Source: Acidobacteriota bacterium (GTDB lineage Bacteria > Acidobacteriota > UBA890 > WLXD01). Taken from it: a stretch of DNA of 64,000 nucleotides. The stretch lies in assembly GCA_963666055.2 (NCBI GenBank), contig CAXWPH010000007.1:224001-288000 (forward strand). The letters run 5' to 3'. A program made the translations under genes and the position numbers. The notes under the pieces were generated by a model, which searched no databases, had not been told where the DNA came from, and saw nothing but the letters and a program-made list of their open reading frames with translations. Below, piece after piece: positions 1 to 64,000 of the stretch. The first letter of the stretch is position 1. Every line of letters starts with the position of its first letter.

Positions 1-861
1 CCGGACCACGGGCAGGCCCACTTCGGGTTGGGCATGGCGCTGGCAGACCAACCCGACGAGCACGAGCGCGCCTTACGACACCTCGAGCGGGCCGTGCAAG
101 CCGACCCCGACAACGCCATGGCGCTTTATCTGATCGGTCGCGTGTACGGCACGTTGGACAATCTGGATGCAGCTCTCGAGGCACTCGACCGGAGCCTCGC
201 GCTGGACCCCGGTCAAGCTGACGCGCACTACCGGCTGGCGCTCGTCCACGCACGGCTGGGCAACCGCCAGGCAGCGCGCCTCCACCAGACCCGGTTCCAG
301 GAGTTGTCGCGCGCCCGGGTCGATCTGGAAGAGCGAGCGTGGCGCCTCGCGCAGCTCAAGGACACCGCCGCCGCGCTGGCCACAAGCGACCTGGATGCGG
401 TTCGTCAGGCTGCCCGGCAACTGGCCGTGGAGGTGCCCGATGACCCCGACGTCCTGATCATGGTGGCGCAGGTCGAGCTGCGCTTCGGCGATCTGTCCGC
501 CGCACGTGCCGCCACCGATCGGACTCTGGCACTCCGCCCGGACCACTTCGAGGCGCTGGTTCTGCGCGGCATCCTGCTGCATCGCGCCGGCAGCCACGAC
601 GCGGCACTCGAGGCGCTGCAGACACTCCGCAACATCAACCCGTTGTACGCACCGGCGCACGCGGCAATCGGCAACGTCCTGCTGGCACTCTCAGAAACCG
701 CCGCGGCGGTGCCCGCATACCAGGCAGCGATCGAGCTGGACCCCGACAATCCAGCCCATTACTTGAACCTGGCCACGGCCTACGGCCGGCTAGGGCGTAC
801 GGGCCTGGAGACCGAAGCGTTGCAGCACTATCAGCGTCTGCTCGGGCAACCCTCGCAGTAG
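1..861 (+). CDS. TPR-repeat protein (5'-truncated by window edge)
   Basis: Frame is open from base 1 (PDHGQAHFGLGMALAD...). Repeated TPR signatures: ALYLIGRVY, AHYRLALVH, AHAAIGNVL, HYLNLATAY with DP turns. Confidence 0.9.
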   Translation, partial: PDHGQAHFGLGMALADQPDEHERALRHLERAVQADPDNAMALYLIGRVYGTLDNLDAALEALDRSLALDPGQADAHYRLALVHARLGNRQAARLHQTRFQELSRARVDLEERAWRLAQLKDTAAALATSDLDAVRQAARQLAVEVPDDPDVLIMVAQVELRFGDLSAARAATDRTLALRPDHFEALVLRGILLHRAGSHDAALEALQTLRNINPLYAPAHAAIGNVLLALSETAAAVPAYQAAIELDPDNPAHYLNLATAYGRLGRTGLETEALQHYQRLLGQPSQ

Positions 862-880
862 GCGAGGCTCGATCCGTGGC

Positions 881-1501
881 TCACAGGTTGCGATACACGT
901 CGCGGGTGCTGCCGAAGTCGACCAGCGCCACCCAGTCACCGAACCAACTCTCGAGCTCGTCGTCGCCGGCGCCCATCGCCTGTTCCCATACGGCCAGGCT
1001 GTCCCAGGTCGACGACCAGACGAACTTTCCGGGGGCGTCAGTGCCGCAAAGCAGCTGCTGGTTCTGCCCCGACCAACCGTCGATGCCCTGGGCGCGGGCC
1101 ATCAGCTCGCGCGCCTGATCGAGTCGGTCAAGGCGCACGATGTAGGAGCTCCGCACTTCGATCTTGCGCGGCGTATTGTCGGCCGGCGGCGACGGATCGA
1201 GCACCGTAAACACCTCTTGAGCGCCGCCGAACAGGAGGCGTGGGGCGATCGTCGCGCGCCAAGCCCTGTATTCGTCGCATTGCTCCGCCACCGTCATCGC
1301 CTCTTCCCAAGCGGCAAGGCTCGGCCACTGGAACGACCATACGAACAGGCTCTGCTGCGCGTGGCCGTGAAGCATCTGCTGAATACGGCCTTCCCAGCCC
1401 AGGATCGGCCAGACGGTGTCGCGGCCGAGCTGCGCCAGCTCTTCGACGGGGCCCTCGGCGTCGAGCATGGTGACCCGATACGAACTGCGGACTTCGATCA
1501 T
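881..1501 (-). CDS. NIPSNAP-like dimeric alpha/beta-barrel protein with two tandem internal domains
   Basis: Two halves both start IEVRSSY and contain FVWS.xW.SLAxWExAM. Last gene of the ABC operon. Fold assignment is by pattern only. Confidence 0.6.
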   Translation of the reverse strand: MIEVRSSYRVTMLDAEGPVEELAQLGRDTVWPILGWEGRIQQMLHGHAQQSLFVWSFQWPSLAAWEEAMTVAEQCDEYRAWRATIAPRLLFGGAQEVFTVLDPSPPADNTPRKIEVRSSYIVRLDRLDQARELMARAQGIDGWSGQNQQLLCGTDAPGKFVWSSTWDSLAVWEQAMGAGDDELESWFGDWVALVDFGSTRDVYRNL

Positions 1502-1538
1502 TCAGCGCCTCTCGATGCGGCCGGTAACCGCTTCCGGC

Positions 1539-2543
1539 TCAGGTATGGAGATGACAGGCGACGGCGTGGCCCGGTGTCGGTTCGATCAGCTCGGGCTCGA
1601 GCGTGTCGCAGTCGACACCGCGCTCCAGCATGGCCTGGCTCTTGAACGTGCAGCGCGTGCAGAAGTTGCAGCCCGCCGGAGGGTCAGACGGGCTCGGCAC
1701 TTCGCCGCCGACGGCCACCGGACGCATCTGCCGGGCGCGCTCCGGATCCGGGATCGGAACAGCCGACAGCAGCGCCTGCGTGTAGGGATGACGAGGGCAG
1801 CCGAACAACTGGTCGCGTGGCGCACATTCGACCAGCTTGCCGAGATACATCACCGCCACGCGGTCGCTGATCTGCCGCACCACACCGAGATCATGGGTGA
1901 TCAGCAGATAGGAGAGCCCGAGCCGCCGCTGGAGGTCCTGCAGCAAGGCGACGATCTGCGCCTGGATCGACAGGTCGAGCGCCGATGTGGGCTCGTCGCA
2001 CACCAGCAGCTCGGGCTCGAGCGCCAGCGCTCGCGCGATGCCGACGCGCTGTCGCTCACCGCCGGCCAGCTCGCGCGGCAGGCGTGCACCGAGCGCAGAG
2101 TCGAGCCCGACGGTGTCGAGTAGCGAGTCGACCTTACGGCGCAGGGTGTCGCCCGCGAGCTGACGATGAATCTCCAACGGCTCGGCGATCAGGCGGCCGA
2201 TTCGCCATCGCGGATTGAGCGCCGCGCCGGCGTCCTGGAACACCAACTGCATGCGCGGTCGCAGCTTGGCTAGCTGCGCTCTGCCGAGCCCGGCGAGCTC
2301 CTGACCATCGAAGCGCACGCTCCCGGAGGTCGCCGGCACGAGTCGCAGAATAGCCCGCCCCAGCGTGCTCTTGCCGCAACCACTCTCGCCCACCAGGCTC
2401 AAAGTCTCGCCGCGAGCCACGGTCAACGAAACTCCGTCGACAGCCCGAACCACGCGGTGGTCGCGCCGCCAGCTGGTGCCCGCCCGACGTGGGAAGTACA
2501 CGCATAGCTCCGAGACTTCGAGCAGCGGCGCCGCGACGCTCAA
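1539..2543 (-). CDS. Peptide/nickel ABC transporter ATP-binding subunit (OppF/DppF type)
   Basis: Walker [17 protein letters not shown] signature, [13 protein letters not shown] and C-terminal GCNFCTRC oligo_HPY domain. Confidence 0.95.
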
Positions 2544-3487
2544 GTGCGCGGTTCCGAATGCCCGGTGCCAGGGTCGGCGCTCGCAAGGCCGAAGGTGGAT
2601 GAGCCCGCGGCGCCCAGGGCGTTCTGCCGCGCCAGCGTCATCAGCTGGCGGGTGTACGGATGCTCCGGGTTGGCATACAGGTCGGCGGCCGATGCGGTTT
2701 CGACGATTTTTCCAGCCCGCATGACCGCCACCCGGTCGGCGAGGCCGGCAATCACGCCCAGATCGTGGCTGATCCAGATCAGCGCCATGCCGAGATCGTC
2801 GCGCAGCCGCCGCATCAGATCGACGATCTGAGCCTGAACGGTCACGTCGAGCGCCGTCGTCGGCTCATCGGCGATCAGCAGCTCGGGCTCGGCGGCCAGC
2901 GCCATCGCGATCATCGCTCGCTGCCGCATGCCGCCCGACAACTGGTGTGGATACGCCTCAGCCAGCTCGTCGGGATGCGGAATTCCGACGCGCCCCAGCC
3001 ATTGCGCCGCCCGTTGACGAACCTGTGCGCGGCTTCCGCCCAGGTGACATTCGATGACCTCTCCGACCTGACGGCCCAACGTCATCACCGGATTGAGTGC
3101 CGACAGCGGTTCCTGGAAGACGAAGCCGATGCGCTTGCCGCGCACCCTCGAGAGCGCCGCGACGTCAAGCTCCAGGAGGTCGACGCCGCCCAGCGAGAGG
3201 CGCGCCGCCTCGATGCGCGCCGGCGGCGCCGGCACCAGACCGACCAGCGACATTGCCGTCACGCTCTTACCCGACCCGGACTCGCCGACGATGCCGAGGG
3301 TCTCTCCGGCCGCAACGTTGAAGGAAATCCCATCCACGGCGCAAACAACGCCGGCGCCGGTATCAAACTCGACGCGCAGATCGCGCACGTCGAGCAACGG
3401 TTGCGTATCGCCGGCGTGGCCTTGGGCGGTTATGGGCAGCTCACTAATCCTCGAAGCCCATCTCGCGGTTGAAGGAGCCGCCGCCAC
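2540..3487 (-). CDS. Peptide/nickel ABC transporter ATP-binding subunit (OppD/DppD type); true start probably near 3433-3448
   Basis: [29 protein letters not shown]. 4-bp overlap with the next gene. Confidence 0.93.
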
Positions 3488-4454
3488 TCATCTCCTTGCC
3501 GTCGAGGATGACCGTCGGGGTCGCCAGCATGATGTCCATGTGGTAATCGCTCAGGCCCACGGTGCCGCCGAAGTCGGGGTTCTGATATCCGAACCCGAAG
3601 TCGACCGCCGCTAGCTTGCGCTCGTCCTCGATCATGCGCCCCGAGATGCCGGCCTGTGGATTGAGCCCGAGGCTGAAGTGACAGAGCTTGTAGATGGTCG
3701 GATCGTTGCAGCTCGCCAGCCACTCGCGCATGGTGTCGGCCTCGGAGCCGCCTTCGACCTTGGTGATCACCCCGTTCTCCATCGTCATGCTGTAGGGGCT
3801 GTGCACCACACCCTGAACGCTATCGGAGGCGTCGACGACGATAACTCCCTCGATGCTCTCCTCCACCGGCGCGATGTTGGTCTGCATACCCGGAAAGAAG
3901 TCGTCCATCCCCGGTCGCTCGAGCTTGCCCGTACCGAGGTCGGCCTTGCGAGGCTTCAGCTGGAAGCTCACGTCGGTGCCCTGCGGCGTGGTGACCTGGC
4001 AGATGTCGGTGGCTTCCCATAGCTCGCAGACGCGCCTGCCGATGCGGATCATCTTGTCGATGTCGACGTGCAGCAGAGCCCGGACAACATAGTCCTCGAC
4101 GTTGGTGACCTCGGTGTAGAGGATGCTGGTGCCGCCGGCCTTGGCGTCGAGCATCGCCGGTGAGGCGTCGATCCCGTCATCGACGATCGATACGATGTAC
4201 TTCGCCGCCTTGAAGGCTTCGCAGAGAATCGGCCCCGGGGACGCCGCCTCCCCGGGCTTTGCAAGCTGCCTGATAATCAGCTGCGTATCGGCCCCGGAGC
4301 GCACCCCTGCCGCCATCAGGGCATGCGCCAGGTTCAGCTCGCTGCGCGTGTCGGCGAGCACCAGCAGCGGGTCGCCCGCAGCGGGCTCGACTAACCGCTT
4401 GATAGTGACCTCGGCGAACTCGTCCCAGAACTCTCTGGACTTCATCGATCTCAC
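3444..4454 (-). CDS. Peptidase M29 (aminopeptidase T) / NicX-fold metalloenzyme
   Basis: TPQGTDVSF, IAPVEESIEGVIVVD, HFSLGLNP, IEDER and YHMD motifs match the AmpT/NicX fold, but ligands differ from AmpT. Confidence 0.75.
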   Translation of the reverse strand: MRSMKSREFWDEFAEVTIKRLVEPAAGDPLLVLADTRSELNLAHALMAAGVRSGADTQLIIRQLAKPGEAASPGPILCEAFKAAKYIVSIVDDGIDASPAMLDAKAGGTSILYTEVTNVEDYVVRALLHVDIDKMIRIGRRVCELWEATDICQVTTPQGTDVSFQLKPRKADLGTGKLERPGMDDFFPGMQTNIAPVEESIEGVIVVDASDSVQGVVHSPYSMTMENGVITKVEGGSEADTMREWLASCNDPTIYKLCHFSLGLNPQAGISGRMIEDERKLAAVDFGFGYQNPDFGGTVGLSDYHMDIMLATPTVILDGKEMSGGGSFNREMGFED

Positions 4455-4491
4455 TCCCTTGCTGGTAGTTGCGCGCGTCTGCGCATCCTGG

Positions 4492-5235
4492 CTAGTCGTC
4501 GGGGCTCAGGCTGTCCGGCCGCGGGAAGGCGCGCTTGCTCTGCGCAATCCGCAGTCGCGCCAGGCTCTCCGCCATCATCGCCGAGGCCTGGATGGGGTCG
4601 ATTACCGGGATCGGCAGCTCGCGCTGCAGCCGGCCGATGACGTCGAGGCTGCCGTAGCCGATCACCGCGTCGGCGCCGTCTTCCTGCATCGCCAGCCGTC
4701 CCTGCTCGATCATTGCTTCGGGCAAGCTCGCGTCGCGGCCGGCGAACTCGAGCGAGTCGCCCGGCACCGCGCGCACCGAGGCCAGCTTGTCGGCGAAGCC
4801 GTAGAGGCGCGCCAGGTCTTCGATGCAGCGCGATCCGTAGGCGCCCCGCTGGTTGCCAGCGGTCTTGCCCGGCATCAAGAAAGAAAACCGCCTGCCGACC
4901 ATCGAGGCGAAGTGCATCGCCGCCTCCGACTCTCCGACCACCGGGATGTCGAGCGCCTCTTTGCCTCCTTGGACTCCCGGCTCATCCAGACAGCCCATGG
5001 CCACAGCATGGAAGCCTTCGCGCTCCGCCCGCCGAGCCGCGTCGATGTGCAGCATGGCCAGCGATTCGGCGTCGTAGACGCAGCCGATGGCCTCGATCGG
5101 TGCGTCCGGCAGATCCCACAGCTCGACTTCAACGCCGGCGTGCGCCAAGGGTGCCAGAAGCTCACGATGCACATCACCCCAGGCGCGCAGGCCGTTGCGA
5201 ACGGGGATGATGGCGCAGATACGAATGACCTCCAT
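4492..5235 (-). CDS. Asp/Glu/hydantoin racemase superfamily protein (allantoin-racemase-like)
   Basis: GCLDEPG, IPVVGESEAAMH, GADAVIG, IPVIDP motifs. ATG at 5235 overlaps the permease stop (TGATG). Confidence 0.85.
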   Translation of the reverse strand: MEVIRICAIIPVRNGLRAWGDVHRELLAPLAHAGVEVELWDLPDAPIEAIGCVYDAESLAMLHIDAARRAEREGFHAVAMGCLDEPGVQGGKEALDIPVVGESEAAMHFASMVGRRFSFLMPGKTAGNQRGAYGSRCIEDLARLYGFADKLASVRAVPGDSLEFAGRDASLPEAMIEQGRLAMQEDGADAVIGYGSLDVIGRLQRELPIPVIDPIQASAMMAESLARLRIAQSKRAFPRPDSLSPDD

Positions 5236-6089
5236 CAGGTCTCCTTTCCGTAGGCCGTTACGGCTCCGCCGACTCCGTCCTGGAGTCGGTCGCCGAGGCC
5301 CTCGCCGATCAAGTTGAATCCGACCACCAACACCAAGAGCGCCAAACCAGGAAAGCTCGCCACCCACCACTGGTCGAGTAGGAACTTCTGGCCCTCGGCC
5401 ACCATGCGTCCCCACTCCGCTGTGGGTGGTTGCGCTCCCAGCCCCAGAAAGCTCAGCGACGCCGCCGTCAACGCTACGAACCCAGCGTCGAGCGAGGCGC
5501 GCACGACGATCGGATCGATGACGTTGGGCAGCACGTGACGGGTGACGATACGGAACCGGCTGGCGCCGATGACGCGCGCCGACTCGACAAACTCTTGCTT
5601 GCGTACCGAGAGGATCTGGCTACGCACGAGCCGCGCGTAGGCGGGCCACCACAGAAACGCCACTGCGAGCATCGTCTGGCGCAGCCCGCGGCCGAGTACG
5701 GCGTTGGTGGCCAGCGCCAGGATCAGCGGTGGAAACGCCAGAAACACGTCAGTGGTTCGCATCAGCAATCCGTCGAGCCACCCGCCGACATAGCCGGACA
5801 CAGAGCCCACGCTCACACCTATGAGGATCGCGATGACAAGCACCACCACCACGGTCGCCAGCGTCGTACGCGCCCCGTAGACGACGCGCGTGTACACGTC
5901 GATGCCGACCCCGTCGGTGCCCAGCCAGTGCTCCGCTGACGGAGCAGCCAGCCGCCGCTCGAGCTCCAACCCAGCCGGATCCTGGGCGGTGAAAAGGCCC
6001 GGAGCCAGCGCCATCGTCAGGAACAGCGCGACGATAGCGCCGCCGACAATCATGCGCCGGTCTCGCGGCACCCTCGGACGGTTACTCAT
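5235..6089 (-). CDS. Peptide ABC transporter permease (DppC/OppC type)
   Basis: HWLGTD, EAA loop (EFVESARVIGAS), LSFLGLG.QPP.AEWG. Confidence 0.95.
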   Translation of the reverse strand: MSNRPRVPRDRRMIVGGAIVALFLTMALAPGLFTAQDPAGLELERRLAAPSAEHWLGTDGVGIDVYTRVVYGARTTLATVVVVLVIAILIGVSVGSVSGYVGGWLDGLLMRTTDVFLAFPPLILALATNAVLGRGLRQTMLAVAFLWWPAYARLVRSQILSVRKQEFVESARVIGASRFRIVTRHVLPNVIDPIVVRASLDAGFVALTAASLSFLGLGAQPPTAEWGRMVAEGQKFLLDQWWVASFPGLALLVLVVGFNLIGEGLGDRLQDGVGGAVTAYGKET

Positions 6090-7089
6090 ATTCGATCCGC
6101 GGGTCGAGCCGAGCGTACAGCAGATCGACCCCGAGATTTACGAACAGGTAGGCGATGGTCGAAATGAGCGTGACCCCCATGATCACCGGGATGTCGAGCC
6201 GGAAGATCCCGGTCCAGGCATACGTACCCAAGCCACCCCAGGAGAACAGGTTCTCGATCAGCACCGTGCCGCCGAGCAGGAAGGCGACCTGTAGGCCGAT
6301 CACCGTGGTGGTGAGCAACAGCGCGTTCGGCAGCGCGTGGTGCAACCACACACTGCGCTCCGGCAGCCCCTTGGCCCGCGCCGTGCGCACGTAGTCTTGG
6401 CTCAGCGCCAGGAGCATGGAGCTGCGAGTGATCCGACCCACTTCCGAGACACCGGCAATCGCCAGCGTCGTCGCCGGCAGCACCAGGTGACGGACCGCGT
6501 CCACAAACGTGCTCCACTGTCCGGCCAGAATCGCGTCGACGGTGTACATCCCAGTGAGTCCGGGCGGCGGTAGCGTCTCGAGCCCGAGACGGCCGGCGAT
6601 TGGAAGCACTCGCAGCCAACCGGCGAAGACGAGCTGCAGCAACAAGGCAAGAAAGAACACCGGCATCCCGACGCCGAAGTAGGAGAAGCCGAGGAAGCCG
6701 TGATCGAACCAGCCGCCTCGTCGGGTCGCCGCGCGCACGCCGAACGGAATCCCGACGCCGACGGTGATCACCATCGTCGCCAGCAACAGCTCGAGCGTCG
6801 CCGGAAAGAAGATCAGCAGCTCGCGAGCAACGTCCTGCTTCGAGGTGAGCGACGTACCGAGATCGCCGCGCGACAAGCGCCCCATGTACAACGCGTACTG
6901 CACCGGCAACGGCCGATCCAGGCCGAGACGCTGGCGAACCGCCTCGAGCTGATCGGGTGTGGCAAGCCGACCCGCCGCCGCTCGCGCCGGATCGCCCGGC
7001 AGCATGTTGCTGAGGAAAAAGGCCAGCAGGCTGACGCCGATGAGCACCGGGACCATCAGCAGCAGGCGTCGGACGACGTACCGTCTCAT
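6082..7089 (-). CDS. Peptide ABC transporter permease (DppB/OppB type)
   Basis: PGDPA, GLDRPLPVQY, DYVRTARAKGL, C-terminal LDPRI. ATGA overlap with the binding-protein stop. Confidence 0.95.
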   Translation of the reverse strand: MRRYVVRRLLLMVPVLIGVSLLAFFLSNMLPGDPARAAAGRLATPDQLEAVRQRLGLDRPLPVQYALYMGRLSRGDLGTSLTSKQDVARELLIFFPATLELLLATMVITVGVGIPFGVRAATRRGGWFDHGFLGFSYFGVGMPVFFLALLLQLVFAGWLRVLPIAGRLGLETLPPPGLTGMYTVDAILAGQWSTFVDAVRHLVLPATTLAIAGVSEVGRITRSSMLLALSQDYVRTARAKGLPERSVWLHHALPNALLLTTTVIGLQVAFLLGGTVLIENLFSWGGLGTYAWTGIFRLDIPVIMGVTLISTIAYLFVNLGVDLLYARLDPRIEYE

Positions 7090-8651
7090 TGCTCCCGCCA
7101 CATCGGGTAAAGGTTCTGGGTCAGCGGATGCCCGAGACTAACCGCATAGCCATGCAGGTCGTCACGCTGGGCCGACAGTCCGACCATGGTGACGCTGACG
7201 GCAAAGGGCATGTCCTCCAGCCACAGCGCCTCGACCTGCCGATAGAGAGCACATCGAATCTCCGCGTCGAGCTCCTCGGCAGCGGCTTCGAGCAGGGCGT
7301 CCATCTCGGGATCCTGATACCAGGCAAAGTTGTTGCCACCGTTGCCCGCCTGCCCTGAATGGGCCAGCGAGTAGAGAAAATGATGTGCCTCCGGGCCGGG
7401 GGCGAACAGCCATATCGTGCCGATGTCTGTGGAAGTCTCCAGCCGCGAGTAGTTCTCCACCTTGGCATCCCACTCAATGTCTACAGCGGTCACACGTATG
7501 CCGAGCTGCGCCGCGCCGGCGCGCATGATCTCGAAGATCGGCGTCTCACCGGTGGTGCCCTCGAACGCCATCGTGAGCTCGACCTGATCCGTATCGATCC
7601 CGGCCTCGGCGATCAGACGCCGCGCCTCGTCGAGGTCGGTGCGGGGGCGCGGTGAGTCGAGGCTGGCGCACTCGGCGCGAGCCGGCAGCACCCCGCGCGG
7701 CCACTCGGCGTTACCGCGCATGAGGTGCTCGAGATGCCCCTCGTAGTCGTAGCTGAGCGCCAGAGCCCGGCGTACGCGCGCATCGGCCAGATGCCGACTC
7801 TGGGAGTTGAACGCGATGTAGAGCTGATTGAGCGTCGGATCGCGGTTCACTACGATGCCGGGCTCGCCGACGAGGGCCTCGAGGGTGTCGGCACTCGATA
7901 GGTAGATCCAGTCGGCGTCGCCGTTGACCAGCGCGATACGCCGCGCCGCCTCCTCGCGAATGACGCGGAACACCGCGCTGTCGATGTGCCGCTCGCCCCA
8001 ACCACCGTGGTACGCGGGAAAGCGCTCGACGGTGAACTGCTGCTGCGGCTGGAAGGAGACCAGTCGATACGGCCCCGCGCCCGCATCGTGCGTCTGCAGC
8101 CAGCGCTGGCCGAGGTCGCCCTCGAACTCATTGGCACGAATGAGGTCGGCGTTGGCAATGTACAGACGGGTCATGGCGCCCAGGAACCCGGGGAAGGGCG
8201 CATACAGGTCGACGGCAACGTGCCATGGGTCGAGCACCTCGGCGCCGCTCACCGGTGTCAGATAGGCCCAGACACCGATCTTCAAGGTCAGCATGCGGTC
8301 GATGGTGTACTTCACGTCCTCAGCCAGAACCGGCGTGCCGTCGTGGAAGCGAGCCGCGTCGCGCAGCGTGAACACGTACCTACGACCATCGTCGGTTACC
8401 TTGAACGACTCCGCCAGATCGGGGCGCAACTCCGTGCTGCCGGGCTCGTACTGAACCAGCGCGCTGTACAGGTTGATGATCGGGTTGTCGACGCGACTAT
8501 CGAGCGCCGCCACCGGATCGAGCGTCGGCGGAATCCCCTCGGTGAGCAGCACCAGGTGCAATCGGTCGACGGCCGGCGCGCACCCCAGCGACGCGGCGAC
8601 AAGCGCCGCCGCAATCATCGAGGCGTGGCGACGTGGTGACGCTGTCAACAC
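7086..8651 (-). CDS. ABC transporter substrate-binding lipoprotein, family 5 (start uncertain, 8618-8651)
   Basis: Lipobox ASLGC, TLDP, PDLAES, FHDGTPV.AEDVKYT, GAGPY, VRRAL. Confidence 0.92.
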   Translation of the reverse strand: MLTASPRRHASMIAAALVAASLGCAPAVDRLHLVLLTEGIPPTLDPVAALDSRVDNPIINLYSALVQYEPGSTELRPDLAESFKVTDDGRRYVFTLRDAARFHDGTPVLAEDVKYTIDRMLTLKIGVWAYLTPVSGAEVLDPWHVAVDLYAPFPGFLGAMTRLYIANADLIRANEFEGDLGQRWLQTHDAGAGPYRLVSFQPQQQFTVERFPAYHGGWGERHIDSAVFRVIREEAARRIALVNGDADWIYLSSADTLEALVGEPGIVVNRDPTLNQLYIAFNSQSRHLADARVRRALALSYDYEGHLEHLMRGNAEWPRGVLPARAECASLDSPRPRTDLDEARRLIAEAGIDTDQVELTMAFEGTTGETPIFEIMRAGAAQLGIRVTAVDIEWDAKVENYSRLETSTDIGTIWLFAPGPEAHHFLYSLAHSGQAGNGGNNFAWYQDPEMDALLEAAAEELDAEIRCALYRQVEALWLEDMPFAVSVTMVGLSAQRDDLHGYAVSLGHPLTQNLYPMWREQ

Positions 8652-8783
8652 GCGGTGCCGATAGCGGCGGCTCGGGTAGAAGATGCGAACAAGCGCCTCC
8701 CGCGGGTGAGACCTCGAGTCGTGTCGGCTCGAGCCCACGTCCCATGGACGCCCGGTTCTCCGGAACACGAGTGTAGGTCGTAA

Positions 8784-8794
8784 TATTGTATCCA
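8784..8794. promoter_or_regulatory. Putative GntR operator, copy 1 (TATTGTATCCA)
   Basis: AT-rich motif in the divergent region between the SBP and M24 genes; recurs in five other promoter regions. Confidence 0.65.
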
Positions 8795-8830
8795 ACTTAT
8801 CCCGACACCACGCAAAGAGGGCGCGCTCCG

Positions 8831-10192
8831 GTGATCCGACGCATGGCGCAGCTGGCAGTCATCCTCTCCCTGCTGGGTTGCGCCCTGCCCGCTGGCGCTG
8901 CCCAGGACGACGTGCGCATGCTCGACGCCCGCGCGCGGTTCGAGACGCTGAACCTGATACGGGCGGACAAGTTCGACCTGATCCTCCCCGGTGCCATGCG
9001 CGACAACAACATCGATATGTGGATCCATGTGATCCGCTTGGGCAACCCCGACCCGCTGGAGCTCGATCTGGGCGCCGAGTTCGGCACCTTCGTGTTCAGT
9101 GATCGCGGCGGCGATCGCATCGAGCGCGCCTTGCTCGGCGGCTTCGGCAGGGGGCCGGGCATGCGCCAGACCTACGATATCTTCGGCTCGCTGGGCGACC
9201 TGCGACAGATGGTCGATGAGCGCGACCCGCAACGCATCGCCATCAACATGTCGTCCTGGCTGGGGGTTGCCGACGGCCTGTCACACACCGACTACGAGCG
9301 CATCACTGCGGAGCTGGGACCCTACGCGGAGCGCCTGGTGTCTTCCGGACAGCTGATCACCGACTTTCGGGTGCGTCGGGTCGAGCGTGAGATCGCCGCC
9401 TTCTCGACCGCCGGAGAGATCACCCGCCGCCTGAACGAGCGGGCGCTGAGCAACGAGGTGATCACACCTGGCGTCACCACCCGGGAGGACGTCGCCTGGT
9501 GGGTGCAGGAGCGCCTGCTGGAGATGGGCCTGCGCTCGTCTTTCGGCATCAGCGCCCCCGGGATTCTCTATTCGGCCGCGGCCAACAATGGCGGCGGCGG
9601 CGGCCGCAGCGACGTCATCCGACGCGGCGACTTCCTGTCGTACGACATGGGCGTCCGCTATCTGAACTTCGGCACCGACTTCAAACGCCACGCCTACATC
9701 ATGCCCGATGGAGAGACCGAGGTACCGGATTTCATCCAGCACGCCTGGGACCGCGGCCATTTCGCTCGCCAGGTGATCAAGGACAACATCAAGGTCGGAC
9801 GCACCGCCGGCGAGACGCTCGCCCACCTCGCGCGGGTTTTCGAGGACCTCGACTACGTATACACGCCGTTTACCGATGTCGGCGACGAGGACCGCGCCAT
9901 CATCGCGGCGCTGGAGGACGACCCGCGCTCCGGCATCTCGATCGACTGCCATACGGTGGGCAACACCGGCAACAGCGAGGTCGCGGTGGGACCGTCGTTG
10001 GCGCCCTTCCGCCCGGATCGCGCCGACGTTGTGATTCAGCCGAACAACATCTTCTCGCTCGAGTTCGTCGTCCACACGGCGATTCCGGGCGGCACTCGGC
10101 TGGCGATCAACTTCGAGGACAACGCCATCGTCACCGAGCACGGTGTCGAGTGGCTGTATCCGCCGAACTCACGCATCTTGATCGTCCGCTGA
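8831..10192 (+). CDS. Secreted M24 (pita-bread fold) metallopeptidase/amidohydrolase, copy 1
   Basis: Signal peptide. Metal ligands D (YDMG), D (TDFKR), H (DCHTVG), E (SLEF), E (FEDN). GTG start follows AAGAGGG. Confidence 0.85.
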   Translation: MIRRMAQLAVILSLLGCALPAGAAQDDVRMLDARARFETLNLIRADKFDLILPGAMRDNNIDMWIHVIRLGNPDPLELDLGAEFGTFVFSDRGGDRIERALLGGFGRGPGMRQTYDIFGSLGDLRQMVDERDPQRIAINMSSWLGVADGLSHTDYERITAELGPYAERLVSSGQLITDFRVRRVEREIAAFSTAGEITRRLNERALSNEVITPGVTTREDVAWWVQERLLEMGLRSSFGISAPGILYSAAANNGGGGGRSDVIRRGDFLSYDMGVRYLNFGTDFKRHAYIMPDGETEVPDFIQHAWDRGHFARQVIKDNIKVGRTAGETLAHLARVFEDLDYVYTPFTDVGDEDRAIIAALEDDPRSGISIDCHTVGNTGNSEVAVGPSLAPFRPDRADVVIQPNNIFSLEFVVHTAIPGGTRLAINFEDNAIVTEHGVEWLYPPNSRILIVR

Positions 10193-11055
10193 TGGACCTC
10201 CGCGTGAAGCGCCCGGGAGCCTTCTTGCTGACGCTGGCGCTGACCGCATGTGGCGGTGCACCGCAGTCGCAGGAATCGTCGAGCGCCGCCGACGGACCGC
10301 TCGACACAGAGCGAGGGACCGACGCTGAATCCGTCATCGGGCCACCCGATGGCATGCACCCCTTCTACCGCAAGTACCTCGACGCCGAAGGGGTGGCGAT
10401 CGTCAGCTCCGCAGCGGTTCCCGACGCGGCGCTGGTCGCGGCTCGACGGAACATCCTGCACCTGCTGAGCAGTCGGCCCGATGTGCACCAGGCGATGCTG
10501 CACCAGGTGCCGCGCATCTCGATCATGGCGATCTCGGAGACCGCCTCCGATTTGCCCGAGTTCGGCGCCAGCGCCGACGGCGAGTGGGGCCTCGGGCAGA
10601 TGCCCGGCGACCCGACCAGCCTCGTTTCAGAGCGCGGCATCTGCTATCCGGGCAACACCGAGTATCGTGCGAACTTCCTGCTGCACGAGTTCGTTCATGT
10701 AATGCAGAACCTGGGCTGGGCGACCACCGATCCGGGGGTCGAAGACGAGATCTTCGCGGCCTACCGGGCGGCGGTGGCGCGGGGGGAATTCGACGCCCCG
10801 GTCGGCGAGCCCGCGAACGTCACCCCGGCCGAGGCCTTCGGCGACGACGAGTACCTGACCCACAACGTCAACGCTTGGTTCGATCTCAACGAGTCGCTGC
10901 CGGGGCCCTGGGTCGACGTGCAGATCGGCGATAACGGGCCGCCTTCGGGCACTCGCGAGGAGCTTCGCCAGCGCGACCCGACGCTGTACGCGCTCATCGA
11001 GCGGTTCGTGCCCGACTCGCTGGGCGATCTGATGGACGGCTGTGCTGGGCGCTAG
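10192..11055 (+). CDS. HEXXH zinc metallopeptidase lipoprotein (lethal-factor/Pro-Pro-endopeptidase-like zincin)
   Basis: Real start is the ATG overlapping the M24 stop (TGATG). Lipobox LTAC; FYRKY, LLHEFVH, DEY..xVxAWFD, TREEL..RDP.LY. Confidence 0.75.
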   Translation: MDLRVKRPGAFLLTLALTACGGAPQSQESSSAADGPLDTERGTDAESVIGPPDGMHPFYRKYLDAEGVAIVSSAAVPDAALVAARRNILHLLSSRPDVHQAMLHQVPRISIMAISETASDLPEFGASADGEWGLGQMPGDPTSLVSERGICYPGNTEYRANFLLHEFVHVMQNLGWATTDPGVEDEIFAAYRAAVARGEFDAPVGEPANVTPAEAFGDDEYLTHNVNAWFDLNESLPGPWVDVQIGDNGPPSGTREELRQRDPTLYALIERFVPDSLGDLMDGCAGR

Positions 11056-13015
11056 CCGGCTGCTGGTGCTGGGCGCAGTCTTAGCAGCAGCACTCGGGAG
11101 CGGGGACGCCAACGCGCAAACGACCGGCGACCAGGAGACTCAACAGACTGACGACGCCAGCTCCGAAACGCCTGAGCTGCTGCGCATCTACTCCACCGCA
11201 ACCGTCATCGATCGTCCGATCTCCTCGGCGACCTCGGCAGTGTTCGTGATCGAGCGTGCGACCATCGAAGCGCTGGCGGCGCGTTCCGCCGCCGAGCTGC
11301 TGCGATTCGTCCCCGGCGTGCAATTGCTCACCGACGGCTCGCGCGGCGGCTCGACGGCAGCGCAGATACGTGGCGGCGACCCCAACTTCACGCTCGTGCT
11401 GCTCGATGGCATCCCGCTCAACGACACCAACGACCAGCAGGGCGGCGCCTTCAACCTCAACAGCCTGCCGACGGAGACGATCGAGCGCATCGAGGTGGTT
11501 TCCGGTCCGCTGTCGGCACACTTCGGCTCCACCGGTCTGGCTGGCGCCATCAACATCATCACGCGTGTCGGGTCAGCTGGCGCAGCCGCCCCGGGGAGCG
11601 GCGGGCCGTCGATCAGTGCTGCGATCGAAGGCGGTTCAGCCTCGTTGATTCGGGCCTCGACGCGGATCAGCAACTGGAAGCAGAGCCACGACTATTCGGC
11701 CGCGCTGCAATTCGAGCGTGAGCAGGGACGCGTCGGCGAGGACCGCTTCGAACAGTTCGACGCGCAGGCGCGGCTTGGTCTGCGGCCCACGGCGACCACT
11801 GATCTTCAGCTTACCGGTCGCGTCGCCAGCTGGGACGCCGATGACTACCCTGTCGCCTCCGGCGGGCCGATCTTCGGGTCTGGCGAGCTGCGAGCGTCGC
11901 ATAACGACGAGCTCAGCCTGGGCGCCGATCTGACCGTGAGTCCGACCGATCGACGGCAGTTCCGCTTCAACGCCTCCGTTTACCGTCACACGCTCGAACG
12001 AACCAGCCCGGCGGTGCCGCCGCTGGTGCCGGCTGCGGTCGAGGACGCCCGCTTCACGCGCGCCCGGCTGGGTGCCTCGGCGGTCTTCCGGACCTCCGAC
12101 GTGGGCTTCGTAAGCGCCGGGTTCGATGTGACCCGGGAGAGCGGCGACGTCGCCAGCGTCCTGGCGTTGCCGCCCTTTCTGGGCGGCGACATAGCCGGTA
12201 ACTACAACATCGCCCGGACTGTCGGCGGCCCTTTCGCCGAACTCGTGTTGGAGCTCGATGACGTCGTTATCGAGGTTGGCACCCGATTGGACTTCTCGGA
12301 CAGTAGCGACCCGCAGTTCAGCCCACGGTTCGGTATCGCCTACCGGACCGGCAGCGACACACGGATTCGCGCCTCAATCGGCCGCGCCTTCAAGCTGCCC
12401 AGCTTCTTCGCCCTCGCCAGCCCCCGGGCGCTCGGCGGCAACCCGGATCTGCTTCCCGAAACCTCATGGGGCGCCGACATCGGCCTGCAACACGAGTGGC
12501 GCGGTGCCGGCGTGAGCTTTGGGCTGACGGCCTTCTACAACCGCTTCAACGATCTCGTCGACTTCGATTTCGAGACCTTTCAGAACATCAATCGCAATGC
12601 CGTGGAGACGCGCGGCGCGGAGATGAGCCTCGGATGGCGAGCCGACGATCGCTTCAACGTCGCCGTCACCGTCACCCGCCAGGAAGTCGAAGACCTGAGT
12701 TCCCCGGAGCCGTTGTTGCAGCGACCCGAGTGGCTGTCGAGCCTTCGCGCCACCTGGAGAGCACACCATCGAGTGCTGCTGGCGCTCGACGTCCAGCAGG
12801 TTGCCGGCAGCTTCGACCGCCAGCTTCCTGTCCCCGGTCGAGACCGTGTCGATGGTCGCACGCTGCTGGGGATGAGCGGCTCATGGGAGCTCGCGCCGCA
12901 GGTCGCCGTCGTGGCGCGAGCCGACAACCTCGCCAACGCCAGCTATGAGACGCTCATCGGGTTCCCGGGGCCCTCGCGATCGCTTCGAGTCGGGATTCGA
13001 TACACCAGGCGCTAG
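11042..13015 (+). CDS. TonB-dependent receptor (BtuB/CirA-like)
   Basis: Signal peptide, plug motifs IRGG...LVLLDG and IERIEVVSGP.S..FG, FKLPSF, GNPDLLPE, DNLAN. Confidence 0.93.
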   Translation: MLGASRLLVLGAVLAAALGSGDANAQTTGDQETQQTDDASSETPELLRIYSTATVIDRPISSATSAVFVIERATIEALAARSAAELLRFVPGVQLLTDGSRGGSTAAQIRGGDPNFTLVLLDGIPLNDTNDQQGGAFNLNSLPTETIERIEVVSGPLSAHFGSTGLAGAINIITRVGSAGAAAPGSGGPSISAAIEGGSASLIRASTRISNWKQSHDYSAALQFEREQGRVGEDRFEQFDAQARLGLRPTATTDLQLTGRVASWDADDYPVASGGPIFGSGELRASHNDELSLGADLTVSPTDRRQFRFNASVYRHTLERTSPAVPPLVPAAVEDARFTRARLGASAVFRTSDVGFVSAGFDVTRESGDVASVLALPPFLGGDIAGNYNIARTVGGPFAELVLELDDVVIEVGTRLDFSDSSDPQFSPRFGIAYRTGSDTRIRASIGRAFKLPSFFALASPRALGGNPDLLPETSWGADIGLQHEWRGAGVSFGLTAFYNRFNDLVDFDFETFQNINRNAVETRGAEMSLGWRADDRFNVAVTVTRQEVEDLSSPEPLLQRPEWLSSLRATWRAHHRVLLALDVQQVAGSFDRQLPVPGRDRVDGRTLLGMSGSWELAPQVAVVARADNLANASYETLIGFPGPSRSLRVGIRYTRR

Positions 13016-13086
13016 CGCGCGGGATCGTCGACGGCGTGGCCGTCCGAATAGTGTGAAACGAACGAGCCCGCCCCGAAAGGTTGCGC

Positions 13087-13122
13087 TTGATGTAAAGGAC
13101 AAGCTCCTTACTATTGTAAGGG
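13087..13122 (+). promoter_or_regulatory. Sigma70-like promoter with palindromic operator (orphan toxin-antitoxin promoter)
   Basis: TTGATG (13087-13092), 16 bp spacer, TACTAT (13109-13114). Overlapped by the palindrome CCTTAC-tatt-GTAAGG and followed by an AAGGGA RBS. Confidence 0.55.
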
Positions 13123-13123
13123 A

Positions 13124-13183
13124 ATGGCGAAAGTGGCAGGGCGCCTCTACGGCACGGTCCGGATCGTCAACCCCTTCGAATGA
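13124..13183 (+). pseudogene. Collapsed AbrB/MazE-PIN toxin-antitoxin remnant (19-aa chimera MAKVAGRLYGTVRIVNPFE)
   Basis: MAKV resembles an AbrB-type antitoxin N-terminus. GRLYGTVRIVNPF resembles the conserved C-terminus of PIN-domain toxins. Confidence 0.55.
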
Positions 13184-13189
13184 CGTTCC

Positions 13190-14473
13190 TCAGGCGTGCA
13201 GCCGCCGGATCCTCGGAATGGCCCAGAGGACAAGCCCGAACGACACCGGGTGCAGCAGGCTGACGATAGCGAATATCGGTGCGTAGCTGCCCGACGAGGC
13301 CAGAATCCAGCCCACCAGGGCGGCGAAGGCCATGCCGCCGAAGGCGCCGGCGGAGCCGATCAGGCCGGCCACCGAACCCACCTGGCTCTTAGGGTAGAGG
13401 TCGGCGGGGAGCGTCTGCACGACGACGTTCCAGATCTGATGGCCCATGAAGGCCAGGCTGATGAACAGGATGGCAACGCCCGCTGGAACGGAAACCACCA
13501 GCGCCGCCGCCGGCATGAGCGCGGCGCCGAGCCCGAGGGTGATCTTGCGGGCGCGATCGAGGCTCTGCCCGCCGCTCAGCAAACGACTCGACAGCCAGCC
13601 GCCGAAGAGGCTGCCCAGACCTGCTGCCGCATACGGGATCCAGGCGAAGTAGCCGACCTCGGCGATGTTGAAGCCGCGCACGTCGAACAGATACTTGGGG
13701 ATCCAGAAGATGTAGAAGTACCAGACCGGATCGGTGAGGAACTTGATCACCAGCAGACAGCGCAGCTCGCGGTGTGCGAACAGCGCCAGCCAGCGCGGTG
13801 CCTCTTCGGCAGCGCCGTCGGCCTCCTCGCCGGCGCCCCCGGCCTCCTCGCGGTGCGCCACGCTGATGAGCTCCAGCTCCTCGGGGGTGATGCGTGGGTG
13901 CTCGTGCGGGAGCCGGTAGAAGAACGCCCAGTACAGACACCAGAGCAGCCCCAGCCCGCCGGCGACAAAGAACACCCAGCGCCAGCCCAGGGCGATCATG
14001 ATGAAGCTGAACAGCGGCACTGCGATCACCGAGCCGATGCTCGACCCGGTGTTGAACAGCCCGAAGGCAGTGGAGCGCTCGCGCGCCGGGAACCACTCCG
14101 ACACCGCCTTGCTCGAGGCGGGGAATCCCCCACCCTCCCCCATGCCGAGCAGGAACCGCGACACGGCGAGGCCGAGGAAGCTGTTGGAGAAGCCATGGGC
14201 GATCACTGCGAGCGCCCAGAAAACATTGATCAGAAGGAAGCCTGTGTAGGTTCCGAGTCGGTCGACCAGCCGCCCGCCCACGGCGTACATGATGGCGTAG
14301 GCGAACAGGAACAGGCTATTGAGAGTGGCGTACTGCGACTCGCTGATCGACAGCGCCACCTGCACCTGGATGATCACCACCGACAGGGTCATCCGGTCCA
14401 TGTAGTTGTTGACCGTGTCGAGCGTCACGACGCCGGCAACGCGCCAGCGGATGTTCTTGATCGTGCGGGCCAT
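13190..14473 (-). CDS. MFS transporter, ACS family (ExuT/hexuronate-transporter-like)
   Basis: RW...NYMDR, RFLLGMGEGGGFP, EWFPARERS, FLTDPVWYFYIFW.P.YL...RG. Confidence 0.9.
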   Translation of the reverse strand: MARTIKNIRWRVAGVVTLDTVNNYMDRMTLSVVIIQVQVALSISESQYATLNSLFLFAYAIMYAVGGRLVDRLGTYTGFLLINVFWALAVIAHGFSNSFLGLAVSRFLLGMGEGGGFPASSKAVSEWFPARERSTAFGLFNTGSSIGSVIAVPLFSFIMIALGWRWVFFVAGGLGLLWCLYWAFFYRLPHEHPRITPEELELISVAHREEAGGAGEEADGAAEEAPRWLALFAHRELRCLLVIKFLTDPVWYFYIFWIPKYLFDVRGFNIAEVGYFAWIPYAAAGLGSLFGGWLSSRLLSGGQSLDRARKITLGLGAALMPAAALVVSVPAGVAILFISLAFMGHQIWNVVVQTLPADLYPKSQVGSVAGLIGSAGAFGGMAFAALVGWILASSGSYAPIFAIVSLLHPVSFGLVLWAIPRIRRLHA

Positions 14474-14478
14474 GCCTG

Positions 14479-15513
14479 CTAGCGGCGCACCCACTCGAGC
14501 CGCGCGACGCGATAGCCGCTGAGATCTGGCATCACCGCGGTGACGTAGTAGCTGTCGGCCTCGCGGACAACCCAGGTGGCCTCACTGTCCAGCGTCGTCA
14601 CCAGGTAGCGGTCATCACCGACACCGAAGTCGAGCGGATCGGTGGATCGGTAAACAGAGGTCAGCATGCGCCCCCCGCCTGCCGGGCTCGAGTGCGTTCG
14701 GAACAGATAGTACGCCTGTGCTTCATCGATCCACAGCACGGCGGGCACCTCGCCATCGAACCAATCGCTACCGGCGCTACCACCTGCCGAGACGATGATC
14801 GACTCGCTCCAGGTCATCAGGTCGGGTGAGGTGCGTGCATAGACCGATCCCACTCCGCCCGGGTTGGCGGTGTAGTAGACATAGTAGGTGTCATCGAACT
14901 GCGTGATCATCGGATCGCGCGTGCTGTTGCCCAGCCCCTCATCGAACGCCCCGGCGATGCCGTCGCCGCCGATCTGGCGAGTGAACTCCTTGCCATCAGG
15001 GCTGCGAGCGAAGCAAATATGCTCCCAGTCTCCGTAGGCAAGAATCCATTCGTCGCCGATCCGCGTTGCGTGCGGCGACTGCAGGCCGCCGGGAGTCTCG
15101 CCGACGCTCGAGTCGGCCATCATGGCGATGCCGACAGGCTGCCAGTCGATGTCCGTAATGCGAGCACCTTCCCAGCGAAAGAAGAGCCGAGTATTGCCGC
15201 CGACGTTGGTCTTGCGGATACAACCCCACAGCTGCCAAGTTCCGTCGGCCGCCTGCCAAACGCCGAAGGCGGTGGGCTCCTGCTCCGCGCTGGTGAACTC
15301 GCCCAGATCCGGATTGCCGGCGATCCGCCACCACTCGCCGCTGATCTCCGGTACCAGCACACCGGCCGCAACTTCCTCCACCTCACCCTCTGGCTGACCA
15401 CACGCCTGCATCGCGCCGCCGAGCAGCGCCGCGACCATGATCCAGACCACAGGTGAGCTCTCGATGCCTGCAACCATCAACCCAGGCAGCGGCTTCGGCC
15501 TCGGGTCTGGCAT
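14479..15513 (-). CDS. Five-bladed beta-propeller glycoside hydrolase-like protein (GH32/43/130-like clan), probable lipoprotein
   Basis: QAADGTWQLWGCIR, LQSPH, ICFARS.DG, RDP, SPDLMTWS, EVP, YYLFRT. Confidence 0.65.
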   Translation of the reverse strand: MPDPRPKPLPGLMVAGIESSPVVWIMVAALLGGAMQACGQPEGEVEEVAAGVLVPEISGEWWRIAGNPDLGEFTSAEQEPTAFGVWQAADGTWQLWGCIRKTNVGGNTRLFFRWEGARITDIDWQPVGIAMMADSSVGETPGGLQSPHATRIGDEWILAYGDWEHICFARSPDGKEFTRQIGGDGIAGAFDEGLGNSTRDPMITQFDDTYYVYYTANPGGVGSVYARTSPDLMTWSESIIVSAGGSAGSDWFDGEVPAVLWIDEAQAYYLFRTHSSPAGGGRMLTSVYRSTDPLDFGVGDDRYLVTTLDSEATWVVREADSYYVTAVMPDLSGYRVARLEWVRR

Positions 15514-15518
15514 CGGCG

Positions 15519-16886
15519 TCAGCGAATTACGTGCCAGTCGGGAGCTCGATTCAGGAACTCGAAGCCGTTCTCGGTAAAGGCCACTATCTGACCGTGACCG
15601 AGCTCCAGACCTTGCTCGCCCCAGCCTTCGATGGTGACATCGATATGCGGTTCGAAGGCATAGAGGGTGTTGTGGTGCAGCGTGTGGTCGTTGGTAACGA
15701 TCGACGTCGACGCGTAGCCCGGGCCCGACGTCATGCCTACCACCGCGGTCTTGGTCGACAGCATCCAGCCGTCACGGTGGAAACGAAGCATGTATTTCGG
15801 CGGTGGATGAAAGTCGTTGGTCGGCGGACCAGCCAGGTTGTCGGGGAACGTCAAGGCGTCGGAGGCCGCAACGATCTCCTTGCCGGTGCGCCCGACCTTG
15901 AACTCGGCGGCGAACTGATCCTGGATTGCATTGGCCGTGTTGAGCGCATCCACCAGCTCGACAGGAACCTCCGTCTCGCCGTCGCGCAGCACATAGGCGT
16001 ATTGATGCGTATCGGTAACCAAGCCAAACATGAACACGTCGGTGTCGACTCGTAGCACATCACCGCGTCGGATCACCACGTCGATATCGTTGCGGGTGCG
16101 GGCGCCAACGACATGCTCCATCGGGTCGTCGTACTTCTCGATGTCCGCCAGACTACGCTGGATCGAGATGCTCGGGTGGTTCTCGTGCTCGATCCCCAGG
16201 TCGAGCATCCGTTGGCGGAACCACCAGTTGAGATCGTCCGTCGTGGTCACGTTCGGAGTGACGGTGGCGCTCGATAACGCCTCGGCGATGATCTCGTTCG
16301 CCAGTCCCACGACATCGCGGAAGCGCTCGATCATCTCCGGGCTTACGGTCTCGTACCAGCGCACACCGAGCGTCCACGAATCGATCGTGCGCGAGGCATA
16401 GCTTCCCAGCGCTGTGAGCATCGGCTCATTGTCGAATAGGCTGATCGCGATAGTGTCGGGATCACGTTCGGCAACGAGCTCGCCAATGTGGTCGTAGCTG
16501 CGCGGCTCGACGTACTCGATCTCATCGCCGTTGTCGTAGAACAGCAGGAACACCGGCTTCGAGTCGCCGTACTGGCCGTCGAAGATCATGCCTCGCAGAT
16601 CCGCTGGTACCAGTGACGAATAAACCGGCCCCTCGTTGTTGTAATAGAGGTCGGCCTCGTTGTCGCGAATGATCCACAGATCGACGCCCTGCTCACGCAT
16701 GACCATCGGGAGCACATTTCCCCGCTTCCACTGGGTCCAGCGTTCGGCAATCTCGACGCGCTCACGCAGCGGCGGCAATCTGCTGGCGTGGGGTCCCTCG
16801 GTGGCTTGCCGGGGCGGGGGCGCCACCTGACAGCCGGACACGGCTACGGCGATGACGGTCGTCGTCCAAAGAACTCGCGGGCGCAT
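15519..16886 (-). CDS. M24-fold lipoprotein, copy 2 (divergent site, lacks the last Glu ligand)
   Basis: Lipobox AVSGC. LPPLRER, VMREQG.DLWI, TPNVTTTDD, GDV..D...TD..QYAYVL, AFEP. AGGAGAGG RBS. Confidence 0.8.
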   Translation of the reverse strand: MRPRVLWTTTVIAVAVSGCQVAPPPRQATEGPHASRLPPLRERVEIAERWTQWKRGNVLPMVMREQGVDLWIIRDNEADLYYNNEGPVYSSLVPADLRGMIFDGQYGDSKPVFLLFYDNGDEIEYVEPRSYDHIGELVAERDPDTIAISLFDNEPMLTALGSYASRTIDSWTLGVRWYETVSPEMIERFRDVVGLANEIIAEALSSATVTPNVTTTDDLNWWFRQRMLDLGIEHENHPSISIQRSLADIEKYDDPMEHVVGARTRNDIDVVIRRGDVLRVDTDVFMFGLVTDTHQYAYVLRDGETEVPVELVDALNTANAIQDQFAAEFKVGRTGKEIVAASDALTFPDNLAGPPTNDFHPPPKYMLRFHRDGWMLSTKTAVVGMTSGPGYASTSIVTNDHTLHHNTLYAFEPHIDVTIEGWGEQGLELGHGQIVAFTENGFEFLNRAPDWHVIR

Positions 16887-16946
16887 GCTACCTCTCCTCG
16901 GGACCCGATCGCGCCTTGGACGACGGGCGACCGGCATTTTCGGACC

Positions 16947-18860
16947 TCACTCGCCGGCGCCCAGGGTAATCGTCGCCCGATCATGTCCTGCCTGAGCAGC
17001 GCGGACCTCCAGCGACACCTCAGCGCCTGCTTCAGCGTAGACGCGCCACTCGATCTTCTTGGTCGATTCGTCGGCACCGGCACCCCAGCGCCAGATGTAC
17101 GAGTGCCTGCCGAGGATATGCCCGGCGTTCTGCAACGCACCGCCTTCGATCTCCCCGCCGTCGACCTCGAGCTCCGCCAGAATCGGATTGTCACGCCGGA
17201 TCTCCAGCGCCTTGCGGCTCACATAGGTCGGCAGGTAGCCCTGGTTCTGCAGCGTCGCTACTACCCGATATTCGCCCTCGGCAACGCGCTCGGCCGACAG
17301 GCCGGCGATCGCGAGCACCGGGGCCTGGTCGGCGATGTAGAGCAGGAAACGGTAGTGCAGGTCGGCCTGGTCACGCATACGCTCGTCCAGGCCCGGCGGC
17401 ATGCCGCGCGGCCCGCCGATCTCGACCAGCCCAAGCGTCGGGTGCTCGTAGCGCTCCCAGTGACTCCAGAGCTCGCCGCCCTTGTCCTCATCGTTCCAGC
17501 GCAAGATCTCGAACACGGTGACGTAGCGATCGCCATCGTAGTCTTTGCCGATGGCCATGCCCTCGGGCATCAGGGCGTGAATGCCGCGGCTGATATAGGC
17601 CCAATCGATCTCGCAGCCGTGTTGCACGTCGGTGTAGGCGCCGGCGGCAATCTCCTGGCTGTAGTAGTTGTTCTCGATGATGTTGCCGCCGCCCAGCGCC
17701 GACCACACGGCCCCGATGCGCGTGTAGAATTCATTGTCCTCGGGCGCCATCCAATCGTACGGATGGTGCAGGCCGGGCCGGGCAGTGTAGTTCCGCGCCG
17801 TCTGATCGGCGTGCATGTTGTACTGGAAAAAGATGTTCTTGTGCCCGGTGATGAAAAACGCCGCGGCACGCACCTCGGGTAGCGAAAATGGAAAGGGCCC
17901 GCCGCCGGGCTCGTCGGGCCGCCACTCGGCTCCCCAATCGCGATTGAAATCAGAGGGCGGCGGATCGAGGCCGACGTTGCGCTCGAAGCCGTTCACCGTG
18001 AGGTTGATCTCGTCGATCGGGTACAGCGGCTCCACCCCTTCCGTGTAGATGGAGTAGCGCTCGTCCGGTGGCACCGGGTGCTCGATCGGTGGCGGAGCCT
18101 CGCCGGTTGGCTGCCAACGCGACGCGGCTCCAACGGCGGTCGAGCCGAGAACTTGCTGCCCGCTCGAACGCCAGCGCTTGGTCTCGTCGTACTCGGTCGC
18201 CACGTAGTTCCAGCGCCCATTATCGCGGGCGCGGAGACGTAGCATGACGCGGCTGTCCTGTGGACTCTCGTACCACCAACCGTCCGGATCCTTCACCCGG
18301 ATGCTGCTGATGTAGCCGTCGCCGTCGAGGTCACGGCCAGCCTGCCGCTGCGGCTCGTGGCCGGGCCACGACGGATGCCGGGTCAGCGAGCGCTCGCCGC
18401 CATCGGCGTCAAACATCGGCACGATGTAGAAGACGCGGCTGTCGATCAGGCGAGTGACGACATCATCAACGCCGTACGTCTGCAGCAACCGCTCGATGAT
18501 GTACATGGCGCGCACGCGGCCGTTCGCCTCGTGCGCATGGAGGTTGCCGTCGATCCACAGGCCCGGCTTCGAGTCTCCCGGGCCGGTCGCGGAGCTGGTG
18601 ATCTCCATCAACCAGAGATCTCTGCCCTCGGCCGTCTTGCCGATGCTCTGCAGGCTGGCGATCTCCGGGTGCTGCGCCGCCAGCTCCCGAAGGCGCTCGG
18701 TAACCTCCGCATACAGCGGATACGGCCAACGGCCGAAGTCGTAGTCGATGTCGGTAAGCTCATGAGCGATGGCGTCGAGGGAACCTTGCCCGTACGCGCT
18801 CGGCGAAATCATCGAGGCCATCAGCAGTATCAGCAGCAGTGGTCGCATCGGTCGCCTCAT
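16947..18860 (-). CDS. Secreted M14 zinc carboxypeptidase-family protein, copy C
   Basis: GKT.EGR.LW, KPG.WIDGNLHAHE, DFNRDW, SLPE, NMH, catalytic E (LMPE). Start overlaps the upstream stop. Confidence 0.9.
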   Translation of the reverse strand: MRRPMRPLLLILLMASMISPSAYGQGSLDAIAHELTDIDYDFGRWPYPLYAEVTERLRELAAQHPEIASLQSIGKTAEGRDLWLMEITSSATGPGDSKPGLWIDGNLHAHEANGRVRAMYIIERLLQTYGVDDVVTRLIDSRVFYIVPMFDADGGERSLTRHPSWPGHEPQRQAGRDLDGDGYISSIRVKDPDGWWYESPQDSRVMLRLRARDNGRWNYVATEYDETKRWRSSGQQVLGSTAVGAASRWQPTGEAPPPIEHPVPPDERYSIYTEGVEPLYPIDEINLTVNGFERNVGLDPPPSDFNRDWGAEWRPDEPGGGPFPFSLPEVRAAAFFITGHKNIFFQYNMHADQTARNYTARPGLHHPYDWMAPEDNEFYTRIGAVWSALGGGNIIENNYYSQEIAAGAYTDVQHGCEIDWAYISRGIHALMPEGMAIGKDYDGDRYVTVFEILRWNDEDKGGELWSHWERYEHPTLGLVEIGGPRGMPPGLDERMRDQADLHYRFLLYIADQAPVLAIAGLSAERVAEGEYRVVATLQNQGYLPTYVSRKALEIRRDNPILAELEVDGGEIEGGALQNAGHILGRHSYIWRWGAGADESTKKIEWRVYAEAGAEVSLEVRAAQAGHDRATITLGAGE

Positions 18861-20665
18861 CGGATTTCCAGGGTACGCCGGTCGCTGCCGGCCTTGTGGG
18901 CTGCAGCGCGCACCTCGACGATCACCGGACCAGACCCGCGGCGGCGAACGGTCCAGGTTGCGGTCTTCGACGGCACCTCCTCTCCTTCGTCGGCCCACTG
19001 GCGGATGAACGTGAACTTCCCCACCAGGTGGCCGACGATCTGCGAAGGGTCGCCCTCGACAATCTCGCCGCCGTCGACCGTGATGTCGACCACCACCGGG
19101 AAGTCGCGAGGCCGGATGCCGAGCGCCGCGCCCGGCCCGGCGACGTTGGATGATCCGCCGATCTCCAGCGCCCGCTGCGTGACGTAGGTCGAGATCCAAC
19201 CCTCGTTGCGGATCTCGGCCTCGACGGTGAGCGTGCCGTCGGCGTTCTGCGTCGACGTCACATCGACGACGCGAACCTCGGGCGCCAGGCTCGCGATGTA
19301 CATGAAATAGCGGAAGGACCGGTCGGTGCGGAGGCGCATCATGTCGCCGATCGATGGCGGGAACGGCCCCGTCGGCGACACACGGTAGCCGCCGATCTCG
19401 ATCGACCCCAGCTCCGGGTGATCGTAGGGCGTCCACGGCTCAGCGAACTGGCCGCCCATTTCCTCGATGTGCCAGCGGTCCAGCTCTTCGGGCGTCACTT
19501 CGCCGCTGCCGTCGTAGTCGATCCCCGCGCCGCCGACCTCGCTGCCGAAGCCGTAGATTCCCTGGTGCAGGTATGCCCAGTCCGGCGGCAGGCCGCCGAT
19601 CGTGGCGCCGGTGCCGGCTGGCGTGTAGTAGTCGCTGAACGTCTGATCGCCGGGACTCAGCACCGACCAGGCCACCTCGAGACGCCGGTAGACGTCGTTG
19701 TCCTCATGGTGCATGTCCTGGTACGACCCGTTGCTGAGCGGCCGGATCATCCACTCCCGGCCGACGCCACCGGCGTGGATGTCGTGCATGAAGAAGATGT
19801 TCTTGCGGTCGGTCATCTCCTTGGCTACCGCGTAGATCTCCGGCAGCGAGAACTGGAACTCGCCCGCGCCGGGGTCCTCGGATACCCACTCGGCACCGAA
19901 GTTGCGGTTGTAGTCGGGCTGCTCGCGGCGCCCGGTCCAGTCGCGCTCGCGATCTTTGATCTCCCATCCGGTGTCACCTGTGGGCCGCCAGACGTAGCCG
20001 AGGGGATCCATGTGCCAGTCTTCGTCCAGCAGCCTGCCTTCGGGAAGATACTGATACTCCTCGTCGTCCGGGCTGTCCTTCCAACGCATCTGGGTGATGT
20101 AGCCGTCGTCGTTGAGATCGGCACCCGGCTGCTCGTGTTCGTTGTAGCCCGGCCAGGCCGGATGCGAGGTAAGCGCCAGCTGCCGCGAGTCGGGGTTCAA
20201 GTCGGTCAGAACGTAGAAGGTTCGGGTATCGAGGATCTCTGTTACAGCAGGGTCGACGCCGTACATCGCCGACGCTCGTTCGACGAAGTACTCGAGGTAC
20301 ACGGGTCCCGGCGTCTCGTTGGGGTGTACCCCGGCCTCGATCCAGATGCCCGGCTTCGACTCGCCGTCGCCGGTCTCGAAGTTGGTGATCTCCATCATCA
20401 ACAGCTCTCTGCCCTGGCGACTCTCACCGATGTGGTGGGCGCGGACGATCTGCGGATACTGGACCGCGAGCTGCTGCAGCCGAGCATTGACCGCCGCCGG
20501 CAGGCGATACGGCCAGCGATCGAAGTCGAACTGTTCCTTCGTCGGCTCGAAGTCGACGAATTCCTCGAACCGCTGGGCGTCGGCCGCGCCGGCCGCCAGC
20601 AGAACAGCAATCACCGCGGCCATCGAGCCGAGCCGTACCCGGCTTCCCGTGTTGCCTCGCCGCAT
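18857..20665 (-). CDS. Secreted M14 zinc carboxypeptidase-family protein, copy B
   Basis: GESRQGR, AGVHPNE, DYNRNF, SLPE, DIHAGG, GSE. Signal peptide; GGGAGGGAG RBS. Confidence 0.9.
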   Translation of the reverse strand: MRRGNTGSRVRLGSMAAVIAVLLAAGAADAQRFEEFVDFEPTKEQFDFDRWPYRLPAAVNARLQQLAVQYPQIVRAHHIGESRQGRELLMMEITNFETGDGESKPGIWIEAGVHPNETPGPVYLEYFVERASAMYGVDPAVTEILDTRTFYVLTDLNPDSRQLALTSHPAWPGYNEHEQPGADLNDDGYITQMRWKDSPDDEEYQYLPEGRLLDEDWHMDPLGYVWRPTGDTGWEIKDRERDWTGRREQPDYNRNFGAEWVSEDPGAGEFQFSLPEIYAVAKEMTDRKNIFFMHDIHAGGVGREWMIRPLSNGSYQDMHHEDNDVYRRLEVAWSVLSPGDQTFSDYYTPAGTGATIGGLPPDWAYLHQGIYGFGSEVGGAGIDYDGSGEVTPEELDRWHIEEMGGQFAEPWTPYDHPELGSIEIGGYRVSPTGPFPPSIGDMMRLRTDRSFRYFMYIASLAPEVRVVDVTSTQNADGTLTVEAEIRNEGWISTYVTQRALEIGGSSNVAGPGAALGIRPRDFPVVVDITVDGGEIVEGDPSQIVGHLVGKFTFIRQWADEGEEVPSKTATWTVRRRGSGPVIVEVRAAAHKAGSDRRTLEIR

Positions 20666-20685
20666 CTGGACTCCCTCCCGGCGCC

Positions 20686-22401
20686 TCATCGGCCGATCTC
20701 CGTCGAGGCGGTCGCATAGCCTGATTTCGGCGATCCGACCCGAACGGAGATGCTTGCGGCTGAGTTCACTCGCACCACCCACTCGAAGTCAACAAGCGGC
20801 GGTACCGCCTCGAACGCCCCCTCGACGAACCCCGTCATGTGCCCGAGGTTCCTCTCCGAACCGCCCTCGACAACCTCGCCGCCCTCGATATCGATCGTCG
20901 CCATCACCGGCAGGTCGCGGCGGAGCTCGATGGAGCGGCGCGTCACGTAGGTCGGCAGCCCACCGATGTTCTGCAGGGTCGCGGTCACCCGGTGCAGGCC
21001 GTCACCCAGCGGCTCGGTCGACAAATCGGCGAGGGCGATCAACGGCGACAAACCGGCGATGTACAGCAGCAAGTCGTACTGGGCCTCGGAGTGGAATTGC
21101 AGCGTTTCGTCGAGCGCCGGAGGCATCCCCCGGGACCCGCCCACCTCGACAGTTCCGAGGGCCGGATGCGACACCTCGACCCAGGCTGACTCGAACATCC
21201 CGCCCTTCTGCTCGCGGTGCCAACGCTCCTCTTCCTGCGGCCGGATCCAGCCATCCTGGTTGTAGTCCCAGCCCGATCCGTTTACCTCCGGCGTGAGGCT
21301 ATGGAGACCAGCGTCCATGTAGGCCCAGTCATCCATGAAGCCGGCCATGGTCTCGCCGTAGCCGCGCGGCTCGCCATTTTCATCGAGCTCACTGGTGTTG
21401 AACATGTAGCTGTAGTAGTTGTTCTCGGTCAGACCACCGCCGCTCAGATGCGCCCATATCGCACCCACTCGCATGTAGAAGTGGTTGTCCTCGCCGTTCA
21501 TCCAGTCGTAGGGGCGATCCATCGGCGGACGCACCATGTAGCTACGCGACCCGCCGCCAGAGTGAATCGAGTATGTGAAGAAAATGTTGTCGTGGCCGAG
21601 GATGAAGTCGGCCACCGCCGCTACTTCGGGCAACGAGAACGGTCGCGCGCCGGCACCCGGTTCGGCGGCGCTCCACTCAGCCGACCAGTTGCGATTGAAG
21701 TCGGCCCCCTCTCGCTCGCCGGTGAGCCGGTCGCGGCGGCGGCGTTGCAGAAACTCCGGCCGGCTCCGCGCGACGACTTCTCGCGACTCCATGTAATAGC
21801 GGTAGCCGTCGTCGGCTTTGGTGTCGGGGACACGAATCCGGGTGATATAGCCGTCACCGTCGAGATCGTCGCCGATCTGCTCGTCGGGATCGTATCCCGG
21901 CCACGACGGATGCCGACTCAAGATCAGGTCGCCGCCGTCGGCGTCGAACACCGGCATCACGTAGAAAGTGCGGGTGTCGAGCATCCGGGTACTGAGCTCG
22001 TCCTTGTCGTAGCTGTACAGCAGCCGCTGCGCGAAGTACTGCAGGTACGGGCGCCCGGTGAGCTCGCCGGCGTGGATGTTGCCGTCCAACCACATGCCCG
22101 GCTTGCTGTCGCCCGGCCCGGCGTCGAAGTTGGTGAGCTCGATCACCCACAAGGGCCGGCCGCGGCGGCTCTCGCCGATCTGATGGACGCGCGCCAACCG
22201 TGGGTACGCAGCAGCAAGCCGGTGCAGGTCGTCGCCGATCTCGTCGTTGAGCGGATATGGCCAGCGCCCGAAGTCGAACGTCAGGCCGGGCGGCGGCTGA
22301 CTGCGAACGTCTTGCGCGAACAACCCTGCGGCGCCGAGCAACAGACCGACGACGACCACCATCACGACGGCCAACTGGATCACAAAGGCCGACTGGCGCA
22401 C
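20686..22401 (-). CDS. Secreted M14 zinc carboxypeptidase-family protein, copy A
   Basis: GESRRGR, DGNIHAGE, DFNRNW, SLPE, SIHSGG, TPE. GTG start follows GAGGGAGG. Confidence 0.92.
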   Translation of the reverse strand: MRQSAFVIQLAVVMVVVVGLLLGAAGLFAQDVRSQPPPGLTFDFGRWPYPLNDEIGDDLHRLAAAYPRLARVHQIGESRRGRPLWVIELTNFDAGPGDSKPGMWLDGNIHAGELTGRPYLQYFAQRLLYSYDKDELSTRMLDTRTFYVMPVFDADGGDLILSRHPSWPGYDPDEQIGDDLDGDGYITRIRVPDTKADDGYRYYMESREVVARSRPEFLQRRRRDRLTGEREGADFNRNWSAEWSAAEPGAGARPFSLPEVAAVADFILGHDNIFFTYSIHSGGGSRSYMVRPPMDRPYDWMNGEDNHFYMRVGAIWAHLSGGGLTENNYYSYMFNTSELDENGEPRGYGETMAGFMDDWAYMDAGLHSLTPEVNGSGWDYNQDGWIRPQEEERWHREQKGGMFESAWVEVSHPALGTVEVGGSRGMPPALDETLQFHSEAQYDLLLYIAGLSPLIALADLSTEPLGDGLHRVTATLQNIGGLPTYVTRRSIELRRDLPVMATIDIEGGEVVEGGSERNLGHMTGFVEGAFEAVPPLVDFEWVVRVNSAASISVRVGSPKSGYATASTEIGR

Positions 22402-22450
22402 TTCGCCACCTCCCTCGGTGGCGTGCGGGAGTTCACGCCGATCGATGCGC

Positions 22451-22476
22451 TATTGTGGACTGCATATTGTATACGA
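22451..22476. promoter_or_regulatory. Putative GntR operator, copy 2 (TATTGT...TATTGTATACGA)
   Basis: In the divergent region between the M14 operon and the MFS gene. Confidence 0.65.
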
Positions 22477-22501
22477 ATTTCCCAAACCTGGCATGGTTCA
22501 G

Positions 22502-23773
22502 ATGGGCGCGCTCGAGCGACTGATAGGCAGCTCCCTGCTGTCGTCATTTCAGCGGCCGGGCTTCGGGTGGCTGTGGCTGGCGCTGACCTTCAACGGCTTC
22601 ACCAACGGCGTCGCCTCGGTGGCGTTCGGCTGGCTGGCGCTGGAGCTCACCGGCTCACCAGTGGCGGTGGGCACGATCTTCGCGGTGCGCAACTTGCCAC
22701 GCTTGCTTTTCGCGGTGCCGATCGGGGCGCTCTCCGACCGCATGGATCGACGGCGAATGCTGCAGGGGGTCAACCTCTTCGGCGCGGTGATGGCTCTGGG
22801 CGCGGCCGGGCTTGGGCTCACTGGCAACCTGACCTTCGTCGGTCTACTGGTGGTTGCCTTTCTGGAAGGCGCGTTCGACGCCGTCGAGAGCACGCTCGGA
22901 CGCACCCTCGTCTACGATCTCGTGGGCCGCGCTGAAGCCGTCAACGGCATGGCGCTGGAGCAGCTCGGCAATCGCGGCGTCGGCGCTGCCGGGTCCGTCG
23001 CGGCCGGCGTGCTGCTGGCGTGGTACGGATCGGCGGCCCCGTTCCTGTGCATGTCCATCGCCTTTGTCGGCGCGGTAACGGTGCTGACCCTGATCCCCCG
23101 CGATCTGCTGCCGACGCGCCGCCAGCCTCGGTCTGGCGACGGTGCTGCGCAATCTCGCGGACTCCGCAACCTCACCACCGGCCTCGAGGGCTTCGCTGTA
23201 CTGTGGCGCAACCCGGCCGTGTTGACGCTCGCCGCGATCGGGGCCGGGGCGGAGATCTTCGCCTTCTCCAGCGATGCGCTGCTGCCATCATTCGCCCGCG
23301 ACATCCTGGAGGTCGGCGAGACCGGGCTGGGCAACATGATCGCCGCGCGGCAGATAGGCGGCGTAGCCGGCCTGCTGACGCTCGCCGCACTATCAACCCG
23401 GCTGCGACCGGGCAAGCTGCTCTTCTGGATGTGCGGGCTCTTCGGGATCACACTGATCGCCTTCGCCGGCTCCGGCTCCTACCCGCTGTCGCTACTTCTG
23501 ATGCTCGGGATCGGCGTGGCCTGGGCGGCCCTGGACGTGCTACTGCCGAAGCTGGTACAGGACCGGGTCCCGGATGACGAGCGCGGCGCTGCCGTCGGCA
23601 TCTGGAACCTCAGCCGCGGCACCGGGCCGCTAGGCAGCCTCGAGACCGGAGCCGTCGCCGGCGCGCTCGGGGCGCCGATGGCGCAGGTTATCAACGCCGG
23701 CGCCTTCCTGATCGTGGTGGTGGCTGCGGCGTTGCTGCAGCGGACCGAGCGCTGGCGAATATCATCAACATGA
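22502..23773 (+). CDS. MFS transporter (DHA3/MFS_3-like, possibly an exporter)
   Basis: GWLALELTGS, GALSDRMDRRR, about 12 hydrophobic segments, VPDDERG. Confidence 0.88.
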   Translation: MGALERLIGSSLLSSFQRPGFGWLWLALTFNGFTNGVASVAFGWLALELTGSPVAVGTIFAVRNLPRLLFAVPIGALSDRMDRRRMLQGVNLFGAVMALGAAGLGLTGNLTFVGLLVVAFLEGAFDAVESTLGRTLVYDLVGRAEAVNGMALEQLGNRGVGAAGSVAAGVLLAWYGSAAPFLCMSIAFVGAVTVLTLIPRDLLPTRRQPRSGDGAAQSRGLRNLTTGLEGFAVLWRNPAVLTLAAIGAGAEIFAFSSDALLPSFARDILEVGETGLGNMIAARQIGGVAGLLTLAALSTRLRPGKLLFWMCGLFGITLIAFAGSGSYPLSLLLMLGIGVAWAALDVLLPKLVQDRVPDDERGAAVGIWNLSRGTGPLGSLETGAVAGALGAPMAQVINAGAFLIVVVAAALLQRTERWRISST

Positions 23774-23777
23774 CGCG

Positions 23778-24194
23778 CTAGAATCCAGCCTGCTCTACCG
23801 CGTCGTTGTCCTCGCCGTCTCCCCAGACCGCGCCGTCGAAGTGGTCGTGAATGTGGCGGTCTTTCGTCAGCAGGGGGGCGCCGCCCAGGCGGGACTGGGC
23901 CACGGCAATGCGATCGAAGGGGTCGCGTGTCCAGGTTTCCTGCAGCGCCACTTCGATGACCGTGGCGAACGACAATGCACAACGCTGCAGACCGATCTCA
24001 CGCGCCAACGCCTGTAGCACGGGTTCAGCCGGCTCGGTGGTCTTGGCGGCCTCGTGGAGATACTGCAGTTCGAGCGCAACGATCGGCGAGATCAGCGGAT
24101 CGTGGTGGTCGATGAGTGAGCGAACAACGGGCGGAATGAGATCGGTGCGACCGGCATACAACCAGACCACGACATGGGTATCGAGATAGATCAC
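23778..24194 (-). CDS. vapC: PIN-domain (VapC-type) toxin
   Basis: IYLDTHVVVWL, ISP...ELQYL.E, WTRDPFDR..VAQ, LLTKD. Confidence 0.92.
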   Translation of the reverse strand: MIYLDTHVVVWLYAGRTDLIPPVVRSLIDHHDPLISPIVALELQYLHEAAKTTEPAEPVLQALAREIGLQRCALSFATVIEVALQETWTRDPFDRIAVAQSRLGGAPLLTKDRHIHDHFDGAVWGDGEDNDAVEQAGF

Positions 24195-24234
24195 TGGCTA
24201 ACGCCGATGCGCGCTGCCACGGGTGCACGCAGAC

Positions 24235-24465
24235 TTACACATCCCCCGGCCGCCAGGTGTCGGACCAATCGATGTGGACGACGTCCTCCGGGTCGGCGTT
24301 CAGATAGTCGCGCAACGGCAGCGAATCCAACTTGGAGGTCTCCTCCGGCGGAACGATCCTGAGGACCTTGCCTCGTCTCTCGATTTCTACGGGAACGCCG
24401 CTCTCCAGGACCTTGTCGAGGACCCGGTAGATGTCCTGCCGAAGTCGTGACGCCGTCAATCGCAT
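24235..24465 (-). CDS. Phd/YefM-like type II antitoxin
   Basis: MRLTASRLRQDIYRVLDKVLESGVPVEIERRG, directly upstream of the PIN toxin. Confidence 0.85.
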   Translation of the reverse strand: MRLTASRLRQDIYRVLDKVLESGVPVEIERRGKVLRIVPPEETSKLDSLPLRDYLNADPEDVVHIDWSDTWRPGDV

Positions 24466-24537
24466 GTTGGACCTCTGGAGTGAGGAGCCGGCCATGGGCC
24501 CCCTCGCGCGGCCGAATCGCAGTACATGCATGTGAGT

Positions 24538-24570
24538 CGTACGTACGCTCTATATATTAGCGTACGTGCG
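24538..24570. promoter_or_regulatory. Palindromic operator/promoter of the TA operon
   Basis: Inverted repeat CGTACGTACGCT...AGCGTACGTGCG around an AT-rich TATATATT core upstream of the antitoxin. Confidence 0.55.
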
Positions 24571-24663
24571 CTGCATGCGGCTAGAACCATGGGAGAAGGA
24601 GTTTCGGGTACCGGTGGCATCGGTACCGTCGAGCGCCAACGCCACTAGCCGGCCCAGCCGCTC

Positions 24664-26028
24664 TCAGTGAATGAGCAGAACCCGTTCGTTGGGCGGGTAG
24701 AAGAACTGCACACCGTCTTCGGTCAGGATGGCGTTGTCCTCGATGCCGAGGCGTACGCGGTGGCCGTCCCACTCCGGGACCGCGGTGTTGGCGAAGAGCT
24801 CGAAAGCGAAGATGTGGTTCGGCTTCAACACCAGGTGATGGACGGCGGTGCGGAAGCCGCTGATGCACGGACCCGCCTCGATCTCGCTGTCGCCGGTGTT
24901 GCCAACACAGTGGCAGTCGGTCGACACCTGCGTCTTGTGGGCTTCGTCTTCGGAGAAACCGCGCGCTTCGAGAGCCTCGGACCAGACCTTGTCCCAACCA
25001 CCACTGAAGCCGGGGTCGCCGACCAGATTCACCCAGACGAAACCGGCGTCCTCGAAGTTCTTGCCGATGACCTCCAGCGTCTCGCCCGTGGTCCGGCCCA
25101 CCTTGATGCTGTCGCGTAGCACCTGGCGGGCGCGCAGCCCCTCGTCGAAGGCGTGCTGCAGGCCGGCCGGTATGGCGATCTCGCCCTCGGGCAAGACGTA
25201 CGCGGTGCGCTTGATGTCCGAGCCGAGGTTCATGAACTCGAAGCCGAAGTCGAACTGGAACAGGTCGCCGCGCTGGAAGAGGTAGTCGGGGGAGTCATAA
25301 TCGTCCGCGGAAGCCTTGGCTGAGTACAGAACCTGCGGCATGAACAGCTTGGTGAAGATGGGCTCGATCCCCAGACCCAGCAACTCGTCCTTGATCCACC
25401 ACGCCACCTGCTCGAGCGTCGTCTTGCCGACCGTGATCACCTCGTTCGACAGCGCTCGCTCGATCAGGCGTCGCGTCACCTCGCCGAGCTTGCCGTACTC
25501 GACGATCTCGCTGATCACCCGCCGATCACGGAAATCGGCGATCACGTCCTCGGCCGAGATCAGCCGTGCCGCGTATTTGTCGCCGAGCGCCTCGACCAGA
25601 CGCAAATAACCTGTATGGCTGAGGCCGTCGCCCACGGCGATTCGTCCCGACATGTTCACCGCGATGGTCTCCGGGTCGCGCTCCTCGACGAACTGCCGCA
25701 GGTCCCCTTCGTCGCCGATGAGGTCATAGCCGCCGTCGCCGCGCAGCACCTCGCCGCCAAGGATGGCGCGCTCGATACGGTCGCCGCCGCGGTCGGTGAA
25801 GATGAAGTAGCCGCAGCTGCCCCCCGAGGGCCGCGGAGTCAGCACATCGGCACCGGCACCGAGGTCCTTGGCCAACGCGTCGGGGTTGCCCAGCTTCATC
25901 ACGTGGATCCACATGTCGACGTTGTTGTCGCGCAGGGCCCGCGGCAGCGAGATGTCGAACTTTTCCCTGCGGACCAGCTCGAGCCGCTCCCAGCGGCTGC
26001 GGAATTCGTTCGCTTCTTGGTAGGGCAC
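24664..26028 (-). CDS. Cytoplasmic M24-fold metallopeptidase/amidohydrolase, copy 3
   Basis: No signal peptide. Ligands FDFG, SDIKR, DCHCVG, FELF, IEDN. Close paralog of 8831..10192. Confidence 0.85.
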   Translation of the reverse strand: MPYQEANEFRSRWERLELVRREKFDISLPRALRDNNVDMWIHVMKLGNPDALAKDLGAGADVLTPRPSGGSCGYFIFTDRGGDRIERAILGGEVLRGDGGYDLIGDEGDLRQFVEERDPETIAVNMSGRIAVGDGLSHTGYLRLVEALGDKYAARLISAEDVIADFRDRRVISEIVEYGKLGEVTRRLIERALSNEVITVGKTTLEQVAWWIKDELLGLGIEPIFTKLFMPQVLYSAKASADDYDSPDYLFQRGDLFQFDFGFEFMNLGSDIKRTAYVLPEGEIAIPAGLQHAFDEGLRARQVLRDSIKVGRTTGETLEVIGKNFEDAGFVWVNLVGDPGFSGGWDKVWSEALEARGFSEDEAHKTQVSTDCHCVGNTGDSEIEAGPCISGFRTAVHHLVLKPNHIFAFELFANTAVPEWDGHRVRLGIEDNAILTEDGVQFFYPPNERVLLIH

Positions 26029-26053
26029 AAGCGCTCCTTATTGAGACTGCGAT

Positions 26054-27046
26054 TCAACGGGGAAAATTCAGGATGGCGTCGATTCGCTGCCGGCCGCCGA
26101 CGCGCTCCGCCCAGGCGTCGTAAACGTTCGCCGCGGCCGTAGCAAACGCGTCGCGGTCAGGATAGGTCACGGTCACACCGGCATCGATGAGCTGTTGCAG
26201 GCGCTGCTCGTCGACCTCGGCGTAGAGCTGGCGCTCGTAGTCCACAAGATCGATAAGCGTGGTGTCGACGATCTCTTGCAGATCGCGCGGTAGACGATCG
26301 TAAAACGTCTTGCTCATGAGCACCGGCGCCACCAGCCTCAGCCACCCCACCTGCGCCCAGTAGGGAGCTACCTCGAAGAACCGCTTCGAGTGGTAGTTGG
26401 AGTTCGCCGCCTCGGCCCCGTCGATGACTCCGGTCTCCAGCGACGTGTAGAGCTCGTTGTAGGCCATCGGTAGCGGGCTGGCGCCGAACGCCGCGAACGC
26501 GGCGAGGTGCGGCGGGCTCTCCATCGTGCGGATCTTCAGCCCACGAAGGTCATCGATGGTCTCGACCGCCTGCTCGGTGGTCATGATGTGGCGCAAGCCG
26601 TAGTTGAAATAGCCCATGAGGTGGAAGCCCTCGCGCTCGAGCGCCGGGCGCAGGCTCTCGCCGATCTCCGAGTCGAGCACCGCAAACATGTGCGCGTCGC
26701 TCTCGAACAGGAACGGCAGCTCGAAGACATACATCTCCGGCACGAAGGTCGCCAATGTGGAGTTCGGCGACATGAGCATCTCGACGGTTCCCAGCTTCAG
26801 CCCCTCGGTTACGTCGCGGTCTTCACCGAGCGCCGAGGCGGCGTAGAGGCGAGCGTCGATGCGACCGCCAGCCGCTTCGTTTACCCGGTCGACGAACAGC
26901 TGCAGCGTCCGCGGCCCGGGGTCGTCAGCCGGCGCCGAGGCGGCGACCTTGAGGACGAATACCTCCGACCCGCCACGGCCGCAGGCGCCAAGCAAGAGGC
27001 TCACGACGATAATCAGCGACGCGTGTGAAGCCCTGTTCATTCGCAT
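26054..27046 (-). CDS. dctP: TRAP transporter substrate-binding lipoprotein DctP
   Basis: Lipobox LLGAC, FELPFLF, G.RH, DLRGLKIR, ELYTSLETGVIDG.E. Confidence 0.93.
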   Translation of the reverse strand: MRMNRASHASLIIVVSLLLGACGRGGSEVFVLKVAASAPADDPGPRTLQLFVDRVNEAAGGRIDARLYAASALGEDRDVTEGLKLGTVEMLMSPNSTLATFVPEMYVFELPFLFESDAHMFAVLDSEIGESLRPALEREGFHLMGYFNYGLRHIMTTEQAVETIDDLRGLKIRTMESPPHLAAFAAFGASPLPMAYNELYTSLETGVIDGAEAANSNYHSKRFFEVAPYWAQVGWLRLVAPVLMSKTFYDRLPRDLQEIVDTTLIDLVDYERQLYAEVDEQRLQQLIDAGVTVTYPDRDAFATAAANVYDAWAERVGGRQRIDAILNFPR

Positions 27047-27063
27047 CCGGTTTGCCTCACGAG

Positions 27064-28350
27064 TCACGACAGCAGGCCGGGAATCCACAGCACGATGGTG
27101 GGCACGAAGGTGATCAGCAGCAACACCACGAGCATCGATGCCACGATCGGGAGGATATATGGCGTCGTCTCACGAATGCTCTCGCCGGTCAGGCTGCAGG
27201 CGACAAACAGCGTGGCACCGAAGGGCGGCGTCACGTACCCGATGGCCCAGCCGACGGTGGTGACGACGCCGAAGTGGACCGGATCGACGCCGAAGCTCGC
27301 GGCGATCGGGAAAACAATCGGCAACATGATCACGGTGGCCGAGAAGCTCTCCATGACCGCGCCGATCATCAGCAGCAGCGGGATGTAGATCAGGAAGAAG
27401 GTACCCGGCCCGCTGACCCACCGGACCATCGCCTGCGCCAGCATCGCTGGCAGCCCGTGCACGGTGATCAGCCAGGCGAAGAGGAAGGCGGTGGTCTGGA
27501 TGAACATGATCACCGTAGCCAACTCGGCAGATCTGGTGAGAATACGCGGCAGGTCCGAGATCGAGATCTCGCGGTATACGAACATCCCGACCACCAGGCC
27601 GTAGACCACCGCAACAACGGCCGCCTCGGTGGTGGTGAAGATCCCTCCGACGATACCCACGAGGATGATCAGCGGCATGCCGAGCGCCGGCGCCGCCGCC
27701 GCTGCCGTGCTCAACAGACGCGACAAGTCCACACCCTCACGGGTGGCCAGATAAGCCTCCCCACCGCGGACCGCGTGGGCGTATGCCACTACCATGAGCC
27801 CGAGGCCGATCAACAGCCCCGGCACGATGCCGCCGAGGAACAGCGCCGAAACCGAGGTGTTGGTGGTGAAGCCGATGAGGATCATCAGCAGACTCGGCGG
27901 AATGATCGGCCCGATGGACCCCGCCGCCGCCTGCAAGGCGGTGGCGAAACGCATGTCATAGCCGCGCTCCCTCATCAACGGCAGAAGAATCGACCCGACG
28001 GCGGCGGTGTCGGCAGTCGACGAACCCGATACGCCGGCGAAGACCATCGACGCAGCGACCGAGACGATTCCCAGGCTGCCGCGGATGAAGCCGAACAGCT
28101 CGGTTGTGAAAGCCACCAACCTCGACGACATGCCGCCGGCCGACATCAGCTGGCCCGCCAACATGAACAGCGGGATGGCCATCAGCAGCCAGGAGTCCAA
28201 GCCGAAGAACATCCGTTGCGCCACGATCGAGATGGGCAGAGCTCCTTCCCACAAGATCGCAACGCTCGCTCCGGCACCAAGGGCGAACGCGATCGGCATG
28301 CCGATCAGGAAGAAGATCGCGATGCTAATGAGCAGAATCGCAATCACCAT
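27064..28350 (-). CDS. dctM: TRAP transporter large permease DctM
   Basis: AIPLFMLAG, SGSSTAD, GPIIPPS, TTTEA, DPVHFG, TPPFG. Confidence 0.95.
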   Translation of the reverse strand: MVIAILLISIAIFFLIGMPIAFALGAGASVAILWEGALPISIVAQRMFFGLDSWLLMAIPLFMLAGQLMSAGGMSSRLVAFTTELFGFIRGSLGIVSVAASMVFAGVSGSSTADTAAVGSILLPLMRERGYDMRFATALQAAAGSIGPIIPPSLLMILIGFTTNTSVSALFLGGIVPGLLIGLGLMVVAYAHAVRGGEAYLATREGVDLSRLLSTAAAAAPALGMPLIILVGIVGGIFTTTEAAVVAVVYGLVVGMFVYREISISDLPRILTRSAELATVIMFIQTTAFLFAWLITVHGLPAMLAQAMVRWVSGPGTFFLIYIPLLLMIGAVMESFSATVIMLPIVFPIAASFGVDPVHFGVVTTVGWAIGYVTPPFGATLFVACSLTGESIRETTPYILPIVASMLVVLLLITFVPTIVLWIPGLLS

Positions 28351-28369
28351 GTGGCACCGAGCCGCTGGC

Positions 28370-28858
28370 TCACGATCGCGTCCCCTCTCCTGCGGAGCGG
28401 TTCGAGAGCAGCTCGTAGCCCAATGCCAGCGCCTCGATCAGCATCAGCAATGCGCCGATCGGCAGCGCCAAATAGACGACGCGAATCGGGATCTCCAGCG
28501 CCGGCGTCGTTTGGTTCGCCGTGGCGCTGATCAGTGCGATCCCCGAAACGACCACCACGCCCAGGAAGAAGATGACGCCAGCCAGCGCCAGCAGCCGCAC
28601 ATCTCGCTGGCGCCGTGGCTCGAGTGAATGCACCGCGTAATCGACCGTCAGGTGCAGGCCCCGACGCACGCAGGCGGCCGAGCCCAGCAGGATCAGCCAA
28701 ACCTGCAGATAGCGCGCCAATTCTTCGGACCATGAGAACGGCGCGTTGAACACGAAACGCGATACGACCTGGGCGAACACCACCACGACGATGGCAGCAA
28801 ACAGCAACACGACAACTGCGCGCACCGCGGCGCGCAGCGGGTCCAGATACGAAATCAC
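28370..28858 (-). CDS. dctQ: TRAP transporter small permease DctQ
   Basis: QVVSRF, WSEELARY, HLTVD, TPAL; four TM segments. GTGA overlap with the upstream gene. Confidence 0.92.
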   Translation of the reverse strand: MISYLDPLRAAVRAVVVLLFAAIVVVVFAQVVSRFVFNAPFSWSEELARYLQVWLILLGSAACVRRGLHLTVDYAVHSLEPRRQRDVRLLALAGVIFFLGVVVVSGIALISATANQTTPALEIPIRVVYLALPIGALLMLIEALALGYELLSNRSAGEGTRS

Positions 28859-30402
28859 TCGGGGGGTATCTCGACCAGCGTGTAGAAGGCCCGCCGGTGC
28901 AGCAAAGCGGCTCCCGCCGCATTGCGCACGCCGTCGAGATGCAGCTCGTGCACGTAGCCGGCGCGAATCGGGTCAATCGTCAGACGCACGCTCATGCCGT
29001 CGGGGGCGCCCCGCGCCGCAGTGATGGCGACCTGTACTTTGTCGTCCTCGGGGCCGCCGTACTCCGAACTGAGTCGATAAGTGTAGCTCTCCATTCGATA
29101 GGACGATCGATCGGCCGCGCTCTGCCGGTCGACCGGCTGGGTGAAGGTGAGCTCGAAGCCGTCATGGCGCGCCCGCATCTCGTGAACTTCGAACGGAGTT
29201 GTCCCCGTCCACACCAACCGCTGCAGGCCGTACTCATCGGGACCCAGGCTACCCCAGCCGCGCGAGGACATGCCTGCGAACAGCGAGTGATCGAGACCGA
29301 ACGCCAACCGAATGACGCCGCTCTGGAACCCCTGCCGGAAGCGGAATGCGGCCCCCTGCCAGTGCCCGTTCACTTCCTCCAGAAACACCCGCATCACCAT
29401 GGCGTGGTGCTGGTCGCCGACGAACAACTGGCCATCAAAGGGACCGAAAGCGCCGCCGCTGGTGTCCCACTTCAGGCCGCTCGGACTTTGCCCGAGCTTT
29501 ACATAAGGGAACCAGACGGCCGGCATCTTGAAGTGCGGAATCTCGTCCGCGAGGTCCTTCATATATGTCCCCGTACGCGGCAGCCCCACGGCAAGTGGCT
29601 CGACGAGCGACTCGGGGAGGTAGGCCGAGTCGATGCCGAACGGGTGGCCGTGGAAGTCGCCCACCTCGAGATGCGACAGCTTCGAGGCGTTGTTCCACTC
29701 GCCCTGATTGTCGGTGTAGAACACGTCGCCCCATGGGCTGACCTCGACCCCGGCCGGAGAGCGCAGGCCGGAAACCACCGGCTCCATCTTCCCGGTATCT
29801 CGGTCCACGCGCACAGCCCATCCTCGCCAGTCTGCCCGCCCGTAGGGCTCGGCGTCGAACGCTCTGTTCAGCGTTACCCAGAGCTTGCCGTCAGGCGTGA
29901 GCCTGGGGCCGAAGGCGTACTCGTGGTAGTTACCGCTGATCGCCCAGTCGTCGGTAACCGTCTCGAAGACATCGGCACGGTCATCGCCGTCGGTATCGCG
30001 CATGCGCGACAGCTCGGCACGCTGCGCGAAGTAGATCCAGCCGTCGAGCTCGAGAAGCCCGAGGGGCTGCGCCAGGCCAAACGCGTACTGCTTGAAGATC
30101 GGCTGCGGTGGCTCGCTGTATGCGTTTTCGACGATATACACCTCCCCCCGCCGCGTCGCCGCCATGATGCGACCATCCGACAACTGTGCCAGCCCTCCCA
30201 CCTCCATGGTGATATCGACCGGCAGGGGCAGTGTGATCAGCCTGTAGTACTGGCTCTCCGCCTGGCTCGCGGCGCGGCGCGACTCCCTCTCCGCGCGCAT
30301 CTCTGCCTCTGTCGGGTCCTGAGCGAGCGCCCACCCGCTGCCGACCAGCAGGGCGATCGCGGCGCAGGCTCGGAGGCTGCTTCTTCTGACGCCATCTACC
30401 AT
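28855..30402 (-). CDS. Secreted beta-propeller protein (sorbosone-dehydrogenase-like, PVC-type)
   Basis: LEVGG-like MEVGG, QRAELSR..DTDGD..AD, SGNYHEYAFG, GLRSP.G, DNQG.W, GPF.GQLFVGD, RGW. C-terminal Ig-like domain (YTL..IP). Confidence 0.75.
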   Translation of the reverse strand: MVDGVRRSSLRACAAIALLVGSGWALAQDPTEAEMRAERESRRAASQAESQYYRLITLPLPVDITMEVGGLAQLSDGRIMAATRRGEVYIVENAYSEPPQPIFKQYAFGLAQPLGLLELDGWIYFAQRAELSRMRDTDGDDRADVFETVTDDWAISGNYHEYAFGPRLTPDGKLWVTLNRAFDAEPYGRADWRGWAVRVDRDTGKMEPVVSGLRSPAGVEVSPWGDVFYTDNQGEWNNASKLSHLEVGDFHGHPFGIDSAYLPESLVEPLAVGLPRTGTYMKDLADEIPHFKMPAVWFPYVKLGQSPSGLKWDTSGGAFGPFDGQLFVGDQHHAMVMRVFLEEVNGHWQGAAFRFRQGFQSGVIRLAFGLDHSLFAGMSSRGWGSLGPDEYGLQRLVWTGTTPFEVHEMRARHDGFELTFTQPVDRQSAADRSSYRMESYTYRLSSEYGGPEDDKVQVAITAARGAPDGMSVRLTIDPIRAGYVHELHLDGVRNAAGAALLHRRAFYTLVEIPPE

Positions 30403-33293
30403 GCGATCTGCACCTCGAGCGAAACAGGTTCGCCTTCCTCTACGACGATCGGCATCAGCACCTGACGCACTCCTCGGGAGGAACGGACGACCGGGGTCAG
30501 CGCCTGTCGCGAGCGCACTGACACGGTGATGCTGCCGTCGACAACCCACGAATTCTCACCCTCCGCCGTGATCTGCTCGCCCTCGGCCAACAGCAGATAG
30601 AGCTGCCCCGCGCCGCTGCTGCCGCGCAACGTGAAACGCCGGGTGAGGTTGGCTCCGCCGGCGCTCACTACCGGAATGGGCTGCTCCTCGATGCGAACTT
30701 CTTGCAGCCGATAGCGAAATGTCGGTCCGCGCTGCTCGTCGAGGTGGTAGCCGAGGAACTGCCCACCGAGTTCGCGATCGGTCCGCGTCGGCTGCGGCCA
30801 GGCGGAGTCGGCATCGACCAGGTAGGCGAAGGCCGGACCGGGAGGCATATCAATAATGTCCTCGCCGGGCGGATCAAAGAACTTGCCGGCGCGACCCTGC
30901 CAGGTGCCCTTGGCATCGAAGAAGCCGCCACGCCAAGCCTTCGCCAGGCGCACTACATTGGCGTCGAACGCCACATGCACCGACTGAGGGAAGCCGGCTG
31001 TAATGGTGCGCGGGCCCACCTCGTTCATGAATGTCCTGAACACGATGACCTCGCTACCGGGAACAAGCACCATCGCATCGCCGGCGTCCATGCCCGCCGG
31101 AGCCGGCATCGACGACCCGAGCGACAGCGTGCTCCAGATTGCGTCGATCTGGCCGCCGGCGGATCCACCTGCGATGTCCTCGTGGACAACGTCCTCCCCG
31201 TCCCAGAACGCCGGCATCCGCGTTCGCGGACGAAGCGAGGCGGGGTCCCTCAGAAAGCGCTGCACCCAGCCCGGCCGCAAGCGCTCGTACACCGTCGTCA
31301 GGTTGATTGTCGAGATGCCGGGAGACTTGTGGGCGCCGACGTCGTGACAGGTGATACAGCGCAGCCCATCCGAGCCCAAGAGCTTCAAGCCGTCGGCGAC
31401 CGCTTGGGGCGTAAACGACGGCTCGTCAAGGTCGCCTGGCACGGCGTCGGCAGCCTCAAAAGCAGCTGGCAGGGCGGCGATCAGCTCACCGTCGAAGCCG
31501 GGCATGCGCGTCTGCATGAAGTCGCGGCGAACGTGCAGTCGGTCGTCGGTCAGTATCGACAGTAGTGCCTCGCGCTTCACACGCGCACCGATCGCGGTAA
31601 GCGGCGGCGGCAGCCTCCCTTCCTCACCGAGATCCAACCCGCCCACGACCCGGAACAACAGCTCACGCGCCTGTTCCGGTCCGCCGATCGTGTTCGGCCC
31701 CTGGGCGCGGCCATGGCACGCGTAGCAGTTGTATGTCGCCAGCGTGTGGTCGATCTGCTGCTGGGGATCGCGTCGTCTGGCGAGCGCGCCGAGGTTGGAG
31801 AGCGCCGATCGGATCGCCCGACGTTGATGGTCGGAGAGGCGATAGCGGGGGGCACCGTCGGCGGCGTGGCTCCACGGAGACCCGAACGACGGGCCGATGT
31901 CCAGTCTGTCCAGCGAGCTTGCCGGATGTCTCTTGCGCGCGTCGGTGGGCGCCGCAGCCAGCGCATGGCACGAGGCACAGCCAACTTCGACGAAGGCCCG
32001 GGCGCCCTGCGCGGCCTTGATCCGGTCGACGATCAGCGGTTCGCCGCCGCGCGGTCCCAGCACGAAGTCCTCGTAGGCCGCTATCGTGTCGATGGGTGTG
32101 CCCGGCTCGATGTCGCGCCCGCCGATTGCCGCATCGAGGAACGGTGCCTCGGCGTCGCCACGCATGTAGTAGGTGATCTCGATCGGGTGGTCGCCACGGC
32201 CGAGCGGAATCGTGCTGGAGATGACGCGCCCGATATCGCGCGGTTTGGTGGCCACCACGTCGCCGTCGACCAACAGCTCCGATCCCGAGCAGCGGTGGGA
32301 GGTGAGCTCGAAGGTGTAATCGCCCGGCGCGTCGATCCGAATCAGCGCCGAGTAGCGGAACCCGTGGTTACCTCGGCGGGTGCGCATCGGCAGCTCCAGA
32401 GACAGCTCCCCAAGCCGACCGCGGCCGACCACCTCCCAGGCATCGAAGTCGGGAGGAGGCCGGGTGAAGAAGCCCTCGGCATCCTCGTCCCCATCGTCGA
32501 CGAAGTACTGGAATTCGAAGCCCCGCACTCGATTTGGCGACTCTGGCCGCTGGTCACGCAGCAGGTAAACCGCAATGTCGGTCGCTTCTGCGTCCGACAG
32601 ATACAGCGACGGCATGCGCAACCCGTGGCGAACCCGACGAGGGTTCAGGAGGAAATCCCGCAGGCCGGCGACGGAGTTCTTGGCCGCTAGGTCCGGGAGC
32701 GGCACATCTCGGGTCAACGGCGTGCCGGATGCCCCCTCAGAAGCGTGGCAAGCGACACACCCGACGCTGTGGAACAAGGCGCGGCCGTGCTCAACCATGG
32801 CGCGAAAGCGGAGCGGACGGTATCCGGACGGTCGAGCTTGACTGCTTTGCTCGACGAGAAAGTGGGTGATCAGCTCGGCGAGCCGGTCACGCTCCTCGGC
32901 TGCGTAGGAGGCCAACACGGTCGGCATGGTAGTGCCGGGCTTGAGCGCCGGCGGGTCGGCAAGGAAGCCGGCGATCCAGTCGGCGCTGGCACGCTCACCG
33001 ATTTCGCTTAGGTCGGGAGCCGGCTTGGTGGTGACGCGCCCCGCAACGCCCGGATCGGAGGCAGCGTGGCACGATAGGCAGTTGAGCTCGCCGAGAAGTA
33101 CTTCGCCCATCGCGGCATCGCTCGCCAGGCCCGCCGTGAGCATCGTCTCGTAGCCCGCAACGACGGAGTCGGCGGCATCCCCGGAGCCCGCAACAGGTGG
33201 ATCGACCAGGCTGTCGCATCCGCCCAAGACCACAGCCAACAGAACCACGGCGGCAACGGGAACGCGCTGTGAGACCCTGGCACGGCGACTCAC
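30396..33293 (-). CDS. Pentaheme c-type cytochrome lipoprotein with PA14-like domain
   Basis: Five CXXCH motifs (CLSCH, CVACH, CASCH, CYACH, CITCH), several followed by a downstream xMP Met ligand. Lipobox VLGGC; PA14-like F.YSALIRI..PG.YTF; C-terminal RTFM...WRG.F domain. Confidence 0.88.
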   Translation of the reverse strand: MSRRARVSQRVPVAAVVLLAVVLGGCDSLVDPPVAGSGDAADSVVAGYETMLTAGLASDAAMGEVLLGELNCLSCHAASDPGVAGRVTTKPAPDLSEIGERASADWIAGFLADPPALKPGTTMPTVLASYAAEERDRLAELITHFLVEQSSQARPSGYRPLRFRAMVEHGRALFHSVGCVACHASEGASGTPLTRDVPLPDLAAKNSVAGLRDFLLNPRRVRHGLRMPSLYLSDAEATDIAVYLLRDQRPESPNRVRGFEFQYFVDDGDEDAEGFFTRPPPDFDAWEVVGRGRLGELSLELPMRTRRGNHGFRYSALIRIDAPGDYTFELTSHRCSGSELLVDGDVVATKPRDIGRVISSTIPLGRGDHPIEITYYMRGDAEAPFLDAAIGGRDIEPGTPIDTIAAYEDFVLGPRGGEPLIVDRIKAAQGARAFVEVGCASCHALAAAPTDARKRHPASSLDRLDIGPSFGSPWSHAADGAPRYRLSDHQRRAIRSALSNLGALARRRDPQQQIDHTLATYNCYACHGRAQGPNTIGGPEQARELLFRVVGGLDLGEEGRLPPPLTAIGARVKREALLSILTDDRLHVRRDFMQTRMPGFDGELIAALPAAFEAADAVPGDLDEPSFTPQAVADGLKLLGSDGLRCITCHDVGAHKSPGISTINLTTVYERLRPGWVQRFLRDPASLRPRTRMPAFWDGEDVVHEDIAGGSAGGQIDAIWSTLSLGSSMPAPAGMDAGDAMVLVPGSEVIVFRTFMNEVGPRTITAGFPQSVHVAFDANVVRLAKAWRGGFFDAKGTWQGRAGKFFDPPGEDIIDMPPGPAFAYLVDADSAWPQPTRTDRELGGQFLGYHLDEQRGPTFRYRLQEVRIEEQPIPVVSAGGANLTRRFTLRGSSGAGQLYLLLAEGEQITAEGENSWVVDGSITVSVRSRQALTPVVRSSRGVRQVLMPIVVEEGEPVSLEVQIAW

Positions 33294-34255
33294 CAGACCA
33301 CTTGCTCCGGAGCGATCACAACCGGCTTCTCGGGTCCCGGAAACGAGCTGGGAACAGCGATAGTGACAACGCCGGTGGCGACGAATTCCGTGCCGCGGGC
33401 CAGGACCGTCTGGAAGCCGACACAGTGCACCGACTCACCGTAGGGCTCGGACTCGTCGTTGTAGTGACCCATCGGAAGATGAAGGACCTTCCCGGTGCCG
33501 TAGCTGATAATCATCAGCATGGGCTCAGCCTCGTCGGTGACCCTCGAGTAGGCGTGAGCGAGCACCTCGACGTTCTTCGCCGGGCCGCGCAGCGCCGAGT
33601 AGAGCTCATCGGGCGCGTGCATCCACGTGGTTGGCAGCCCCGCGAGGATCGGGTGCTCGGGGCGATCGTGGATTACCTGGAACGGTCGTATCTCGCCGTG
33701 CTCGCCGCTCAGGCCCTCGCCGGGCGAGGTGGCCACCCAGTCGCCGTCGACGCTGCGCAGCAGCGACCCCGAGATGCCGGCGCGCCGGCCGCCCCAGCCA
33801 CCGACGCCGATCATCTCGTTGTACTCGGCCCATCCGGCGTCGTGGTTGTCGGCCGCGTGAACCGAAACAAAGCCGCCTCCCTGCCGCACGTACTTCTCCA
33901 GGTCGGACTTGGTCTGCGCCGACCACAGGGAATCGCAGCCTGATCGCTCCTCGCAATCGTCGTTGAAGTTGCTCACCACCACGTCGTAGGCAGAGAAGTC
34001 GGGCCGCCAAGCGTCCCATTCGGCCGGCGCGGCCCGTTTACGCGGCGAGGTGCTCACGTCGACATCAAAGCGGCCCGTCTGCGTCAACGTCGCCCTGTTC
34101 GCCGCCGTCGTGCTCTCCCAGTCGTGGTTGTTCACGCCATCGATGATCAGCACCTTGATCGGTTCCTGGACCGCACCGGAGGCCGGCCCGAGCGCGGCTC
34201 CTGCCGGACTGGATGCAACGAGCGGCAACAGCAAGATCGCCAGAGTAGTTCTCAT
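33290..34255 (-). CDS. Secreted ThuA-like (class I glutamine-amidotransferase fold) protein
   Basis: VLIIDG.NNHDW, YDVVVSNFN, GGG.VSVHAADN, HPI..GLP..WMH..DELY, EP.L, MGH, RGTE. Confidence 0.88.
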   Translation of the reverse strand: MRTTLAILLLPLVASSPAGAALGPASGAVQEPIKVLIIDGVNNHDWESTTAANRATLTQTGRFDVDVSTSPRKRAAPAEWDAWRPDFSAYDVVVSNFNDDCEERSGCDSLWSAQTKSDLEKYVRQGGGFVSVHAADNHDAGWAEYNEMIGVGGWGGRRAGISGSLLRSVDGDWVATSPGEGLSGEHGEIRPFQVIHDRPEHPILAGLPTTWMHAPDELYSALRGPAKNVEVLAHAYSRVTDEAEPMLMIISYGTGKVLHLPMGHYNDESEPYGESVHCVGFQTVLARGTEFVATGVVTIAVPSSFPGPEKPVVIAPEQVVW

Positions 34256-34305
34256 GTCCTCGTCCGAGTTGGGCGGTTTCAGGAGTCTACGGTGTGCGGC
34301 ATCAA

Positions 34306-34580
34306 TCACCGACCCACAGGATGCGGCCCGAGGACCCCGAGTCGATGCCGGCCGTCGATCAAACTGCCGTCAACGTCACGCAGTGGCAACGGCTCGAATC
34401 GCTGCGACGTGGCGACGGTTACCAGAACCAGAGCCACCAACCCGATGCGCGCGGCAATGAGATCGGCCGGGTAGGGCGTCGCCAGCCACTCCAGAAACAC
34501 CCAGCTCATCATGCCGGCCAACAGGCTGGTCACCGCCGCCGGCCCGTTGCAGCGCCGTCAGTAGATCGCCGCGGTCACTG
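34306..34580 (-). pseudogene. C-terminal remnant of a sodium:solute symporter
   Basis: Reads VTAAIY*RRCNGPAAVTSLLAGMMSW... The SSS motif G.YW.RAN..GA has Trp replaced by TGA (34558-34560). Two TM helices; no N-terminal part. Confidence 0.6.
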
Positions 34581-34598
34581 ATCCGGTGCCCGGCCGAG

Positions 34599-34616
34599 AT
34601 TGTATATTGTATTCGA
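34599..34616. promoter_or_regulatory. Putative GntR operator, copy 3 (ATTGTA-TATTGTATTCGA)
   Basis: In the divergent region between the SSS remnant/ThuA operon and the ureohydrolase. Confidence 0.65.
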
Positions 34617-34691
34617 TCAGCGACTGTGGGCCTCTGGGTCGACGAACGGCGCTGAGGTCAACCGGAGCCCCATTGAGATGACCCGTTCGAG

Positions 34692-35645
34692 ATGACCCGA
34701 CGCGACGAGCTGCGCCAGGTGGACGTGAATCAGACGCCTCGGTCGTCCGAGGTCGCCACCTTGATGCGCGCCGCCCAGCAGCGCGGCGCCGCAGGGCTCG
34801 ACATCGCGCTGTGCGGCGTGCCCTTCGACGGTGGCTCTTCGTTTCGTGCCGGCGCGCGTCACGGCCCGGCGCAGATTCGCGAGATGTCGCGCTTGATCCG
34901 GCGGGCCCATTACCTCAGCGGCATAGCCCCGTTCGATCTGTGCCGCATTGCCGACGTCGGCGACGCCCCGGTCAACCCGCTGGACATGGGTGCCACCCTG
35001 AAGAGCGTGCAGGCGTTCTTCGAGCACATCGGCGATGCGGGCGCGCTCCCCTTGGCCGTCGGCGGCGATCATACGGTGACGCTGCCGATCCTCCGAGCGG
35101 TTGCCCGAGGCGGCCCAATCGCCCTACTGCAGATCGACGCTCATTCGGACACCCAGGACACCATGCTCGGACAGCGCTACGCCAACGGCACGCCGATTCG
35201 TCGAGCCATCGAAGAGGATCTCGTCGACCCACGCCGAACAGTCCAGATCGGCATTCGCGGCACCCTGTTCGCAGCTGACGAGCTCGACTGGGCGCGCCAG
35301 CAGGGCGTCACCATCGTCAACATTGACGAGCTCTACACGCTCGGCCAAGAGGAGGTAATCGCCCGAAGCCGCCAAGCTCTCGGAGCGGGCCCCTGCTACG
35401 TGACCGTCGACATCGACGTCCTGGATCCGGCCTACGCACCCGGCACTGGCGGCCTCGAGCCCGGCGGCATGAGCGTGCGCGAGCTGCAGTGCCTGATCCG
35501 TGGTTTCGCCGGCCTGCAGATCGCGGCCGCCGACGTCACCGAGGTATCGCCACCCCTGGATCCGACCGGCATCACGGCGTTGGCCGCGTGCAGCGTGATG
35601 TTCGAGCTGTTGTGCCTGCTGGCCGGCGACATTGCGTCTGGTTGA
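34692..35645 (+). CDS. Ureohydrolase (agmatinase/guanidinoacid hydrolase family)
   Basis: GVPFD, GARHGP..IR, GGDHT, DAHSD, QIGIRG, DIDVLDP..APGTG, EVSP..D. Confidence 0.92.
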   Translation: MTRRDELRQVDVNQTPRSSEVATLMRAAQQRGAAGLDIALCGVPFDGGSSFRAGARHGPAQIREMSRLIRRAHYLSGIAPFDLCRIADVGDAPVNPLDMGATLKSVQAFFEHIGDAGALPLAVGGDHTVTLPILRAVARGGPIALLQIDAHSDTQDTMLGQRYANGTPIRRAIEEDLVDPRRTVQIGIRGTLFAADELDWARQQGVTIVNIDELYTLGQEEVIARSRQALGAGPCYVTVDIDVLDPAYAPGTGGLEPGGMSVRELQCLIRGFAGLQIAAADVTEVSPPLDPTGITALAACSVMFELLCLLAGDIASG

Positions 35646-35684
35646 CACCTCAGCGAGTGCCTTGGGGCAAAGCGGCGGGCTCCG

Positions 35685-37040
35685 TTAGCGGATCACCATG
35701 ACGCGCTGTTGTGGCGGTACGATCCATTCGATGCCGTGTTCGGTGACCAACGCGTTCTCCTCGACGTTCACCGGTATCTTGCGGCCCCCCCATTCCGGCG
35801 CCGGCACGAAGACGATGTACTCGAGCGAGATGATGCTGTTGGCACGCACGACGTACTGACTGCGGAACGGATAGATCTGGAACATCGACGCGGTCATGTC
35901 GTGGCCCAGGTTGCCGGCGGCGTGCATGCCCACGTTGACCTCGATGCCTTCGACGTCGCTGGCGCGCTCGCGCTCGGTGTACACATAGCCGGCGTCGCGG
36001 ATGATCTGCTTGAGTCGATCCAGCTGCACCTGCCCGACGATGTCGACCCCGACGTTCTCACGCACGATGTCGCCAACCACCTTCGATACCTCGAAGGCCC
36101 TCTGGATCCCCGGCGGCACCTCGGTTTCGCCCTCGCGCAACACGTAGGCAAAGCGCTTCATGTCGGTGTAGAAGTTGTTGCGGCCGATTCCCCAATCGAT
36201 CTGCATGACGTCGCCGCGCTGCACCACCCTGTCGGTAGCCGCGATCTCATTGCCGTCGGGCAAGTGCAGGTACACGGTTGGGAACCAGCCGCGCTCGACC
36301 CCGAGCAGCTGCCGTTGCTCCTCCAGCCACCAGGCGATGTCGAGCTGCGACGTGGCGCCGACCGTGATCACCTCGTTGGACAGCGCCCTCTCCAGGTAAC
36401 TGCGCGTGAGGTCGGCGGTCTTGGAGAACTCGACGATCTCCGTCGCCACGCGAGGCCCGCGAAAGTCGGCGATCACATGGCGGGCCGAAACGAAGCGACT
36501 GGCGTAGGTCTCGCCGAGCTCCTCGCCGAGAAACTGGTAGTCGCTGTACGACAGGCCGTCGGCGATAAACAGCCCCTCCATGACGTTGTCATGGTCCAGG
36601 AAGTTGAGCGCGATCCGCTGCGGGTCACGCTCGTGCACGAAGGCGGCCAGGTCGCGCTTGGAGCCGACGATGTCGTAGGCGCCGCAGCTCTCGATCATCT
36701 CGGTCTCACCGCCTAGCGCCGCCGTCTCCACCCGGTCACCCCGGTCGGTGAAGACGAAGATACCGTTGCCGTTGCTCGTATCGGGGCCGAAATCACGCAC
36801 CATCGGCTCGCTGCCACGACCGCGATCGATGACGATCCACATGTCGACGTCGTTACGCCTCAACGCATCCGGCAACACGTAGCGGAACTTGTCCTTGCGT
36901 ATCGCACAGGAGACTTCCCACTGCGAGCGCGCCTCGTCCTGTGGCAAGCGCTGCTGCGGGGTGGCGGGTGTTGCGGTCGCCGCGATGGTTGCCAGCAGCA
37001 GCATCGATCCGAAGAGAAGTTGCCTAGGTGCTCTGTTCAT
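35685..37040 (-). CDS. Secreted M24-fold metallopeptidase, copy 4
   Basis: Signal peptide. Full ligand set IDWG, TDMKR, MHAAGNLGH, SLEY, VEEN. Confidence 0.87.
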   Translation of the reverse strand: MNRAPRQLLFGSMLLLATIAATATPATPQQRLPQDEARSQWEVSCAIRKDKFRYVLPDALRRNDVDMWIVIDRGRGSEPMVRDFGPDTSNGNGIFVFTDRGDRVETAALGGETEMIESCGAYDIVGSKRDLAAFVHERDPQRIALNFLDHDNVMEGLFIADGLSYSDYQFLGEELGETYASRFVSARHVIADFRGPRVATEIVEFSKTADLTRSYLERALSNEVITVGATSQLDIAWWLEEQRQLLGVERGWFPTVYLHLPDGNEIAATDRVVQRGDVMQIDWGIGRNNFYTDMKRFAYVLREGETEVPPGIQRAFEVSKVVGDIVRENVGVDIVGQVQLDRLKQIIRDAGYVYTERERASDVEGIEVNVGMHAAGNLGHDMTASMFQIYPFRSQYVVRANSIISLEYIVFVPAPEWGGRKIPVNVEENALVTEHGIEWIVPPQQRVMVIR

Positions 37041-37192
37041 CGCATCTGTCCTCATGTTGTCCGGGAGCAAATCGACACTCGTTAGTCGGCTGGCGGCAGT
37101 TCCAGCACCTGCCCGCGATGCCAGTTCCCTGCCCCAGGAACCAGCCTTGCAGGATCGCCGCGATGTACGGCGCCAAGGGGCGCAGATCCGAG

Positions 37193-38206
37193 TCAGCGCT
37201 GCTGGCGCGCCCAGATCGCCAGCTGTCTCACGATTACCGCCAGCTCGCTCCGCAGCGTCGACGCCCTGGCGATGTTGGTCAGCCGCAACGGCCGACGGAG
37301 CACCTCCCGAGCGCCGTCACCGGTGCGAATCACGATATTGCCTTGCAGCCACCTCGGCTCGCCGCTCACCGTCTGTCCTTCGGTCTCATCGGTAGTGCCA
37401 CGGGCCAAGTTCTCCACCTCCACGACGAGCACATAGCTGGCCTGCTCGGGGTCGCTCACCAGCGAGATCTGCATGCTCGCCGACAGCCCCCGTGCCAGCT
37501 CCAAGATCATCAAGTCGAGGTCGGCGCGGGATTCGGCAACCATCGGTGCGCCGGTCTGCGTGACCCAGGCGGTCACGTCGGTGGGATCGGGAGACAGCGT
37601 CGAGGTCAGATTCCGCGATCCTTCGCTCGCCGGCTGGCCGGTCGCGGCACCGAAGCTGGAGTTTCCAGTGCGGATCTCGCGGCCGAAGGGGTTCTCGTTG
37701 AAGGCCTCGAACGCCGACAGATCCAGCGGCCCCAGAAAGATACGCGGTGCCACCAATAGGTCGGCCAGGTCGGCCGGCGGCGGGCCCATCCCGGTCAGCA
37801 CATCGATCTCGTTCGCCATGTCGAGGCCCGATTGCTGTGCCCGAATCGCCTGCTCCCAAGCGATGTCCAGCTGACCCGAGTTCGCCGCCGCCAGCGCCGC
37901 CATGCGGTGCGCCTCGGCCCAGCCCGGGCGTAGCTCTACGGCACGCAGGAAGGCGGCGGCGGCAGGCTCGTGCTCGCCGAGTCGCCCGTGCGCGAATCCG
38001 AGCACGTGATATGCGCGAGCATAGGAGCCGTCTGCCTCAACGGCGCGCTCGGCCTCGCGTATGGCCTGGTGGTAGCTGCCTTCGTTGACCAGCTTGCTGG
38101 CCTCATCGGTCAGGTCGGCCGCTGTTCTCTGTGCCTCGGCGGCAACCGGAAGCAGAACGGAGGCGATGAGAAGAACGATGCAGCCCGCTACCGGATTACG
38201 TGCCAT
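37193..38206 (-). CDS. Secreted TPR protein with unknown C-terminal domain
   Basis: Signal peptide (AEAQ), about three TPRs (AYHVLGFAH, AHRMAALAA). AGGAGAG RBS. Confidence 0.75.
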   Translation of the reverse strand: MARNPVAGCIVLLIASVLLPVAAEAQRTAADLTDEASKLVNEGSYHQAIREAERAVEADGSYARAYHVLGFAHGRLGEHEPAAAAFLRAVELRPGWAEAHRMAALAAANSGQLDIAWEQAIRAQQSGLDMANEIDVLTGMGPPPADLADLLVAPRIFLGPLDLSAFEAFNENPFGREIRTGNSSFGAATGQPASEGSRNLTSTLSPDPTDVTAWVTQTGAPMVAESRADLDLMILELARGLSASMQISLVSDPEQASYVLVVEVENLARGTTDETEGQTVSGEPRWLQGNIVIRTGDGAREVLRRPLRLTNIARASTLRSELAVIVRQLAIWARQQR

Positions 38207-39597
38207 TGGCTCTCCTGCGGCCGGTCCAGGTAGCGCAGCTCCTGGCCGTCGAACCAGGCGATCTGGCCGATGCCGAGCTCGACTCCGTGCTCTCCCCAAC
38301 CCTCCACCGCGACGCTGGTATGGGGCTCGAAAGCGTAGAGCGTGTTGGCGTAGAGCCGGTGATCGTTGGTGACGATGGACGTCGGGTAGTAGCCCGGCCC
38401 GGAAGTCATGCCGGCAACGTAGGGCTTGGTAACAAACATGAAGCCGCCGAGCTGGTAGCGACGCAGGAAGGTCGGCGGCGGATGGAATCCTAGCCGGCTC
38501 TCGATCACGCCGGCCTCGCGCGGTATGCGGTCGGCCGCGGCGACGATCTCCTTGCCGGTGCGACCAGCAACGAACTCGGCGCGAAACAGATCCTGCATGC
38601 GGTTCACCTTGGCCAGAGCTTCGACAAGGTCAGGCGGTACCTCGGTCTCGCCTAACTCGAGCACATAGGCGTGCTGATGCGAGTCGGTTACCAGCCCCAG
38701 CAACATGATGTCGCTATCGCAGCTGATAATGTCGCCCCGCTGCACGGTCACCGCCATGCCGTTTCGACTGCGCCCGGCGCGAAAGTACTCGGGCGGATCG
38801 TCGTACTTGGCGATGTTCGCCGGCTTGCGCTGGATTCCGATGCTGGGGTGGTTCTCGTACTCCAGATGCAGATCTGCCATGCGCTCGCGGAACCACCAAT
38901 TGAGGTCATCGGTGGTGGTCACGCCGGGAATCACGACACGGTTCGAGAAGCCCTCGGCAATGATGTCGTTGGCGACCCCCTGGACGAGCTTGAAGACGCT
39001 GATCTGATCGGGCGCCATGGTCTCGAGCCAGCGTACGCCGAGCGTCCACGAGGAGACCGCCCGCTCAGAGTATGGGCCCAGTGCCTCGAGCATCGGATCA
39101 TTCAGGTGGTCGCCGATAGCAATCGTCTGGGGGTCGAGCTGATTCACCAGGGCTGAGATGGCGTCGTAGTCGCGCGGCTCAACGTAGGTCACGCCCGCCT
39201 CGGTGACATGGAAGGCAAGATAGCGCGGCGTACGCTGCGAACCGTCACGCTCGTGCTCGCTGCCATAGGCGAGACCCTCGGCGTTCGCCGGGATGAGCGA
39301 GCTGTAGACTGGGCCCTCGTTGTTGAAGAACCGGTCGCCCTCGTCGTTACGGACGATAAACAGGTCGATGCCTTGCTCGCGCATGACCGCCGGTAGCACG
39401 TTCTGCAGCTTCCATTCGATCCACCGCTGCATGATCCGGACGCGCTGCCGTAACGGCGGAATCACGTGGTGGACAGTACTGAGCTCACGATCCTGCGCCT
39501 GGCTCTCCGACCAGCCCGGGACAGATGCGAGCACCCCGAGTACCGCCCCGAGTACGAGGAGCCGTAGCCTACGGTCGCGTCGGCTTGTCCTGTTCAT
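38188..39597 (-). CDS. Secreted M24-fold protein, copy 5 (divergent site, lacks the last Glu ligand)
   Basis: Close paralog of 15519..16886 (NNEGPVYSSL, ENHPSI, GLVTD, FHPPP, GMTSGPGY, LYAFEPH, ELG.GQ). Confidence 0.8.
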   Translation of the reverse strand: MNRTSRRDRRLRLLVLGAVLGVLASVPGWSESQAQDRELSTVHHVIPPLRQRVRIMQRWIEWKLQNVLPAVMREQGIDLFIVRNDEGDRFFNNEGPVYSSLIPANAEGLAYGSEHERDGSQRTPRYLAFHVTEAGVTYVEPRDYDAISALVNQLDPQTIAIGDHLNDPMLEALGPYSERAVSSWTLGVRWLETMAPDQISVFKLVQGVANDIIAEGFSNRVVIPGVTTTDDLNWWFRERMADLHLEYENHPSIGIQRKPANIAKYDDPPEYFRAGRSRNGMAVTVQRGDIISCDSDIMLLGLVTDSHQHAYVLELGETEVPPDLVEALAKVNRMQDLFRAEFVAGRTGKEIVAAADRIPREAGVIESRLGFHPPPTFLRRYQLGGFMFVTKPYVAGMTSGPGYYPTSIVTNDHRLYANTLYAFEPHTSVAVEGWGEHGVELGIGQIAWFDGQELRYLDRPQESQWHVIR

Positions 39598-39620
39598 CAC
39601 ACCCCTCCCTCTCTTGGGGT

Positions 39621-40406
39621 TCACTGCATGTACTGCCCGCCGTTGGCCAGGAAGGTGGCGCCGGTGGAGAACTCGGCACCGATGATAGCGTCGAGCATGT
39701 GGGTCACATCGCCGACCTCGCCCAGACGCCCCATCGGCATGGTCCCTATCTCCTTGGCCAGGCCGGCCTCATCTTCGAGGTCGTATCGCTCCATGACCTC
39801 GCGCGTCTTGACAGCGTTGGGCAACAACGCGTTCACCCGGATCCGCGGGCCGAGCTCCTGCGCCATGCACTTGGTAAGCGCGAAGATCCCGCCCTTTGCG
39901 CTGCAGAAGTTGGCGCCGTTCTTGCGCCCCACCTGACCACACGCAGCACCCAGATTGATGATGCAGCCCGGTCGATCGGGGTTGTGGAAGACAAACTCCT
40001 GGCTGCAAACGAAGGTGCCGCGAAGGTGCGCTGCCACCACCGAGTCCCACATATCGTCGGTCAGCTCGGTGAACGGCGCGTCGCGGTTAATGCCTGCAAA
40101 GTTAATCAGGATATCGACTCGCCCGAAGGCCTCGATGGCATCGTCGAACATCGCTCGCACCTGTTCGCGGTTGGCAACGTCGGCCTTGCACTTGATTACT
40201 CGGTCAGCGCCCACCTGCGAGCTGATCGCCTCGTGGACCGTCTCCGCCTCGTCATCGACGATGTAGCCGAGGACGATCCGGTAGCCCTTGGCGGCGAAAT
40301 GCTCGGCGCTCGCCGCGCCCAGACCACTCGAGGCCCCGGTGATGACCATGACTCGCTCTTCGCTCATGCTGGTGACCTGCTCTTGCTCTCCGTCAGTCAT
40401 CCTCAT
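39621..40406 (-). CDS. Short-chain dehydrogenase/reductase with atypical active site
   Basis: TGASSGLG, ADV, NFAG, IRVNA..P. YxxxK is replaced by FCSAK. Confidence 0.9.
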   Translation of the reverse strand: MRMTDGEQEQVTSMSEERVMVITGASSGLGAASAEHFAAKGYRIVLGYIVDDEAETVHEAISSQVGADRVIKCKADVANREQVRAMFDDAIEAFGRVDILINFAGINRDAPFTELTDDMWDSVVAAHLRGTFVCSQEFVFHNPDRPGCIINLGAACGQVGRKNGANFCSAKGGIFALTKCMAQELGPRIRVNALLPNAVKTREVMERYDLEDEAGLAKEIGTMPMGRLGEVGDVTHMLDAIIGAEFSTGATFLANGGQYMQ

Positions 40407-41464
40407 CCACCCCAGATGTCCCCAACCGTGAAGCCGTTGGGGAAGGGATCGTCGTCATCGACGACATATTGCGCCATACCGGTAATCCACGCCGTGCCGC
40501 GGATTGTCGGCACCACCGCGGGGCGCTCGCCCAGCGTCGTCTCGCGCACCAATCGCCCGGTGAACGTGGTGCTGAGAATTCCCTCGTGGACGAAGTCCTG
40601 ATCGAGCGGCAGCTCGCCCTTGGCCCACATAGCCACCATCTTGGCGCAGGTACCGGTGCCGCAGGGCGAGCGGTCAAGCACGCCCTTCCAGGTAGCGGGG
40701 CGATTCCAATCCAGCTTGCCAGTGGAAACGATCACCGTGTTCCTGCGGTGTGCCCCCGATACGGTCGGCGGTGCCGAGAGCTGTGCGATCGTCACCCCGC
40801 GGATGTCCGGGTTGACCGGGTGAACCGGCACCTCGAGCTGCTCTTGGGTGGCGACCTTGATCATCTCGCCTACGCGGGTGATCTCCCCGGCCTCGTCGGG
40901 ATCCAGTGTCAGCCCCAGCTGATCGGCGTCGGCAATGGCGTAGAACATGCCCCCGTAGGCGACGTCAACGACCACCTTGCCGAGCTCCGGAACATCGACC
41001 TCGGCGTCGAGATGCACCGCAAAACCGGGCACATTCTCGAACGTCACGCCCTTCACCTTGCCGCCCTCGACCTCGGCGATCACCTTGATCAGCCCGGCCG
41101 GCGATTCCAGTGTCAGCTCGGTGATCGGCTCGGTGAACGGCACCATGCCGGTCTCGATGAGCACCGTCGTCACCGCGATGGTGTTGGTCCCCGACATGCC
41201 GGGGTACTCGACTTGCTCCATGATCACGTAGCCGGCGGCAGCTCGCGGGTCGGTCGGCGGCAGGATCAAGTTGCAGTTGGCCGCCGGGTAGCCGCGCGGC
41301 TCGCGCAGCATACGCTTGCGAATGTGGTCGGCCTTGGTCTCCAGGTAGACCATCTTCTCGTACATCGTTTTGCCGGGGACATCCAATACGCCGCCCACGA
41401 TGACGCGGCCGGGTTCACCGCCCACATGAGTATCGACGGCGTGAATGACGTTGGAGACTCGCAT
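40403..41464 (-). CDS. Proline racemase / hydroxyproline epimerase superfamily protein (Ser/Cys variant)
   Basis: DTH..GEP.R, REPRG, GMSGTN (Ser in place of Cys), DVAYGG.FY, DRSPCGTG, DPF..GF. Confidence 0.93.
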   Translation of the reverse strand: MRVSNVIHAVDTHVGGEPGRVIVGGVLDVPGKTMYEKMVYLETKADHIRKRMLREPRGYPAANCNLILPPTDPRAAAGYVIMEQVEYPGMSGTNTIAVTTVLIETGMVPFTEPITELTLESPAGLIKVIAEVEGGKVKGVTFENVPGFAVHLDAEVDVPELGKVVVDVAYGGMFYAIADADQLGLTLDPDEAGEITRVGEMIKVATQEQLEVPVHPVNPDIRGVTIAQLSAPPTVSGAHRRNTVIVSTGKLDWNRPATWKGVLDRSPCGTGTCAKMVAMWAKGELPLDQDFVHEGILSTTFTGRLVRETTLGERPAVVPTIRGTAWITGMAQYVVDDDDPFPNGFTVGDIWGG

Positions 41465-41531
41465 CGTGATTGGCTTCCTGTTTCGCGGTTCGTTTCAGCG
41501 GAGCGGCGTGCGCCTTAGGTCAGTCGGGCAG

Positions 41532-42572
41532 CTACGCGCCGACCACCGTCTTCATCCAGTCTGCGGTGTTGTGGAAGTCGGAGACAACGCTGCCGGGCGG
41601 CACCAGATCGTCGCAAGCCTGGCGCGCCGCGTCGCTGAGGTCCATCTCCAGCACGGGCAGCAGCGGCTCGAGATGCTCCATCGTTCGCGGCCCGATCAGT
41701 GGCGCGGTGATCCCCGGCTGGTCCTTGCACCAGAGAATCGCCAGCTGGGCAGCGCTGAGCCCCTCTGATTCGGCGATCTTGGTGAACTCGATGCCGACCT
41801 CCACACCACGACGCGTTACGCGATCGGCGTAGAAGCCGCCGCGCAGGGCAGCACGAGACTCGGCCGGGTACTCGTCGTGACTCTTGTATCGACCGGCCAA
41901 TACACCCATCGCCATGGGCGCCCAGGTGATCAGGCCGACACCATGGCGTTGGCACATCGGAATGAGCTCGTTCTCGATGCGCCGATCGAGGAGGTTGTAT
42001 GGCGGCTGCTCGGACACGTATCGGGCCCAGCCGCGAGCCTTGCTGACGCCAATCGACTCCATGACCATCCAGGCGGGGTGGGTGGAGCAGCCGATGTAGC
42101 GGATCTTGCCCTGCGTCACCAGGTCGTGAAGGGCTCCCAACGTCTCATCGAAGGGAATGTCGGGAGACGGGCGGTGCATCTGGTACAGGTCGATATAGTC
42201 GGTGTCGAGCCGCTTCAGCGACGCCTCACAGGCGCGAATAATATTAAGCCGCGAGTGACCGTACTCGTTGGGTCCGATCTGATCCGTGTAGTCCTCGAGC
42301 GTTGCGCCCACCTGACGCCTGCCGTGATCGCACTTCGTGCCGATCAAGACCTCGTGCCGACGACCGCTGCGCTTGAGAATGCGGCCCAGAACCCGCTCGC
42401 CCTCACCGTCGGCGTAGACGTCGCCGGTGTCGACCAGATTGATACCCGCGTCCATGGCGGTGAGGAGAATGCGCTCGCATTCCTCCTCCGGGGTCGGGTC
42501 CATGAAGTTGTCGGTGCCAAGCGCCAGAGGCGCGACCTTGGCGCCGGTTCGTCCGAGGCTTCGGTAGTGCAT
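41532..42572 (-). CDS. Aldo/keto reductase
   Basis: YRSLGRTG, DTGDVY, GTK, SLKRL.TDYIDLYQMH, GKIRYIGCS, QPPYNLLDR, LIGPR. TGATG overlap with the M28 gene. Confidence 0.95.
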   Translation of the reverse strand: MHYRSLGRTGAKVAPLALGTDNFMDPTPEEECERILLTAMDAGINLVDTGDVYADGEGERVLGRILKRSGRRHEVLIGTKCDHGRRQVGATLEDYTDQIGPNEYGHSRLNIIRACEASLKRLDTDYIDLYQMHRPSPDIPFDETLGALHDLVTQGKIRYIGCSTHPAWMVMESIGVSKARGWARYVSEQPPYNLLDRRIENELIPMCQRHGVGLITWAPMAMGVLAGRYKSHDEYPAESRAALRGGFYADRVTRRGVEVGIEFTKIAESEGLSAAQLAILWCKDQPGITAPLIGPRTMEHLEPLLPVLEMDLSDAARQACDDLVPPGSVVSDFHNTADWMKTVVGA

Positions 42573-44080
42573 CACTTGTGCCACCGCCGTTTGTTCTGCA
42601 GGCCGTCTGCGTGGGGAAAGGAGCCCTCGCGCGTCGCGGCGTGATAGGCGAAGCTCGCCAGGATTACCGATGCTTGCTCGAGATCTTCCGCAACCAGCCG
42701 GTCGTATACGTCCATGTTGGTGTGGAACGACACGTTGAAAAACTCGAGATCGTCTTGAATGAACTGGAAGCCGGGCAGCCCGACCTCTTGAAACGCCATG
42801 TGGTCGGTGCCGCCGGTGTTGCCGGGAACGATCCACTCCATGCCGACATCGTGGAAGGGCCGCATCCAGGCCTCGAAGATCGGCCGCGCCTCGTCGTTGC
42901 CTTGCAGGAAGATACCGCGAAAGCGACCGTACCAGTCGACGTTGAAGTACACGTAGTGGCTGGCGTGCTCCGGTCGCCGCTCCCCGGTGTCGCGGTTGCC
43001 GAGATGCTTGGCGACGTAGCCTCGCGAACCGAGCATCCCCGACTCCTCGGCGCCCCAGAGCGCTGCGCGGATGGTCCGCCGCGGCTTCGCCTCGACCGCC
43101 GCCAGAATGCGCATTGCCTCCATGACGATGGCGCTGCCCGAGGCGTTGTCGGTAGCACCGGTTCCAGCCGGCTGCGAGTCAAAATGCGCCCCGATCATCA
43201 CTACCTCCGACGCCAGGTCGCCGCCCGGTAGCTCCGCGAGCACGTTGTAGTCGAGCGGGTCGTCGTCGTGGAACGCGTTGCGCACCTCGATCTGCATCTC
43301 GGGCTCGATGCCGCGGCCAATCAGCCGCACGACGCGGTTGTAGTGCTCTGCCGCCAATACCAGCGCCGGGAGCCCCGGCTCCTCCCCCAAGGGGAGGGGG
43401 CCGTCACCGGTGACGGCGACCAACCCCTTGTCCATCGGTCCGACGTTGGCCTGGCCGGGAGCCATCAAGGCCACCACACCCTGGTCGCGGAAGAACTGCT
43501 GCATCCACTGCGGTGGCAACGGCTGACGCTCGCTAGCACTGTCTCCGCGCGGCGGCTCGTCCGCGGGGCGCTCGGTGTCGAGGCGCGCCATCTCGCGCAG
43601 CTCCTCGTCCGACAGGCGAACCGCCTGCGGCTGAAAGCTCATCTCCAGCCGGCGCTCCGGCTGCGTGAAGACACTCTGACCGGCAAGCTTGCCGCGATAG
43701 GCTTCCAGGTCCGACGCGTCGAAGATCTGTGTGGTGTCCAGCAGCACCACCCCGGTGGTCACGGTGCCGCTGGTGCTCGCCGTGCCGGGCACCGGATAGG
43801 CGATCACCGGCTGATAGCGCGGCTTGGTCAGATGAACGGAGGTGTATTCGTTCTCCCATCCGTAGCCGTATTCGCCCCACGCTTCGAGGGTGGCCGTCAG
43901 ACCGAAGCTCTCGAAAGTCTGACGCGCCCACTCGGCCGCCGCGTCATACGAGGGAGAGTTCGCGTACCTGGGACCGTAAACATCAGTCATCGCCCCGGCC
44001 CACTCCATCACTTTGGAACGGGTCAATCCCTCGCGGCGAAGCTCGGCAACGACCGCCTCGTGGATGGGCTCGGGGTTCAT
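42572..44080 (-). CDS. M28 aminopeptidase (plasma-glutamate-carboxypeptidase-like), separated from its signal peptide by a MITE
   Basis: GAHFDS, ATDNASG, WGAEESG..GS, FNVD, GTDH..F, HTNMD.YD. In-frame signal peptide at 44363-44419. Confidence 0.9.
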   Translation of the reverse strand: MNPEPIHEAVVAELRREGLTRSKVMEWAGAMTDVYGPRYANSPSYDAAAEWARQTFESFGLTATLEAWGEYGYGWENEYTSVHLTKPRYQPVIAYPVPGTASTSGTVTTGVVLLDTTQIFDASDLEAYRGKLAGQSVFTQPERRLEMSFQPQAVRLSDEELREMARLDTERPADEPPRGDSASERQPLPPQWMQQFFRDQGVVALMAPGQANVGPMDKGLVAVTGDGPLPLGEEPGLPALVLAAEHYNRVVRLIGRGIEPEMQIEVRNAFHDDDPLDYNVLAELPGGDLASEVVMIGAHFDSQPAGTGATDNASGSAIVMEAMRILAAVEAKPRRTIRAALWGAEESGMLGSRGYVAKHLGNRDTGERRPEHASHYVYFNVDWYGRFRGIFLQGNDEARPIFEAWMRPFHDVGMEWIVPGNTGGTDHMAFQEVGLPGFQFIQDDLEFFNVSFHTNMDVYDRLVAEDLEQASVILASFAYHAATREGSFPHADGLQNKRRWHK

Positions 44081-44088
44081 GGGCTCTA

Positions 44089-44362
44089 GCAGGCCGTGGT
44101 GAAAGTGTGGTGGGTCTGGTTACGGCGAGTTGGGGCCAGATGCAAGGCAGCCTGACACAGGCGATGCCCTAGCCATCGTCGAGGAAGGCCAACGCTGCAG
44201 ATGGCCCCAAATCGCCGTAACCCTTCGGGCGACAGGGGGTTGCGCGCGTAGGCTGCGTCGTTCCTCGTCAACGATGGCGTAACCATCGCCTCCTCGTCTC
44301 TCCTTGCCTCCACTTTCGCAAGACCCTGTCGCCAGACCCGCCACACTTTCACCACGGCCTGC
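44089..44362. mobile_element. MITE / non-autonomous insertion element (274 bp) with long terminal inverted repeats
   Basis: GCAGGCCGTGGTGAAAGTGTGG (44089-44110) is perfectly complementary to 44341-44362 and extends to 31 bp with one mismatch. Internal palindromic stems; CTAG at the left end; no transposase. Confidence 0.8.
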
Positions 44363-44451
44363 GACGGGCGATGCGGCGACCAGCGGCACCGTAGCGGCAA
44401 GAGCTGCCAAACGGCACATCTGCGTGGTCCCGGTACGTGCTGGAAAATCGT

Positions 44452-44470
44452 CGACACAATATCGTATACA
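44452..44470. promoter_or_regulatory. Putative GntR operator, copy 4 (overlapping inverted pair CGACACAATA / TATCGTATACA)
   Basis: About 35-50 bp upstream of the orphaned M28 signal-peptide ATG (44419). Confidence 0.55.
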
Positions 44471-44526
44471 CAAAGCAATAGCATCCGCGGCGCTGCGGCG
44501 GCGGCGGCATCGATGTGCCTGGCAGG

Positions 44527-44556
44527 GCAGGCCGTGGTGAAAGTGTCGCCTGCTAG
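44527..44556. repeat. Third, isolated copy of the MITE terminal repeat (GCAGGCCGTGGTGAAAGTGT-CGCCTGCTAG)
   Basis: 20-bp identity to 44089-44108. Ends in CTAG, which supplies the stop codon of the GWxTD gene. Confidence 0.75.
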
Positions 44557-46802
44557 CTTGCTCGCTGCGCCGCCTGCGCCCGTTCGAGCGTCGCTCTGAC
44601 GCCGACTTGGCTGTCGTCCAGCGCCAGCGAGCGCGTCAGGATCTCGATGGCGCGCTGCAGATTCGCCGGCTCGCCCGCCTCGTCTTGTGCGAGGTACTCG
44701 GCGGCCAGCGAGTTGAGCACGTCGACGCTGTCGCTACGTTCCAGTACGGCGCGCTCGTAGAAGCGAATGGCGTCGTAGTGCTTCCCTTGTCGCGCCGTGG
44801 CCTCGGCCAGCAGCAGCAGCAGCTCCAAATCGTGCGGAGCATCCACGAGGCGCTCGATGAGGAGCTCCTCGAGAGCCTCGTGATGGCCACCGTCACGGAG
44901 TAGCTCGATTTGCAGCTGCAACGCATCGTAAAGGTCCGGCTCCCGCAACAGGGCGTCGTCGACCAGAGCGATCGCCTCCCCGGTACTGCCGGCGACCCGC
45001 AGGATTGCGGCACGTCGTACCAGCGACCTCGGGTCGGTAGGCGGAGGCGTCGCTGCAGCGTGCACGATGGGGCGCCGAACCTCGTGGCGCACGAAGAACG
45101 GCAAGCTATCCCAGGCGGCCTGGCCAACGATCGACACCGTCAAGGAGTAGGCGCCCGGATCGACGTCCATCGTGATGCCGGTGAGCTGGTTGACGACCCC
45201 GAAACGGTCCACCCCATCGGGCCGGATCGAGATCTGTTTCACGCTGACCATGCGCCCAGCGTCGTCGTGGACCGTGTAGGACACGTTGACAATCTCGGTG
45301 TGCTCCTCCGGTAGCAGCACCTGATGGAACACGTACAGCTGCCCCCCGACGGGGAACGGACCGTCGATCGTGGGGGTCATCGCCAGCTGACCGACCTGGA
45401 ATGGCAGCTGAGCTCCGAACGGATCGTAGGCGGCACCGAGCGGCCGCACATCGGCACACAAGATCGGCTGCCCGAGGGTAACCGACGCAGGATGGGGGAT
45501 GGGGACCAGGGCTGCCGTGCCGATCTCGCCGTACTCGTGGCTGACGTTGTTTTCGAGCACCAGCTCCAGCTGTAAGGATCCATGGATGGCGGGAATCCGG
45601 TCGACGTACATCAGCGACCCGGCGCGGGCGCGCTCGAGCGCACCCTCGGGCAGGCTGCTCTGGATGAGGCGAGGCGGCGGTCCCTCGAGCACGCGTCGGG
45701 CTTCGTCGAGCAAGTACGTCCCCACCGAGAAGGTCATGTAGTGATTGCCCTCGTGCTCACCGAGGTTGAGCCCTGGTCCGGGCGCCCGCGCCACGTAGCT
45801 GACGAACGGCCGACCGTCGGGATCGAGCCAACCGATGGCTCGCGCGTCGATATCGAGAGTTTCGAACCGCACCTCGGTTTCGGTGGCGCCGGTCAGGATC
45901 GGGTACGTCCACTCGATCGTCGGCACCATGAGATCGGGAATCTCGAGAATGTCCCCGATCAGGCTCTCCGACCGGAGGGGCGACCCCAGCCGCGCCTCGC
46001 CCGGAATCAGGCTGAACGCCGCCTCGGCAAGGTCGGGGTTGACCAGCCGCAACAAGTTGTAGGTCCCCGGACCACCGCTGATAAGGCCTCCCATTCCGAA
46101 GCCCTGCTGGCCGAGGCCACCTTGCTGCCGTACCGAGTTGCGACCGGTCGGGTTGAGAAGTCGCTCGGGACCATCGCCGGCGGGACTGTAGAGCTCGAAC
46201 TCGCCCATGCCCTGCTCGCGAAAGAAGACGACGTAGAAAAATGTCGGGACTCCGAGGCGCGGATCCATCTGGTAGAACCAGACCTCCACCGGGTACAGGT
46301 TGGCGTCGTTGTGGTGCCGTGAGCGGGTTTGAGGCTCGCCGAGCAACACGTAGATGCGGCCCATGTCGGTGCGCCAGCCAGGCCCCGGAGAGACGCGGCC
46401 GAACTGACGAGTGGCGTACGCCAGCCGCTCGTAGTGAATCGGAACATACTCGTTGCGCGGCGTCCCCGGGGTCGGGTCGCGACGCTCCCAAAACGCATCG
46501 ATGAACCGATCACGCTTGTCGTCGGAGTCGAGACGCAGGAAAACGTCGCGCTCGGGCTCGGTGATGATCCAGACGACCTCCTCTTCGAGCCAGACACGGA
46601 AACGCTCTGGCAGGTCGCGCGATCGGAGCTTTGGATAGGCACTCAGATCGACCTGATGTGCAGGCAACGCACCGGCGGCCCGGACCGTTGCGCCGACCAT
46701 CGTGCCGAAGCTGCTCAGCCCGATGACGACAGCGACTACCAGGCCGATCCGACCGGCGCGCCGCCCGGCTCCGGCTACCGGGCGCGGAGGACTCGGATGC
46801 AT
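44553..46802 (-). CDS. GWxTD-domain protein with C-terminal TPRs
   Basis: WLEEEV.WII...E...F, FW..RDP.P.T..NE, PGWRTDMGRIY...G.P, E.W.Y. Signal peptide. Confidence 0.9.
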   Translation of the reverse strand: MHPSPPRPVAGAGRRAGRIGLVVAVVIGLSSFGTMVGATVRAAGALPAHQVDLSAYPKLRSRDLPERFRVWLEEEVVWIITEPERDVFLRLDSDDKRDRFIDAFWERRDPTPGTPRNEYVPIHYERLAYATRQFGRVSPGPGWRTDMGRIYVLLGEPQTRSRHHNDANLYPVEVWFYQMDPRLGVPTFFYVVFFREQGMGEFELYSPAGDGPERLLNPTGRNSVRQQGGLGQQGFGMGGLISGGPGTYNLLRLVNPDLAEAAFSLIPGEARLGSPLRSESLIGDILEIPDLMVPTIEWTYPILTGATETEVRFETLDIDARAIGWLDPDGRPFVSYVARAPGPGLNLGEHEGNHYMTFSVGTYLLDEARRVLEGPPPRLIQSSLPEGALERARAGSLMYVDRIPAIHGSLQLELVLENNVSHEYGEIGTAALVPIPHPASVTLGQPILCADVRPLGAAYDPFGAQLPFQVGQLAMTPTIDGPFPVGGQLYVFHQVLLPEEHTEIVNVSYTVHDDAGRMVSVKQISIRPDGVDRFGVVNQLTGITMDVDPGAYSLTVSIVGQAAWDSLPFFVRHEVRRPIVHAAATPPPTDPRSLVRRAAILRVAGSTGEAIALVDDALLREPDLYDALQLQIELLRDGGHHEALEELLIERLVDAPHDLELLLLLAEATARQGKHYDAIRFYERAVLERSDSVDVLNSLAAEYLAQDEAGEPANLQRAIEILTRSLALDDSQVGVRATLERAQAAQRAS

Positions 46803-46805
46803 GCC

Positions 46806-47864
46806 CTACTGCGACTCTCGCAGCGCGGCGAGGATGTCGTTCACGATGGCCGCCTCTTCGCCGTCCGCGGGTACCATCTCGATGTAGCGCTCGAACGCCG
46901 CAATCGCCTGTTCCATCTGACCGCTGTTCACATGCGCGAAGCCGAGCTGCTTGTAGGCGACGCTGTACTGTGGATCGACCTCGACGGCCCGCGAGTAGAA
47001 GGAAATGGCCTCGCCGGCACGGCTCTGCTGGAAGTAGATCTCGCCGATGTTGTAGTAGAGTGAGGCGTTCTCGGGGTCTTGGACGATGACTCGTTCGAAA
47101 TAGTCGAGCGCCGTATCCAGGTCTCCGACGTTGGAGCTCAGGCTCGCCAGCATGAACAATGCGGTCTGGTGTTCGGACGACAACGCCAGCACCCGCTGGT
47201 AGGCGGCTTGGGCCGGCGCGATGCTGTCTACTCGAACATAGGCTTCGGCGAGGCGAAGCCAGACCGCGAAGTTGTCGGGGTTGTCAACTACGAAAGCCTG
47301 CCAGCTCTCCACGGCACCGGCGAAATCGTCGGATTCAAACGCGGCGACGCCGTCCCAGTAGTTGTCCGCATTGATCGCCTCGTCCCCCACACCGCCGCCA
47401 GCGTCGGTGGCACCACTCTCGGTCATCTGCTGCAACGTCACGTCGAGGTCGGCGTTGCAGGCGCCACCCGTCGCCCCGAAGCTATCCTCGCAAGTGGTCA
47501 CCGCCGCCGCACCCGCACGACACCTTCGAGCCAGCGGCTTGACGCATTGGCTCACCTGCACCGTGACATAGCCCTCGAGCTCGAATGCAAAATTCCACGG
47601 AGCGGTGCGGTCGCCAAAGCCGATCATCGCCCACCGACCACGATCGTCGGTCACGGCGGTGAACCTGCCCGGGGCGAAATTCTCGTTCACCGAGGTCACG
47701 GTGACACCCTCGAGCGGCTCTCCGGCCGCATCGGAAACGACACCGCGCAGCCGCGTATTGCGTTGCGCCTCGACGAAAGCCACCAACAACATCACCAGTG
47801 CCAACATCAGCACCGGGACGAATATCGGCGCCTTCGGCCACGCCAGTCTCAGCTGCCACTGCAT
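46806..47864 (-). CDS. Carboxypeptidase-regulatory-like (CarboxypepD_reg) domain plus TPR protein, secreted
   Basis: LRGVVSD..GEPLEGVTV, TD..GRW, then TPRs (YYNIGEIYF, AYKQLGFAH). Confidence 0.85.
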   Translation of the reverse strand: MQWQLRLAWPKAPIFVPVLMLALVMLLVAFVEAQRNTRLRGVVSDAAGEPLEGVTVTSVNENFAPGRFTAVTDDRGRWAMIGFGDRTAPWNFAFELEGYVTVQVSQCVKPLARRCRAGAAAVTTCEDSFGATGGACNADLDVTLQQMTESGATDAGGGVGDEAINADNYWDGVAAFESDDFAGAVESWQAFVVDNPDNFAVWLRLAEAYVRVDSIAPAQAAYQRVLALSSEHQTALFMLASLSSNVGDLDTALDYFERVIVQDPENASLYYNIGEIYFQQSRAGEAISFYSRAVEVDPQYSVAYKQLGFAHVNSGQMEQAIAAFERYIEMVPADGEEAAIVNDILAALRESQ

Positions 47865-47949
47865 TCTCGAGCCTCCTGGCTCAGGGGCCGTCGGGGCTTG
47901 GCGAACGTCGTTCGGATCGGCCGCGAGGCCGGTAGTATGTTGGTGAGTC

Positions 47950-47960
47950 TATTGTATCCA
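47950..47960. promoter_or_regulatory. Putative GntR operator, copy 5 (TATTGTATCCA)
   Basis: Identical 11-mer to copy 1; in the divergent region between the TPR and CRTAC1 genes. Confidence 0.65.
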
Positions 47961-47982
47961 GTTACCCGCCTACGGCCTGCGC

Positions 47983-49722
47983 ATGCTACGCCTCTCCATC
48001 TTGCTGACGGTGGCGCTCGCCCAGCCGGGACTCGCCCGGCCTCATGCAGAGCCCATGACCACCGTCCCGGCACAGCAAGTGCTACTAGCGGACGCGACGG
48101 CGAACTCGGGGCTGGCCTTCGAACACCGTCACGGCGGCACCGGCGAGCGCTACATGGTCGAGACCATGGGCTCCGGCTTGGCGCTGATCGACATCGACAT
48201 GGACGGGCGGGTCGACGCCTACCTCGTGCAGCAGGGGGCGACGCCTGGCTTCGTCACCGACGGGCCGCTGATCGATCGGCTGTTTCGCAACGCCGGGAGC
48301 TCGTTCCGCGACGCCACGGCGGCCTCACAGTTGATCGAGGAGGGCTACGGCGTGGGGGCCGCCGCCGCCGACTACGACAACGATGGCTTCCCCGACCTCT
48401 ACGTCACCAACTTCGGCCTCAACAGCCTGTGGCGAAACAATGGCGACGGCACCTTCAGCCGTGCCGACGACGCCGGCACGCGCGATGACCTCTGGGGCTC
48501 GTCGGCCGCATGGGGCGACTTCGATGGCGACGGAGATCTCGATCTGTACGTTGCCAACTACGTCGACTTCGACTGGGACAACAACAAGTTCTGTGGCGAC
48601 GCTGGCCGACAGATCTCGGCGTACTGTCACCCGGACGTCTACAACGCCCTCCCCGACCGGCTGTACGAGAACCGCGCCGACGGAACGTTCGTCGAGATCG
48701 GCGCCGCCGCCGGCATCGACGACCGGATCGATGGCAAGGGGCTCGGGGTGGTCTGGGGCGACTACGACAACGACGGCGACCCCGACATCTACGTGGCCAA
48801 CGACTCGACGCGCAACTTCCTGTACACCAACCAGGGCGACGGCACCTTCGTCGACGACTCCTTCCTTGCCGGCGTCGGCTACAGCGAGGACGGGCGCACC
48901 CAGGCCGGCATGGGGACCGAATTCGGCGACTTCGACGGCGATGGCGATCTCGACCTGATCGTCACCAACCTGACGCTCGAAACCAACACGCTGTACCGCA
49001 ACCTCGGCGACGCGGCGTTCGTCGACCACAGCTACGCCAGCGGGATCGGCGAGCCCAGCCTGCTGCTCGTCGGCTTTGGCACCAACTGGTTCGATGTCGA
49101 CGCCGACGGCGACCTCGACCTGTTCGTCGCCAACGGGCATATCATCGACAACATCGCCGAGTTCCGCGAGGGCGTCGCCGGCTCGGCGCTCGCCGAGCGC
49201 ACCTACCCGCAGCCCAACCACCTGTATATCAACGACGGCAGCGGGCGATTCGCGGAGGTGCATGCCGAAGCCGGAAGCGGCATGGGGCTGGTGAAAGTCT
49301 CTCGCGGCAGCGTCGTCGGCGACATCGACAACGATGGGGATCTCGATGTCGTGGTCTCCAACAGCAATCAGGCGGCCGACTATCTGCGCAACGACACGGT
49401 CAACGGCAACTGGATCCAGCTGCGACTGATAGGCCGCCAGGCCAACCGCAACGCGGTGGGGGCGCGCGTCGAGGTAAGGTCCGCAAGTACGCTTGCCAAC
49501 GGCGCCGGATACCCCATACGAGAGGTTGTGGCCGGTTCGTCGTACGCATCTACCAACGATCTGACAATGCACATCGGACTCGGTGCCGCGTCCTCGGCCG
49601 ACCTGACGATCCGCTGGCCCGGTGGCGACCGCGAGGTACTGCACGACCTCGCCGCCAACCGGCGCTTCGTGGTCCAGCAAGGGCGTGGGGTGGTTGCGTC
49701 GCGCCCGGCGGTGGCTCGCTAG
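47983..49722 (+). CDS. CRTAC1-family protein (FG-GAP/VCBS repeats plus ASPIC/UnbV domain)
   Basis: ETMGSG...D.D.DG, repeated DYDNDG..DLYV.N, AYCHP, QAGMG, SRG...GDIDNDGD.D, NRNAVGARV, HIGLG, RWP.G. Confidence 0.92.
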   Translation: MLRLSILLTVALAQPGLARPHAEPMTTVPAQQVLLADATANSGLAFEHRHGGTGERYMVETMGSGLALIDIDMDGRVDAYLVQQGATPGFVTDGPLIDRLFRNAGSSFRDATAASQLIEEGYGVGAAAADYDNDGFPDLYVTNFGLNSLWRNNGDGTFSRADDAGTRDDLWGSSAAWGDFDGDGDLDLYVANYVDFDWDNNKFCGDAGRQISAYCHPDVYNALPDRLYENRADGTFVEIGAAAGIDDRIDGKGLGVVWGDYDNDGDPDIYVANDSTRNFLYTNQGDGTFVDDSFLAGVGYSEDGRTQAGMGTEFGDFDGDGDLDLIVTNLTLETNTLYRNLGDAAFVDHSYASGIGEPSLLLVGFGTNWFDVDADGDLDLFVANGHIIDNIAEFREGVAGSALAERTYPQPNHLYINDGSGRFAEVHAEAGSGMGLVKVSRGSVVGDIDNDGDLDVVVSNSNQAADYLRNDTVNGNWIQLRLIGRQANRNAVGARVEVRSASTLANGAGYPIREVVAGSSYASTNDLTMHIGLGAASSADLTIRWPGGDREVLHDLAANRRFVVQQGRGVVASRPAVAR

Positions 49723-49837
49723 CGCCAGCCGGAACGCGGCAGCCTTGGGGTAACTCCCTTCTTCGTGTTTCGAAGATTCCATACACTTGCTCGCAGCGCC
49801 CGCCCAGTCGTGTCTTCCGCCGCAGGAGCAACCTCTG

Positions 49838-52633
49838 ATGTCCCGTACATCCGGACAACGCCGCCTCGCAACCGCACTGGCTATCGTTGCACTGGTTATC
49901 GTCGCTGCGCCAAGCTTTTCGAGGCACGCCGATGCCGTACCGCCGCTCGGTCAGCAGGATTCAGGCGCAACGCTCAGCGTGCCGCGCTCGATCCTGGACG
50001 GCATCCACTTCCGCTCCATCGGCGGCACCAAGCAAGGCGGCCGCATCATGGACATCGGCGTGCCGGATCCGGCAAAGCAGCCGTTCACTTTCTACGCAGC
50101 GGCTTCCACCGGAGGGCTGTGGAAGACCAGCGACGCCGGCATCACCTGGACGCCGATCTTCGATGACGCGCCGATCAACTCGATCGGCGACGTCGCGGTG
50201 GCACATTCCGACCCCGACGTGCTCTACGTCGGCACCGGCAACGGTTCGTACTGGGGAGAAGGAATCTACCGCAGTGGCGATGGCGGCGCCACCTGGAGCC
50301 ATCGTGGGCTCGACAACTCGCTCTACATCACGCGCATCCGAGTCCACCCCGAGGACCCGGACACGCTGTACGTCGCGGCGGCCGGCAACTGGGTGAGCGA
50401 TAGCGCCGAGAAGGGTGTCTTCCGGAGCGCCGACGGCGGTGCCACCTGGGTGCGCTCGCTGGCGCTGCGCCACGACGACCATCACGTTGGCGCCGCGGAT
50501 CTGGTCATCGACCCGCGCGATCCGGATGTGCTTTACGCCTCGGCCTGGGACCGCGACGACGGCGGCGGCAGCGGCATCTACAAGACCATCGACGGCGGCG
50601 ACAGCTGGGCGCGGCTCGAAGGCGGGCTACCGACGACCAGCATGGATCGGATCGGCCTCGACATCTATCTCACCGACCCCGACATCCTGGTCGCCTGTAT
50701 CCTCGTGCAGCACCCGGATTGGGACGGAAGCAACCGCGACCGATACCGCAACACCGCCTGGCGCAGCGTCGATGCGGGTGTCACGTGGGGCGGGATCGGG
50801 CCCGATCCCGATGAGTACGAGCTCAAGGGATCGTCCCGCTTTGGTCAGATCCGCATCGATCCGCGCAACGCCGACCGTATTTACGTGCTCAACACCGGCG
50901 TGCAGGGCACCCCGGACGGCGGGCGCACCTGGCAGAAGATGATCCGCTTCGCTGGCGACAACCAGGCGATGTGGATCAACCCGACCAACAGCGACCACAT
51001 GATTCTGGGCTACGACTATGGCCTGGCGATCTCCTACTCCAACGGCGACACCTGGTACCACCCCGACAACCTGCCGCTCGGGCAGCTCGAAGCCGTCGCC
51101 GTGGACATGGCACGGCCATACAACGTCTACGGTGGCATGCAGGACTTCGGCACCTGGCGCGGTCCGAGCACCAAGCGGGGTCGGTGGCCGATTCGCTTCG
51201 AAGACTGGGAGCACGTCGGCGGCGCCGACGGCTCCTACGCCCAGATCGACCCGACCGACAATCGCTGGCTCTATGTGGAGTCACAGAACGGCAGCATCTC
51301 GCGCAACGACCAGCGCACCGGCGTGCGCACCCGAATCCGCTACCGTGCCGAGGGAGTGCGCTTCAACTTCATCGCACCGATCCTGATCTCGCCGCACAAC
51401 CCGGATGTGATCTACCACGGGGCCAACGTGCTGCTGCGCTCGCCGTTCCGTGGTGAGGCGTGGGTGGAGATCAGCCCTGACCTGTCGGAGGGCGGCGGTG
51501 CGACGTCGGAGCGCCGCATCAACGGCACGATCAGCACACTCGATGAGTCGCCGGTGCAGCAAGGCGTCATCTGGGCCGGGACCGATAACGGCAACGTTTG
51601 GGTTACTCACGACGACGGGGCGAGCTGGCAGCGCTCCAGTAACGCCATTCCCGATTGGCGGAACTACAAAGTCACCCGGTTGGAGGCATCGAATCACGCG
51701 CCTGGCAGGGCGTACGTGACCGCCAGCGGCGGTCGCCGGGATCGTCGCGACCTACGCCCATACGTTTACCGAACCGACGATTTCGGGGAGACCTGGCGCT
51801 CGATCAGCGGCGGTTTGCCGGCCGATGAGCCGGTCAACGTGATCCGCGAGGACCATCGCAACCCCGACTTGCTGTTCGTGGGCACCGCCAAGGGCATCTA
51901 CGTCTCGTTCGATGGCGGCAACTCCTGGTCCTCGTTGCGCAACAACATGCCCAACGTTCCGATCCACGACCTGGTGATCCATCCGCGCGACAACGACCTG
52001 GTGGTGGGGACGTACGGGCGCAGCTTCTGGATCGCCGACATCTCCCCACTGCAGGAGATCACGCGCCAGACGCTGGCCAAGGACGTGCACCTGTTCGACG
52101 TCGCGCCTCAGGTACTGTGGGTCTCGGCCCGCGAGACTCAGGTCGCTTCCATCTATCAAAACTACGAGGGCGAGAACGCGCCGAAGGGCGCCGTCGTGTA
52201 CTACATGCTGCGCGAGCCTGCCACGGGTCCGGTGAGGGTACAGATCTACCGCGGCACCACGCTGGTCAACGAATACAGCGGCCCCGGCGAGGCAGGGCTG
52301 AACTCCGTCGAGTGGTATCTGACCGAGCGAATCCCGCGCACCGAGGAAGGCAAACTCGACTGGGAGGAGTGGAACCGCGGCGTACGCTCGGAAGAGGAAT
52401 ACTTCGACTACTACGACGGCACCGATCACTTCGGTGCCGCCGACAGCGAGGTAAGCATCTACGGGCGGCCGCTGAACGTCTGGGTGCACACGCTGCCGGA
52501 ATGGCGCGAGCGCGACTTCAGGCACATCCGCGCCAAGCCCGGCGACTACACCGTCAAGCTCCTGGTCGACGGCCGTGAGCTGAGCGGCGGCGTCACGGTG
52601 CTGCAGGACGAGTGGTTCGACCGGACGTACTGA
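49838..52633 (+). CDS. VPS10/sortilin-like BNR-repeat beta-propeller protein (putative glycosyl hydrolase)
   Basis: FRSIG...GGRI.D, many S.DGG.TW Asp-boxes, RFNF.API.IS, ISPDLS, GTD.G, DLVVGTYGRSFWI.DI. AGGAG RBS. Confidence 0.9.
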   Translation: MSRTSGQRRLATALAIVALVIVAAPSFSRHADAVPPLGQQDSGATLSVPRSILDGIHFRSIGGTKQGGRIMDIGVPDPAKQPFTFYAAASTGGLWKTSDAGITWTPIFDDAPINSIGDVAVAHSDPDVLYVGTGNGSYWGEGIYRSGDGGATWSHRGLDNSLYITRIRVHPEDPDTLYVAAAGNWVSDSAEKGVFRSADGGATWVRSLALRHDDHHVGAADLVIDPRDPDVLYASAWDRDDGGGSGIYKTIDGGDSWARLEGGLPTTSMDRIGLDIYLTDPDILVACILVQHPDWDGSNRDRYRNTAWRSVDAGVTWGGIGPDPDEYELKGSSRFGQIRIDPRNADRIYVLNTGVQGTPDGGRTWQKMIRFAGDNQAMWINPTNSDHMILGYDYGLAISYSNGDTWYHPDNLPLGQLEAVAVDMARPYNVYGGMQDFGTWRGPSTKRGRWPIRFEDWEHVGGADGSYAQIDPTDNRWLYVESQNGSISRNDQRTGVRTRIRYRAEGVRFNFIAPILISPHNPDVIYHGANVLLRSPFRGEAWVEISPDLSEGGGATSERRINGTISTLDESPVQQGVIWAGTDNGNVWVTHDDGASWQRSSNAIPDWRNYKVTRLEASNHAPGRAYVTASGGRRDRRDLRPYVYRTDDFGETWRSISGGLPADEPVNVIREDHRNPDLLFVGTAKGIYVSFDGGNSWSSLRNNMPNVPIHDLVIHPRDNDLVVGTYGRSFWIADISPLQEITRQTLAKDVHLFDVAPQVLWVSARETQVASIYQNYEGENAPKGAVVYYMLREPATGPVRVQIYRGTTLVNEYSGPGEAGLNSVEWYLTERIPRTEEGKLDWEEWNRGVRSEEEYFDYYDGTDHFGAADSEVSIYGRPLNVWVHTLPEWRERDFRHIRAKPGDYTVKLLVDGRELSGGVTVLQDEWFDRTY

Positions 52634-52643
52634 CGCCCTGGTC

Positions 52644-54122
52644 TTATGTCCGTGACTCGCCGCTAGGGCATGCTCCCGGAGCCTCTCGTAGAATGGCCCA
52701 CACCGCTGGCCCCAGAACCATGCCCTGCCGGCGCGCCGCTTCCCAAGCGGTCCGTGCCTCCTCGAAGCGACCCGCCGCATAGAGGGCAAGCACCCAGGCG
52801 CGATGCCACTCGACAGTGTCCGCTCCCTGGGCTCGCGCATTCTCCAGATGGCCGGCGGCGGCCGAGGGATCGCCCGACATCAGCAGCGCCCGGGCCAGCC
52901 CAACGCTGGCGCCCATGTCCAGCGAATCGATCTCTAGCGCAGCTCGATACTCGCGCTCTGCGGTGCTTGCATCGCCCGCCAGCCGCAGGTACTCGTCGCC
53001 CAGCTCACGATGCTCACGACCGTCCGAGAGCTTCTTGAAGGTTCGCAGGTGAGCCACACCGTCGGGGTCACCGCGTCGCTGCAGGACCGTGCCCAGGTCG
53101 AAGTGCCCCTGGACGTTGCGCGGCGCTACCTCGAGAAGCGCTCGGGCAACCTGCTCGGCTTCGTCGAGCCTGCCGAGCTTTATGAGGATCTTGGCCTGGA
53201 GTTCTAGCGCACCGACGCGCAACGCACCGACGCCGTGCTCGAGCGTCGTTGAAGCGCCGGCAATCGTCGCGATCGCCTGTTCGATCACGGCAAGCGCTTC
53301 CTCGCCACGGCCCTGATACAGCACCGCCTCGGTGTAGGGCAGCTGCACGGCAGGGTCGCCCGGCCTCCGGCGCAGGGCTTCCTGGAGGACCCTCTCGGCG
53401 GCCTCGAACCTCTGCACGTTGAACAGGTGATACCCGAGCGCCACCCGCCCGGCCACGACGTCTGGGGCCAGATCGACGGCTCGCCGGTAGGCCGCTTCGG
53501 CGGCCTCGTTGTCGAACGCCGCGGCAAGCGCATCGCCGCGGCGCTGCCACAGCCCGGGGCGCTCGGGGTCGATCTCGATGGCGCGCGCCAACCACTCGGC
53601 CGCCTCACGAGCGTTGCCCGCCTCCGAAGCGAGCTCGGCGGCCCTCAGCTCCGGCCCTGTCCACCGGGGGGTGACGGCGGCGAGATCCTCTAGCCTCCGC
53701 CGTGCCTCGGAGACGGCACCGATGCGATAGCAGACCTCGGCGCGTTGGTACTCCGCCGGCCGCAGATCCGGGCGCGACTGCAGCGCCAGCGTCAGCTCGG
53801 TCCAAGCGTCGGCCCATCGGTCTTGTGCGAATCTGACCAGCCCGAGCTGGTATCGCACCGCGCCCGGGTCAGCGCTCCCCGGAAGCGCCGACTGCAGCTC
53901 GCCCGCGGCCCGCTCCAGCTGGCCGACCGCCAGCAGGGCCCGGCCTAGGTGAAAGTGCGTGGCGGAGCTTTCCGGATCGAGGCGCAGCGCCTCCTCGAGC
54001 TCGACAATGGCCTCTTTGGCCTGGTTCTGCTGCAAGAGGTCGACGCCGCTGGCCAGATGCTCGGCCGCCGATTGACCGAGCCCCCCCAGCAGGCCCGCGA
54101 CGAGAGCCCAGCGCAGCATCAT
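52644..54122 (-). CDS. Secreted TPR-repeat protein
   Basis: Signal peptide, many TPRs. ATGA overlap with the CRTAC1 paralog. Confidence 0.85.
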   Translation of the reverse strand: MMLRWALVAGLLGGLGQSAAEHLASGVDLLQQNQAKEAIVELEEALRLDPESSATHFHLGRALLAVGQLERAAGELQSALPGSADPGAVRYQLGLVRFAQDRWADAWTELTLALQSRPDLRPAEYQRAEVCYRIGAVSEARRRLEDLAAVTPRWTGPELRAAELASEAGNAREAAEWLARAIEIDPERPGLWQRRGDALAAAFDNEAAEAAYRRAVDLAPDVVAGRVALGYHLFNVQRFEAAERVLQEALRRRPGDPAVQLPYTEAVLYQGRGEEALAVIEQAIATIAGASTTLEHGVGALRVGALELQAKILIKLGRLDEAEQVARALLEVAPRNVQGHFDLGTVLQRRGDPDGVAHLRTFKKLSDGREHRELGDEYLRLAGDASTAEREYRAALEIDSLDMGASVGLARALLMSGDPSAAAGHLENARAQGADTVEWHRAWVLALYAAGRFEEARTAWEAARRQGMVLGPAVWAILREAPGACPSGESRT

Positions 54123-55846
54123 TGCGCCGACCGCGCCACGACGCCGTAGCGCTCGTCGACCACCAGCCGGCCGGGCTGTTGCTCCGGTAGCCGCAAGATC
54201 TCGCCACCTGGCCAGCGGATCTCGACGGCTTCTGCTACCCCGGACGGGAGATAGAACAACAGCCGGGCATCGTTGGCGCCGGCGTAGCCATCGCTGTCGC
54301 GCAGCTGAATCCGCTGCTCGATGGCGCCGGAGCGCACGACCACGTCGGCTCCGTAGCCGGAGCGGTTCGATCGGCGGCCGACCAGCGTGATCCTCAGCGC
54401 CGCGTGCGCCATCGACGTGTCGTTGCGGATCAATGTGGGGCGCGCATCGATGTTGGTCACCAGCAGATCGAGATCGCCGTCGTTGTCGAAGTCACCTCGT
54501 ACCGCGCCGCGCGACGACTCGCGGATCGCCAAGGCGTCGCCGGCCGTCGCAGTCACCGTTGTGAAGTCGGCCGCGCCCGACTCGCGCAACCGGTTCACAT
54601 ACAGCGAGTTGAGCTGCCGGTACGGCTCGATGCCGCGCTCCGCGACAGCTGGGTGGATGTGGCCGTTGGCGACGAACAGATCCTGATCGGCGTCGCCGTC
54701 GATATCGAGAAACAGTGCCGACCACCCCATGTACGGAAAGCTGCTGGCCGCCAGCCGGCGCAGGTCGGTCTCGTCCTGGAAGACGCAGTCGCCGAGGTTA
54801 CGGTAGAGCGTGTTGTGGTCGTTGTGGAAGTTGGTGACGTACAGATCGAGCCGCCCGTCACCGTCGAAGTCGGCGCTGGTCACCCCCATGCCCGCCTGCT
54901 CGCGACCGTCGGCGCTGTACCCGGCGCCCGACAGCAGTCCCTGCTCGTCGATCTCGCCAGCGGGAGTGTGCCGGTACAGGAGGTTCATCATCGAGTCGTT
55001 GGCGACGTAGATCTCCGACAACCCGTCGTCGTCGCAGTCGATCGCAGCCAGCGCCAGCCCGTACCCAGCGGCCTGATCGACGCGGTCCGACATCCACTCG
55101 ACGAAGGTGCCGTCGGCGAGATTGCGATACAGGAGGTCGCGCTGCCCGACCAGCCCCTCGGGCCCGCAGAACGCCTCGACGCCCGCATAAGAGCACCGAC
55201 TTTCTCCCCGCGACGGCACCGAGGTGGCCTGCAGATCCACGTAGCGAGCCACGTAGAGGTCCAGGTTGCCGTCCGCATCCCAATCCGTGAAGGTGGCGCT
55301 GGCGCCCCAGCCGGGATCCTCCACCCCGTTGGACCAAACCGCAAAGGTCCCGTCACCGTTGTTGCGATACAGCCGGTCGGCGCCGATGGCGGCGATGAAC
55401 AGGTCTGGCCAGCCATCGTTGTCGACGTCGCCCCAGGTGACGCCGGTGCCCCATACGACCTCGCGTACTCCGGCGGAGATCGGCGCCTCGCGAAACGTCT
55501 GCCCATCGCCGCGGTACAAGCGGTGTCCCGCGCCGCGGCGGCCCGCGGCCAGTGCCGGGTGGGGGGCCGGTTGAGCGATCTGCACGGTGGATCCCGTCGC
55601 CTCGGACAACGCGTTCACCAGCACGACGTCGAGGTTGCCGTCGACGTCGAAGTCCAGGAACGCCGCTCCGGACCCGGTCGACTCGGTGATGTAGGACTTG
55701 TCGAGGCTGCCGAAAGTCTGCACCAGGTCGAGGCCTGAGTTGGCCACCGCACGCAGGTCCAACGCCTGGGCAGGCAGCCCCGCCGGCGCCACAGTGAGGG
55801 TCAGCGATGCCGCCACCAGGAGCCGCCCGCCGGGGCTAGCCGCCAT
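54119..55846 (-). CDS. CRTAC1-family protein (FG-GAP plus ASPIC/UnbV), second copy
   Basis: ESTGSG...DFD.DG, FCGP, QAGMG, SSRG..RGDFDNDGD.D, SNRSG.GA, RWPGG. Confidence 0.9.
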   Translation of the reverse strand: MAASPGGRLLVAASLTLTVAPAGLPAQALDLRAVANSGLDLVQTFGSLDKSYITESTGSGAAFLDFDVDGNLDVVLVNALSEATGSTVQIAQPAPHPALAAGRRGAGHRLYRGDGQTFREAPISAGVREVVWGTGVTWGDVDNDGWPDLFIAAIGADRLYRNNGDGTFAVWSNGVEDPGWGASATFTDWDADGNLDLYVARYVDLQATSVPSRGESRCSYAGVEAFCGPEGLVGQRDLLYRNLADGTFVEWMSDRVDQAAGYGLALAAIDCDDDGLSEIYVANDSMMNLLYRHTPAGEIDEQGLLSGAGYSADGREQAGMGVTSADFDGDGRLDLYVTNFHNDHNTLYRNLGDCVFQDETDLRRLAASSFPYMGWSALFLDIDGDADQDLFVANGHIHPAVAERGIEPYRQLNSLYVNRLRESGAADFTTVTATAGDALAIRESSRGAVRGDFDNDGDLDLLVTNIDARPTLIRNDTSMAHAALRITLVGRRSNRSGYGADVVVRSGAIEQRIQLRDSDGYAGANDARLLFYLPSGVAEAVEIRWPGGEILRLPEQQPGRLVVDERYGVVARSAQ

Positions 55847-58193
55847 CGATTTGCTGACGTAGCTGCTGGCCTCGACGGGCCCATTCCTGCGCCCGCGCCG
55901 GCTCGCCTGTTCGGTTGTACAGATCGGCGAGCAGAAAGTAGCCGAGGGTCATGTCGGGGGGTTCGAGCTGCTCCGCGATCGCCCCCTCGACCATCTCGAT
56001 GGCGCGCTGCAGGTCGCCGCCGCGCCGCAGCATCAGGCGTGCCATGAAGAGGTTGCCCTGCGCAAAGTCGGTATCGAGCTCGAGCACGCGCTGCAACTGC
56101 CGGTGCTCGTCGTCCTCACGCCCCATCTTTCGGTAGACCATCGCCAGGTTGAAGTGGGCGGCGACGTCCTCGGGAACGGTTTCGAGCTCCTGCAGGTACT
56201 CGCGCACCGCTGCCGCCGGCTCGCCGCGCTGGTCGTGAATCTCGGCCAGCACCGCGTGCACCCCGATCAGCCGATCGTTGAGCTCGAGCGCGGCACGCGC
56301 GTAGCTTTCGGCGTCGTCGAAACGGTCCAGATGGAAGTACACCTGCGCCAGGCCCCCGCGCGACGACGACCCGTCGGGGTTGAGCTCCAGGCATCGCTGG
56401 AACGCGGCTATCGCGTCGTCGAGCTCGCCCTGGCGCCTGAGAACGTCGCCAAGAAGAAAGTACAGCTGGGCGTTGTCGCCCACCAGCTCCAGGCCGTCCC
56501 GAACGGTCTTCTCGGCCTCTTCGAGGCGCCGCAGGCCGACCAGGGCATCGGAGGCGAAGATGTAAGCGTACGGGTCGTCGGGCTTGAGCGGGATGGAAGC
56601 GCTGTAAGCCTCGACCGCCTCCTCCAGGCGTCCCTGCTGGAAGTACAGCTCGCCCAGCGTGTGGTGCGCATCGACAATGCCCGGGTCTTCTTCCAGCACC
56701 TCGCGCAGCAGGCGCTCGGCCTCGGCAAACTCGTCGCGGTTCATCGCTTGCCTTGCTTCAAGCGACTTGTTGTAGATCTCGATCTTGGTGCGCGGACTGG
56801 GCAGATCCGAGCCATCGTCGTCGATCGCCTGGAAGGTCCCGACGTAGCCGAGGCTGACGAGCTTGCGTCGCGTCTCCTCGTCGAGGTCAACGGCGGTCGA
56901 CGAGCTGGCGCCTTCGCTCCACGTGGCGATCTGTTCCTCCGCCGAGCGCGTCATCTCGAAGACCACCGTGTTCAGCGTACCGGCCAGGTTGTGCTCCTCG
57001 GCCGGGTCTTCGATCAGATCGTAGAGCTCCGGGTCCGACGACAGGATGAGCTTGTAGCGCTCGTCGCGCAGCGCCCGCAGATCACTCCAACCGTAGTGCA
57101 ACCGTGCGTACCAGCTCTCGGAGTAGATATATCGCTCCTCGGGCTCGGTCCCTGACTCGAACAACGGTGCGAGGCTGCGACCTTGGAATTCGAGGCCGGG
57201 CTCCAACCCGATGATCTCGAGCACCGTCGGCATGACGTCGACAATCGACACCAGCTCGGAGCGTCGCTGACCACCGTAGTTGCCGAAGGGGACGCGCATG
57301 ATGAGCGGCACGTGCGTTGCCTCGTCGTAGACGAAGAAACCGTGTTGCGCCTCGCCGTGTTCCCCGAGGCTCTCGCCGTGGTCGGCGACGATCACCAACA
57401 GCGTGCTGTCGAGCAGCTCACGCTGGCGCAGCTCCTGCACCAACCGTCCGACCTGGGAGTCAGTGTAGGCGATCTCGCCCAGGTAGGGGCGGCCCGGGTA
57501 CTGCGACTTGTAGGGCTCCGGCGGATCGTAGGGGGCGTGCGGATCGTACATGTGCAACCACATGAAGAAGGGCTGTTCGGGGGCCTGCTGAGAGGCCCGC
57601 TGGGAGGATTCCGGCGCCGGCTGATCGAGCCAATCGATCGCCTGGTCGACCACCTCGCTCGCCGGCCGCTGCACGCTGCCCATGGCGATCACCCGCTGGC
57701 CACGTACGTCGAAGTCGTCGACGTAGTGGTCGAACCCTTGATCGATGCGCCAGCGCCGATCGAGGACGTAGGCCGCGACGAAGCCCCCGGTGCGGTATCC
57801 GGCCGCTCCCAAGACCTCCGCCAGGGTCTCGGCCTCCTCGGGGACGAGATAGCCGCCGTTGTCGATGACGCCATGCAGCAGCGGGTAGTTGCCGGTGAAC
57901 AGCGACGTGTGCGCCGGCAGCGTCAGCGGCGTGGTCGAGTGGGCGTTCTCGAACAGCACCCCGTGGCGCGCCAGGCCATCGATCGCCGGCGTCGAGATAT
58001 CGCTGAAGCCGTAGGCGCCGAGGCGATCGGCGCGCAGCGTGTCCAGCGTCACCACCACCACGTTGTAGGGGCCTTCGCCACGTGCATCGGCGACGCTGCC
58101 CGACGGTGACCCGCCGCTGCATCCGACGGCGCACCAGGCGAGCAGCGTGACCGCAAACCGAGCCCGGGTTGTGCCGCTGCGCCGTAACGCCAT
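55836..58193 (-). CDS. Sulfatase-like (alkaline phosphatase superfamily) lipoprotein with C-terminal TPRs
   Basis: Lipobox AVGC, DTLRAD, TLPAH (no C/S-x-P-x-R), HMYDPH.PY, ADHGE.LGEH, ELYDL..DP.E, L.SLGY, then TPRs. Confidence 0.9.
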   Translation of the reverse strand: MALRRSGTTRARFAVTLLAWCAVGCSGGSPSGSVADARGEGPYNVVVVTLDTLRADRLGAYGFSDISTPAIDGLARHGVLFENAHSTTPLTLPAHTSLFTGNYPLLHGVIDNGGYLVPEEAETLAEVLGAAGYRTGGFVAAYVLDRRWRIDQGFDHYVDDFDVRGQRVIAMGSVQRPASEVVDQAIDWLDQPAPESSQRASQQAPEQPFFMWLHMYDPHAPYDPPEPYKSQYPGRPYLGEIAYTDSQVGRLVQELRQRELLDSTLLVIVADHGESLGEHGEAQHGFFVYDEATHVPLIMRVPFGNYGGQRRSELVSIVDVMPTVLEIIGLEPGLEFQGRSLAPLFESGTEPEERYIYSESWYARLHYGWSDLRALRDERYKLILSSDPELYDLIEDPAEEHNLAGTLNTVVFEMTRSAEEQIATWSEGASSSTAVDLDEETRRKLVSLGYVGTFQAIDDDGSDLPSPRTKIEIYNKSLEARQAMNRDEFAEAERLLREVLEEDPGIVDAHHTLGELYFQQGRLEEAVEAYSASIPLKPDDPYAYIFASDALVGLRRLEEAEKTVRDGLELVGDNAQLYFLLGDVLRRQGELDDAIAAFQRCLELNPDGSSSRGGLAQVYFHLDRFDDAESYARAALELNDRLIGVHAVLAEIHDQRGEPAAAVREYLQELETVPEDVAAHFNLAMVYRKMGREDDEHRQLQRVLELDTDFAQGNLFMARLMLRRGGDLQRAIEMVEGAIAEQLEPPDMTLGYFLLADLYNRTGEPARAQEWARRGQQLRQQIDGG

Positions 58194-58275
58194 CGCTGGT
58201 CGCCTGCAACAGGGAACGGTGAGTCCGGTGGTCAGGGATCGGGTGTCACCAGCGAGGCGTACCGGGGCCCTGCCC

Positions 58276-58313
58276 AAAACAAGTACGGGGGAACGGATCG
58301 CTCCGTCCCCCCG
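58276..58313 (-). terminator. Probable intrinsic terminator after the TonB receptor
   Basis: GC hairpin GGGGGAACGGA-tcgc-TCCGTCCCCC followed on the minus strand by TACTTGTTTT. Confidence 0.6.
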
Positions 58314-58341
58314 GTATCTTGCCGCGAACTCGCGGTCAGGC

Positions 58342-61176
58342 CTAGAAGTTCAAGACGAATCCAAGCCGGATGTTGCGCGGGAAGCGGAGGTTTCGGGTCG
58401 CCGCGAAGGCATCTGACGGGTTGTCGTTGAAGGGGTCGTCCTCGGTTTGGACCCTCGTTATGGTACCGGAGTTGAAGACGTTGAACACGTCCGCCATGAC
58501 GCGCAGCTGCGCCCGCCCGATCGGGTACCGCCCCTCGACTCGGAGATCGAGGTTGACCTGCGTCGGAGTGCGCCGGGAGCCGCGTGGCTCGACGAAGACG
58601 CCGCGGTTACGCCCGGTAAAGTCGACATCGCGGAAGCGGAGACTGCGCTGATAGGGCATACCGGACTGGATCCAGAAGAACCCGCCGACCGCGATATGGC
58701 TGCCGATCCGCGCGCTTCCGGTCGCCTTGATGTTGTGCGGCCGGTCGCCTTCTAAGGGGCCGTCCGCGTTGAAGTGGTTGTTGGGGTTTCTCCAGTTACG
58801 CGAGGGTCCGAGCGACGATCCGCGGTTGTTCTCGAACGCGGTGTCGTCGGTGCCCTTGGTGCGGCCGTAGAAGTACGACAGGTTGGCGCTCCAGCCGTCG
58901 GCGAACCGCTTCTCGAAGCTCAGGCCCACGCCGTCGTACCTGCGCGACTGGGTGAAGCCGTTGAAGTCGAACGGCGACAGGATCGGCAGCCGCTCCGGGT
59001 TCGTGTTCAGAAACTCCGATTCGTCTACGTTCGTCTGATCCCACAGCTGGTAGCTCTCCCCGGTACCCGACGGGGTTTGGTTATCGACTCCGGTGAGGTT
59101 TCGGAATATGCCGTTGCCCAGGCGGTAGTCCATGAAGTCCTTGGTGCGTCGGTTGATGTAGGTGAGCTCGACGCCGATCCTTCGGCTCAGCTGGCGCTCG
59201 ATGCCGACGCTGAACTCGTTGAAGTAGCTCATCCGCAGGTTCGGGTCGATCGGCGTGAGGGGCGACTGGAACTCGGTGAACTCGAGCTCGTACTCGTCGC
59301 CGTTCCAGAAGAAGCCCTGGAATATCGACTCTCCCGGCGCCAAGTACATGCTGGTGATGATCTGCGAATAGTACTTACCGAAGTGTCCCTTCAGGGCCGT
59401 CGTACCGTCGCCCAAAAGGTCATAGGTAAGGCCTATACGTGGTGCGAACCCGGTCTTCGGCTTGAAGGGGGTACCGAAATCATCCGTAACCGCCGGAATG
59501 CCGGTGGCGGCACCCCTATCCGTCACTGCCGAGCCCTGCCAGGAAGTAATGCGTACGCCAGGGTTGATCGTCAGGCGATCGCCGCCGAGCGTCCAGGCAT
59601 CCTGCGCGAAGAACGCGATCGTCCGGTTCTTGGGCTGGTCGTTCTGGGACGGCAGCTCGTACTTGTAGAGCGGCTCGCCGGCATAGTCGATGTAGAACGC
59701 CCCGCCGGTATACCCGGTATGGGTGCGCGTCGGATCGCTCGACGACTGGAACCCCGCCTTGAAGTCGTGCGAGCCACCGAGGAACTCGTCGGCGTAGTGA
59801 CTGATCGAGGCGTTCAGCTGGTAGCGGTTCCGGGTGCGATCGAAGAAGAAGCCCGGGCTCCCGGTCAACAGGCCAGTGGCCTCGTCGACGCGACCAGGAG
59901 GCAGAGGATTGCTCAGGTCGGTATCCGGGTTGATGTCCGTCGCGCCCGGATAGTCTGAGCTGGCGTTGGCGGCCAGGCCGGCGTGAATCTCGAGCACCGT
60001 GTCGGGGTTGAAAATGCGCAGGTAGTCGACGAAGTAGGTGTCCCACTTCCCCCACGGCGCGAATACGGCCTCTGGCGCGACAAACAGGTCGGCCGGGTCC
60101 ATTCCGCTCTCGCGCTCATACGCGATGCTCCCCTGCAGCCTGTCCTTTTCCGAAATTTGCCAGGAGAGCTTACCGAACATTGCCCAACGACTGGCGAACC
60201 CCTCGGTGCCGCCCGAGACCTCGGTCGCAAAGTTCGACTTGGAGCGACGATACGAGCCGTAGCCCCAGAGCGTGTTGGCCGCCAGCGGACCACCGATGTC
60301 GATGTGTTGCTGGTTGTTGTTGTTGATGGTCTGGATGAACTGCGGGTCGTCGGAGTTCTGCGAGTTCCAGCCGTTGGCGCGCACGAAGTAATTCGCCGTG
60401 CCCTGCAGCCGCGGTCCACCGGACTTGGTCACCAGGTTCATCACCATGCCGCTGTAGCCACCGACCTCTGCCGGGGCACCGACGCCGCCGAACGAAGCCT
60501 CGGCGACGTTGTCGACATCCATCTGCATCTCGACCTCGCCGCCCTCGGCGGAGTTCACCAGCACGCCGTCGTAGGAGAACTGGGTCCCCTGATTCGTACC
60601 GCCTAGCGCCGACGCGCCCCGACCTGAGGCACCGCCGGAGCTGCGCGTTCTACCGAGGTTGGCACCCGGTGCCATGCCGAGAAAGTCCGACGCACCGCTG
60701 TTGCTGCGGTTGGCCGGCAGCGCATCGAGGTATTCGTTGCTGAACGTGGTGGTGTTGGAGGACGACCCCCTGACATCGACCAACGGCGCCTCACCGGTGA
60801 CCGTGACGGTCTCCGTCACACCGCCGATCTCCATGGTGAAGTTGACCGCCAAGGTGGCACCCATGCTCACCCGGACGTCGTTCTGCTGCATCGGCCCGAA
60901 GCCTTCCAGCGTCGCGTCGACCGTGTAGAGCCCAGGTGGCAGTGCTGGCGCTCTGTAGCGTCCGTCGATTCCGGTGACCATGACGCTCGGCACCATCAGC
61001 ACCGGGCCGGAAACGGCTACCGTCACACCTGGCAATGGTGCGCCGTCAGGATCCGTAATGGTCCCGTTCAGCGTGCCGGAGCGGCCGGTGGCGCCCTGCG
61101 CCATGACGTTCGTCGGTGTGGTCAGCAACAGGACAAGGGCTGCGGTAATGGAAATCAGCCAAACAGCGCGTCGCAT
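58342..61176 (-). CDS. Oar-like TonB-dependent receptor with N-terminal carboxypeptidase-regulatory domain
   Basis: G.ITD.DGA.LPGVTV, ETVTV.GEAPLVD, VTKSG, QDAW, APRIG.TYD..GDG.T, DVFNVFN, C-terminal Phe. GAGGAGAG RBS. Confidence 0.93.
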   Translation of the reverse strand: MRRAVWLISITAALVLLLTTPTNVMAQGATGRSGTLNGTITDPDGAPLPGVTVAVSGPVLMVPSVMVTGIDGRYRAPALPPGLYTVDATLEGFGPMQQNDVRVSMGATLAVNFTMEIGGVTETVTVTGEAPLVDVRGSSSNTTTFSNEYLDALPANRSNSGASDFLGMAPGANLGRTRSSGGASGRGASALGGTNQGTQFSYDGVLVNSAEGGEVEMQMDVDNVAEASFGGVGAPAEVGGYSGMVMNLVTKSGGPRLQGTANYFVRANGWNSQNSDDPQFIQTINNNNQQHIDIGGPLAANTLWGYGSYRRSKSNFATEVSGGTEGFASRWAMFGKLSWQISEKDRLQGSIAYERESGMDPADLFVAPEAVFAPWGKWDTYFVDYLRIFNPDTVLEIHAGLAANASSDYPGATDINPDTDLSNPLPPGRVDEATGLLTGSPGFFFDRTRNRYQLNASISHYADEFLGGSHDFKAGFQSSSDPTRTHTGYTGGAFYIDYAGEPLYKYELPSQNDQPKNRTIAFFAQDAWTLGGDRLTINPGVRITSWQGSAVTDRGAATGIPAVTDDFGTPFKPKTGFAPRIGLTYDLLGDGTTALKGHFGKYYSQIITSMYLAPGESIFQGFFWNGDEYELEFTEFQSPLTPIDPNLRMSYFNEFSVGIERQLSRRIGVELTYINRRTKDFMDYRLGNGIFRNLTGVDNQTPSGTGESYQLWDQTNVDESEFLNTNPERLPILSPFDFNGFTQSRRYDGVGLSFEKRFADGWSANLSYFYGRTKGTDDTAFENNRGSSLGPSRNWRNPNNHFNADGPLEGDRPHNIKATGSARIGSHIAVGGFFWIQSGMPYQRSLRFRDVDFTGRNRGVFVEPRGSRRTPTQVNLDLRVEGRYPIGRAQLRVMADVFNVFNSGTITRVQTEDDPFNDNPSDAFAATRNLRFPRNIRLGFVLNF

Positions 61177-61223
61177 GTGAGCTCTCCTCGATGGGGCTGC
61201 GGGCAACGTGAGTGGAGTGTGAT

Positions 61224-62000
61224 TCACGGGGTTCCGTCTCGGGCGTGCCGGTCGCCCGGATTCTCGGAGTCCTTTGCCGACGCGGCGGTCGGCTCGGGCT
61301 CCATCGGCAGGTTATCGCCGGCCGGACGCATTCTAGCGTAGGGCCAGCTGTTGGTCTGATAGTCGTGATAGGTCTTCGAACGGTTCTCCTTCAGCACCTC
61401 TATGGCACGCTCAATGCTGCCGGCTTCGATAGCGTCGAGTATCTGGTCGTGCTGCTCGATCGACTCGGTCCACTCGCTGATATGCGAGAACGCCCAGATC
61501 TCCAGGCTCTTCACCTTGGAGCGGAGCTCGTCGAGCATACGCAGCAAGCGATCATTGCTCGAGCCGGCCGACAGGAGGTGGTGAAACTCGTGGTTTACAG
61601 CGATGCCAGCCTTGATGTCCTGTTCGGCGAACGCGGCGCGATAGCTCCGGTTCACTTCCCGAAGCTCCTCCAGAGCGTCGGCGTCGAGCCGCGGGAACGA
61701 CTCCTCTGCGGCCAGCACCTCGAGCGCGCACATGATCGGGTAGAACTCGGCGAGGTCGGCGGCAGATTCCTCGGGCACCCGAAAGCCACGATGGGGAATG
61801 CGCTCGAGAAACCCTTCGGACGCAAGACGACCCAGCGCTTCTCGCACCGGCGTGCGGCTGACCTGCAGTCGCGCGCTCACGTCTTGTTCCCGAATGAATT
61901 CACCAGGCTTCAGGCTCGCGGCCAACACGCGATCTCGGAGGATCTGATAGACCTGATCGGTCAGCGTAGCGGTACGCAGGAGCGGCCAAGTCTCACTCAA
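61224..62000 (-). CDS. GntR-family transcriptional regulator (FCD subfamily); start uncertain (TTG 62000 or upstream)
   Basis: QVYQ.LR..VL, L.VSRTPVREAL..L..EG, N.EFH, S..QH..I..AI. Confidence 0.93.
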   Translation of the reverse strand: MSETWPLLRTATLTDQVYQILRDRVLAASLKPGEFIREQDVSARLQVSRTPVREALGRLASEGFLERIPHRGFRVPEESAADLAEFYPIMCALEVLAAEESFPRLDADALEELREVNRSYRAAFAEQDIKAGIAVNHEFHHLLSAGSSNDRLLRMLDELRSKVKSLEIWAFSHISEWTESIEQHDQILDAIEAGSIERAIEVLKENRSKTYHDYQTNSWPYARMRPAGDNLPMEPEPTAASAKDSENPGDRHARDGTP

Positions 62001-62010
62001 TAACTGCCCA

Positions 62011-62041
62011 TAGTGTATGGAATATTGTATGCAGTATTCGA
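62011..62041. promoter_or_regulatory. Putative GntR operator, copy 6 (autoregulatory array TAGTGTATGGA-A-TATTGTATGCA-GTATTCGA)
   Basis: Tandem copies of the motif directly upstream of the GntR gene. Confidence 0.7.
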
Positions 62042-62264
62042 TTGGCCGTAAAGCTAACGAATCCATACATCTCATGTAAAGGGCTGTGGCCCGAAATCTT
62101 GACGATATTCCGACGATTGCTGACGATGCGCGCGTGCAGCTAGCGCCGCATGTAGAGGAGTGTGGCCCCTTCCGTCGTCACAGCCTGTTGCATACTGACT
62201 ACGGTGACACTGGTGGACTGGAACGGTCCGGCGAACCTAAAGCATGGCGGGGATCAATCTTCGA

Positions 62265-63194
62265 ATGGCGGTCAGAATCGGCGTCGTCGGCTGGGGAGAG
62301 ATCGCGCGCCGACACGCCGATCAGCTGCAACGCGCCGGGGCGCGCTTGGCGGGGGTTGTGGCGCGGCGGCGTCCCGTAGATCTAGAGGTGCCGTGGTTCG
62401 AATCGATCGAGCAGCTGCTGCCACACGTCGACGGCGTAACCATCGCGGTGCCCAACCACCTTCACGCCAGCAACTGTCTTGCCGCCGTACGGGCCGGGCG
62501 AGCCGTCATGGTCGAGAAGCCCTTGTTGATATCCGCCGCCGAGCTCGGCGACCTCGAACGGGTGCTGCCGCATGTCGACGTGCCCGTTCACGTCGGCTTT
62601 CGCCTGCGCTGGAACTCACTGCTCGGGGACCTGCGCGACACCCTACGGAACGCCCGACGGATCGAGTGCTCGTACACACTCGGAATCAACGAGCTCGCCG
62701 CCGGCAAGGACTGGACCCGACGCCAAGACCGCACCGGCGGCGCGTTCTTCACGCTGGGCGTCCACGTGCTCGATCTGGCCCGCTGGCTGAGTCGTGCCAA
62801 CGGTGAGCCGATGGCCGATCTGCGCGCCCGCGCCGACGGGTTGGGCGAAGGGGCCGACTACCCGCTCCGTGCCACCATCAGCGGGCACATTCACGGCATA
62901 CAGCTGCAAGCAACAACCGACACCCGCGGCGACCAGCCGTATCGACTCGACGTGCGCGCCTGGCACCACGACGGCTCAGCACCGCACCACATCTCGCTCG
63001 ACGAAGCCCACGAAGTGATCGAATACGGCGCCTTGCTGCGCGATTTCGTGGAAGCAACGGCGACGGGCCGTGTCGATCAACAGGCGGTAACCGAATACCT
63101 GCAGACGCATCGCGAGCTGCTGCACGCCCGCGAGCTGGCCGCGAACCCCGATTCTGCTGTCGCCCCGGGGAACGGCGGAGACCCGGCGTCGTAA
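62265..63194 (+). CDS. Gfo/Idh/MocA-family oxidoreductase
   Basis: IGVVG.G.IA..H, PN.LH, EKP, GF.LR, GG.F..LGVH.LD. Confidence 0.88.
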   Translation: MAVRIGVVGWGEIARRHADQLQRAGARLAGVVARRRPVDLEVPWFESIEQLLPHVDGVTIAVPNHLHASNCLAAVRAGRAVMVEKPLLISAAELGDLERVLPHVDVPVHVGFRLRWNSLLGDLRDTLRNARRIECSYTLGINELAAGKDWTRRQDRTGGAFFTLGVHVLDLARWLSRANGEPMADLRARADGLGEGADYPLRATISGHIHGIQLQATTDTRGDQPYRLDVRAWHHDGSAPHHISLDEAHEVIEYGALLRDFVEATATGRVDQQAVTEYLQTHRELLHARELAANPDSAVAPGNGGDPAS

Positions 63195-64000
63195 TGACCC
63201 GAGTATGGCGTGCGATCGGTGGCGCGACGATGCTCGCTATTGTCGTGCTCAGCGCCGCTGCAACCGCGCCGGCCAGCTGGGCCGAGCAAGGGGACTCGCG
63301 ACTGGGGGCGGCGCGACGAGCTGTTCTCGACGGTCGAGTCGAGGAGGCGCTCGAATTGCTCGCCAGGCTGGCGAGCGAGCGCCCCGAATCGGGAGAGGTG
63401 GCGCTGTGGCTGGGTCACGCATTGCGACGATCGGGCGATCCGCGCGGCGCGGCGCAGCAGTACGTTCAGGCGATGCGGCTCGACCCGGCGAATGCCGGGG
63501 CGCTCGTTGCGCTGGGTGACATGCAGTCGGACGCTGGCGACCTGGCGAGCGCGCTCGACTACTACGAACAGGCGATCGTGGCGGCCCCGGACTTTCCGCG
63601 CGGCTACCGGAAGGCCGCCGGGATCGAGGTGCAGATGGTGCTGCACCGCAACGCCATCGAACACTTGAGCCAGTACCTCGAGATGCGCCCCGGCGATGTC
63701 GTGGCGATGAGCCTGCTCGGGATGGAGCAGTACCTGGACGAGGATATCGACGGTGCGATCGCCACCCTGGAACGCGTCGTCGAGCTGGACCCGGATCACG
63801 TCAAAGGCCACTTCGGGCTCGGAATGGCGCTGGCGGATCGACCCGCGGAGTACGAACGCGCCTTGACGCACCTGGGCACGGCCGCCGGCGGCGATCCCGA
63901 CAACGCCATGGTGCACTATCTGATCGGGCGGATCCGTGCATCGCGGGGAGAGCTCGAGCCGGCCCTGGAAGCGCTGCGCGCCAGCCTGGCGATCGACTCC
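63194..64000 (+). CDS. Secreted TPR protein (3'-truncated; absent from the ORF track)
   Basis: ATG overlaps the upstream TAA (TAATG). MTRVWRAIGGATMLAIVVLSAAA signal, then TPRs; frame stays open to the window end. Paralog of 1..861. Confidence 0.85.
   Translation, partial: MTRVWRAIGGATMLAIVVLSAAATAPASWAEQGDSRLGAARRAVLDGRVEEALELLARLASERPESGEVALWLGHALRRSGDPRGAAQQYVQAMRLDPANAGALVALGDMQSDAGDLASALDYYEQAIVAAPDFPRGYRKAAGIEVQMVLHRNAIEHLSQYLEMRPGDVVAMSLLGMEQYLDEDIDGAIATLERVVELDPDHVKGHFGLGMALADRPAEYERALTHLGTAAGGDPDNAMVHYLIGRIRASRGELEPALEALRASLAIDS

Follow-up and report, generated by a model that had tools for sequence, protein, structure and literature searches.

A predicted GntR-controlled island of peptidase-fold and transporter genes in an acidobacterium, with a candidate role in the use of proline- and hydroxyproline-rich peptides

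Comparison with described utilisation systems

Polysaccharide utilisation loci of Bacteroidota encode, within one stretch of the genome, a TonB receptor, hydrolases for the cell surface and the periplasm, inner-membrane carriers and a single regulator. The locus described here, found in a 64,000-nucleotide stretch of DNA from an uncultured acidobacterium (the window), also shows clustered uptake and hydrolase genes with a shared, conserved motif, but its hydrolases are of peptidase fold and its regulator is a cytoplasmic GntR protein. As regards a SusC/SusD pair, no SusD-family match was found among the window proteins, and TonB-dependent receptor 1 lies far below the SusC cut-off. The original prediction had called the locus a peptide/amide analogue of such systems, a label which is loose because no SusD was found and because closer precedents exist, namely the HypR regulons and a Colwellia cluster.

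HypR regulons have been described in Alteromonadales/Shewanella (Leyn et al. 2016, PMC5343134) and in Streptomyces coelicolor (PMC6608401) and, in the parts of these reports that were available, they join an autoregulated GntR-family regulator and a hydroxyproline epimerase with proline peptidases, a TonB receptor and TRAP, MFS and ABC carriers, a make-up which the present locus appears to share. By fold or family, the peptidase, TonB, TRAP and MFS members of such a set appear to be present here. The differences are that the island is physically clustered over ~135 kb, that its peptidases belong to uncharacterised secreted subfamilies, that hypE/O/D/H lie outside motif control in this genome, and that the regulator is non-orthologous. 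In fact, the latter is 30–33% identical to S. meliloti HypR (74 bits, against 61% and 256 bits for a Rhizobium homologue) and 26–33% identical to GntRs of acidobacterial hyp operons; its orthology to HypR was rejected on the comparison with S. meliloti HypR.

In the Colwellia BB5 collagen utilisation gene cluster (Borchert et al. 2021, PMC7883544), as far as the accessible text describes it, a secreted peptidase, a TonB receptor, an MFS transporter, proline peptidases, a hydroxyproline epimerase and a regulator are likewise clustered, within 21 kb around an M9 collagenase and PPIases. The acidobacterial island is several times larger and exopeptidase-rich, with zincin lipoproteins and sulfatase/ASPIC/TPR modules. 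No PPIase was found in it nor, in difference from the HypR regulons as well, an M9 collagenase (0 of 5 genomes searched, the control also being blank).

Ser/Cys 4-hydroxyproline epimerases form cluster 9 of the proline racemase superfamily (Zhao et al. 2014, PMC4113996); judging from the portion of that study at hand, they share with the window enzyme the Ser/Cys dyad and a Ser-x-x-Asn motif and, with its relatives, DHDPS/ALDH neighbours. The window enzyme differs in that its best PDB matches are ~40% identical, in that it falls below all NCBIfam cut-offs (40% identity to Ser/Thr dehydratase vs 34% to HypE), and in having as partners a tyrosine-less SDR and an AKR in place of a D-amino-acid oxidase. 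Finally, a plasmid locus of Granulicella tundricola, as annotated, is an acidobacterial cluster in which genes of hyp catabolism stand beside M1 and aminopeptidase P genes, and it has similar TGTATAC-like motifs, whereas its GH127 arabinofuranosidases, Cys/Cys HypE, heteromeric oxidase and other peptidase families set it apart.

Gene content and hydrolase families of the window

All 11 metallohydrolase-fold genes that had been proposed were found (five M24, three M14, one M28, one HEXXH and one M29/NicX-like):

3444..4445 (-): M29/NicX-fold protein, no signal; a His and a His-x-Asp align with the NicX dioxygenase
8843..10192 (+): M24a, secreted, from a subfamily not yet characterised; has all five metal ligands (D, D, H, E, E)
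10192..11055 (+): HEXXH zincin, lipoprotein; family weakly ATLF/PPEP/M90-like
15519..16937 (-): M24b, lipobox; variant subfamily in which a Gln aligns with the fifth ligand
16947..22401 (-): three tandem M14 proteins, secreted, carboxypeptidase-fold, 35–44% mutual identity; with the zinc ligands and the motif of the catalytic Glu
24664..26028 (-): M24c, ligand set complete; signal peptide absent here and in relatives G001 and G002
35685..37070 (-): M24d, secreted, ligand set complete
38188..39624 (-): M24e, secreted; variant subfamily, sharing 55% identity with M24b; predicted M24 fold, pLDDT 94
42572..44080 (-): M28 peptidase; signal peptide absent in this genome

The statement that most carry a signal peptide or lipobox holds for eight of the 11 (the M29-like protein, M24c and M28 lack one), the calls being made with a hydrophobicity/lipobox heuristic and not with SignalP. 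Since M24c has no signal peptide here or in the two relatives, it is predicted to be cytoplasmic.

The five M24 ligands are complete in M24a, M24c and M24d, while the Gln that occupies the fifth aligned position in M24b and M24e is near-invariant among 120 homologues. Models of M24a and M24e show the creatinase-N plus pita-bread two-domain fold (Foldseek E 2e-18 and 4e-14). The best structural matches of M24a are Xaa-Pro amino/dipeptidases, and from this fold Xaa-Pro specificity may be put forward as a candidate; the M24 matches, which include creatinase, EutD and DddP, are 12–20% identical (16–20% to solved enzymes for M24a). All three M14 proteins possess HxxE...H zinc ligands, an NR motif and the catalytic Glu, at what we take to be the motif positions of the family, with carboxypeptidase T as best PDB match; the genome holds no further paralogue of the trio at E<1e-8. 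In the zincin family, HEXXH and a downstream Glu are near-invariant; of its 54 members Pfam ATLF detects 14 and M90 seven, neither detects the window protein, and the family profile retrieves only PPEP-1/ATLF-fold chains from the PDB, weakly (E ~0.07).

The identity of the 3444..4445 product as an M29 aminopeptidase was rejected: it scores 20 bits in Pfam vs a cut-off of 27, it lacks the dinuclear Glu/His site and has NicX-type residues instead. Its only PDB match is NicX (7cn3, E 3e-12). Because its His and His-x-Asp fall at the alignment positions of the NicX residues that act as ligands, it is likely a mononuclear-metal enzyme rather than an aminopeptidase. This gene and two of the M24 genes may not encode peptidases, and not all 11 can be taken as likely to do so.

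The carriers and enzymes that had been listed (ABC of Opp/Dpp type, TRAP, two MFS, two TonB receptors, ureohydrolase, SDR, AKR and Gfo) were also located, together with one hydantoin-racemase-family gene, one proline-racemase-family gene and one GntR. These and other features of the window are as follows:

881..1501 (-): 206-aa protein with two similar halves, last gene of the ABC operon; no family match, 87% orthologue in G002
1539..3487 (-): two ABC ATPases, oligopeptide/dipeptide type
4492..5235 (-): Asp/Glu/hydantoin racemase family
5235..8618 (-): ABC permeases and family-5 solute-binding protein, start approximate
11042..13015 (+): TonB-dependent receptor 1; best NCBIfam match BtuB-type, below cut-off
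13190..14473 (-): MFS transporter, galactonate-transporter-like, below cut-off
14479..15450 (-): probable lipoprotein, weak GH43/GH32 propeller similarity, below cut-off
22493..23773 (+): MFS transporter 2
23778..24465 (-): Phd/YefM antitoxin and PIN toxin, a fragment in G002 and missing at the same spot in G001; a passenger
26054..28858 (-): TRAP transporter dctPMQ
28855..34255 (-): DUF7133 propeller, multi-haem cytochrome c and ThuA-like module, co-located in G007, G012 and G188
34692..35645 (+): ureohydrolase, agmatinase-like
37193..38206 (-): secreted TPR protein
39621..40400 (-): atypical SDR; Ala and Phe replace the catalytic Ser and Tyr, the Lys is retained, and an invariant Cys stands two residues past the Ser position
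40403..41464 (-): proline-racemase-superfamily enzyme, Ser/Cys dyad (hydroxyproline 2-epimerase type)
41532..42572 (-): aldo-keto reductase (AKR)
44086..44362 (no strand): ~277-bp MITE copy between operator site 4 and the M28 start
44553..47864 (-): GWxTD-TPR and TPR/carboxypeptidase-regulatory-domain proteins
47983..52633 (+): FG-GAP/ASPIC protein and BNR/Vps10 propeller protein
52644..58277 (-): TPR protein, second FG-GAP/ASPIC protein, sulfatase-TPR
58342..61176 (-): TonB-dependent receptor 2, carboxypeptidase-regulatory domain plus barrel
62244..64000 (+): Gfo/Idh/MocA oxidoreductase and TPR protein, continuing beyond the window end

Both catalytic residues being replaced, the 39621..40400 protein was rejected as a classical SDR. 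All 30 aligned homologues of at least 55% identity carry the Ala and Phe, and the five below 40% retain the Tyr.

Shared motif, regulator and extent of the island

The predicted repressor and the putative operator sites are as follows:

61224..62000 (-): GntR/FCD regulator, predicted repressor of the island
8783..8794 (+): site 1, ABC operon/M24a divergent gap; kept in G001, G002 and G004
22464..22475 (+): site 2, M14 operon/MFS2 gap
34597..34615 (+): site 3, tandem, ThuA operon/ureohydrolase gap
44459..44470 (+): site 4, 5' of the M28-AKR-epimerase-SDR-M24e operon; kept in G002 and G007
47949..47960 (+): site 5, TPR/ASPIC gap
62022..62037 (+): site 6, near-palindromic, ~20 bp upstream of the GntR start

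That the operons share one operator was borne out by the consensus ATAYYGTATNCR, present in all five divergent gaps and kept in relatives; the six sites are these gaps plus the one ahead of the M28 operon. In leave-one-out tests only 0 to 5 of 676 other divergent gaps reached an equal score. The string ATATTGTAT occurs four times in 5.7 Mb, every time within the window, and 8 of 11 genome-wide matches to ATAYYGTATNCR fall in C7:155-287k (8 of 10 in orthologous regions in G002). In 10 genomes, drawn from two families, the motif lies 5' of the orthologous GntR gene, and five genomes in which no GntR orthologue was found, or none in the cluster, have 0–4 scattered matches. G005 retains the GntR and the island, yet has no pattern match inside the latter. 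This genome encodes only three FCD regulators, two of which flank the locus, one of these without a DNA-binding start. On sequence grounds, the resident GntR repressor is predicted to act on the shared motif as its operator, and autoregulation is predicted from the position of site 6 just upstream of the GntR start.

Three further sites stretch the island ~70 kb upstream, so that the window is the dense half of a ~135-kb catabolic island; the locus as originally described is real, its extent being larger than 881..63194. The extension contributes genes for a ureohydrolase, a PALP enzyme resembling hydroxyaspartate dehydratase, amidohydrolases and PQQ dehydrogenases. Co-localisation was indeed found in Acidobacteriota relatives, with gene order kept in two congeners and modules kept but reshuffled in other genera, a second family and Thermoanaerobaculia. 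Among 48 tested genes, orthologues of at least 55% identity numbered 46 in the fetched G002 stretches, 28 in G001, 16 in G012 and 10 each in G005 and G015. The GntR module of G002 is on a different contig, not adjoining the BNR gene, and in the distant genus g130 the genes are kept while regulator and sites are missing. As a whole, synteny and operator conservation support a locus for import and hydrolysis, whose co-regulation is predicted.

The conserved core across relatives consists of the AKR, the Ser/Cys proline-racemase-family enzyme, which is its most conserved gene, and the tyrosine-less SDR, kept together in two families and in named Thermoanaerobaculia loci. The atypical SDR is missing from 67 of 80 named loci and occurs in 20 of 401 phylum genomes. 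The epimerase is found without island genes in G006, G009 and G019, and G011 retains only ThuA beside it.

Proposed function and alternative readings

The reading that we prefer, with a probability of about 0.5, is a GntR-repressed regulon for Pro/Hyp-rich peptides, working like the Shewanella HypR regulons and the Colwellia collagen cluster. Among the substrates suggested in the original prediction, these peptides are best supported, by the Ser/Cys dyad and by hyp-pathway neighbours in relatives. In the second family the core adjoins HypD-, HypH- and Pyr2C-reductase-like genes; in five genomes (G012, G013, G015, G016 and G017) its neighbours are genes of the DHDPS and Pyr2C-reductase families, the latter scoring above the NCBIfam cut-off in G012, and a gene for an aldehyde dehydrogenase of KGSA type. 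This DHDPS is 56–57% identical to the Rhizobium gene beside the GntR that is 61% identical to S. meliloti HypR, and in G007 the GntR adjoins a Cys/Cys HypE orthologue. In this genome, hypE, DAO, DHDPS, ALDH and Pyr2C-reductase genes are on contigs C3, C6 and C15 with no clear upstream sites, the C3 motif site lying past hypE-DAO and ahead of an unrelated gene; no site was seen in the gaps of the in-cluster hypD/hypH-like genes of family f2.

Under the Pro/Hyp regulon, ATLF/PPEP-like zincin lipoproteins would cleave Pro-rich polypeptides at the cell surface, and the fragments would enter through the TonB receptors, to be trimmed by periplasmic M24 (Xaa-Pro fold), M14 and M28 exopeptidases while sulfatase, GH43-like and BNR proteins would take off decorations. 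Dipeptides and imino acids would be imported via ABC, TRAP, MFS and SSS carriers; M24c would free Pro/Hyp in the cytoplasm and the Ser/Cys enzyme would epimerise hydroxyproline. Catabolism would be completed by HypD/HypH/Pyr2C-reductase-like enzymes (in the island in the sister family, elsewhere here), the tyrosine-less SDR and the AKR handling redox on pyrroline intermediates, and an imino-acid intermediate would be the inducer. A bolder version, which we consider rather unlikely, is collagenase-independent degradation of collagen/extensin-type proteins in uncultured Acidobacteriota, where PPEP-like surface zincins (EExxH variants upstream) would open Pro-rich chains, new subfamilies of secreted prolidase-fold and M14 enzymes, complementary in their Pro/Hyp specificity, would finish them, and the SDR would be a new Cys-assisted, NAD(P)-dependent pyrroline/D-hydroxyproline oxidoreductase replacing the flavin oxidase, under a new GntR regulator.

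Hydroxyproline chemistry does not account for the NicX-like, hydantoin-racemase, ureohydrolase and cytochrome modules. It is possible, although we doubt it, that the regulon is real and serves broader or different small modified amides (N-acyl, hydroxylated or D-amino-acid peptides, cyclic amides, N-heterocycles, natural-product peptides), with hydroxyproline a minor input. The NicX-type and hydantoin-racemase genes in the ABC carrier operon, the enzymes added by the extended island, a GntR that is not HypR, and the two altered-metal-site M24s, which match creatinase/DddP about as well as prolidases, all favour this, against a most conserved core gene of the Ser/Cys proline-racemase family and the hyp-pathway-like flanks of the sister family. 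It is improbable that the locus is aimed mainly at Hyp-linked or sulfated glycans of plant, algal or animal glycoproteins, with peptidases only releasing glycopeptides and DHDPS/ALDH/Gfo forming a sugar-acid (Weimberg-type) route. DHDPS and KGSA dehydrogenase do serve pentose-acid catabolism too, a GH43/GH32-like lipoprotein lies beside the galactonate-type MFS, sulfatase, BNR, ThuA and TRAP genes are present, and the Granulicella locus joins GH127 to hyp genes and peptidases; nevertheless, no glycoside hydrolase exceeds its cut-off in the window, candidate CAZymes are fewer than peptidase-fold genes, and the core includes a Pyr2C-reductase-family gene.

The original prediction would have given way to a lineage-wide expansion if peptidase density were similar across the genome. 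Peptidase families are indeed expanded across the lineage as well (order-wide): M24 matches number 17–28 in the genus's five genomes vs 2–14 in 15 genomes of the phylum's other families, and ~22 members of the secreted M24 group occur genome-wide. The window remains the densest spot, with 9 of the 82 M24/M14/M28-M20 genes vs 0.92 expected and 5 in the best other 64-kb window (permutation p=0.0004; p=0.01 and 0.08 with tandem or close paralogues collapsed). We regard it as very improbable that such an expansion merely piled up in a plastic region, with the motif mostly a shared -10 promoter element. The p value of 0.08, the TATTGT/TATACT hexamers within the motif, and the decayed island with shuffled gene order in G003, G004 and G007 speak for it; against it, the motif is near-absent from the 676 other divergent gaps, the peptidase-rich regions C6:355-392k and C15:545-582k hold no site above 13 bits, and even in distant lineages the gene kit has remained clustered.

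Acidobacteriota form an abundant phylum, few of whose members are in culture, and their numerous peptidases lack assigned substrates. For three enzyme groups of the island no close solved or characterised member was found: the secreted M24 group (>3,000 sequences), the variant M24 subfamily and the tyrosine-less SDR. In sponge symbiont genomes, the available part of the report by Robbins et al. (PMC8163846) states that no collagenases were found; if it is true that the present kit degrades Hyp-rich protein without M9, collagenase-based surveys would miss it. The likely targets are peptides rich in proline/hydroxyproline, for example fragments of collagen or of plant-wall proteins, and an island defined by its regulon across lineages would offer a bounded enzyme set and a predicted inducer, and suggests substrates for cultivation.

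Operator sites and extent of the island

The original prediction placed the operons of the window under one common operator, and this was borne out: six sites were located, five in divergent gaps and one in the gap before the M28 operon, the form ATATTGTAT has four genome-wide occurrences, every one of them inside the window, and in a leave-one-out search each held-out site was equalled by only 0-5 of 676 other divergent gaps. Further sites were found outside the window (C7:224001-288000), along the same contig and on others:

C7:155905, upstream of a paralogous module
C7:183641, upstream of a paralogous module
C7:201658, upstream of a paralogous module
C3:44290, outlying
C11:45715, outlying
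C14:205922, outlying, in coding DNA

The modules behind the three C7 sites encode TRAP, a second SDR, AKR, M29-like, MFS, SSS, M24, M28 and DUF885 proteins, and also include a further four zincin-like proteins whose motif is EExxH or a similar one. Since these sites come with paralogous modules, the island spans about C7:152-289 kb. Matches to ATAYYGTATNCR numbered 11 in the genome, 8 of them in the island, and 10 in the congener G002, 8 of them in orthologous regions; among other relatives, G007 has 6 (3 in its cluster), G012 4 (2 in a cluster) and G005 one, outside. In the five genomes where a GntR orthologue was not found at all, or not in the cluster, the counts were 0, 1, 4, 2 and 0. Strong sites were not found in the other peptidase-rich regions of the genome. 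A paralogous module of M29-like, hydantoin racemase, ABC binding protein and M24 genes (C6:367669-372552, 52-65% identical) carries neither permeases nor a strong site.

Binding of the GntR/FCD regulator (61224..62000, minus strand) at these sites is predicted, and their overlap with -10-like hexamers is what a repressor would show. A near-palindromic form of the operator lies upstream of the GntR orthologue in ten genomes, being weak in G005, G012 and G017, and such orthologues were found in 9 of 401 genomes of the phylum, all within this class. The genome encodes three FCD regulators, two of which flank the locus, the second of these without an HTH start. This second GntR copy (56%; C7:288860-289369, just past the window) lacks the N-terminal HTH and follows a long poly-G run, and would be either a pseudogene or an assembly error; G004 is the mirror case, with the first copy truncated and the second intact. 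It is quite probable that the island genes form one regulon.

Conservation and peptidase density

Synteny was counted over the fetched stretches only, with 48 island genes tested at a match threshold of at least 55%, giving 46 matches in G002, 28 in G001, 16 in G012, 10 each in G005 and G015, 9 in G007 and 5-6 in G003 and G004. Conserved co-localisation in Acidobacteriota is supported, gene order being kept in both congeners (G001, G002) and the modules being reshuffled in other genera, in a second family, in Thermoanaerobaculia and in the distant genus g130. The GntR module of G002 lies on another contig, not adjoining the BNR gene, and in G003, G004 and G007 deletions have left remnants that still include the epimerase. 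In the second family, G012, G015 and G016 share the block AKR-epimerase-SDR-DUF885-TRAP-Gfo-DHDPS-OCD-ALDH-TBDR-M29-MFS beside ASPIC/TPR/sulfatase genes, most of the AKR-to-MFS block being present in G013 and G017, on short contigs. Furthermore, M28-AKR-epimerase-SDR-TRAP recurs in 12 of 80 named epimerase loci (Thermoanaerobaculia, Ca. Multivorans and others), and in 10 of these the stretch also includes a TonB receptor. Three g130 genomes, which may overlap the named loci and were not counted as independent, have a longer version of this kit, 50-70 kb, that adds amidohydrolases, zincin-like genes, an M24 and DUF885; neither GntR nor operator sites were found in their clusters. The atypical SDR is present in 20 of 401 phylum genomes, the most distant of which, G066, keeps the Tyr.

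It had been foreseen that similar peptidase density across the genome would speak for a lineage-wide expansion rather than a locus. The genome (G000; 5.73 Mb, 15 contigs, 95.7% complete; genes called with a purpose-built hexamer model) gave 28 M24 matches, 13 M14 genes and 31 M28/M20 matches by Pfam, the M24 total reaching 38 after profile searches. The families are in fact expanded in the genus, with 17-28 M24 matches per genome against 2-14 in the 15 phylum genomes that belong to other families, and M14 follows a similar pattern; the class-level comparison set comprised 15 genomes of at least 85% completeness from two families. Nevertheless, the window remains the densest, holding 9 of the 82 M24/M14/M28-M20 genes where 0.92 are expected, the highest count in any non-overlapping window being 5 (p=0.0004; 0.01 with tandem paralogues collapsed and 0.08 with close paralogues collapsed). 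Locus clustering and lineage expansion are both true. An M24e homologue (91% identical) is labelled Acidobacteriota, and the nearest named epimerase loci are from Acidobacteriota and Thermoanaerobaculia. Horizontal acquisition found no support in GC content (65.7% versus 64.4%), and a sponge-host habitat, also weighed, was not established, a literature search for Multivorans giving one taxonomic mention.

Enzymes and insertions

The 11 hydrolase-fold genes and the transporters were recovered by Pfam and NCBIfam, and a simple hydrophobicity/lipobox heuristic agreed that most hydrolases would be exported, with a leader or lipobox in 8 of the 11; it found no leader on M24c in G000, G001 or G002, and none was found on M28 in this genome. 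All five metal ligands are present in M24a, M24c and M24d, M24b and M24e fall in a distinct subfamily where Gln aligns with the fifth ligand, and catalytic motifs are kept in all three M14 genes. The M29-like protein does not reach the Pfam cut-off; its sole alignment is with NicX dioxygenase, whose His and His-x-Asp it keeps. Models of M24a and M24e (pLDDT 90 and 94) matched Xaa-Pro peptidases best (11-20% identity), creatinase, EutD and DddP following closely; a single-sequence PDB search with M24a found nothing, and PDB searches identified no ligand for TRAP. Within the zincin family, Pfam ATLF was matched by 14 of 54 members and M90 by 7, and all 11 PDB matches at E<1 were of PPEP/ATLF fold (best E 0.07); PPEPs are described as cleaving Pro-Pro bonds (PMC12828418). 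Secreted zincin-like proteins with EExxH or EHxxH instead of HExxH are encoded at:

L121:12035-12871
L122:1601-2518
L122:6439-7662
C7:159382-160512
C7:203979-206774

Their domain has no Pfam family, one protein is fused to DUF885, and two are co-conserved with the AKR-epimerase-SDR core in distant genomes.

Two insertions were recognised in the window:

44086-44362, inverted-repeat MITE of ~277 bp, between operator and M28 start
23778-24465, Phd/YefM-PIN toxin-antitoxin pair, between MFS2 and M24c

The MITE has 90 copies of at least 200 bp genome-wide, and a hydrophobic ATG-started stretch lies on its far side from M28, whose signal peptide it may have severed; it could also affect the downstream epimerase operon. 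A short MITE end-remnant occurs near 44520-44560. The direct repeats that a search brought up all belonged to paralogues or FG-GAP repeats. The TPR genes at 1-861 and 63194-64000 are related as paralogues (74% over 140 nt), which may reflect an ancient duplication of the receptor/TPR module. Upstream of ThuA, 34306-34533 appears to be a C-terminal symporter gene fragment, at which point G002 has ~17 kb of other DNA, and L130:943-5136 (C7:218940-223136) encodes a 1,398-aa TonB receptor-GWxTD-TPR fusion, the matching G002 region lacking a single frame that long.

Substrate range and related systems

The epimerase has Ser/Cys at its catalytic positions, as do its close homologues (81 such dyads in the 80 loci). 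Ser/Cys members of cluster 9 are reported as 4-Hyp epimerases promiscuous for 3-Hyp (Zhao et al., PMC4113996), the type being still listed as unknown in the account of Watanabe et al. (PMC3958920). Beside the core in G012, the OCD gene scores above the Pyr2C reductase cut-off, and the neighbouring ALDH shares 37-38% identity with HypH of S. meliloti. With HypD of that species the neighbouring DHDPS shares only 27-28%, but the figure rises to 38-44% for genes of acidobacterial hyp operons and to 56-57% for a Rhizobium gene that adjoins a HypR-like GntR; PDB searches gave it no identification. G015 and G016 (both 86-88% complete) have one racemase-family gene, and no match to the D-amino-acid oxidase of G000 was found in either, so that SDR, AKR or Gfo could serve at the oxidation step, although genome incompleteness could also explain the missing oxidase. 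In the SDR (39621..40400, minus strand), to which the Atlas returned no specific name, Ala takes the place of the catalytic Ser and Phe that of the Tyr in all 30 close rows, and an invariant Cys stands two residues past the Ser position. A Cys there has been implicated in imine-reducing SDRs (Stockinger et al., PMC7540600); because those characterised keep the Tyr, such a role is only a lead.

Several features count against a Pro/Hyp focus: the NicX-like gene with hydantoin racemase, and the ureohydrolase, cytochrome/ThuA and sulfatase/ASPIC/TPR modules, show no obvious part in Hyp metabolism. Several copies of the sulfatase-TPR and ASPIC genes occur across the genome, the epimerase is often present where the island is not, among the genomes and named loci compared, and the canonical hyp genes of G000 are scattered, with no clear upstream operator sites found. 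A Pro/Hyp focus is about as likely as not. Three metatranscriptome contig sets matched only in short pieces, mostly under 95%, and do not count as evidence either way.

In its way of working the island is comparable to the HypR regulons described for Alteromonadales (PMC5343134, PMC3223726) and Streptomyces (PMC6608401), but differs in regulator orthology, HypR orthology of GntR being ruled out by sequence comparison, and in core-gene control; the Colwellia collagen cluster (PMC7883544) resembles it in way of working. The proposed analogy with polysaccharide utilisation loci holds for layout and is limited to it. A plasmid of Granulicella tundricola (L171) has a candidate locus for extensin utilisation, a cluster that unites GH127 arabinofuranosidases, hyp catabolic genes, M1 peptidases, PPIase and aminopeptidase P and that also shows TGTATAC-like motifs. 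Peptidases are treated only as totals in the relevant account of a comparative Acidobacteriota study (PMC11245096), and a full-text literature search, with most subscription journals outside its reach, found no description of this locus.

The peptide/amide utilisation locus originally proposed stands as a conserved, operator-marked catabolic island, its boundaries being wider than the window. It is a real unit, larger than first described, for which peptide/amide scavenging has a probability of about 0.8.

Follow-up and report, generated by a model that had tools for sequence, protein, structure and literature searches.

A palindrome that recurs in the promoter regions of a 64-kb stretch of an Acidobacteriota genome (the window, 64,000 nucleotides in full) is, with a probability of roughly 0.8, the operator of the GntR protein encoded at 61224-62000, which would repress the gntR-TonB operon and about nine scavenging promoters until a metabolite releases it. 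That the motif belongs to the neighbouring GntR had been proposed from the sequence alone, and this is well supported as a prediction: an independent weight matrix, the match of the helix motif to a solved complex, footprints in two families and the co-occurrence of sites with the regulator all favour predicted binding. Though the type of switch is textbook, the predicted regulon in an Acidobacteriota order is new and well supported, and the literature searched yielded no published regulon for Acidobacteriota. About 60 poorly annotated genes are thereby grouped into one predicted response, among them M24/M14/M28 peptidases, DUF885, ThuA-cytochrome-DUF7133, two TRAP systems, racemases and TonB receptors, and the ligand of one purified GntR would name the nutrient scavenged by these bacteria. 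The genes concerned are as follows.

881..8743, minus strand: Opp-type ABC peptide transporter, hydantoin/Asp-Glu racemase-family gene, M29-like gene (start approximate)
8843..13015, plus: M24 peptidase, HEXXH lipoprotein, BtuB-like TonB receptor
13190..22401, minus: three M14 carboxypeptidases, M24-like protein, beta-propeller protein, ACS-type MFS transporter
22493..23773, plus: MFS transporter
24664..34256, minus: ThuA-like protein, multi-domain cytochrome c, DUF7133 protein, TRAP dctQMP, M24 peptidase
34692..35645, plus: agmatinase-like ureohydrolase (below equivalog cut-offs)
35685..44080, minus: M28 peptidase, aldo-keto reductase, proline-racemase-superfamily enzyme, SDR, M24-like, TPR, M24 peptidase
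44087..44363: MITE, a 277-bp multicopy element with terminal inverted repeats, between candidate operator and M28 gene
44553..47864, minus: TPR/carboxypeptidase-regulatory protein, GWxTD-domain protein
47983..52633, plus: CRTAC1-like protein, VPS10/sortilin-repeat protein
52644..58277, minus: sulfatase-TPR, CRTAC1-like (FG-GAP/ASPIC) and TPR genes, past the terminator, operator control uncertain
58286..58313, minus: intrinsic-terminator-like hairpin, 12 bp stem and T tail, directly after the TonB receptor gene
58342..61176, minus: TonB-dependent receptor with carboxypeptidase-regulatory-like domain, after gntR in the relatives examined
61224..62000, minus: gntR, predicted FCD-type (VanR-like) repressor, TTG start at 62000, helix SRTPVREAL
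62244..64000, plus: Gfo/Idh/MocA oxidoreductase and TPR gene, divergent from gntR

The predicted targets comprise peptidases, TonB receptors, Opp/TRAP/MFS transporters, racemases and oxidoreductases. The proline-racemase-superfamily enzyme has a Ser/Cys dyad, and for the M24 protein at 8843 a PDB sequence search gave no match. A 75-aa ORF at 34306-34533 was set aside as it looks non-coding or a remnant, with a 17-kb insertion there in G002, and an Rfam search of the window found no family.

A palindromic motif in the promoter regions

The sequence-only reading had described the motif TATTGTATNCR in all five divergent promoter regions and in the M28 promoter. In fact there are five exact matches in the window (8784, 22465, 34605, 47950 and 62023), all on the plus strand, and at least five were reached in none of 100 shuffles; when one mismatch is allowed the M28 site at 44460 joins as a near match, giving six against a shuffle mean of 0.85 and a maximum of 4. 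Across the 5.73-Mb genome the motif has nine exact matches, five of them in the window. TATTGTA occurs in 5/5 divergent intergenic regions of the window and in 5/558 elsewhere, by counts that rest on crude in-house gene calls; a further TATTGTA at 13112, between convergent genes and inside a hairpin, was excluded.

What recurs is in fact the palindrome (A)TTGTATACAA(T), whose start lies 1-2 nt to the right of each match start; TATTGTATNCR reads it off frame, and the first two letters of that reading, TA, mostly come from the end of an additional half-site. TTGTATACAA is the palindrome already known for the FadR/VanR subfamily and is usually accompanied by an extra half-site at a distance of 7-14 bp; it has the form GT-N2-AC, often doubled at 7 bp as TGTATAC-W-GTATACA, and the sites agree with A/T-rich palindromes having TKGT/ACMA boxes with GT and AC 2 nt apart. 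The candidate sites are listed below, with ranks by the matrix described thereafter.

8786..8795: core TTGTATCCAA, oppA / M24 divergon, half-site about 7 bp upstream, rank 11/563
22467..22476: core TTGTATACGA, M14 / MFS divergon, half-site TGCATA 7 bp upstream, rank 5/563
34600..34616: TTGTATA-TTGTATTCGA, two boxes 7 bp apart, ThuA-cytochrome-TRAP / ureohydrolase divergon, rank 45/563
44448..44471: core TCGTATACAC (44462-44471) with box TCGTCGACAC 14 bp upstream, heading the M28 operon
47952..47961: operator-like core TTGTATCCAG, TPR-GWxTD / CRTAC1 divergon, not conserved, rank 17/563
49777..49786: weak site TTCCATACAC before the VPS10/sortilin-repeat gene, overlooked in the sequence-only reading
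62012..62041: box array in the gntR promoter around core TTGTATGCAG (62025-62034), with flanking boxes at 12 bp and 7 bp, rank 7/563
C7:155908, C7:183629 and C7:201661: candidate sites outside the window
C15:1302043, C11:45719, C15:1420945 and C15:1126861: other candidate sites elsewhere in the genome

Deriving the matrix from the six sites of the window would be circular; that version was dropped, and the weight matrix was taken instead from 12 published FadR-subfamily cores (PMC4494728 S1). With this matrix the five divergent regions of the window rank 5, 7, 11, 17 and 45 of 563 (hypergeometric P 2.6e-6), and the 44462 core ranks 9/1963 among co-directional regions; in an AT-matched control, 18/175 other regions score at least 7.9. 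The matrix also matches unrelated places, and high-scoring single boxes in the dnaA-dnaN gap and before cspA-like genes (gene labels from translations) were taken as false positives. Moreover, at least three further sites lie outside the window, and the set thus spans about 130 kb; the extent of 60 kb given earlier is an understatement.

Between the M28 site and the M28 start are 380 bp, which include the 277-bp multicopy insertion, and the site's supposed inverted partner is actually a weaker second box at 44448-44457. An invertible promoter at 44460, suggested by the surrounding inverted repeat, was rejected: the repeat is a multicopy insertion element, absent there in G002.

The regulator and its candidate sites in related genomes

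The window GntR consists of an N-terminal GntR wHTH and a C-terminal FCD domain (PF00392 and PF07729, both above cut-off), and in its structure model the C-domain is all-helical with six helices. Both site-reading elements, the helix-3 Ser-Arg-Thr-x-x-Arg and the helix-2 Glu, are present, with S48, R49, T50, R53 and E38 invariant in 12/12 aligned homologues. The FCD residues are N136, H140, H184 and N206; H140 and H184 are present, and the third metal-His position is Asn206 in 12/12 homologues, which departs from the canonical FCD metal site of three His plus Asn/Asp.

Among the transcription-factor genes of the window, the GntR is accompanied only by a Phd/YefM antitoxin, and to that extent the earlier description of it as the only regulator gene is right; a truncated paralogue lies outside the window, at a distance of about 860 bp. 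This paralogue is immediately preceded by a long poly-G run, which hints at assembly trouble. The sites might be operators of another protein, either this same-helix paralogue, if misassembled, or an unrelated regulator. In G003 and G007 the only GntR is of the paralogous type and its promoter bears no site (-0.8 to 2.5), yet sites are kept, so that the binder can differ; the motif is also common to many FadR-subfamily groups (127 occurrences, PMC4494728 S1). Against this, the paralogue in G000 lacks about 52 N-terminal residues, S-R-T of the helix included, and the third FCD protein differs in both its helix (SRNTMREAL) and its palindrome, which leaves the window GntR as the only intact SRTPVR-type protein among the three FCD proteins of the genome. 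Besides, the densest box array is that at the window gntR, where the promoter site is kept in two families. We consider binding by another protein very unlikely.

Conservation in relatives also points to the window GntR as the binder. The core at 62025 is identical at 10/10 positions in G001, G002 and G004, that at 8786 in G001 and G002, and that at 44462 in G002 and G007 (16.3 in G001); the core at 22467 scores 9.3 in G002 and is decayed in G001 (-1.9), and the core at 34607 is decayed in close relatives (3.4-4.2), with a near-consensus site in front of the ThuA orthologue in G007 and G012. Over 21 orthologue pairs, 193/210 core positions are identical vs 850/1092 in the flanks. In G007, G012, G013 and G021, where gene order has been rearranged, sites still accompany the orthologues of ThuA, aldo-keto reductase, TRAP and TPR, and the gntR promoters of G005, G012, G013, G018 and G021 score 8.5-18.1; in G005 the peptidase promoters near gntR reach only 0.3-7.3. 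As to co-occurrence within the order, an extended 15-mer is found in 8/12 genomes with the GntR vs 0/14 without it, a comparison in which the choice of 15-mer followed inspection of sites from the same genomes, related genomes do not count as independent cases, and completeness falls below 90% for 10 GntR-negative genomes out of 14; four of the 12 GntR-bearing genomes have no exact 15-mer. The 11-mer occurs once or twice in G009, G011, G019 and G022, which lack this GntR, the level of a reversed control. Among the matches listed, distant GntRs are 25-37% identical to the window GntR, and 19/79 of their upstream regions reach 10 vs a shuffle mean of 8.3 and a maximum of 13; an SRTPVR-type helix alone predicts the motif only partly.

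The same data bear on the possibility that the motif is merely a sigma-70 element, TATTGTA being the symmetric shared -10 (TAnnnTA) of bidirectional promoters without any repressor. TATTGTA does fit the 18-bp bidirectional arrangement (bioRxiv 10.1101/2020.01.31.928960), the promoter scan at gntR calls TTTACG-17-TACAAT, and at 47950 the relatives keep only TATTG(T/C)A. A TAnnnTA overlap is however found in 142/558 other divergent regions as well as in 5/5 of the window, vs only 5/558 for TATTGTA; the conserved bases extend beyond the heptamer; the motif occupies the spacer rather than the -10 in gntR promoters from other genera; and all 14 genomes without the GntR are without the extended motif. 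As a general account the sigma-70 reading is highly improbable, though it probably accounts for the 47950 site.

Envelope genes and the predicted mode of control

The earlier proposal placed both the catabolic operons and the GWxTD/CRTAC1/VPS10 envelope genes under this GntR. On the catabolic side, gntR-TonB, the Opp and M24/M14/M28 operons, ThuA-cytochrome-TRAP, aldo-keto reductase and Gfo-TPR are firm members of the predicted regulon. For the envelope genes membership is weak, and the full version, in which they are regular members and part of nutrient scavenging, seems doubtful. The 118-bp TPR-GWxTD/CRTAC1 gap does hold a 10.5-bit site, the VPS10 site at 49777 (6.9 here) reaches 16.0 in G002, and the TPR orthologue of the 62244..64000 gene carries a site itself in G012, G013 and G021; moreover the sulfatase-TPR/CRTAC1/TPR genes adjoin gntR in G001, G002, G005 and G012, as the sulfatase gene does in G013, and in G005 the sulfatase gene faces the gntR operator. 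On the other hand, neither close relative keeps the 47952 core (0.7 in G002 and -2.0 in G001) while its flanks remain 45/52 and 47/52 identical, which makes the core less conserved than its flanks. Upstream regions of homologues reach 10 in 1/18 scored cases for CRTAC1 (from 20 loci fetched), 0/15 for TPR and 1/18 for VPS10, in sets with many paralogues or internal operon genes; the CRTAC1 divergons of G012 and G005 score 1.6-2.9, and the strong terminator at 58286-58313 parts gntR-TonB from the sulfatase-CRTAC1-TPR genes. At most, GWxTD/CRTAC1 would be a strain-level addition. A literature search on GWxTD found no paper, and the regulon gives GWxTD or CRTAC1 proteins no function yet.

A wider idea, which we consider unlikely, is an order-wide "peptide utilisation locus" of about 130 kb under one GntR with a non-canonical FCD pocket, with the TonB receptor and CRTAC1/TPR/VPS10/GWxTD as its surface-capture arm. 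If true, it would do for peptides what a polysaccharide utilisation locus does for polysaccharides, with a modified (hydroxylated, D- or glyco-) peptide as substrate, and the first pathway for the CRTAC1/TPR/VPS10/GWxTD families.

As for the mechanism, the predicted action of the GntR is repression of the gntR-TonB operon, which encodes it, together with about nine promoters for peptide and small-acid scavenging. Helix 3 of the dimer would read the G of each TGTAT half-site through Ser-Arg-Thr-x-x-Arg, as in Atu1419, and the extra boxes 7-14 bp away may recruit a second dimer. The operator would cover the promoter core, at gntR within the -35/-10 spacer: the gntR array overlaps the predicted -35 (62036-62041) and -10 (62012-62017), combining a site in its own promoter core with extra boxes 7-12 nt away, and in four of the five promoters of G005, G012, G013, G018 and G021 the site lies within the 18-nt spacer. 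In short divergons the operator embeds TAnnnTA, which would serve both directions as the -10 of a bidirectional promoter, and a single site would then silence transcription either way. Release is likely brought about by a metabolite, most likely a peptide-derived amino/imino acid or small carboxylate, which would be bound in the FCD pocket where Asn takes the place of the third metal His. Three metatranscriptome runs from one study, available as contigs, contain 6-8% of the words, with near-identical pieces on the TonB gene, and starts, strand and level are not readable from them.

Comparison with known systems

A closely similar design is seen in Proteobacteria with the HypR regulon (PMC5343134; sites in PMC4494728 S1), where an autoregulated repressor of the GntR/FadR subfamily likewise has predicted sites ATTGTATACAAT, including TATTGTATGCAA preceded by a GTATA half-site, and the operator consensus is the same as here. 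The HypR targets include a TonB receptor, TRAP/MFS/ABC transporters, proline peptidases and proline-racemase-family enzymes; here there are more peptidases, the ThuA-cytochrome genes and two TRAP systems, the host is an acidobacterium, and the helix is SRTPVR vs SRIPVR in HypR. In S. meliloti the hyp cluster includes a GntR, identified by its position, that is 28% identical to the window GntR over 191 aa, no closer in pairwise identity than unrelated FCD GntRs (25-37%, among the matches listed), and orthology with HypR is not supported by this comparison. No clear site was found upstream of the hypE/hypO/hypD-like genes of this genome (C3:42006-44245, C6:388092), with scores of 8.4, 8.5 (inside the upstream gene) and 0.3. 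The regulon is HypR-like in design, not HypR.

The structural parallel is Atu1419 of Agrobacterium fabrum (VanR subfamily; PDB 6Z74/6ZA3), the top fold match of the window GntR, which binds ATGTATACAT via Ser44/Arg45/Thr46/Arg49/Glu34 and whose sites overlap -10 boxes and lie between the -35 and -10 of its own gene (PMC7797058). The helix residues are the same, although the position of its Arg31 is Phe here; it is about 28% identical to the window GntR, regulates hydroxycinnamate degradation, and has a Zn site N137/H141/H192/H214 of which the last His is replaced by Asn206 in the 12/12 homologues. The predicted Arth_3541 group of the FadR subfamily (PMC4494728 S1) has the identical SRTPVREAL helix and tandem sites, one of which contains TATTGTATGCAG, identical to 62023-62034, but it belongs to another phylum, Actinobacteria, and has small local regulons. 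Finally, the bidirectional sigma-70 promoters share the TAnnnTA symmetry that is also embedded in the short-divergon sites, but leave unexplained the conserved extension, the tandem boxes and the co-occurrence with the GntR.

Predicted operator sites and their enrichment

The 11-mer TATTGTATNCR, which the sequence-only reading had placed in all five divergent promoter regions and in the M28 promoter, does recur in the window (C7:224001-288000) as five exact matches (8784, 22465, 34605, 47950 and 62023), while at least five arose in none of 100 shuffles; the sixth site, at 44460, is the window's single one-mismatch copy. Nine exact matches are found in the whole genome, of which five lie within the window, and with divergent gaps defined from our own codon-based gene calls, the shorter TATTGTA is present in 5/5 divergent gaps of the window versus 5/558 elsewhere. 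Read 2 nt rightward, the sites become TTGTATCCAA, TTGTATACGA, TTGTATTCGA, TCGTATACAC, TTGTATCCAG and TTGTATGCAG, all imperfect copies of the palindrome TTGTATACAA, and the motif in its fullest form is TGTATAC-W-GTATACA. According to the accessible text of PMC4494728, several groups of the FadR subfamily use TKGT/ACMA boxes at 2-nt spacing, with additional boxes 7-12 nt from the centre, and the 10-mer TTGTATACAA appears 127 times in its listing.

A matrix was built from 12 cores published in that source alone, with no window sites; it places the divergent regions of the window at ranks 5, 7, 11, 17 and 45 among 563 (P 2.6e-6) and the M28 promoter at rank 9 among 1963, and the lowest window score is reached by 18 of 175 other, equally AT-rich divergent regions. 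When core and extra box are scored together, six promoters at 155-286 kb of the same contig (C7) fall within the genome's top 12 rows, and all 10 intergenic cores of C7 scoring at least 10 fall at 148.9-286.0 kb. Three of these six promoters lie beyond the window (C7:155908, C7:183629 and C7:201654/201661), so that the set exceeds the proposed 60 kb. The genome's best single predicted site is on another contig, a perfect 20-bp palindrome centred on TTGTATACAA and flanked by the genes of a HAD hydrolase and a secreted protein (C15:1302038-1302057).

TATTGTA also fits the TAnnnTA pattern made by overlapping -10 boxes in bidirectional promoters, as described in bioRxiv 10.1101/2020.01.31.928960, and it might then be a promoter element alone. 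However, TAnnnTA is common (142/558 other divergent regions), and it leaves unexplained the specific extension of the motif, the position of the operator in the spacer at gntR and the co-occurrence of the motif with the regulator; it would be better read as the promoter that the operator overlaps.

The candidate regulator and its orthologues

The operator set is real, conserved and of FadR/VanR type, and we give about four chances in five that its binder is the window GntR. The genome has three FCD genes in total:

61224-62000, minus strand: window GntR with GntR and FCD domains, its start taken from orthologues as the TTG at 62000
C7:288640-289400 (L022, L209): GntR/FCD paralogue, 56% identical, with about 52 N-terminal residues missing
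C15:1279279-1280100: third FCD GntR, with a different helix (SRNTMREAL) and its own, different palindrome TTGTTCAACAA beside a TTGACA box

The palindrome TTGTTCAACAA precedes genes that we read as amino-acid permease-like and amidohydrolase-like. The paralogue (at C7:288860) is preceded by a long poly-G run, which together with the N-terminal loss may be an assembly artefact; it is intact in G002, G003, G004 and G007. A homologue of the window GntR at 86% identity bears the label Acidobacteriota. For the window GntR, the top fold match is Atu1419, which, according to PMC7797058, binds ATGTATACAT via Ser44, Arg45, Thr46, Arg49 and Glu34, at sites that coincide with -10 boxes and, at its own gene, fall inside the promoter spacer. 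The equivalents of these DNA-reading residues are invariant across 12/12 aligned homologues, while the third metal histidine is replaced by Asn206, likewise in 12/12.

The gntR promoters of five other genomes (G005, G012, G013, G018 and G021) score 8.5-18.1, and four of them read by eye as TTGACN, an 18-nt spacer with the palindrome, TA(C/T)AAN, 7-8 nt and ATG. The source genome has matching -35/-10 spacing (62036-62041 and 62012-62017), and a consensus promoter scan gives an alternative -10 within the operator; under either choice the operator is predicted to cover the promoter core. In four fetched loci (L006, L007, L009 and L010), gntR promoters have 18-nt spacers and an ATG 7-8 nt past the -10 box, and this short distance suggests leaderless mRNAs in the order.

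Over 21 orthologue pairs, identity is 193/210 in the cores versus 850/1092 in the flanks. In another family (G012, G013 and G021) the site moves with the ThuA operon, the aldo-keto reductase gene, the two TRAP systems and a TPR gene into new divergent pairings. An extended 15-mer occurs in 8/12 genomes of the order with the GntR versus 0/14 without it, where the pattern was designed after the sites had been seen, kin are not independent and 10/14 negatives are less than 90% complete. Several results count against this reading: the 22467 core has decayed to -1.9 in the close relative G001, scores for the 34607 core are 3.4-4.2 in G001 and G002, those of the peptidase promoters that neighbour gntR in G005 are 0.3-7.3, and G003 and G007 keep operator sites although their GntR is of the paralogue type only. 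At G004:C2:853-873 kb, G007:C2:2825-2847 kb and G003:C27 the locus is reduced to fragments, with many genes in pieces and some operator copies persisting.

Predicted targets and the envelope genes

Genes in units headed by predicted operator sites
Window, transporters: Opp, TRAP and two MFS, with two TonB receptors as well
Window, peptidase-type: five M24-fold proteins, three M14, one M28
Window, enzymes: hydantoin/Asp-Glu racemase-family, proline-racemase-superfamily, ureohydrolase, AKR, SDR, Gfo
Window, further unit: ThuA-cytochrome c-DUF7133
Outside the window: second TRAP, DUF885 proteins, AKR, sodium-solute symporters, PQQ dehydrogenase, M24, M28

D-D-H-E-E, which we take to be the M24 metal-ligand pattern, is kept by three of the five M24-fold proteins; in the other two (15519-16937 and 38188-39624) the His that binds metal and the final Glu are both missing, and these proteins possibly have a different chemistry or are inactive. 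In the proline-racemase-superfamily enzyme the dyad is Ser/Cys, which corresponds to cluster 9 of the superfamily in PMC4113996. The product of 10192-11055, a predicted lipoprotein with a HEFVH zincin motif and no Pfam match, belongs to an Atlas cluster in which 27% of the proteins carry an ATLF-like domain, and it has related domains at C7:166439 and C7:203979; it is likely an uncharacterised metallopeptidase.

Several other elements are found in the locus. The operator is separated from the M28 start by a 277-bp element (44087-44363) with terminal inverted repeats of about 25 bp, often located at CTAG; a partial copy lies near 44526-44547, the source genome has 99 near-full-length copies, with many others across its genus and family, and no larger autonomous partner was found among repeat-end pairs within 4 kb. 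A PIN/Phd-YefM toxin-antitoxin pair (23778-24531) is inserted in the locus; at the corresponding position no counterpart was found in G001, and G002 has just a fragment. Between convergent genes, the hairpin CCTTAC-TATT-GTAAGG (13090-13125), which includes TATTGTA and has no Rfam match, is possibly a terminator. Paralogues of the TPR gene and TonB receptor at both locus ends (window 1-861 and 63230-64000; C7:218940-223136) suggest an old duplication of the TonB-TPR module.

The most striking point of the sequence-only reading, that the GntR also controls the GWxTD/CRTAC1/VPS10 envelope genes, is its weakest part. The core at 47952 scores 10.5 here, 0.7 in G002 and -2.0 in G001, despite flanks still 47/52 and 45/52 identical, respectively, and at 47950 the promoter element may be everything present. 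Among fetched homologue loci, many being paralogues, upstream regions scoring at least 10 number 1/18 for CRTAC1 (20 fetched, two too short), 0/15 for TPR and 1/18 for VPS10, the sole VPS10 match being the true orthologue in G002 (16.0 versus 6.9 in the source genome); the CRTAC1 divergons of G012 and G005 score 1.6-2.9. The TonB gene is followed directly by a T-tailed 12-bp hairpin (58286-58313), so the sulfatase-CRTAC1-TPR genes may sit outside the gntR transcript. These genes stay near gntR in both families, which possibly reflects a shared physiology. Altogether, the comparison does not support direct operator control of GWxTD and CRTAC1 beyond this strain. Our literature search, in which subscription journals are thinly covered, found no paper on GWxTD and none linking CRTAC1 with Acidobacteria and TonB.

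Comparison with known GntR regulons

The same search, with RegPrecise outside its scope, found no such regulon described for Acidobacteria. The predicted set resembles the HypR regulon of Alteromonadales, as far as the available text of PMC5343134 describes it, in the operator, autoregulation, TonB, TRAP, MFS and proline peptidases. However, the window GntR is 28% identical to the GntR of the S. meliloti hyp cluster (an unannotated record picked by position) and the hypE/O/D-like genes of the source genome have no clear sites, and therefore membership in HypR fails; the HypR of Streptomyces, in the accessible part of PMC6608401, has a different motif. The predicted operator set would be a new instance of an already known kind of GntR regulon.
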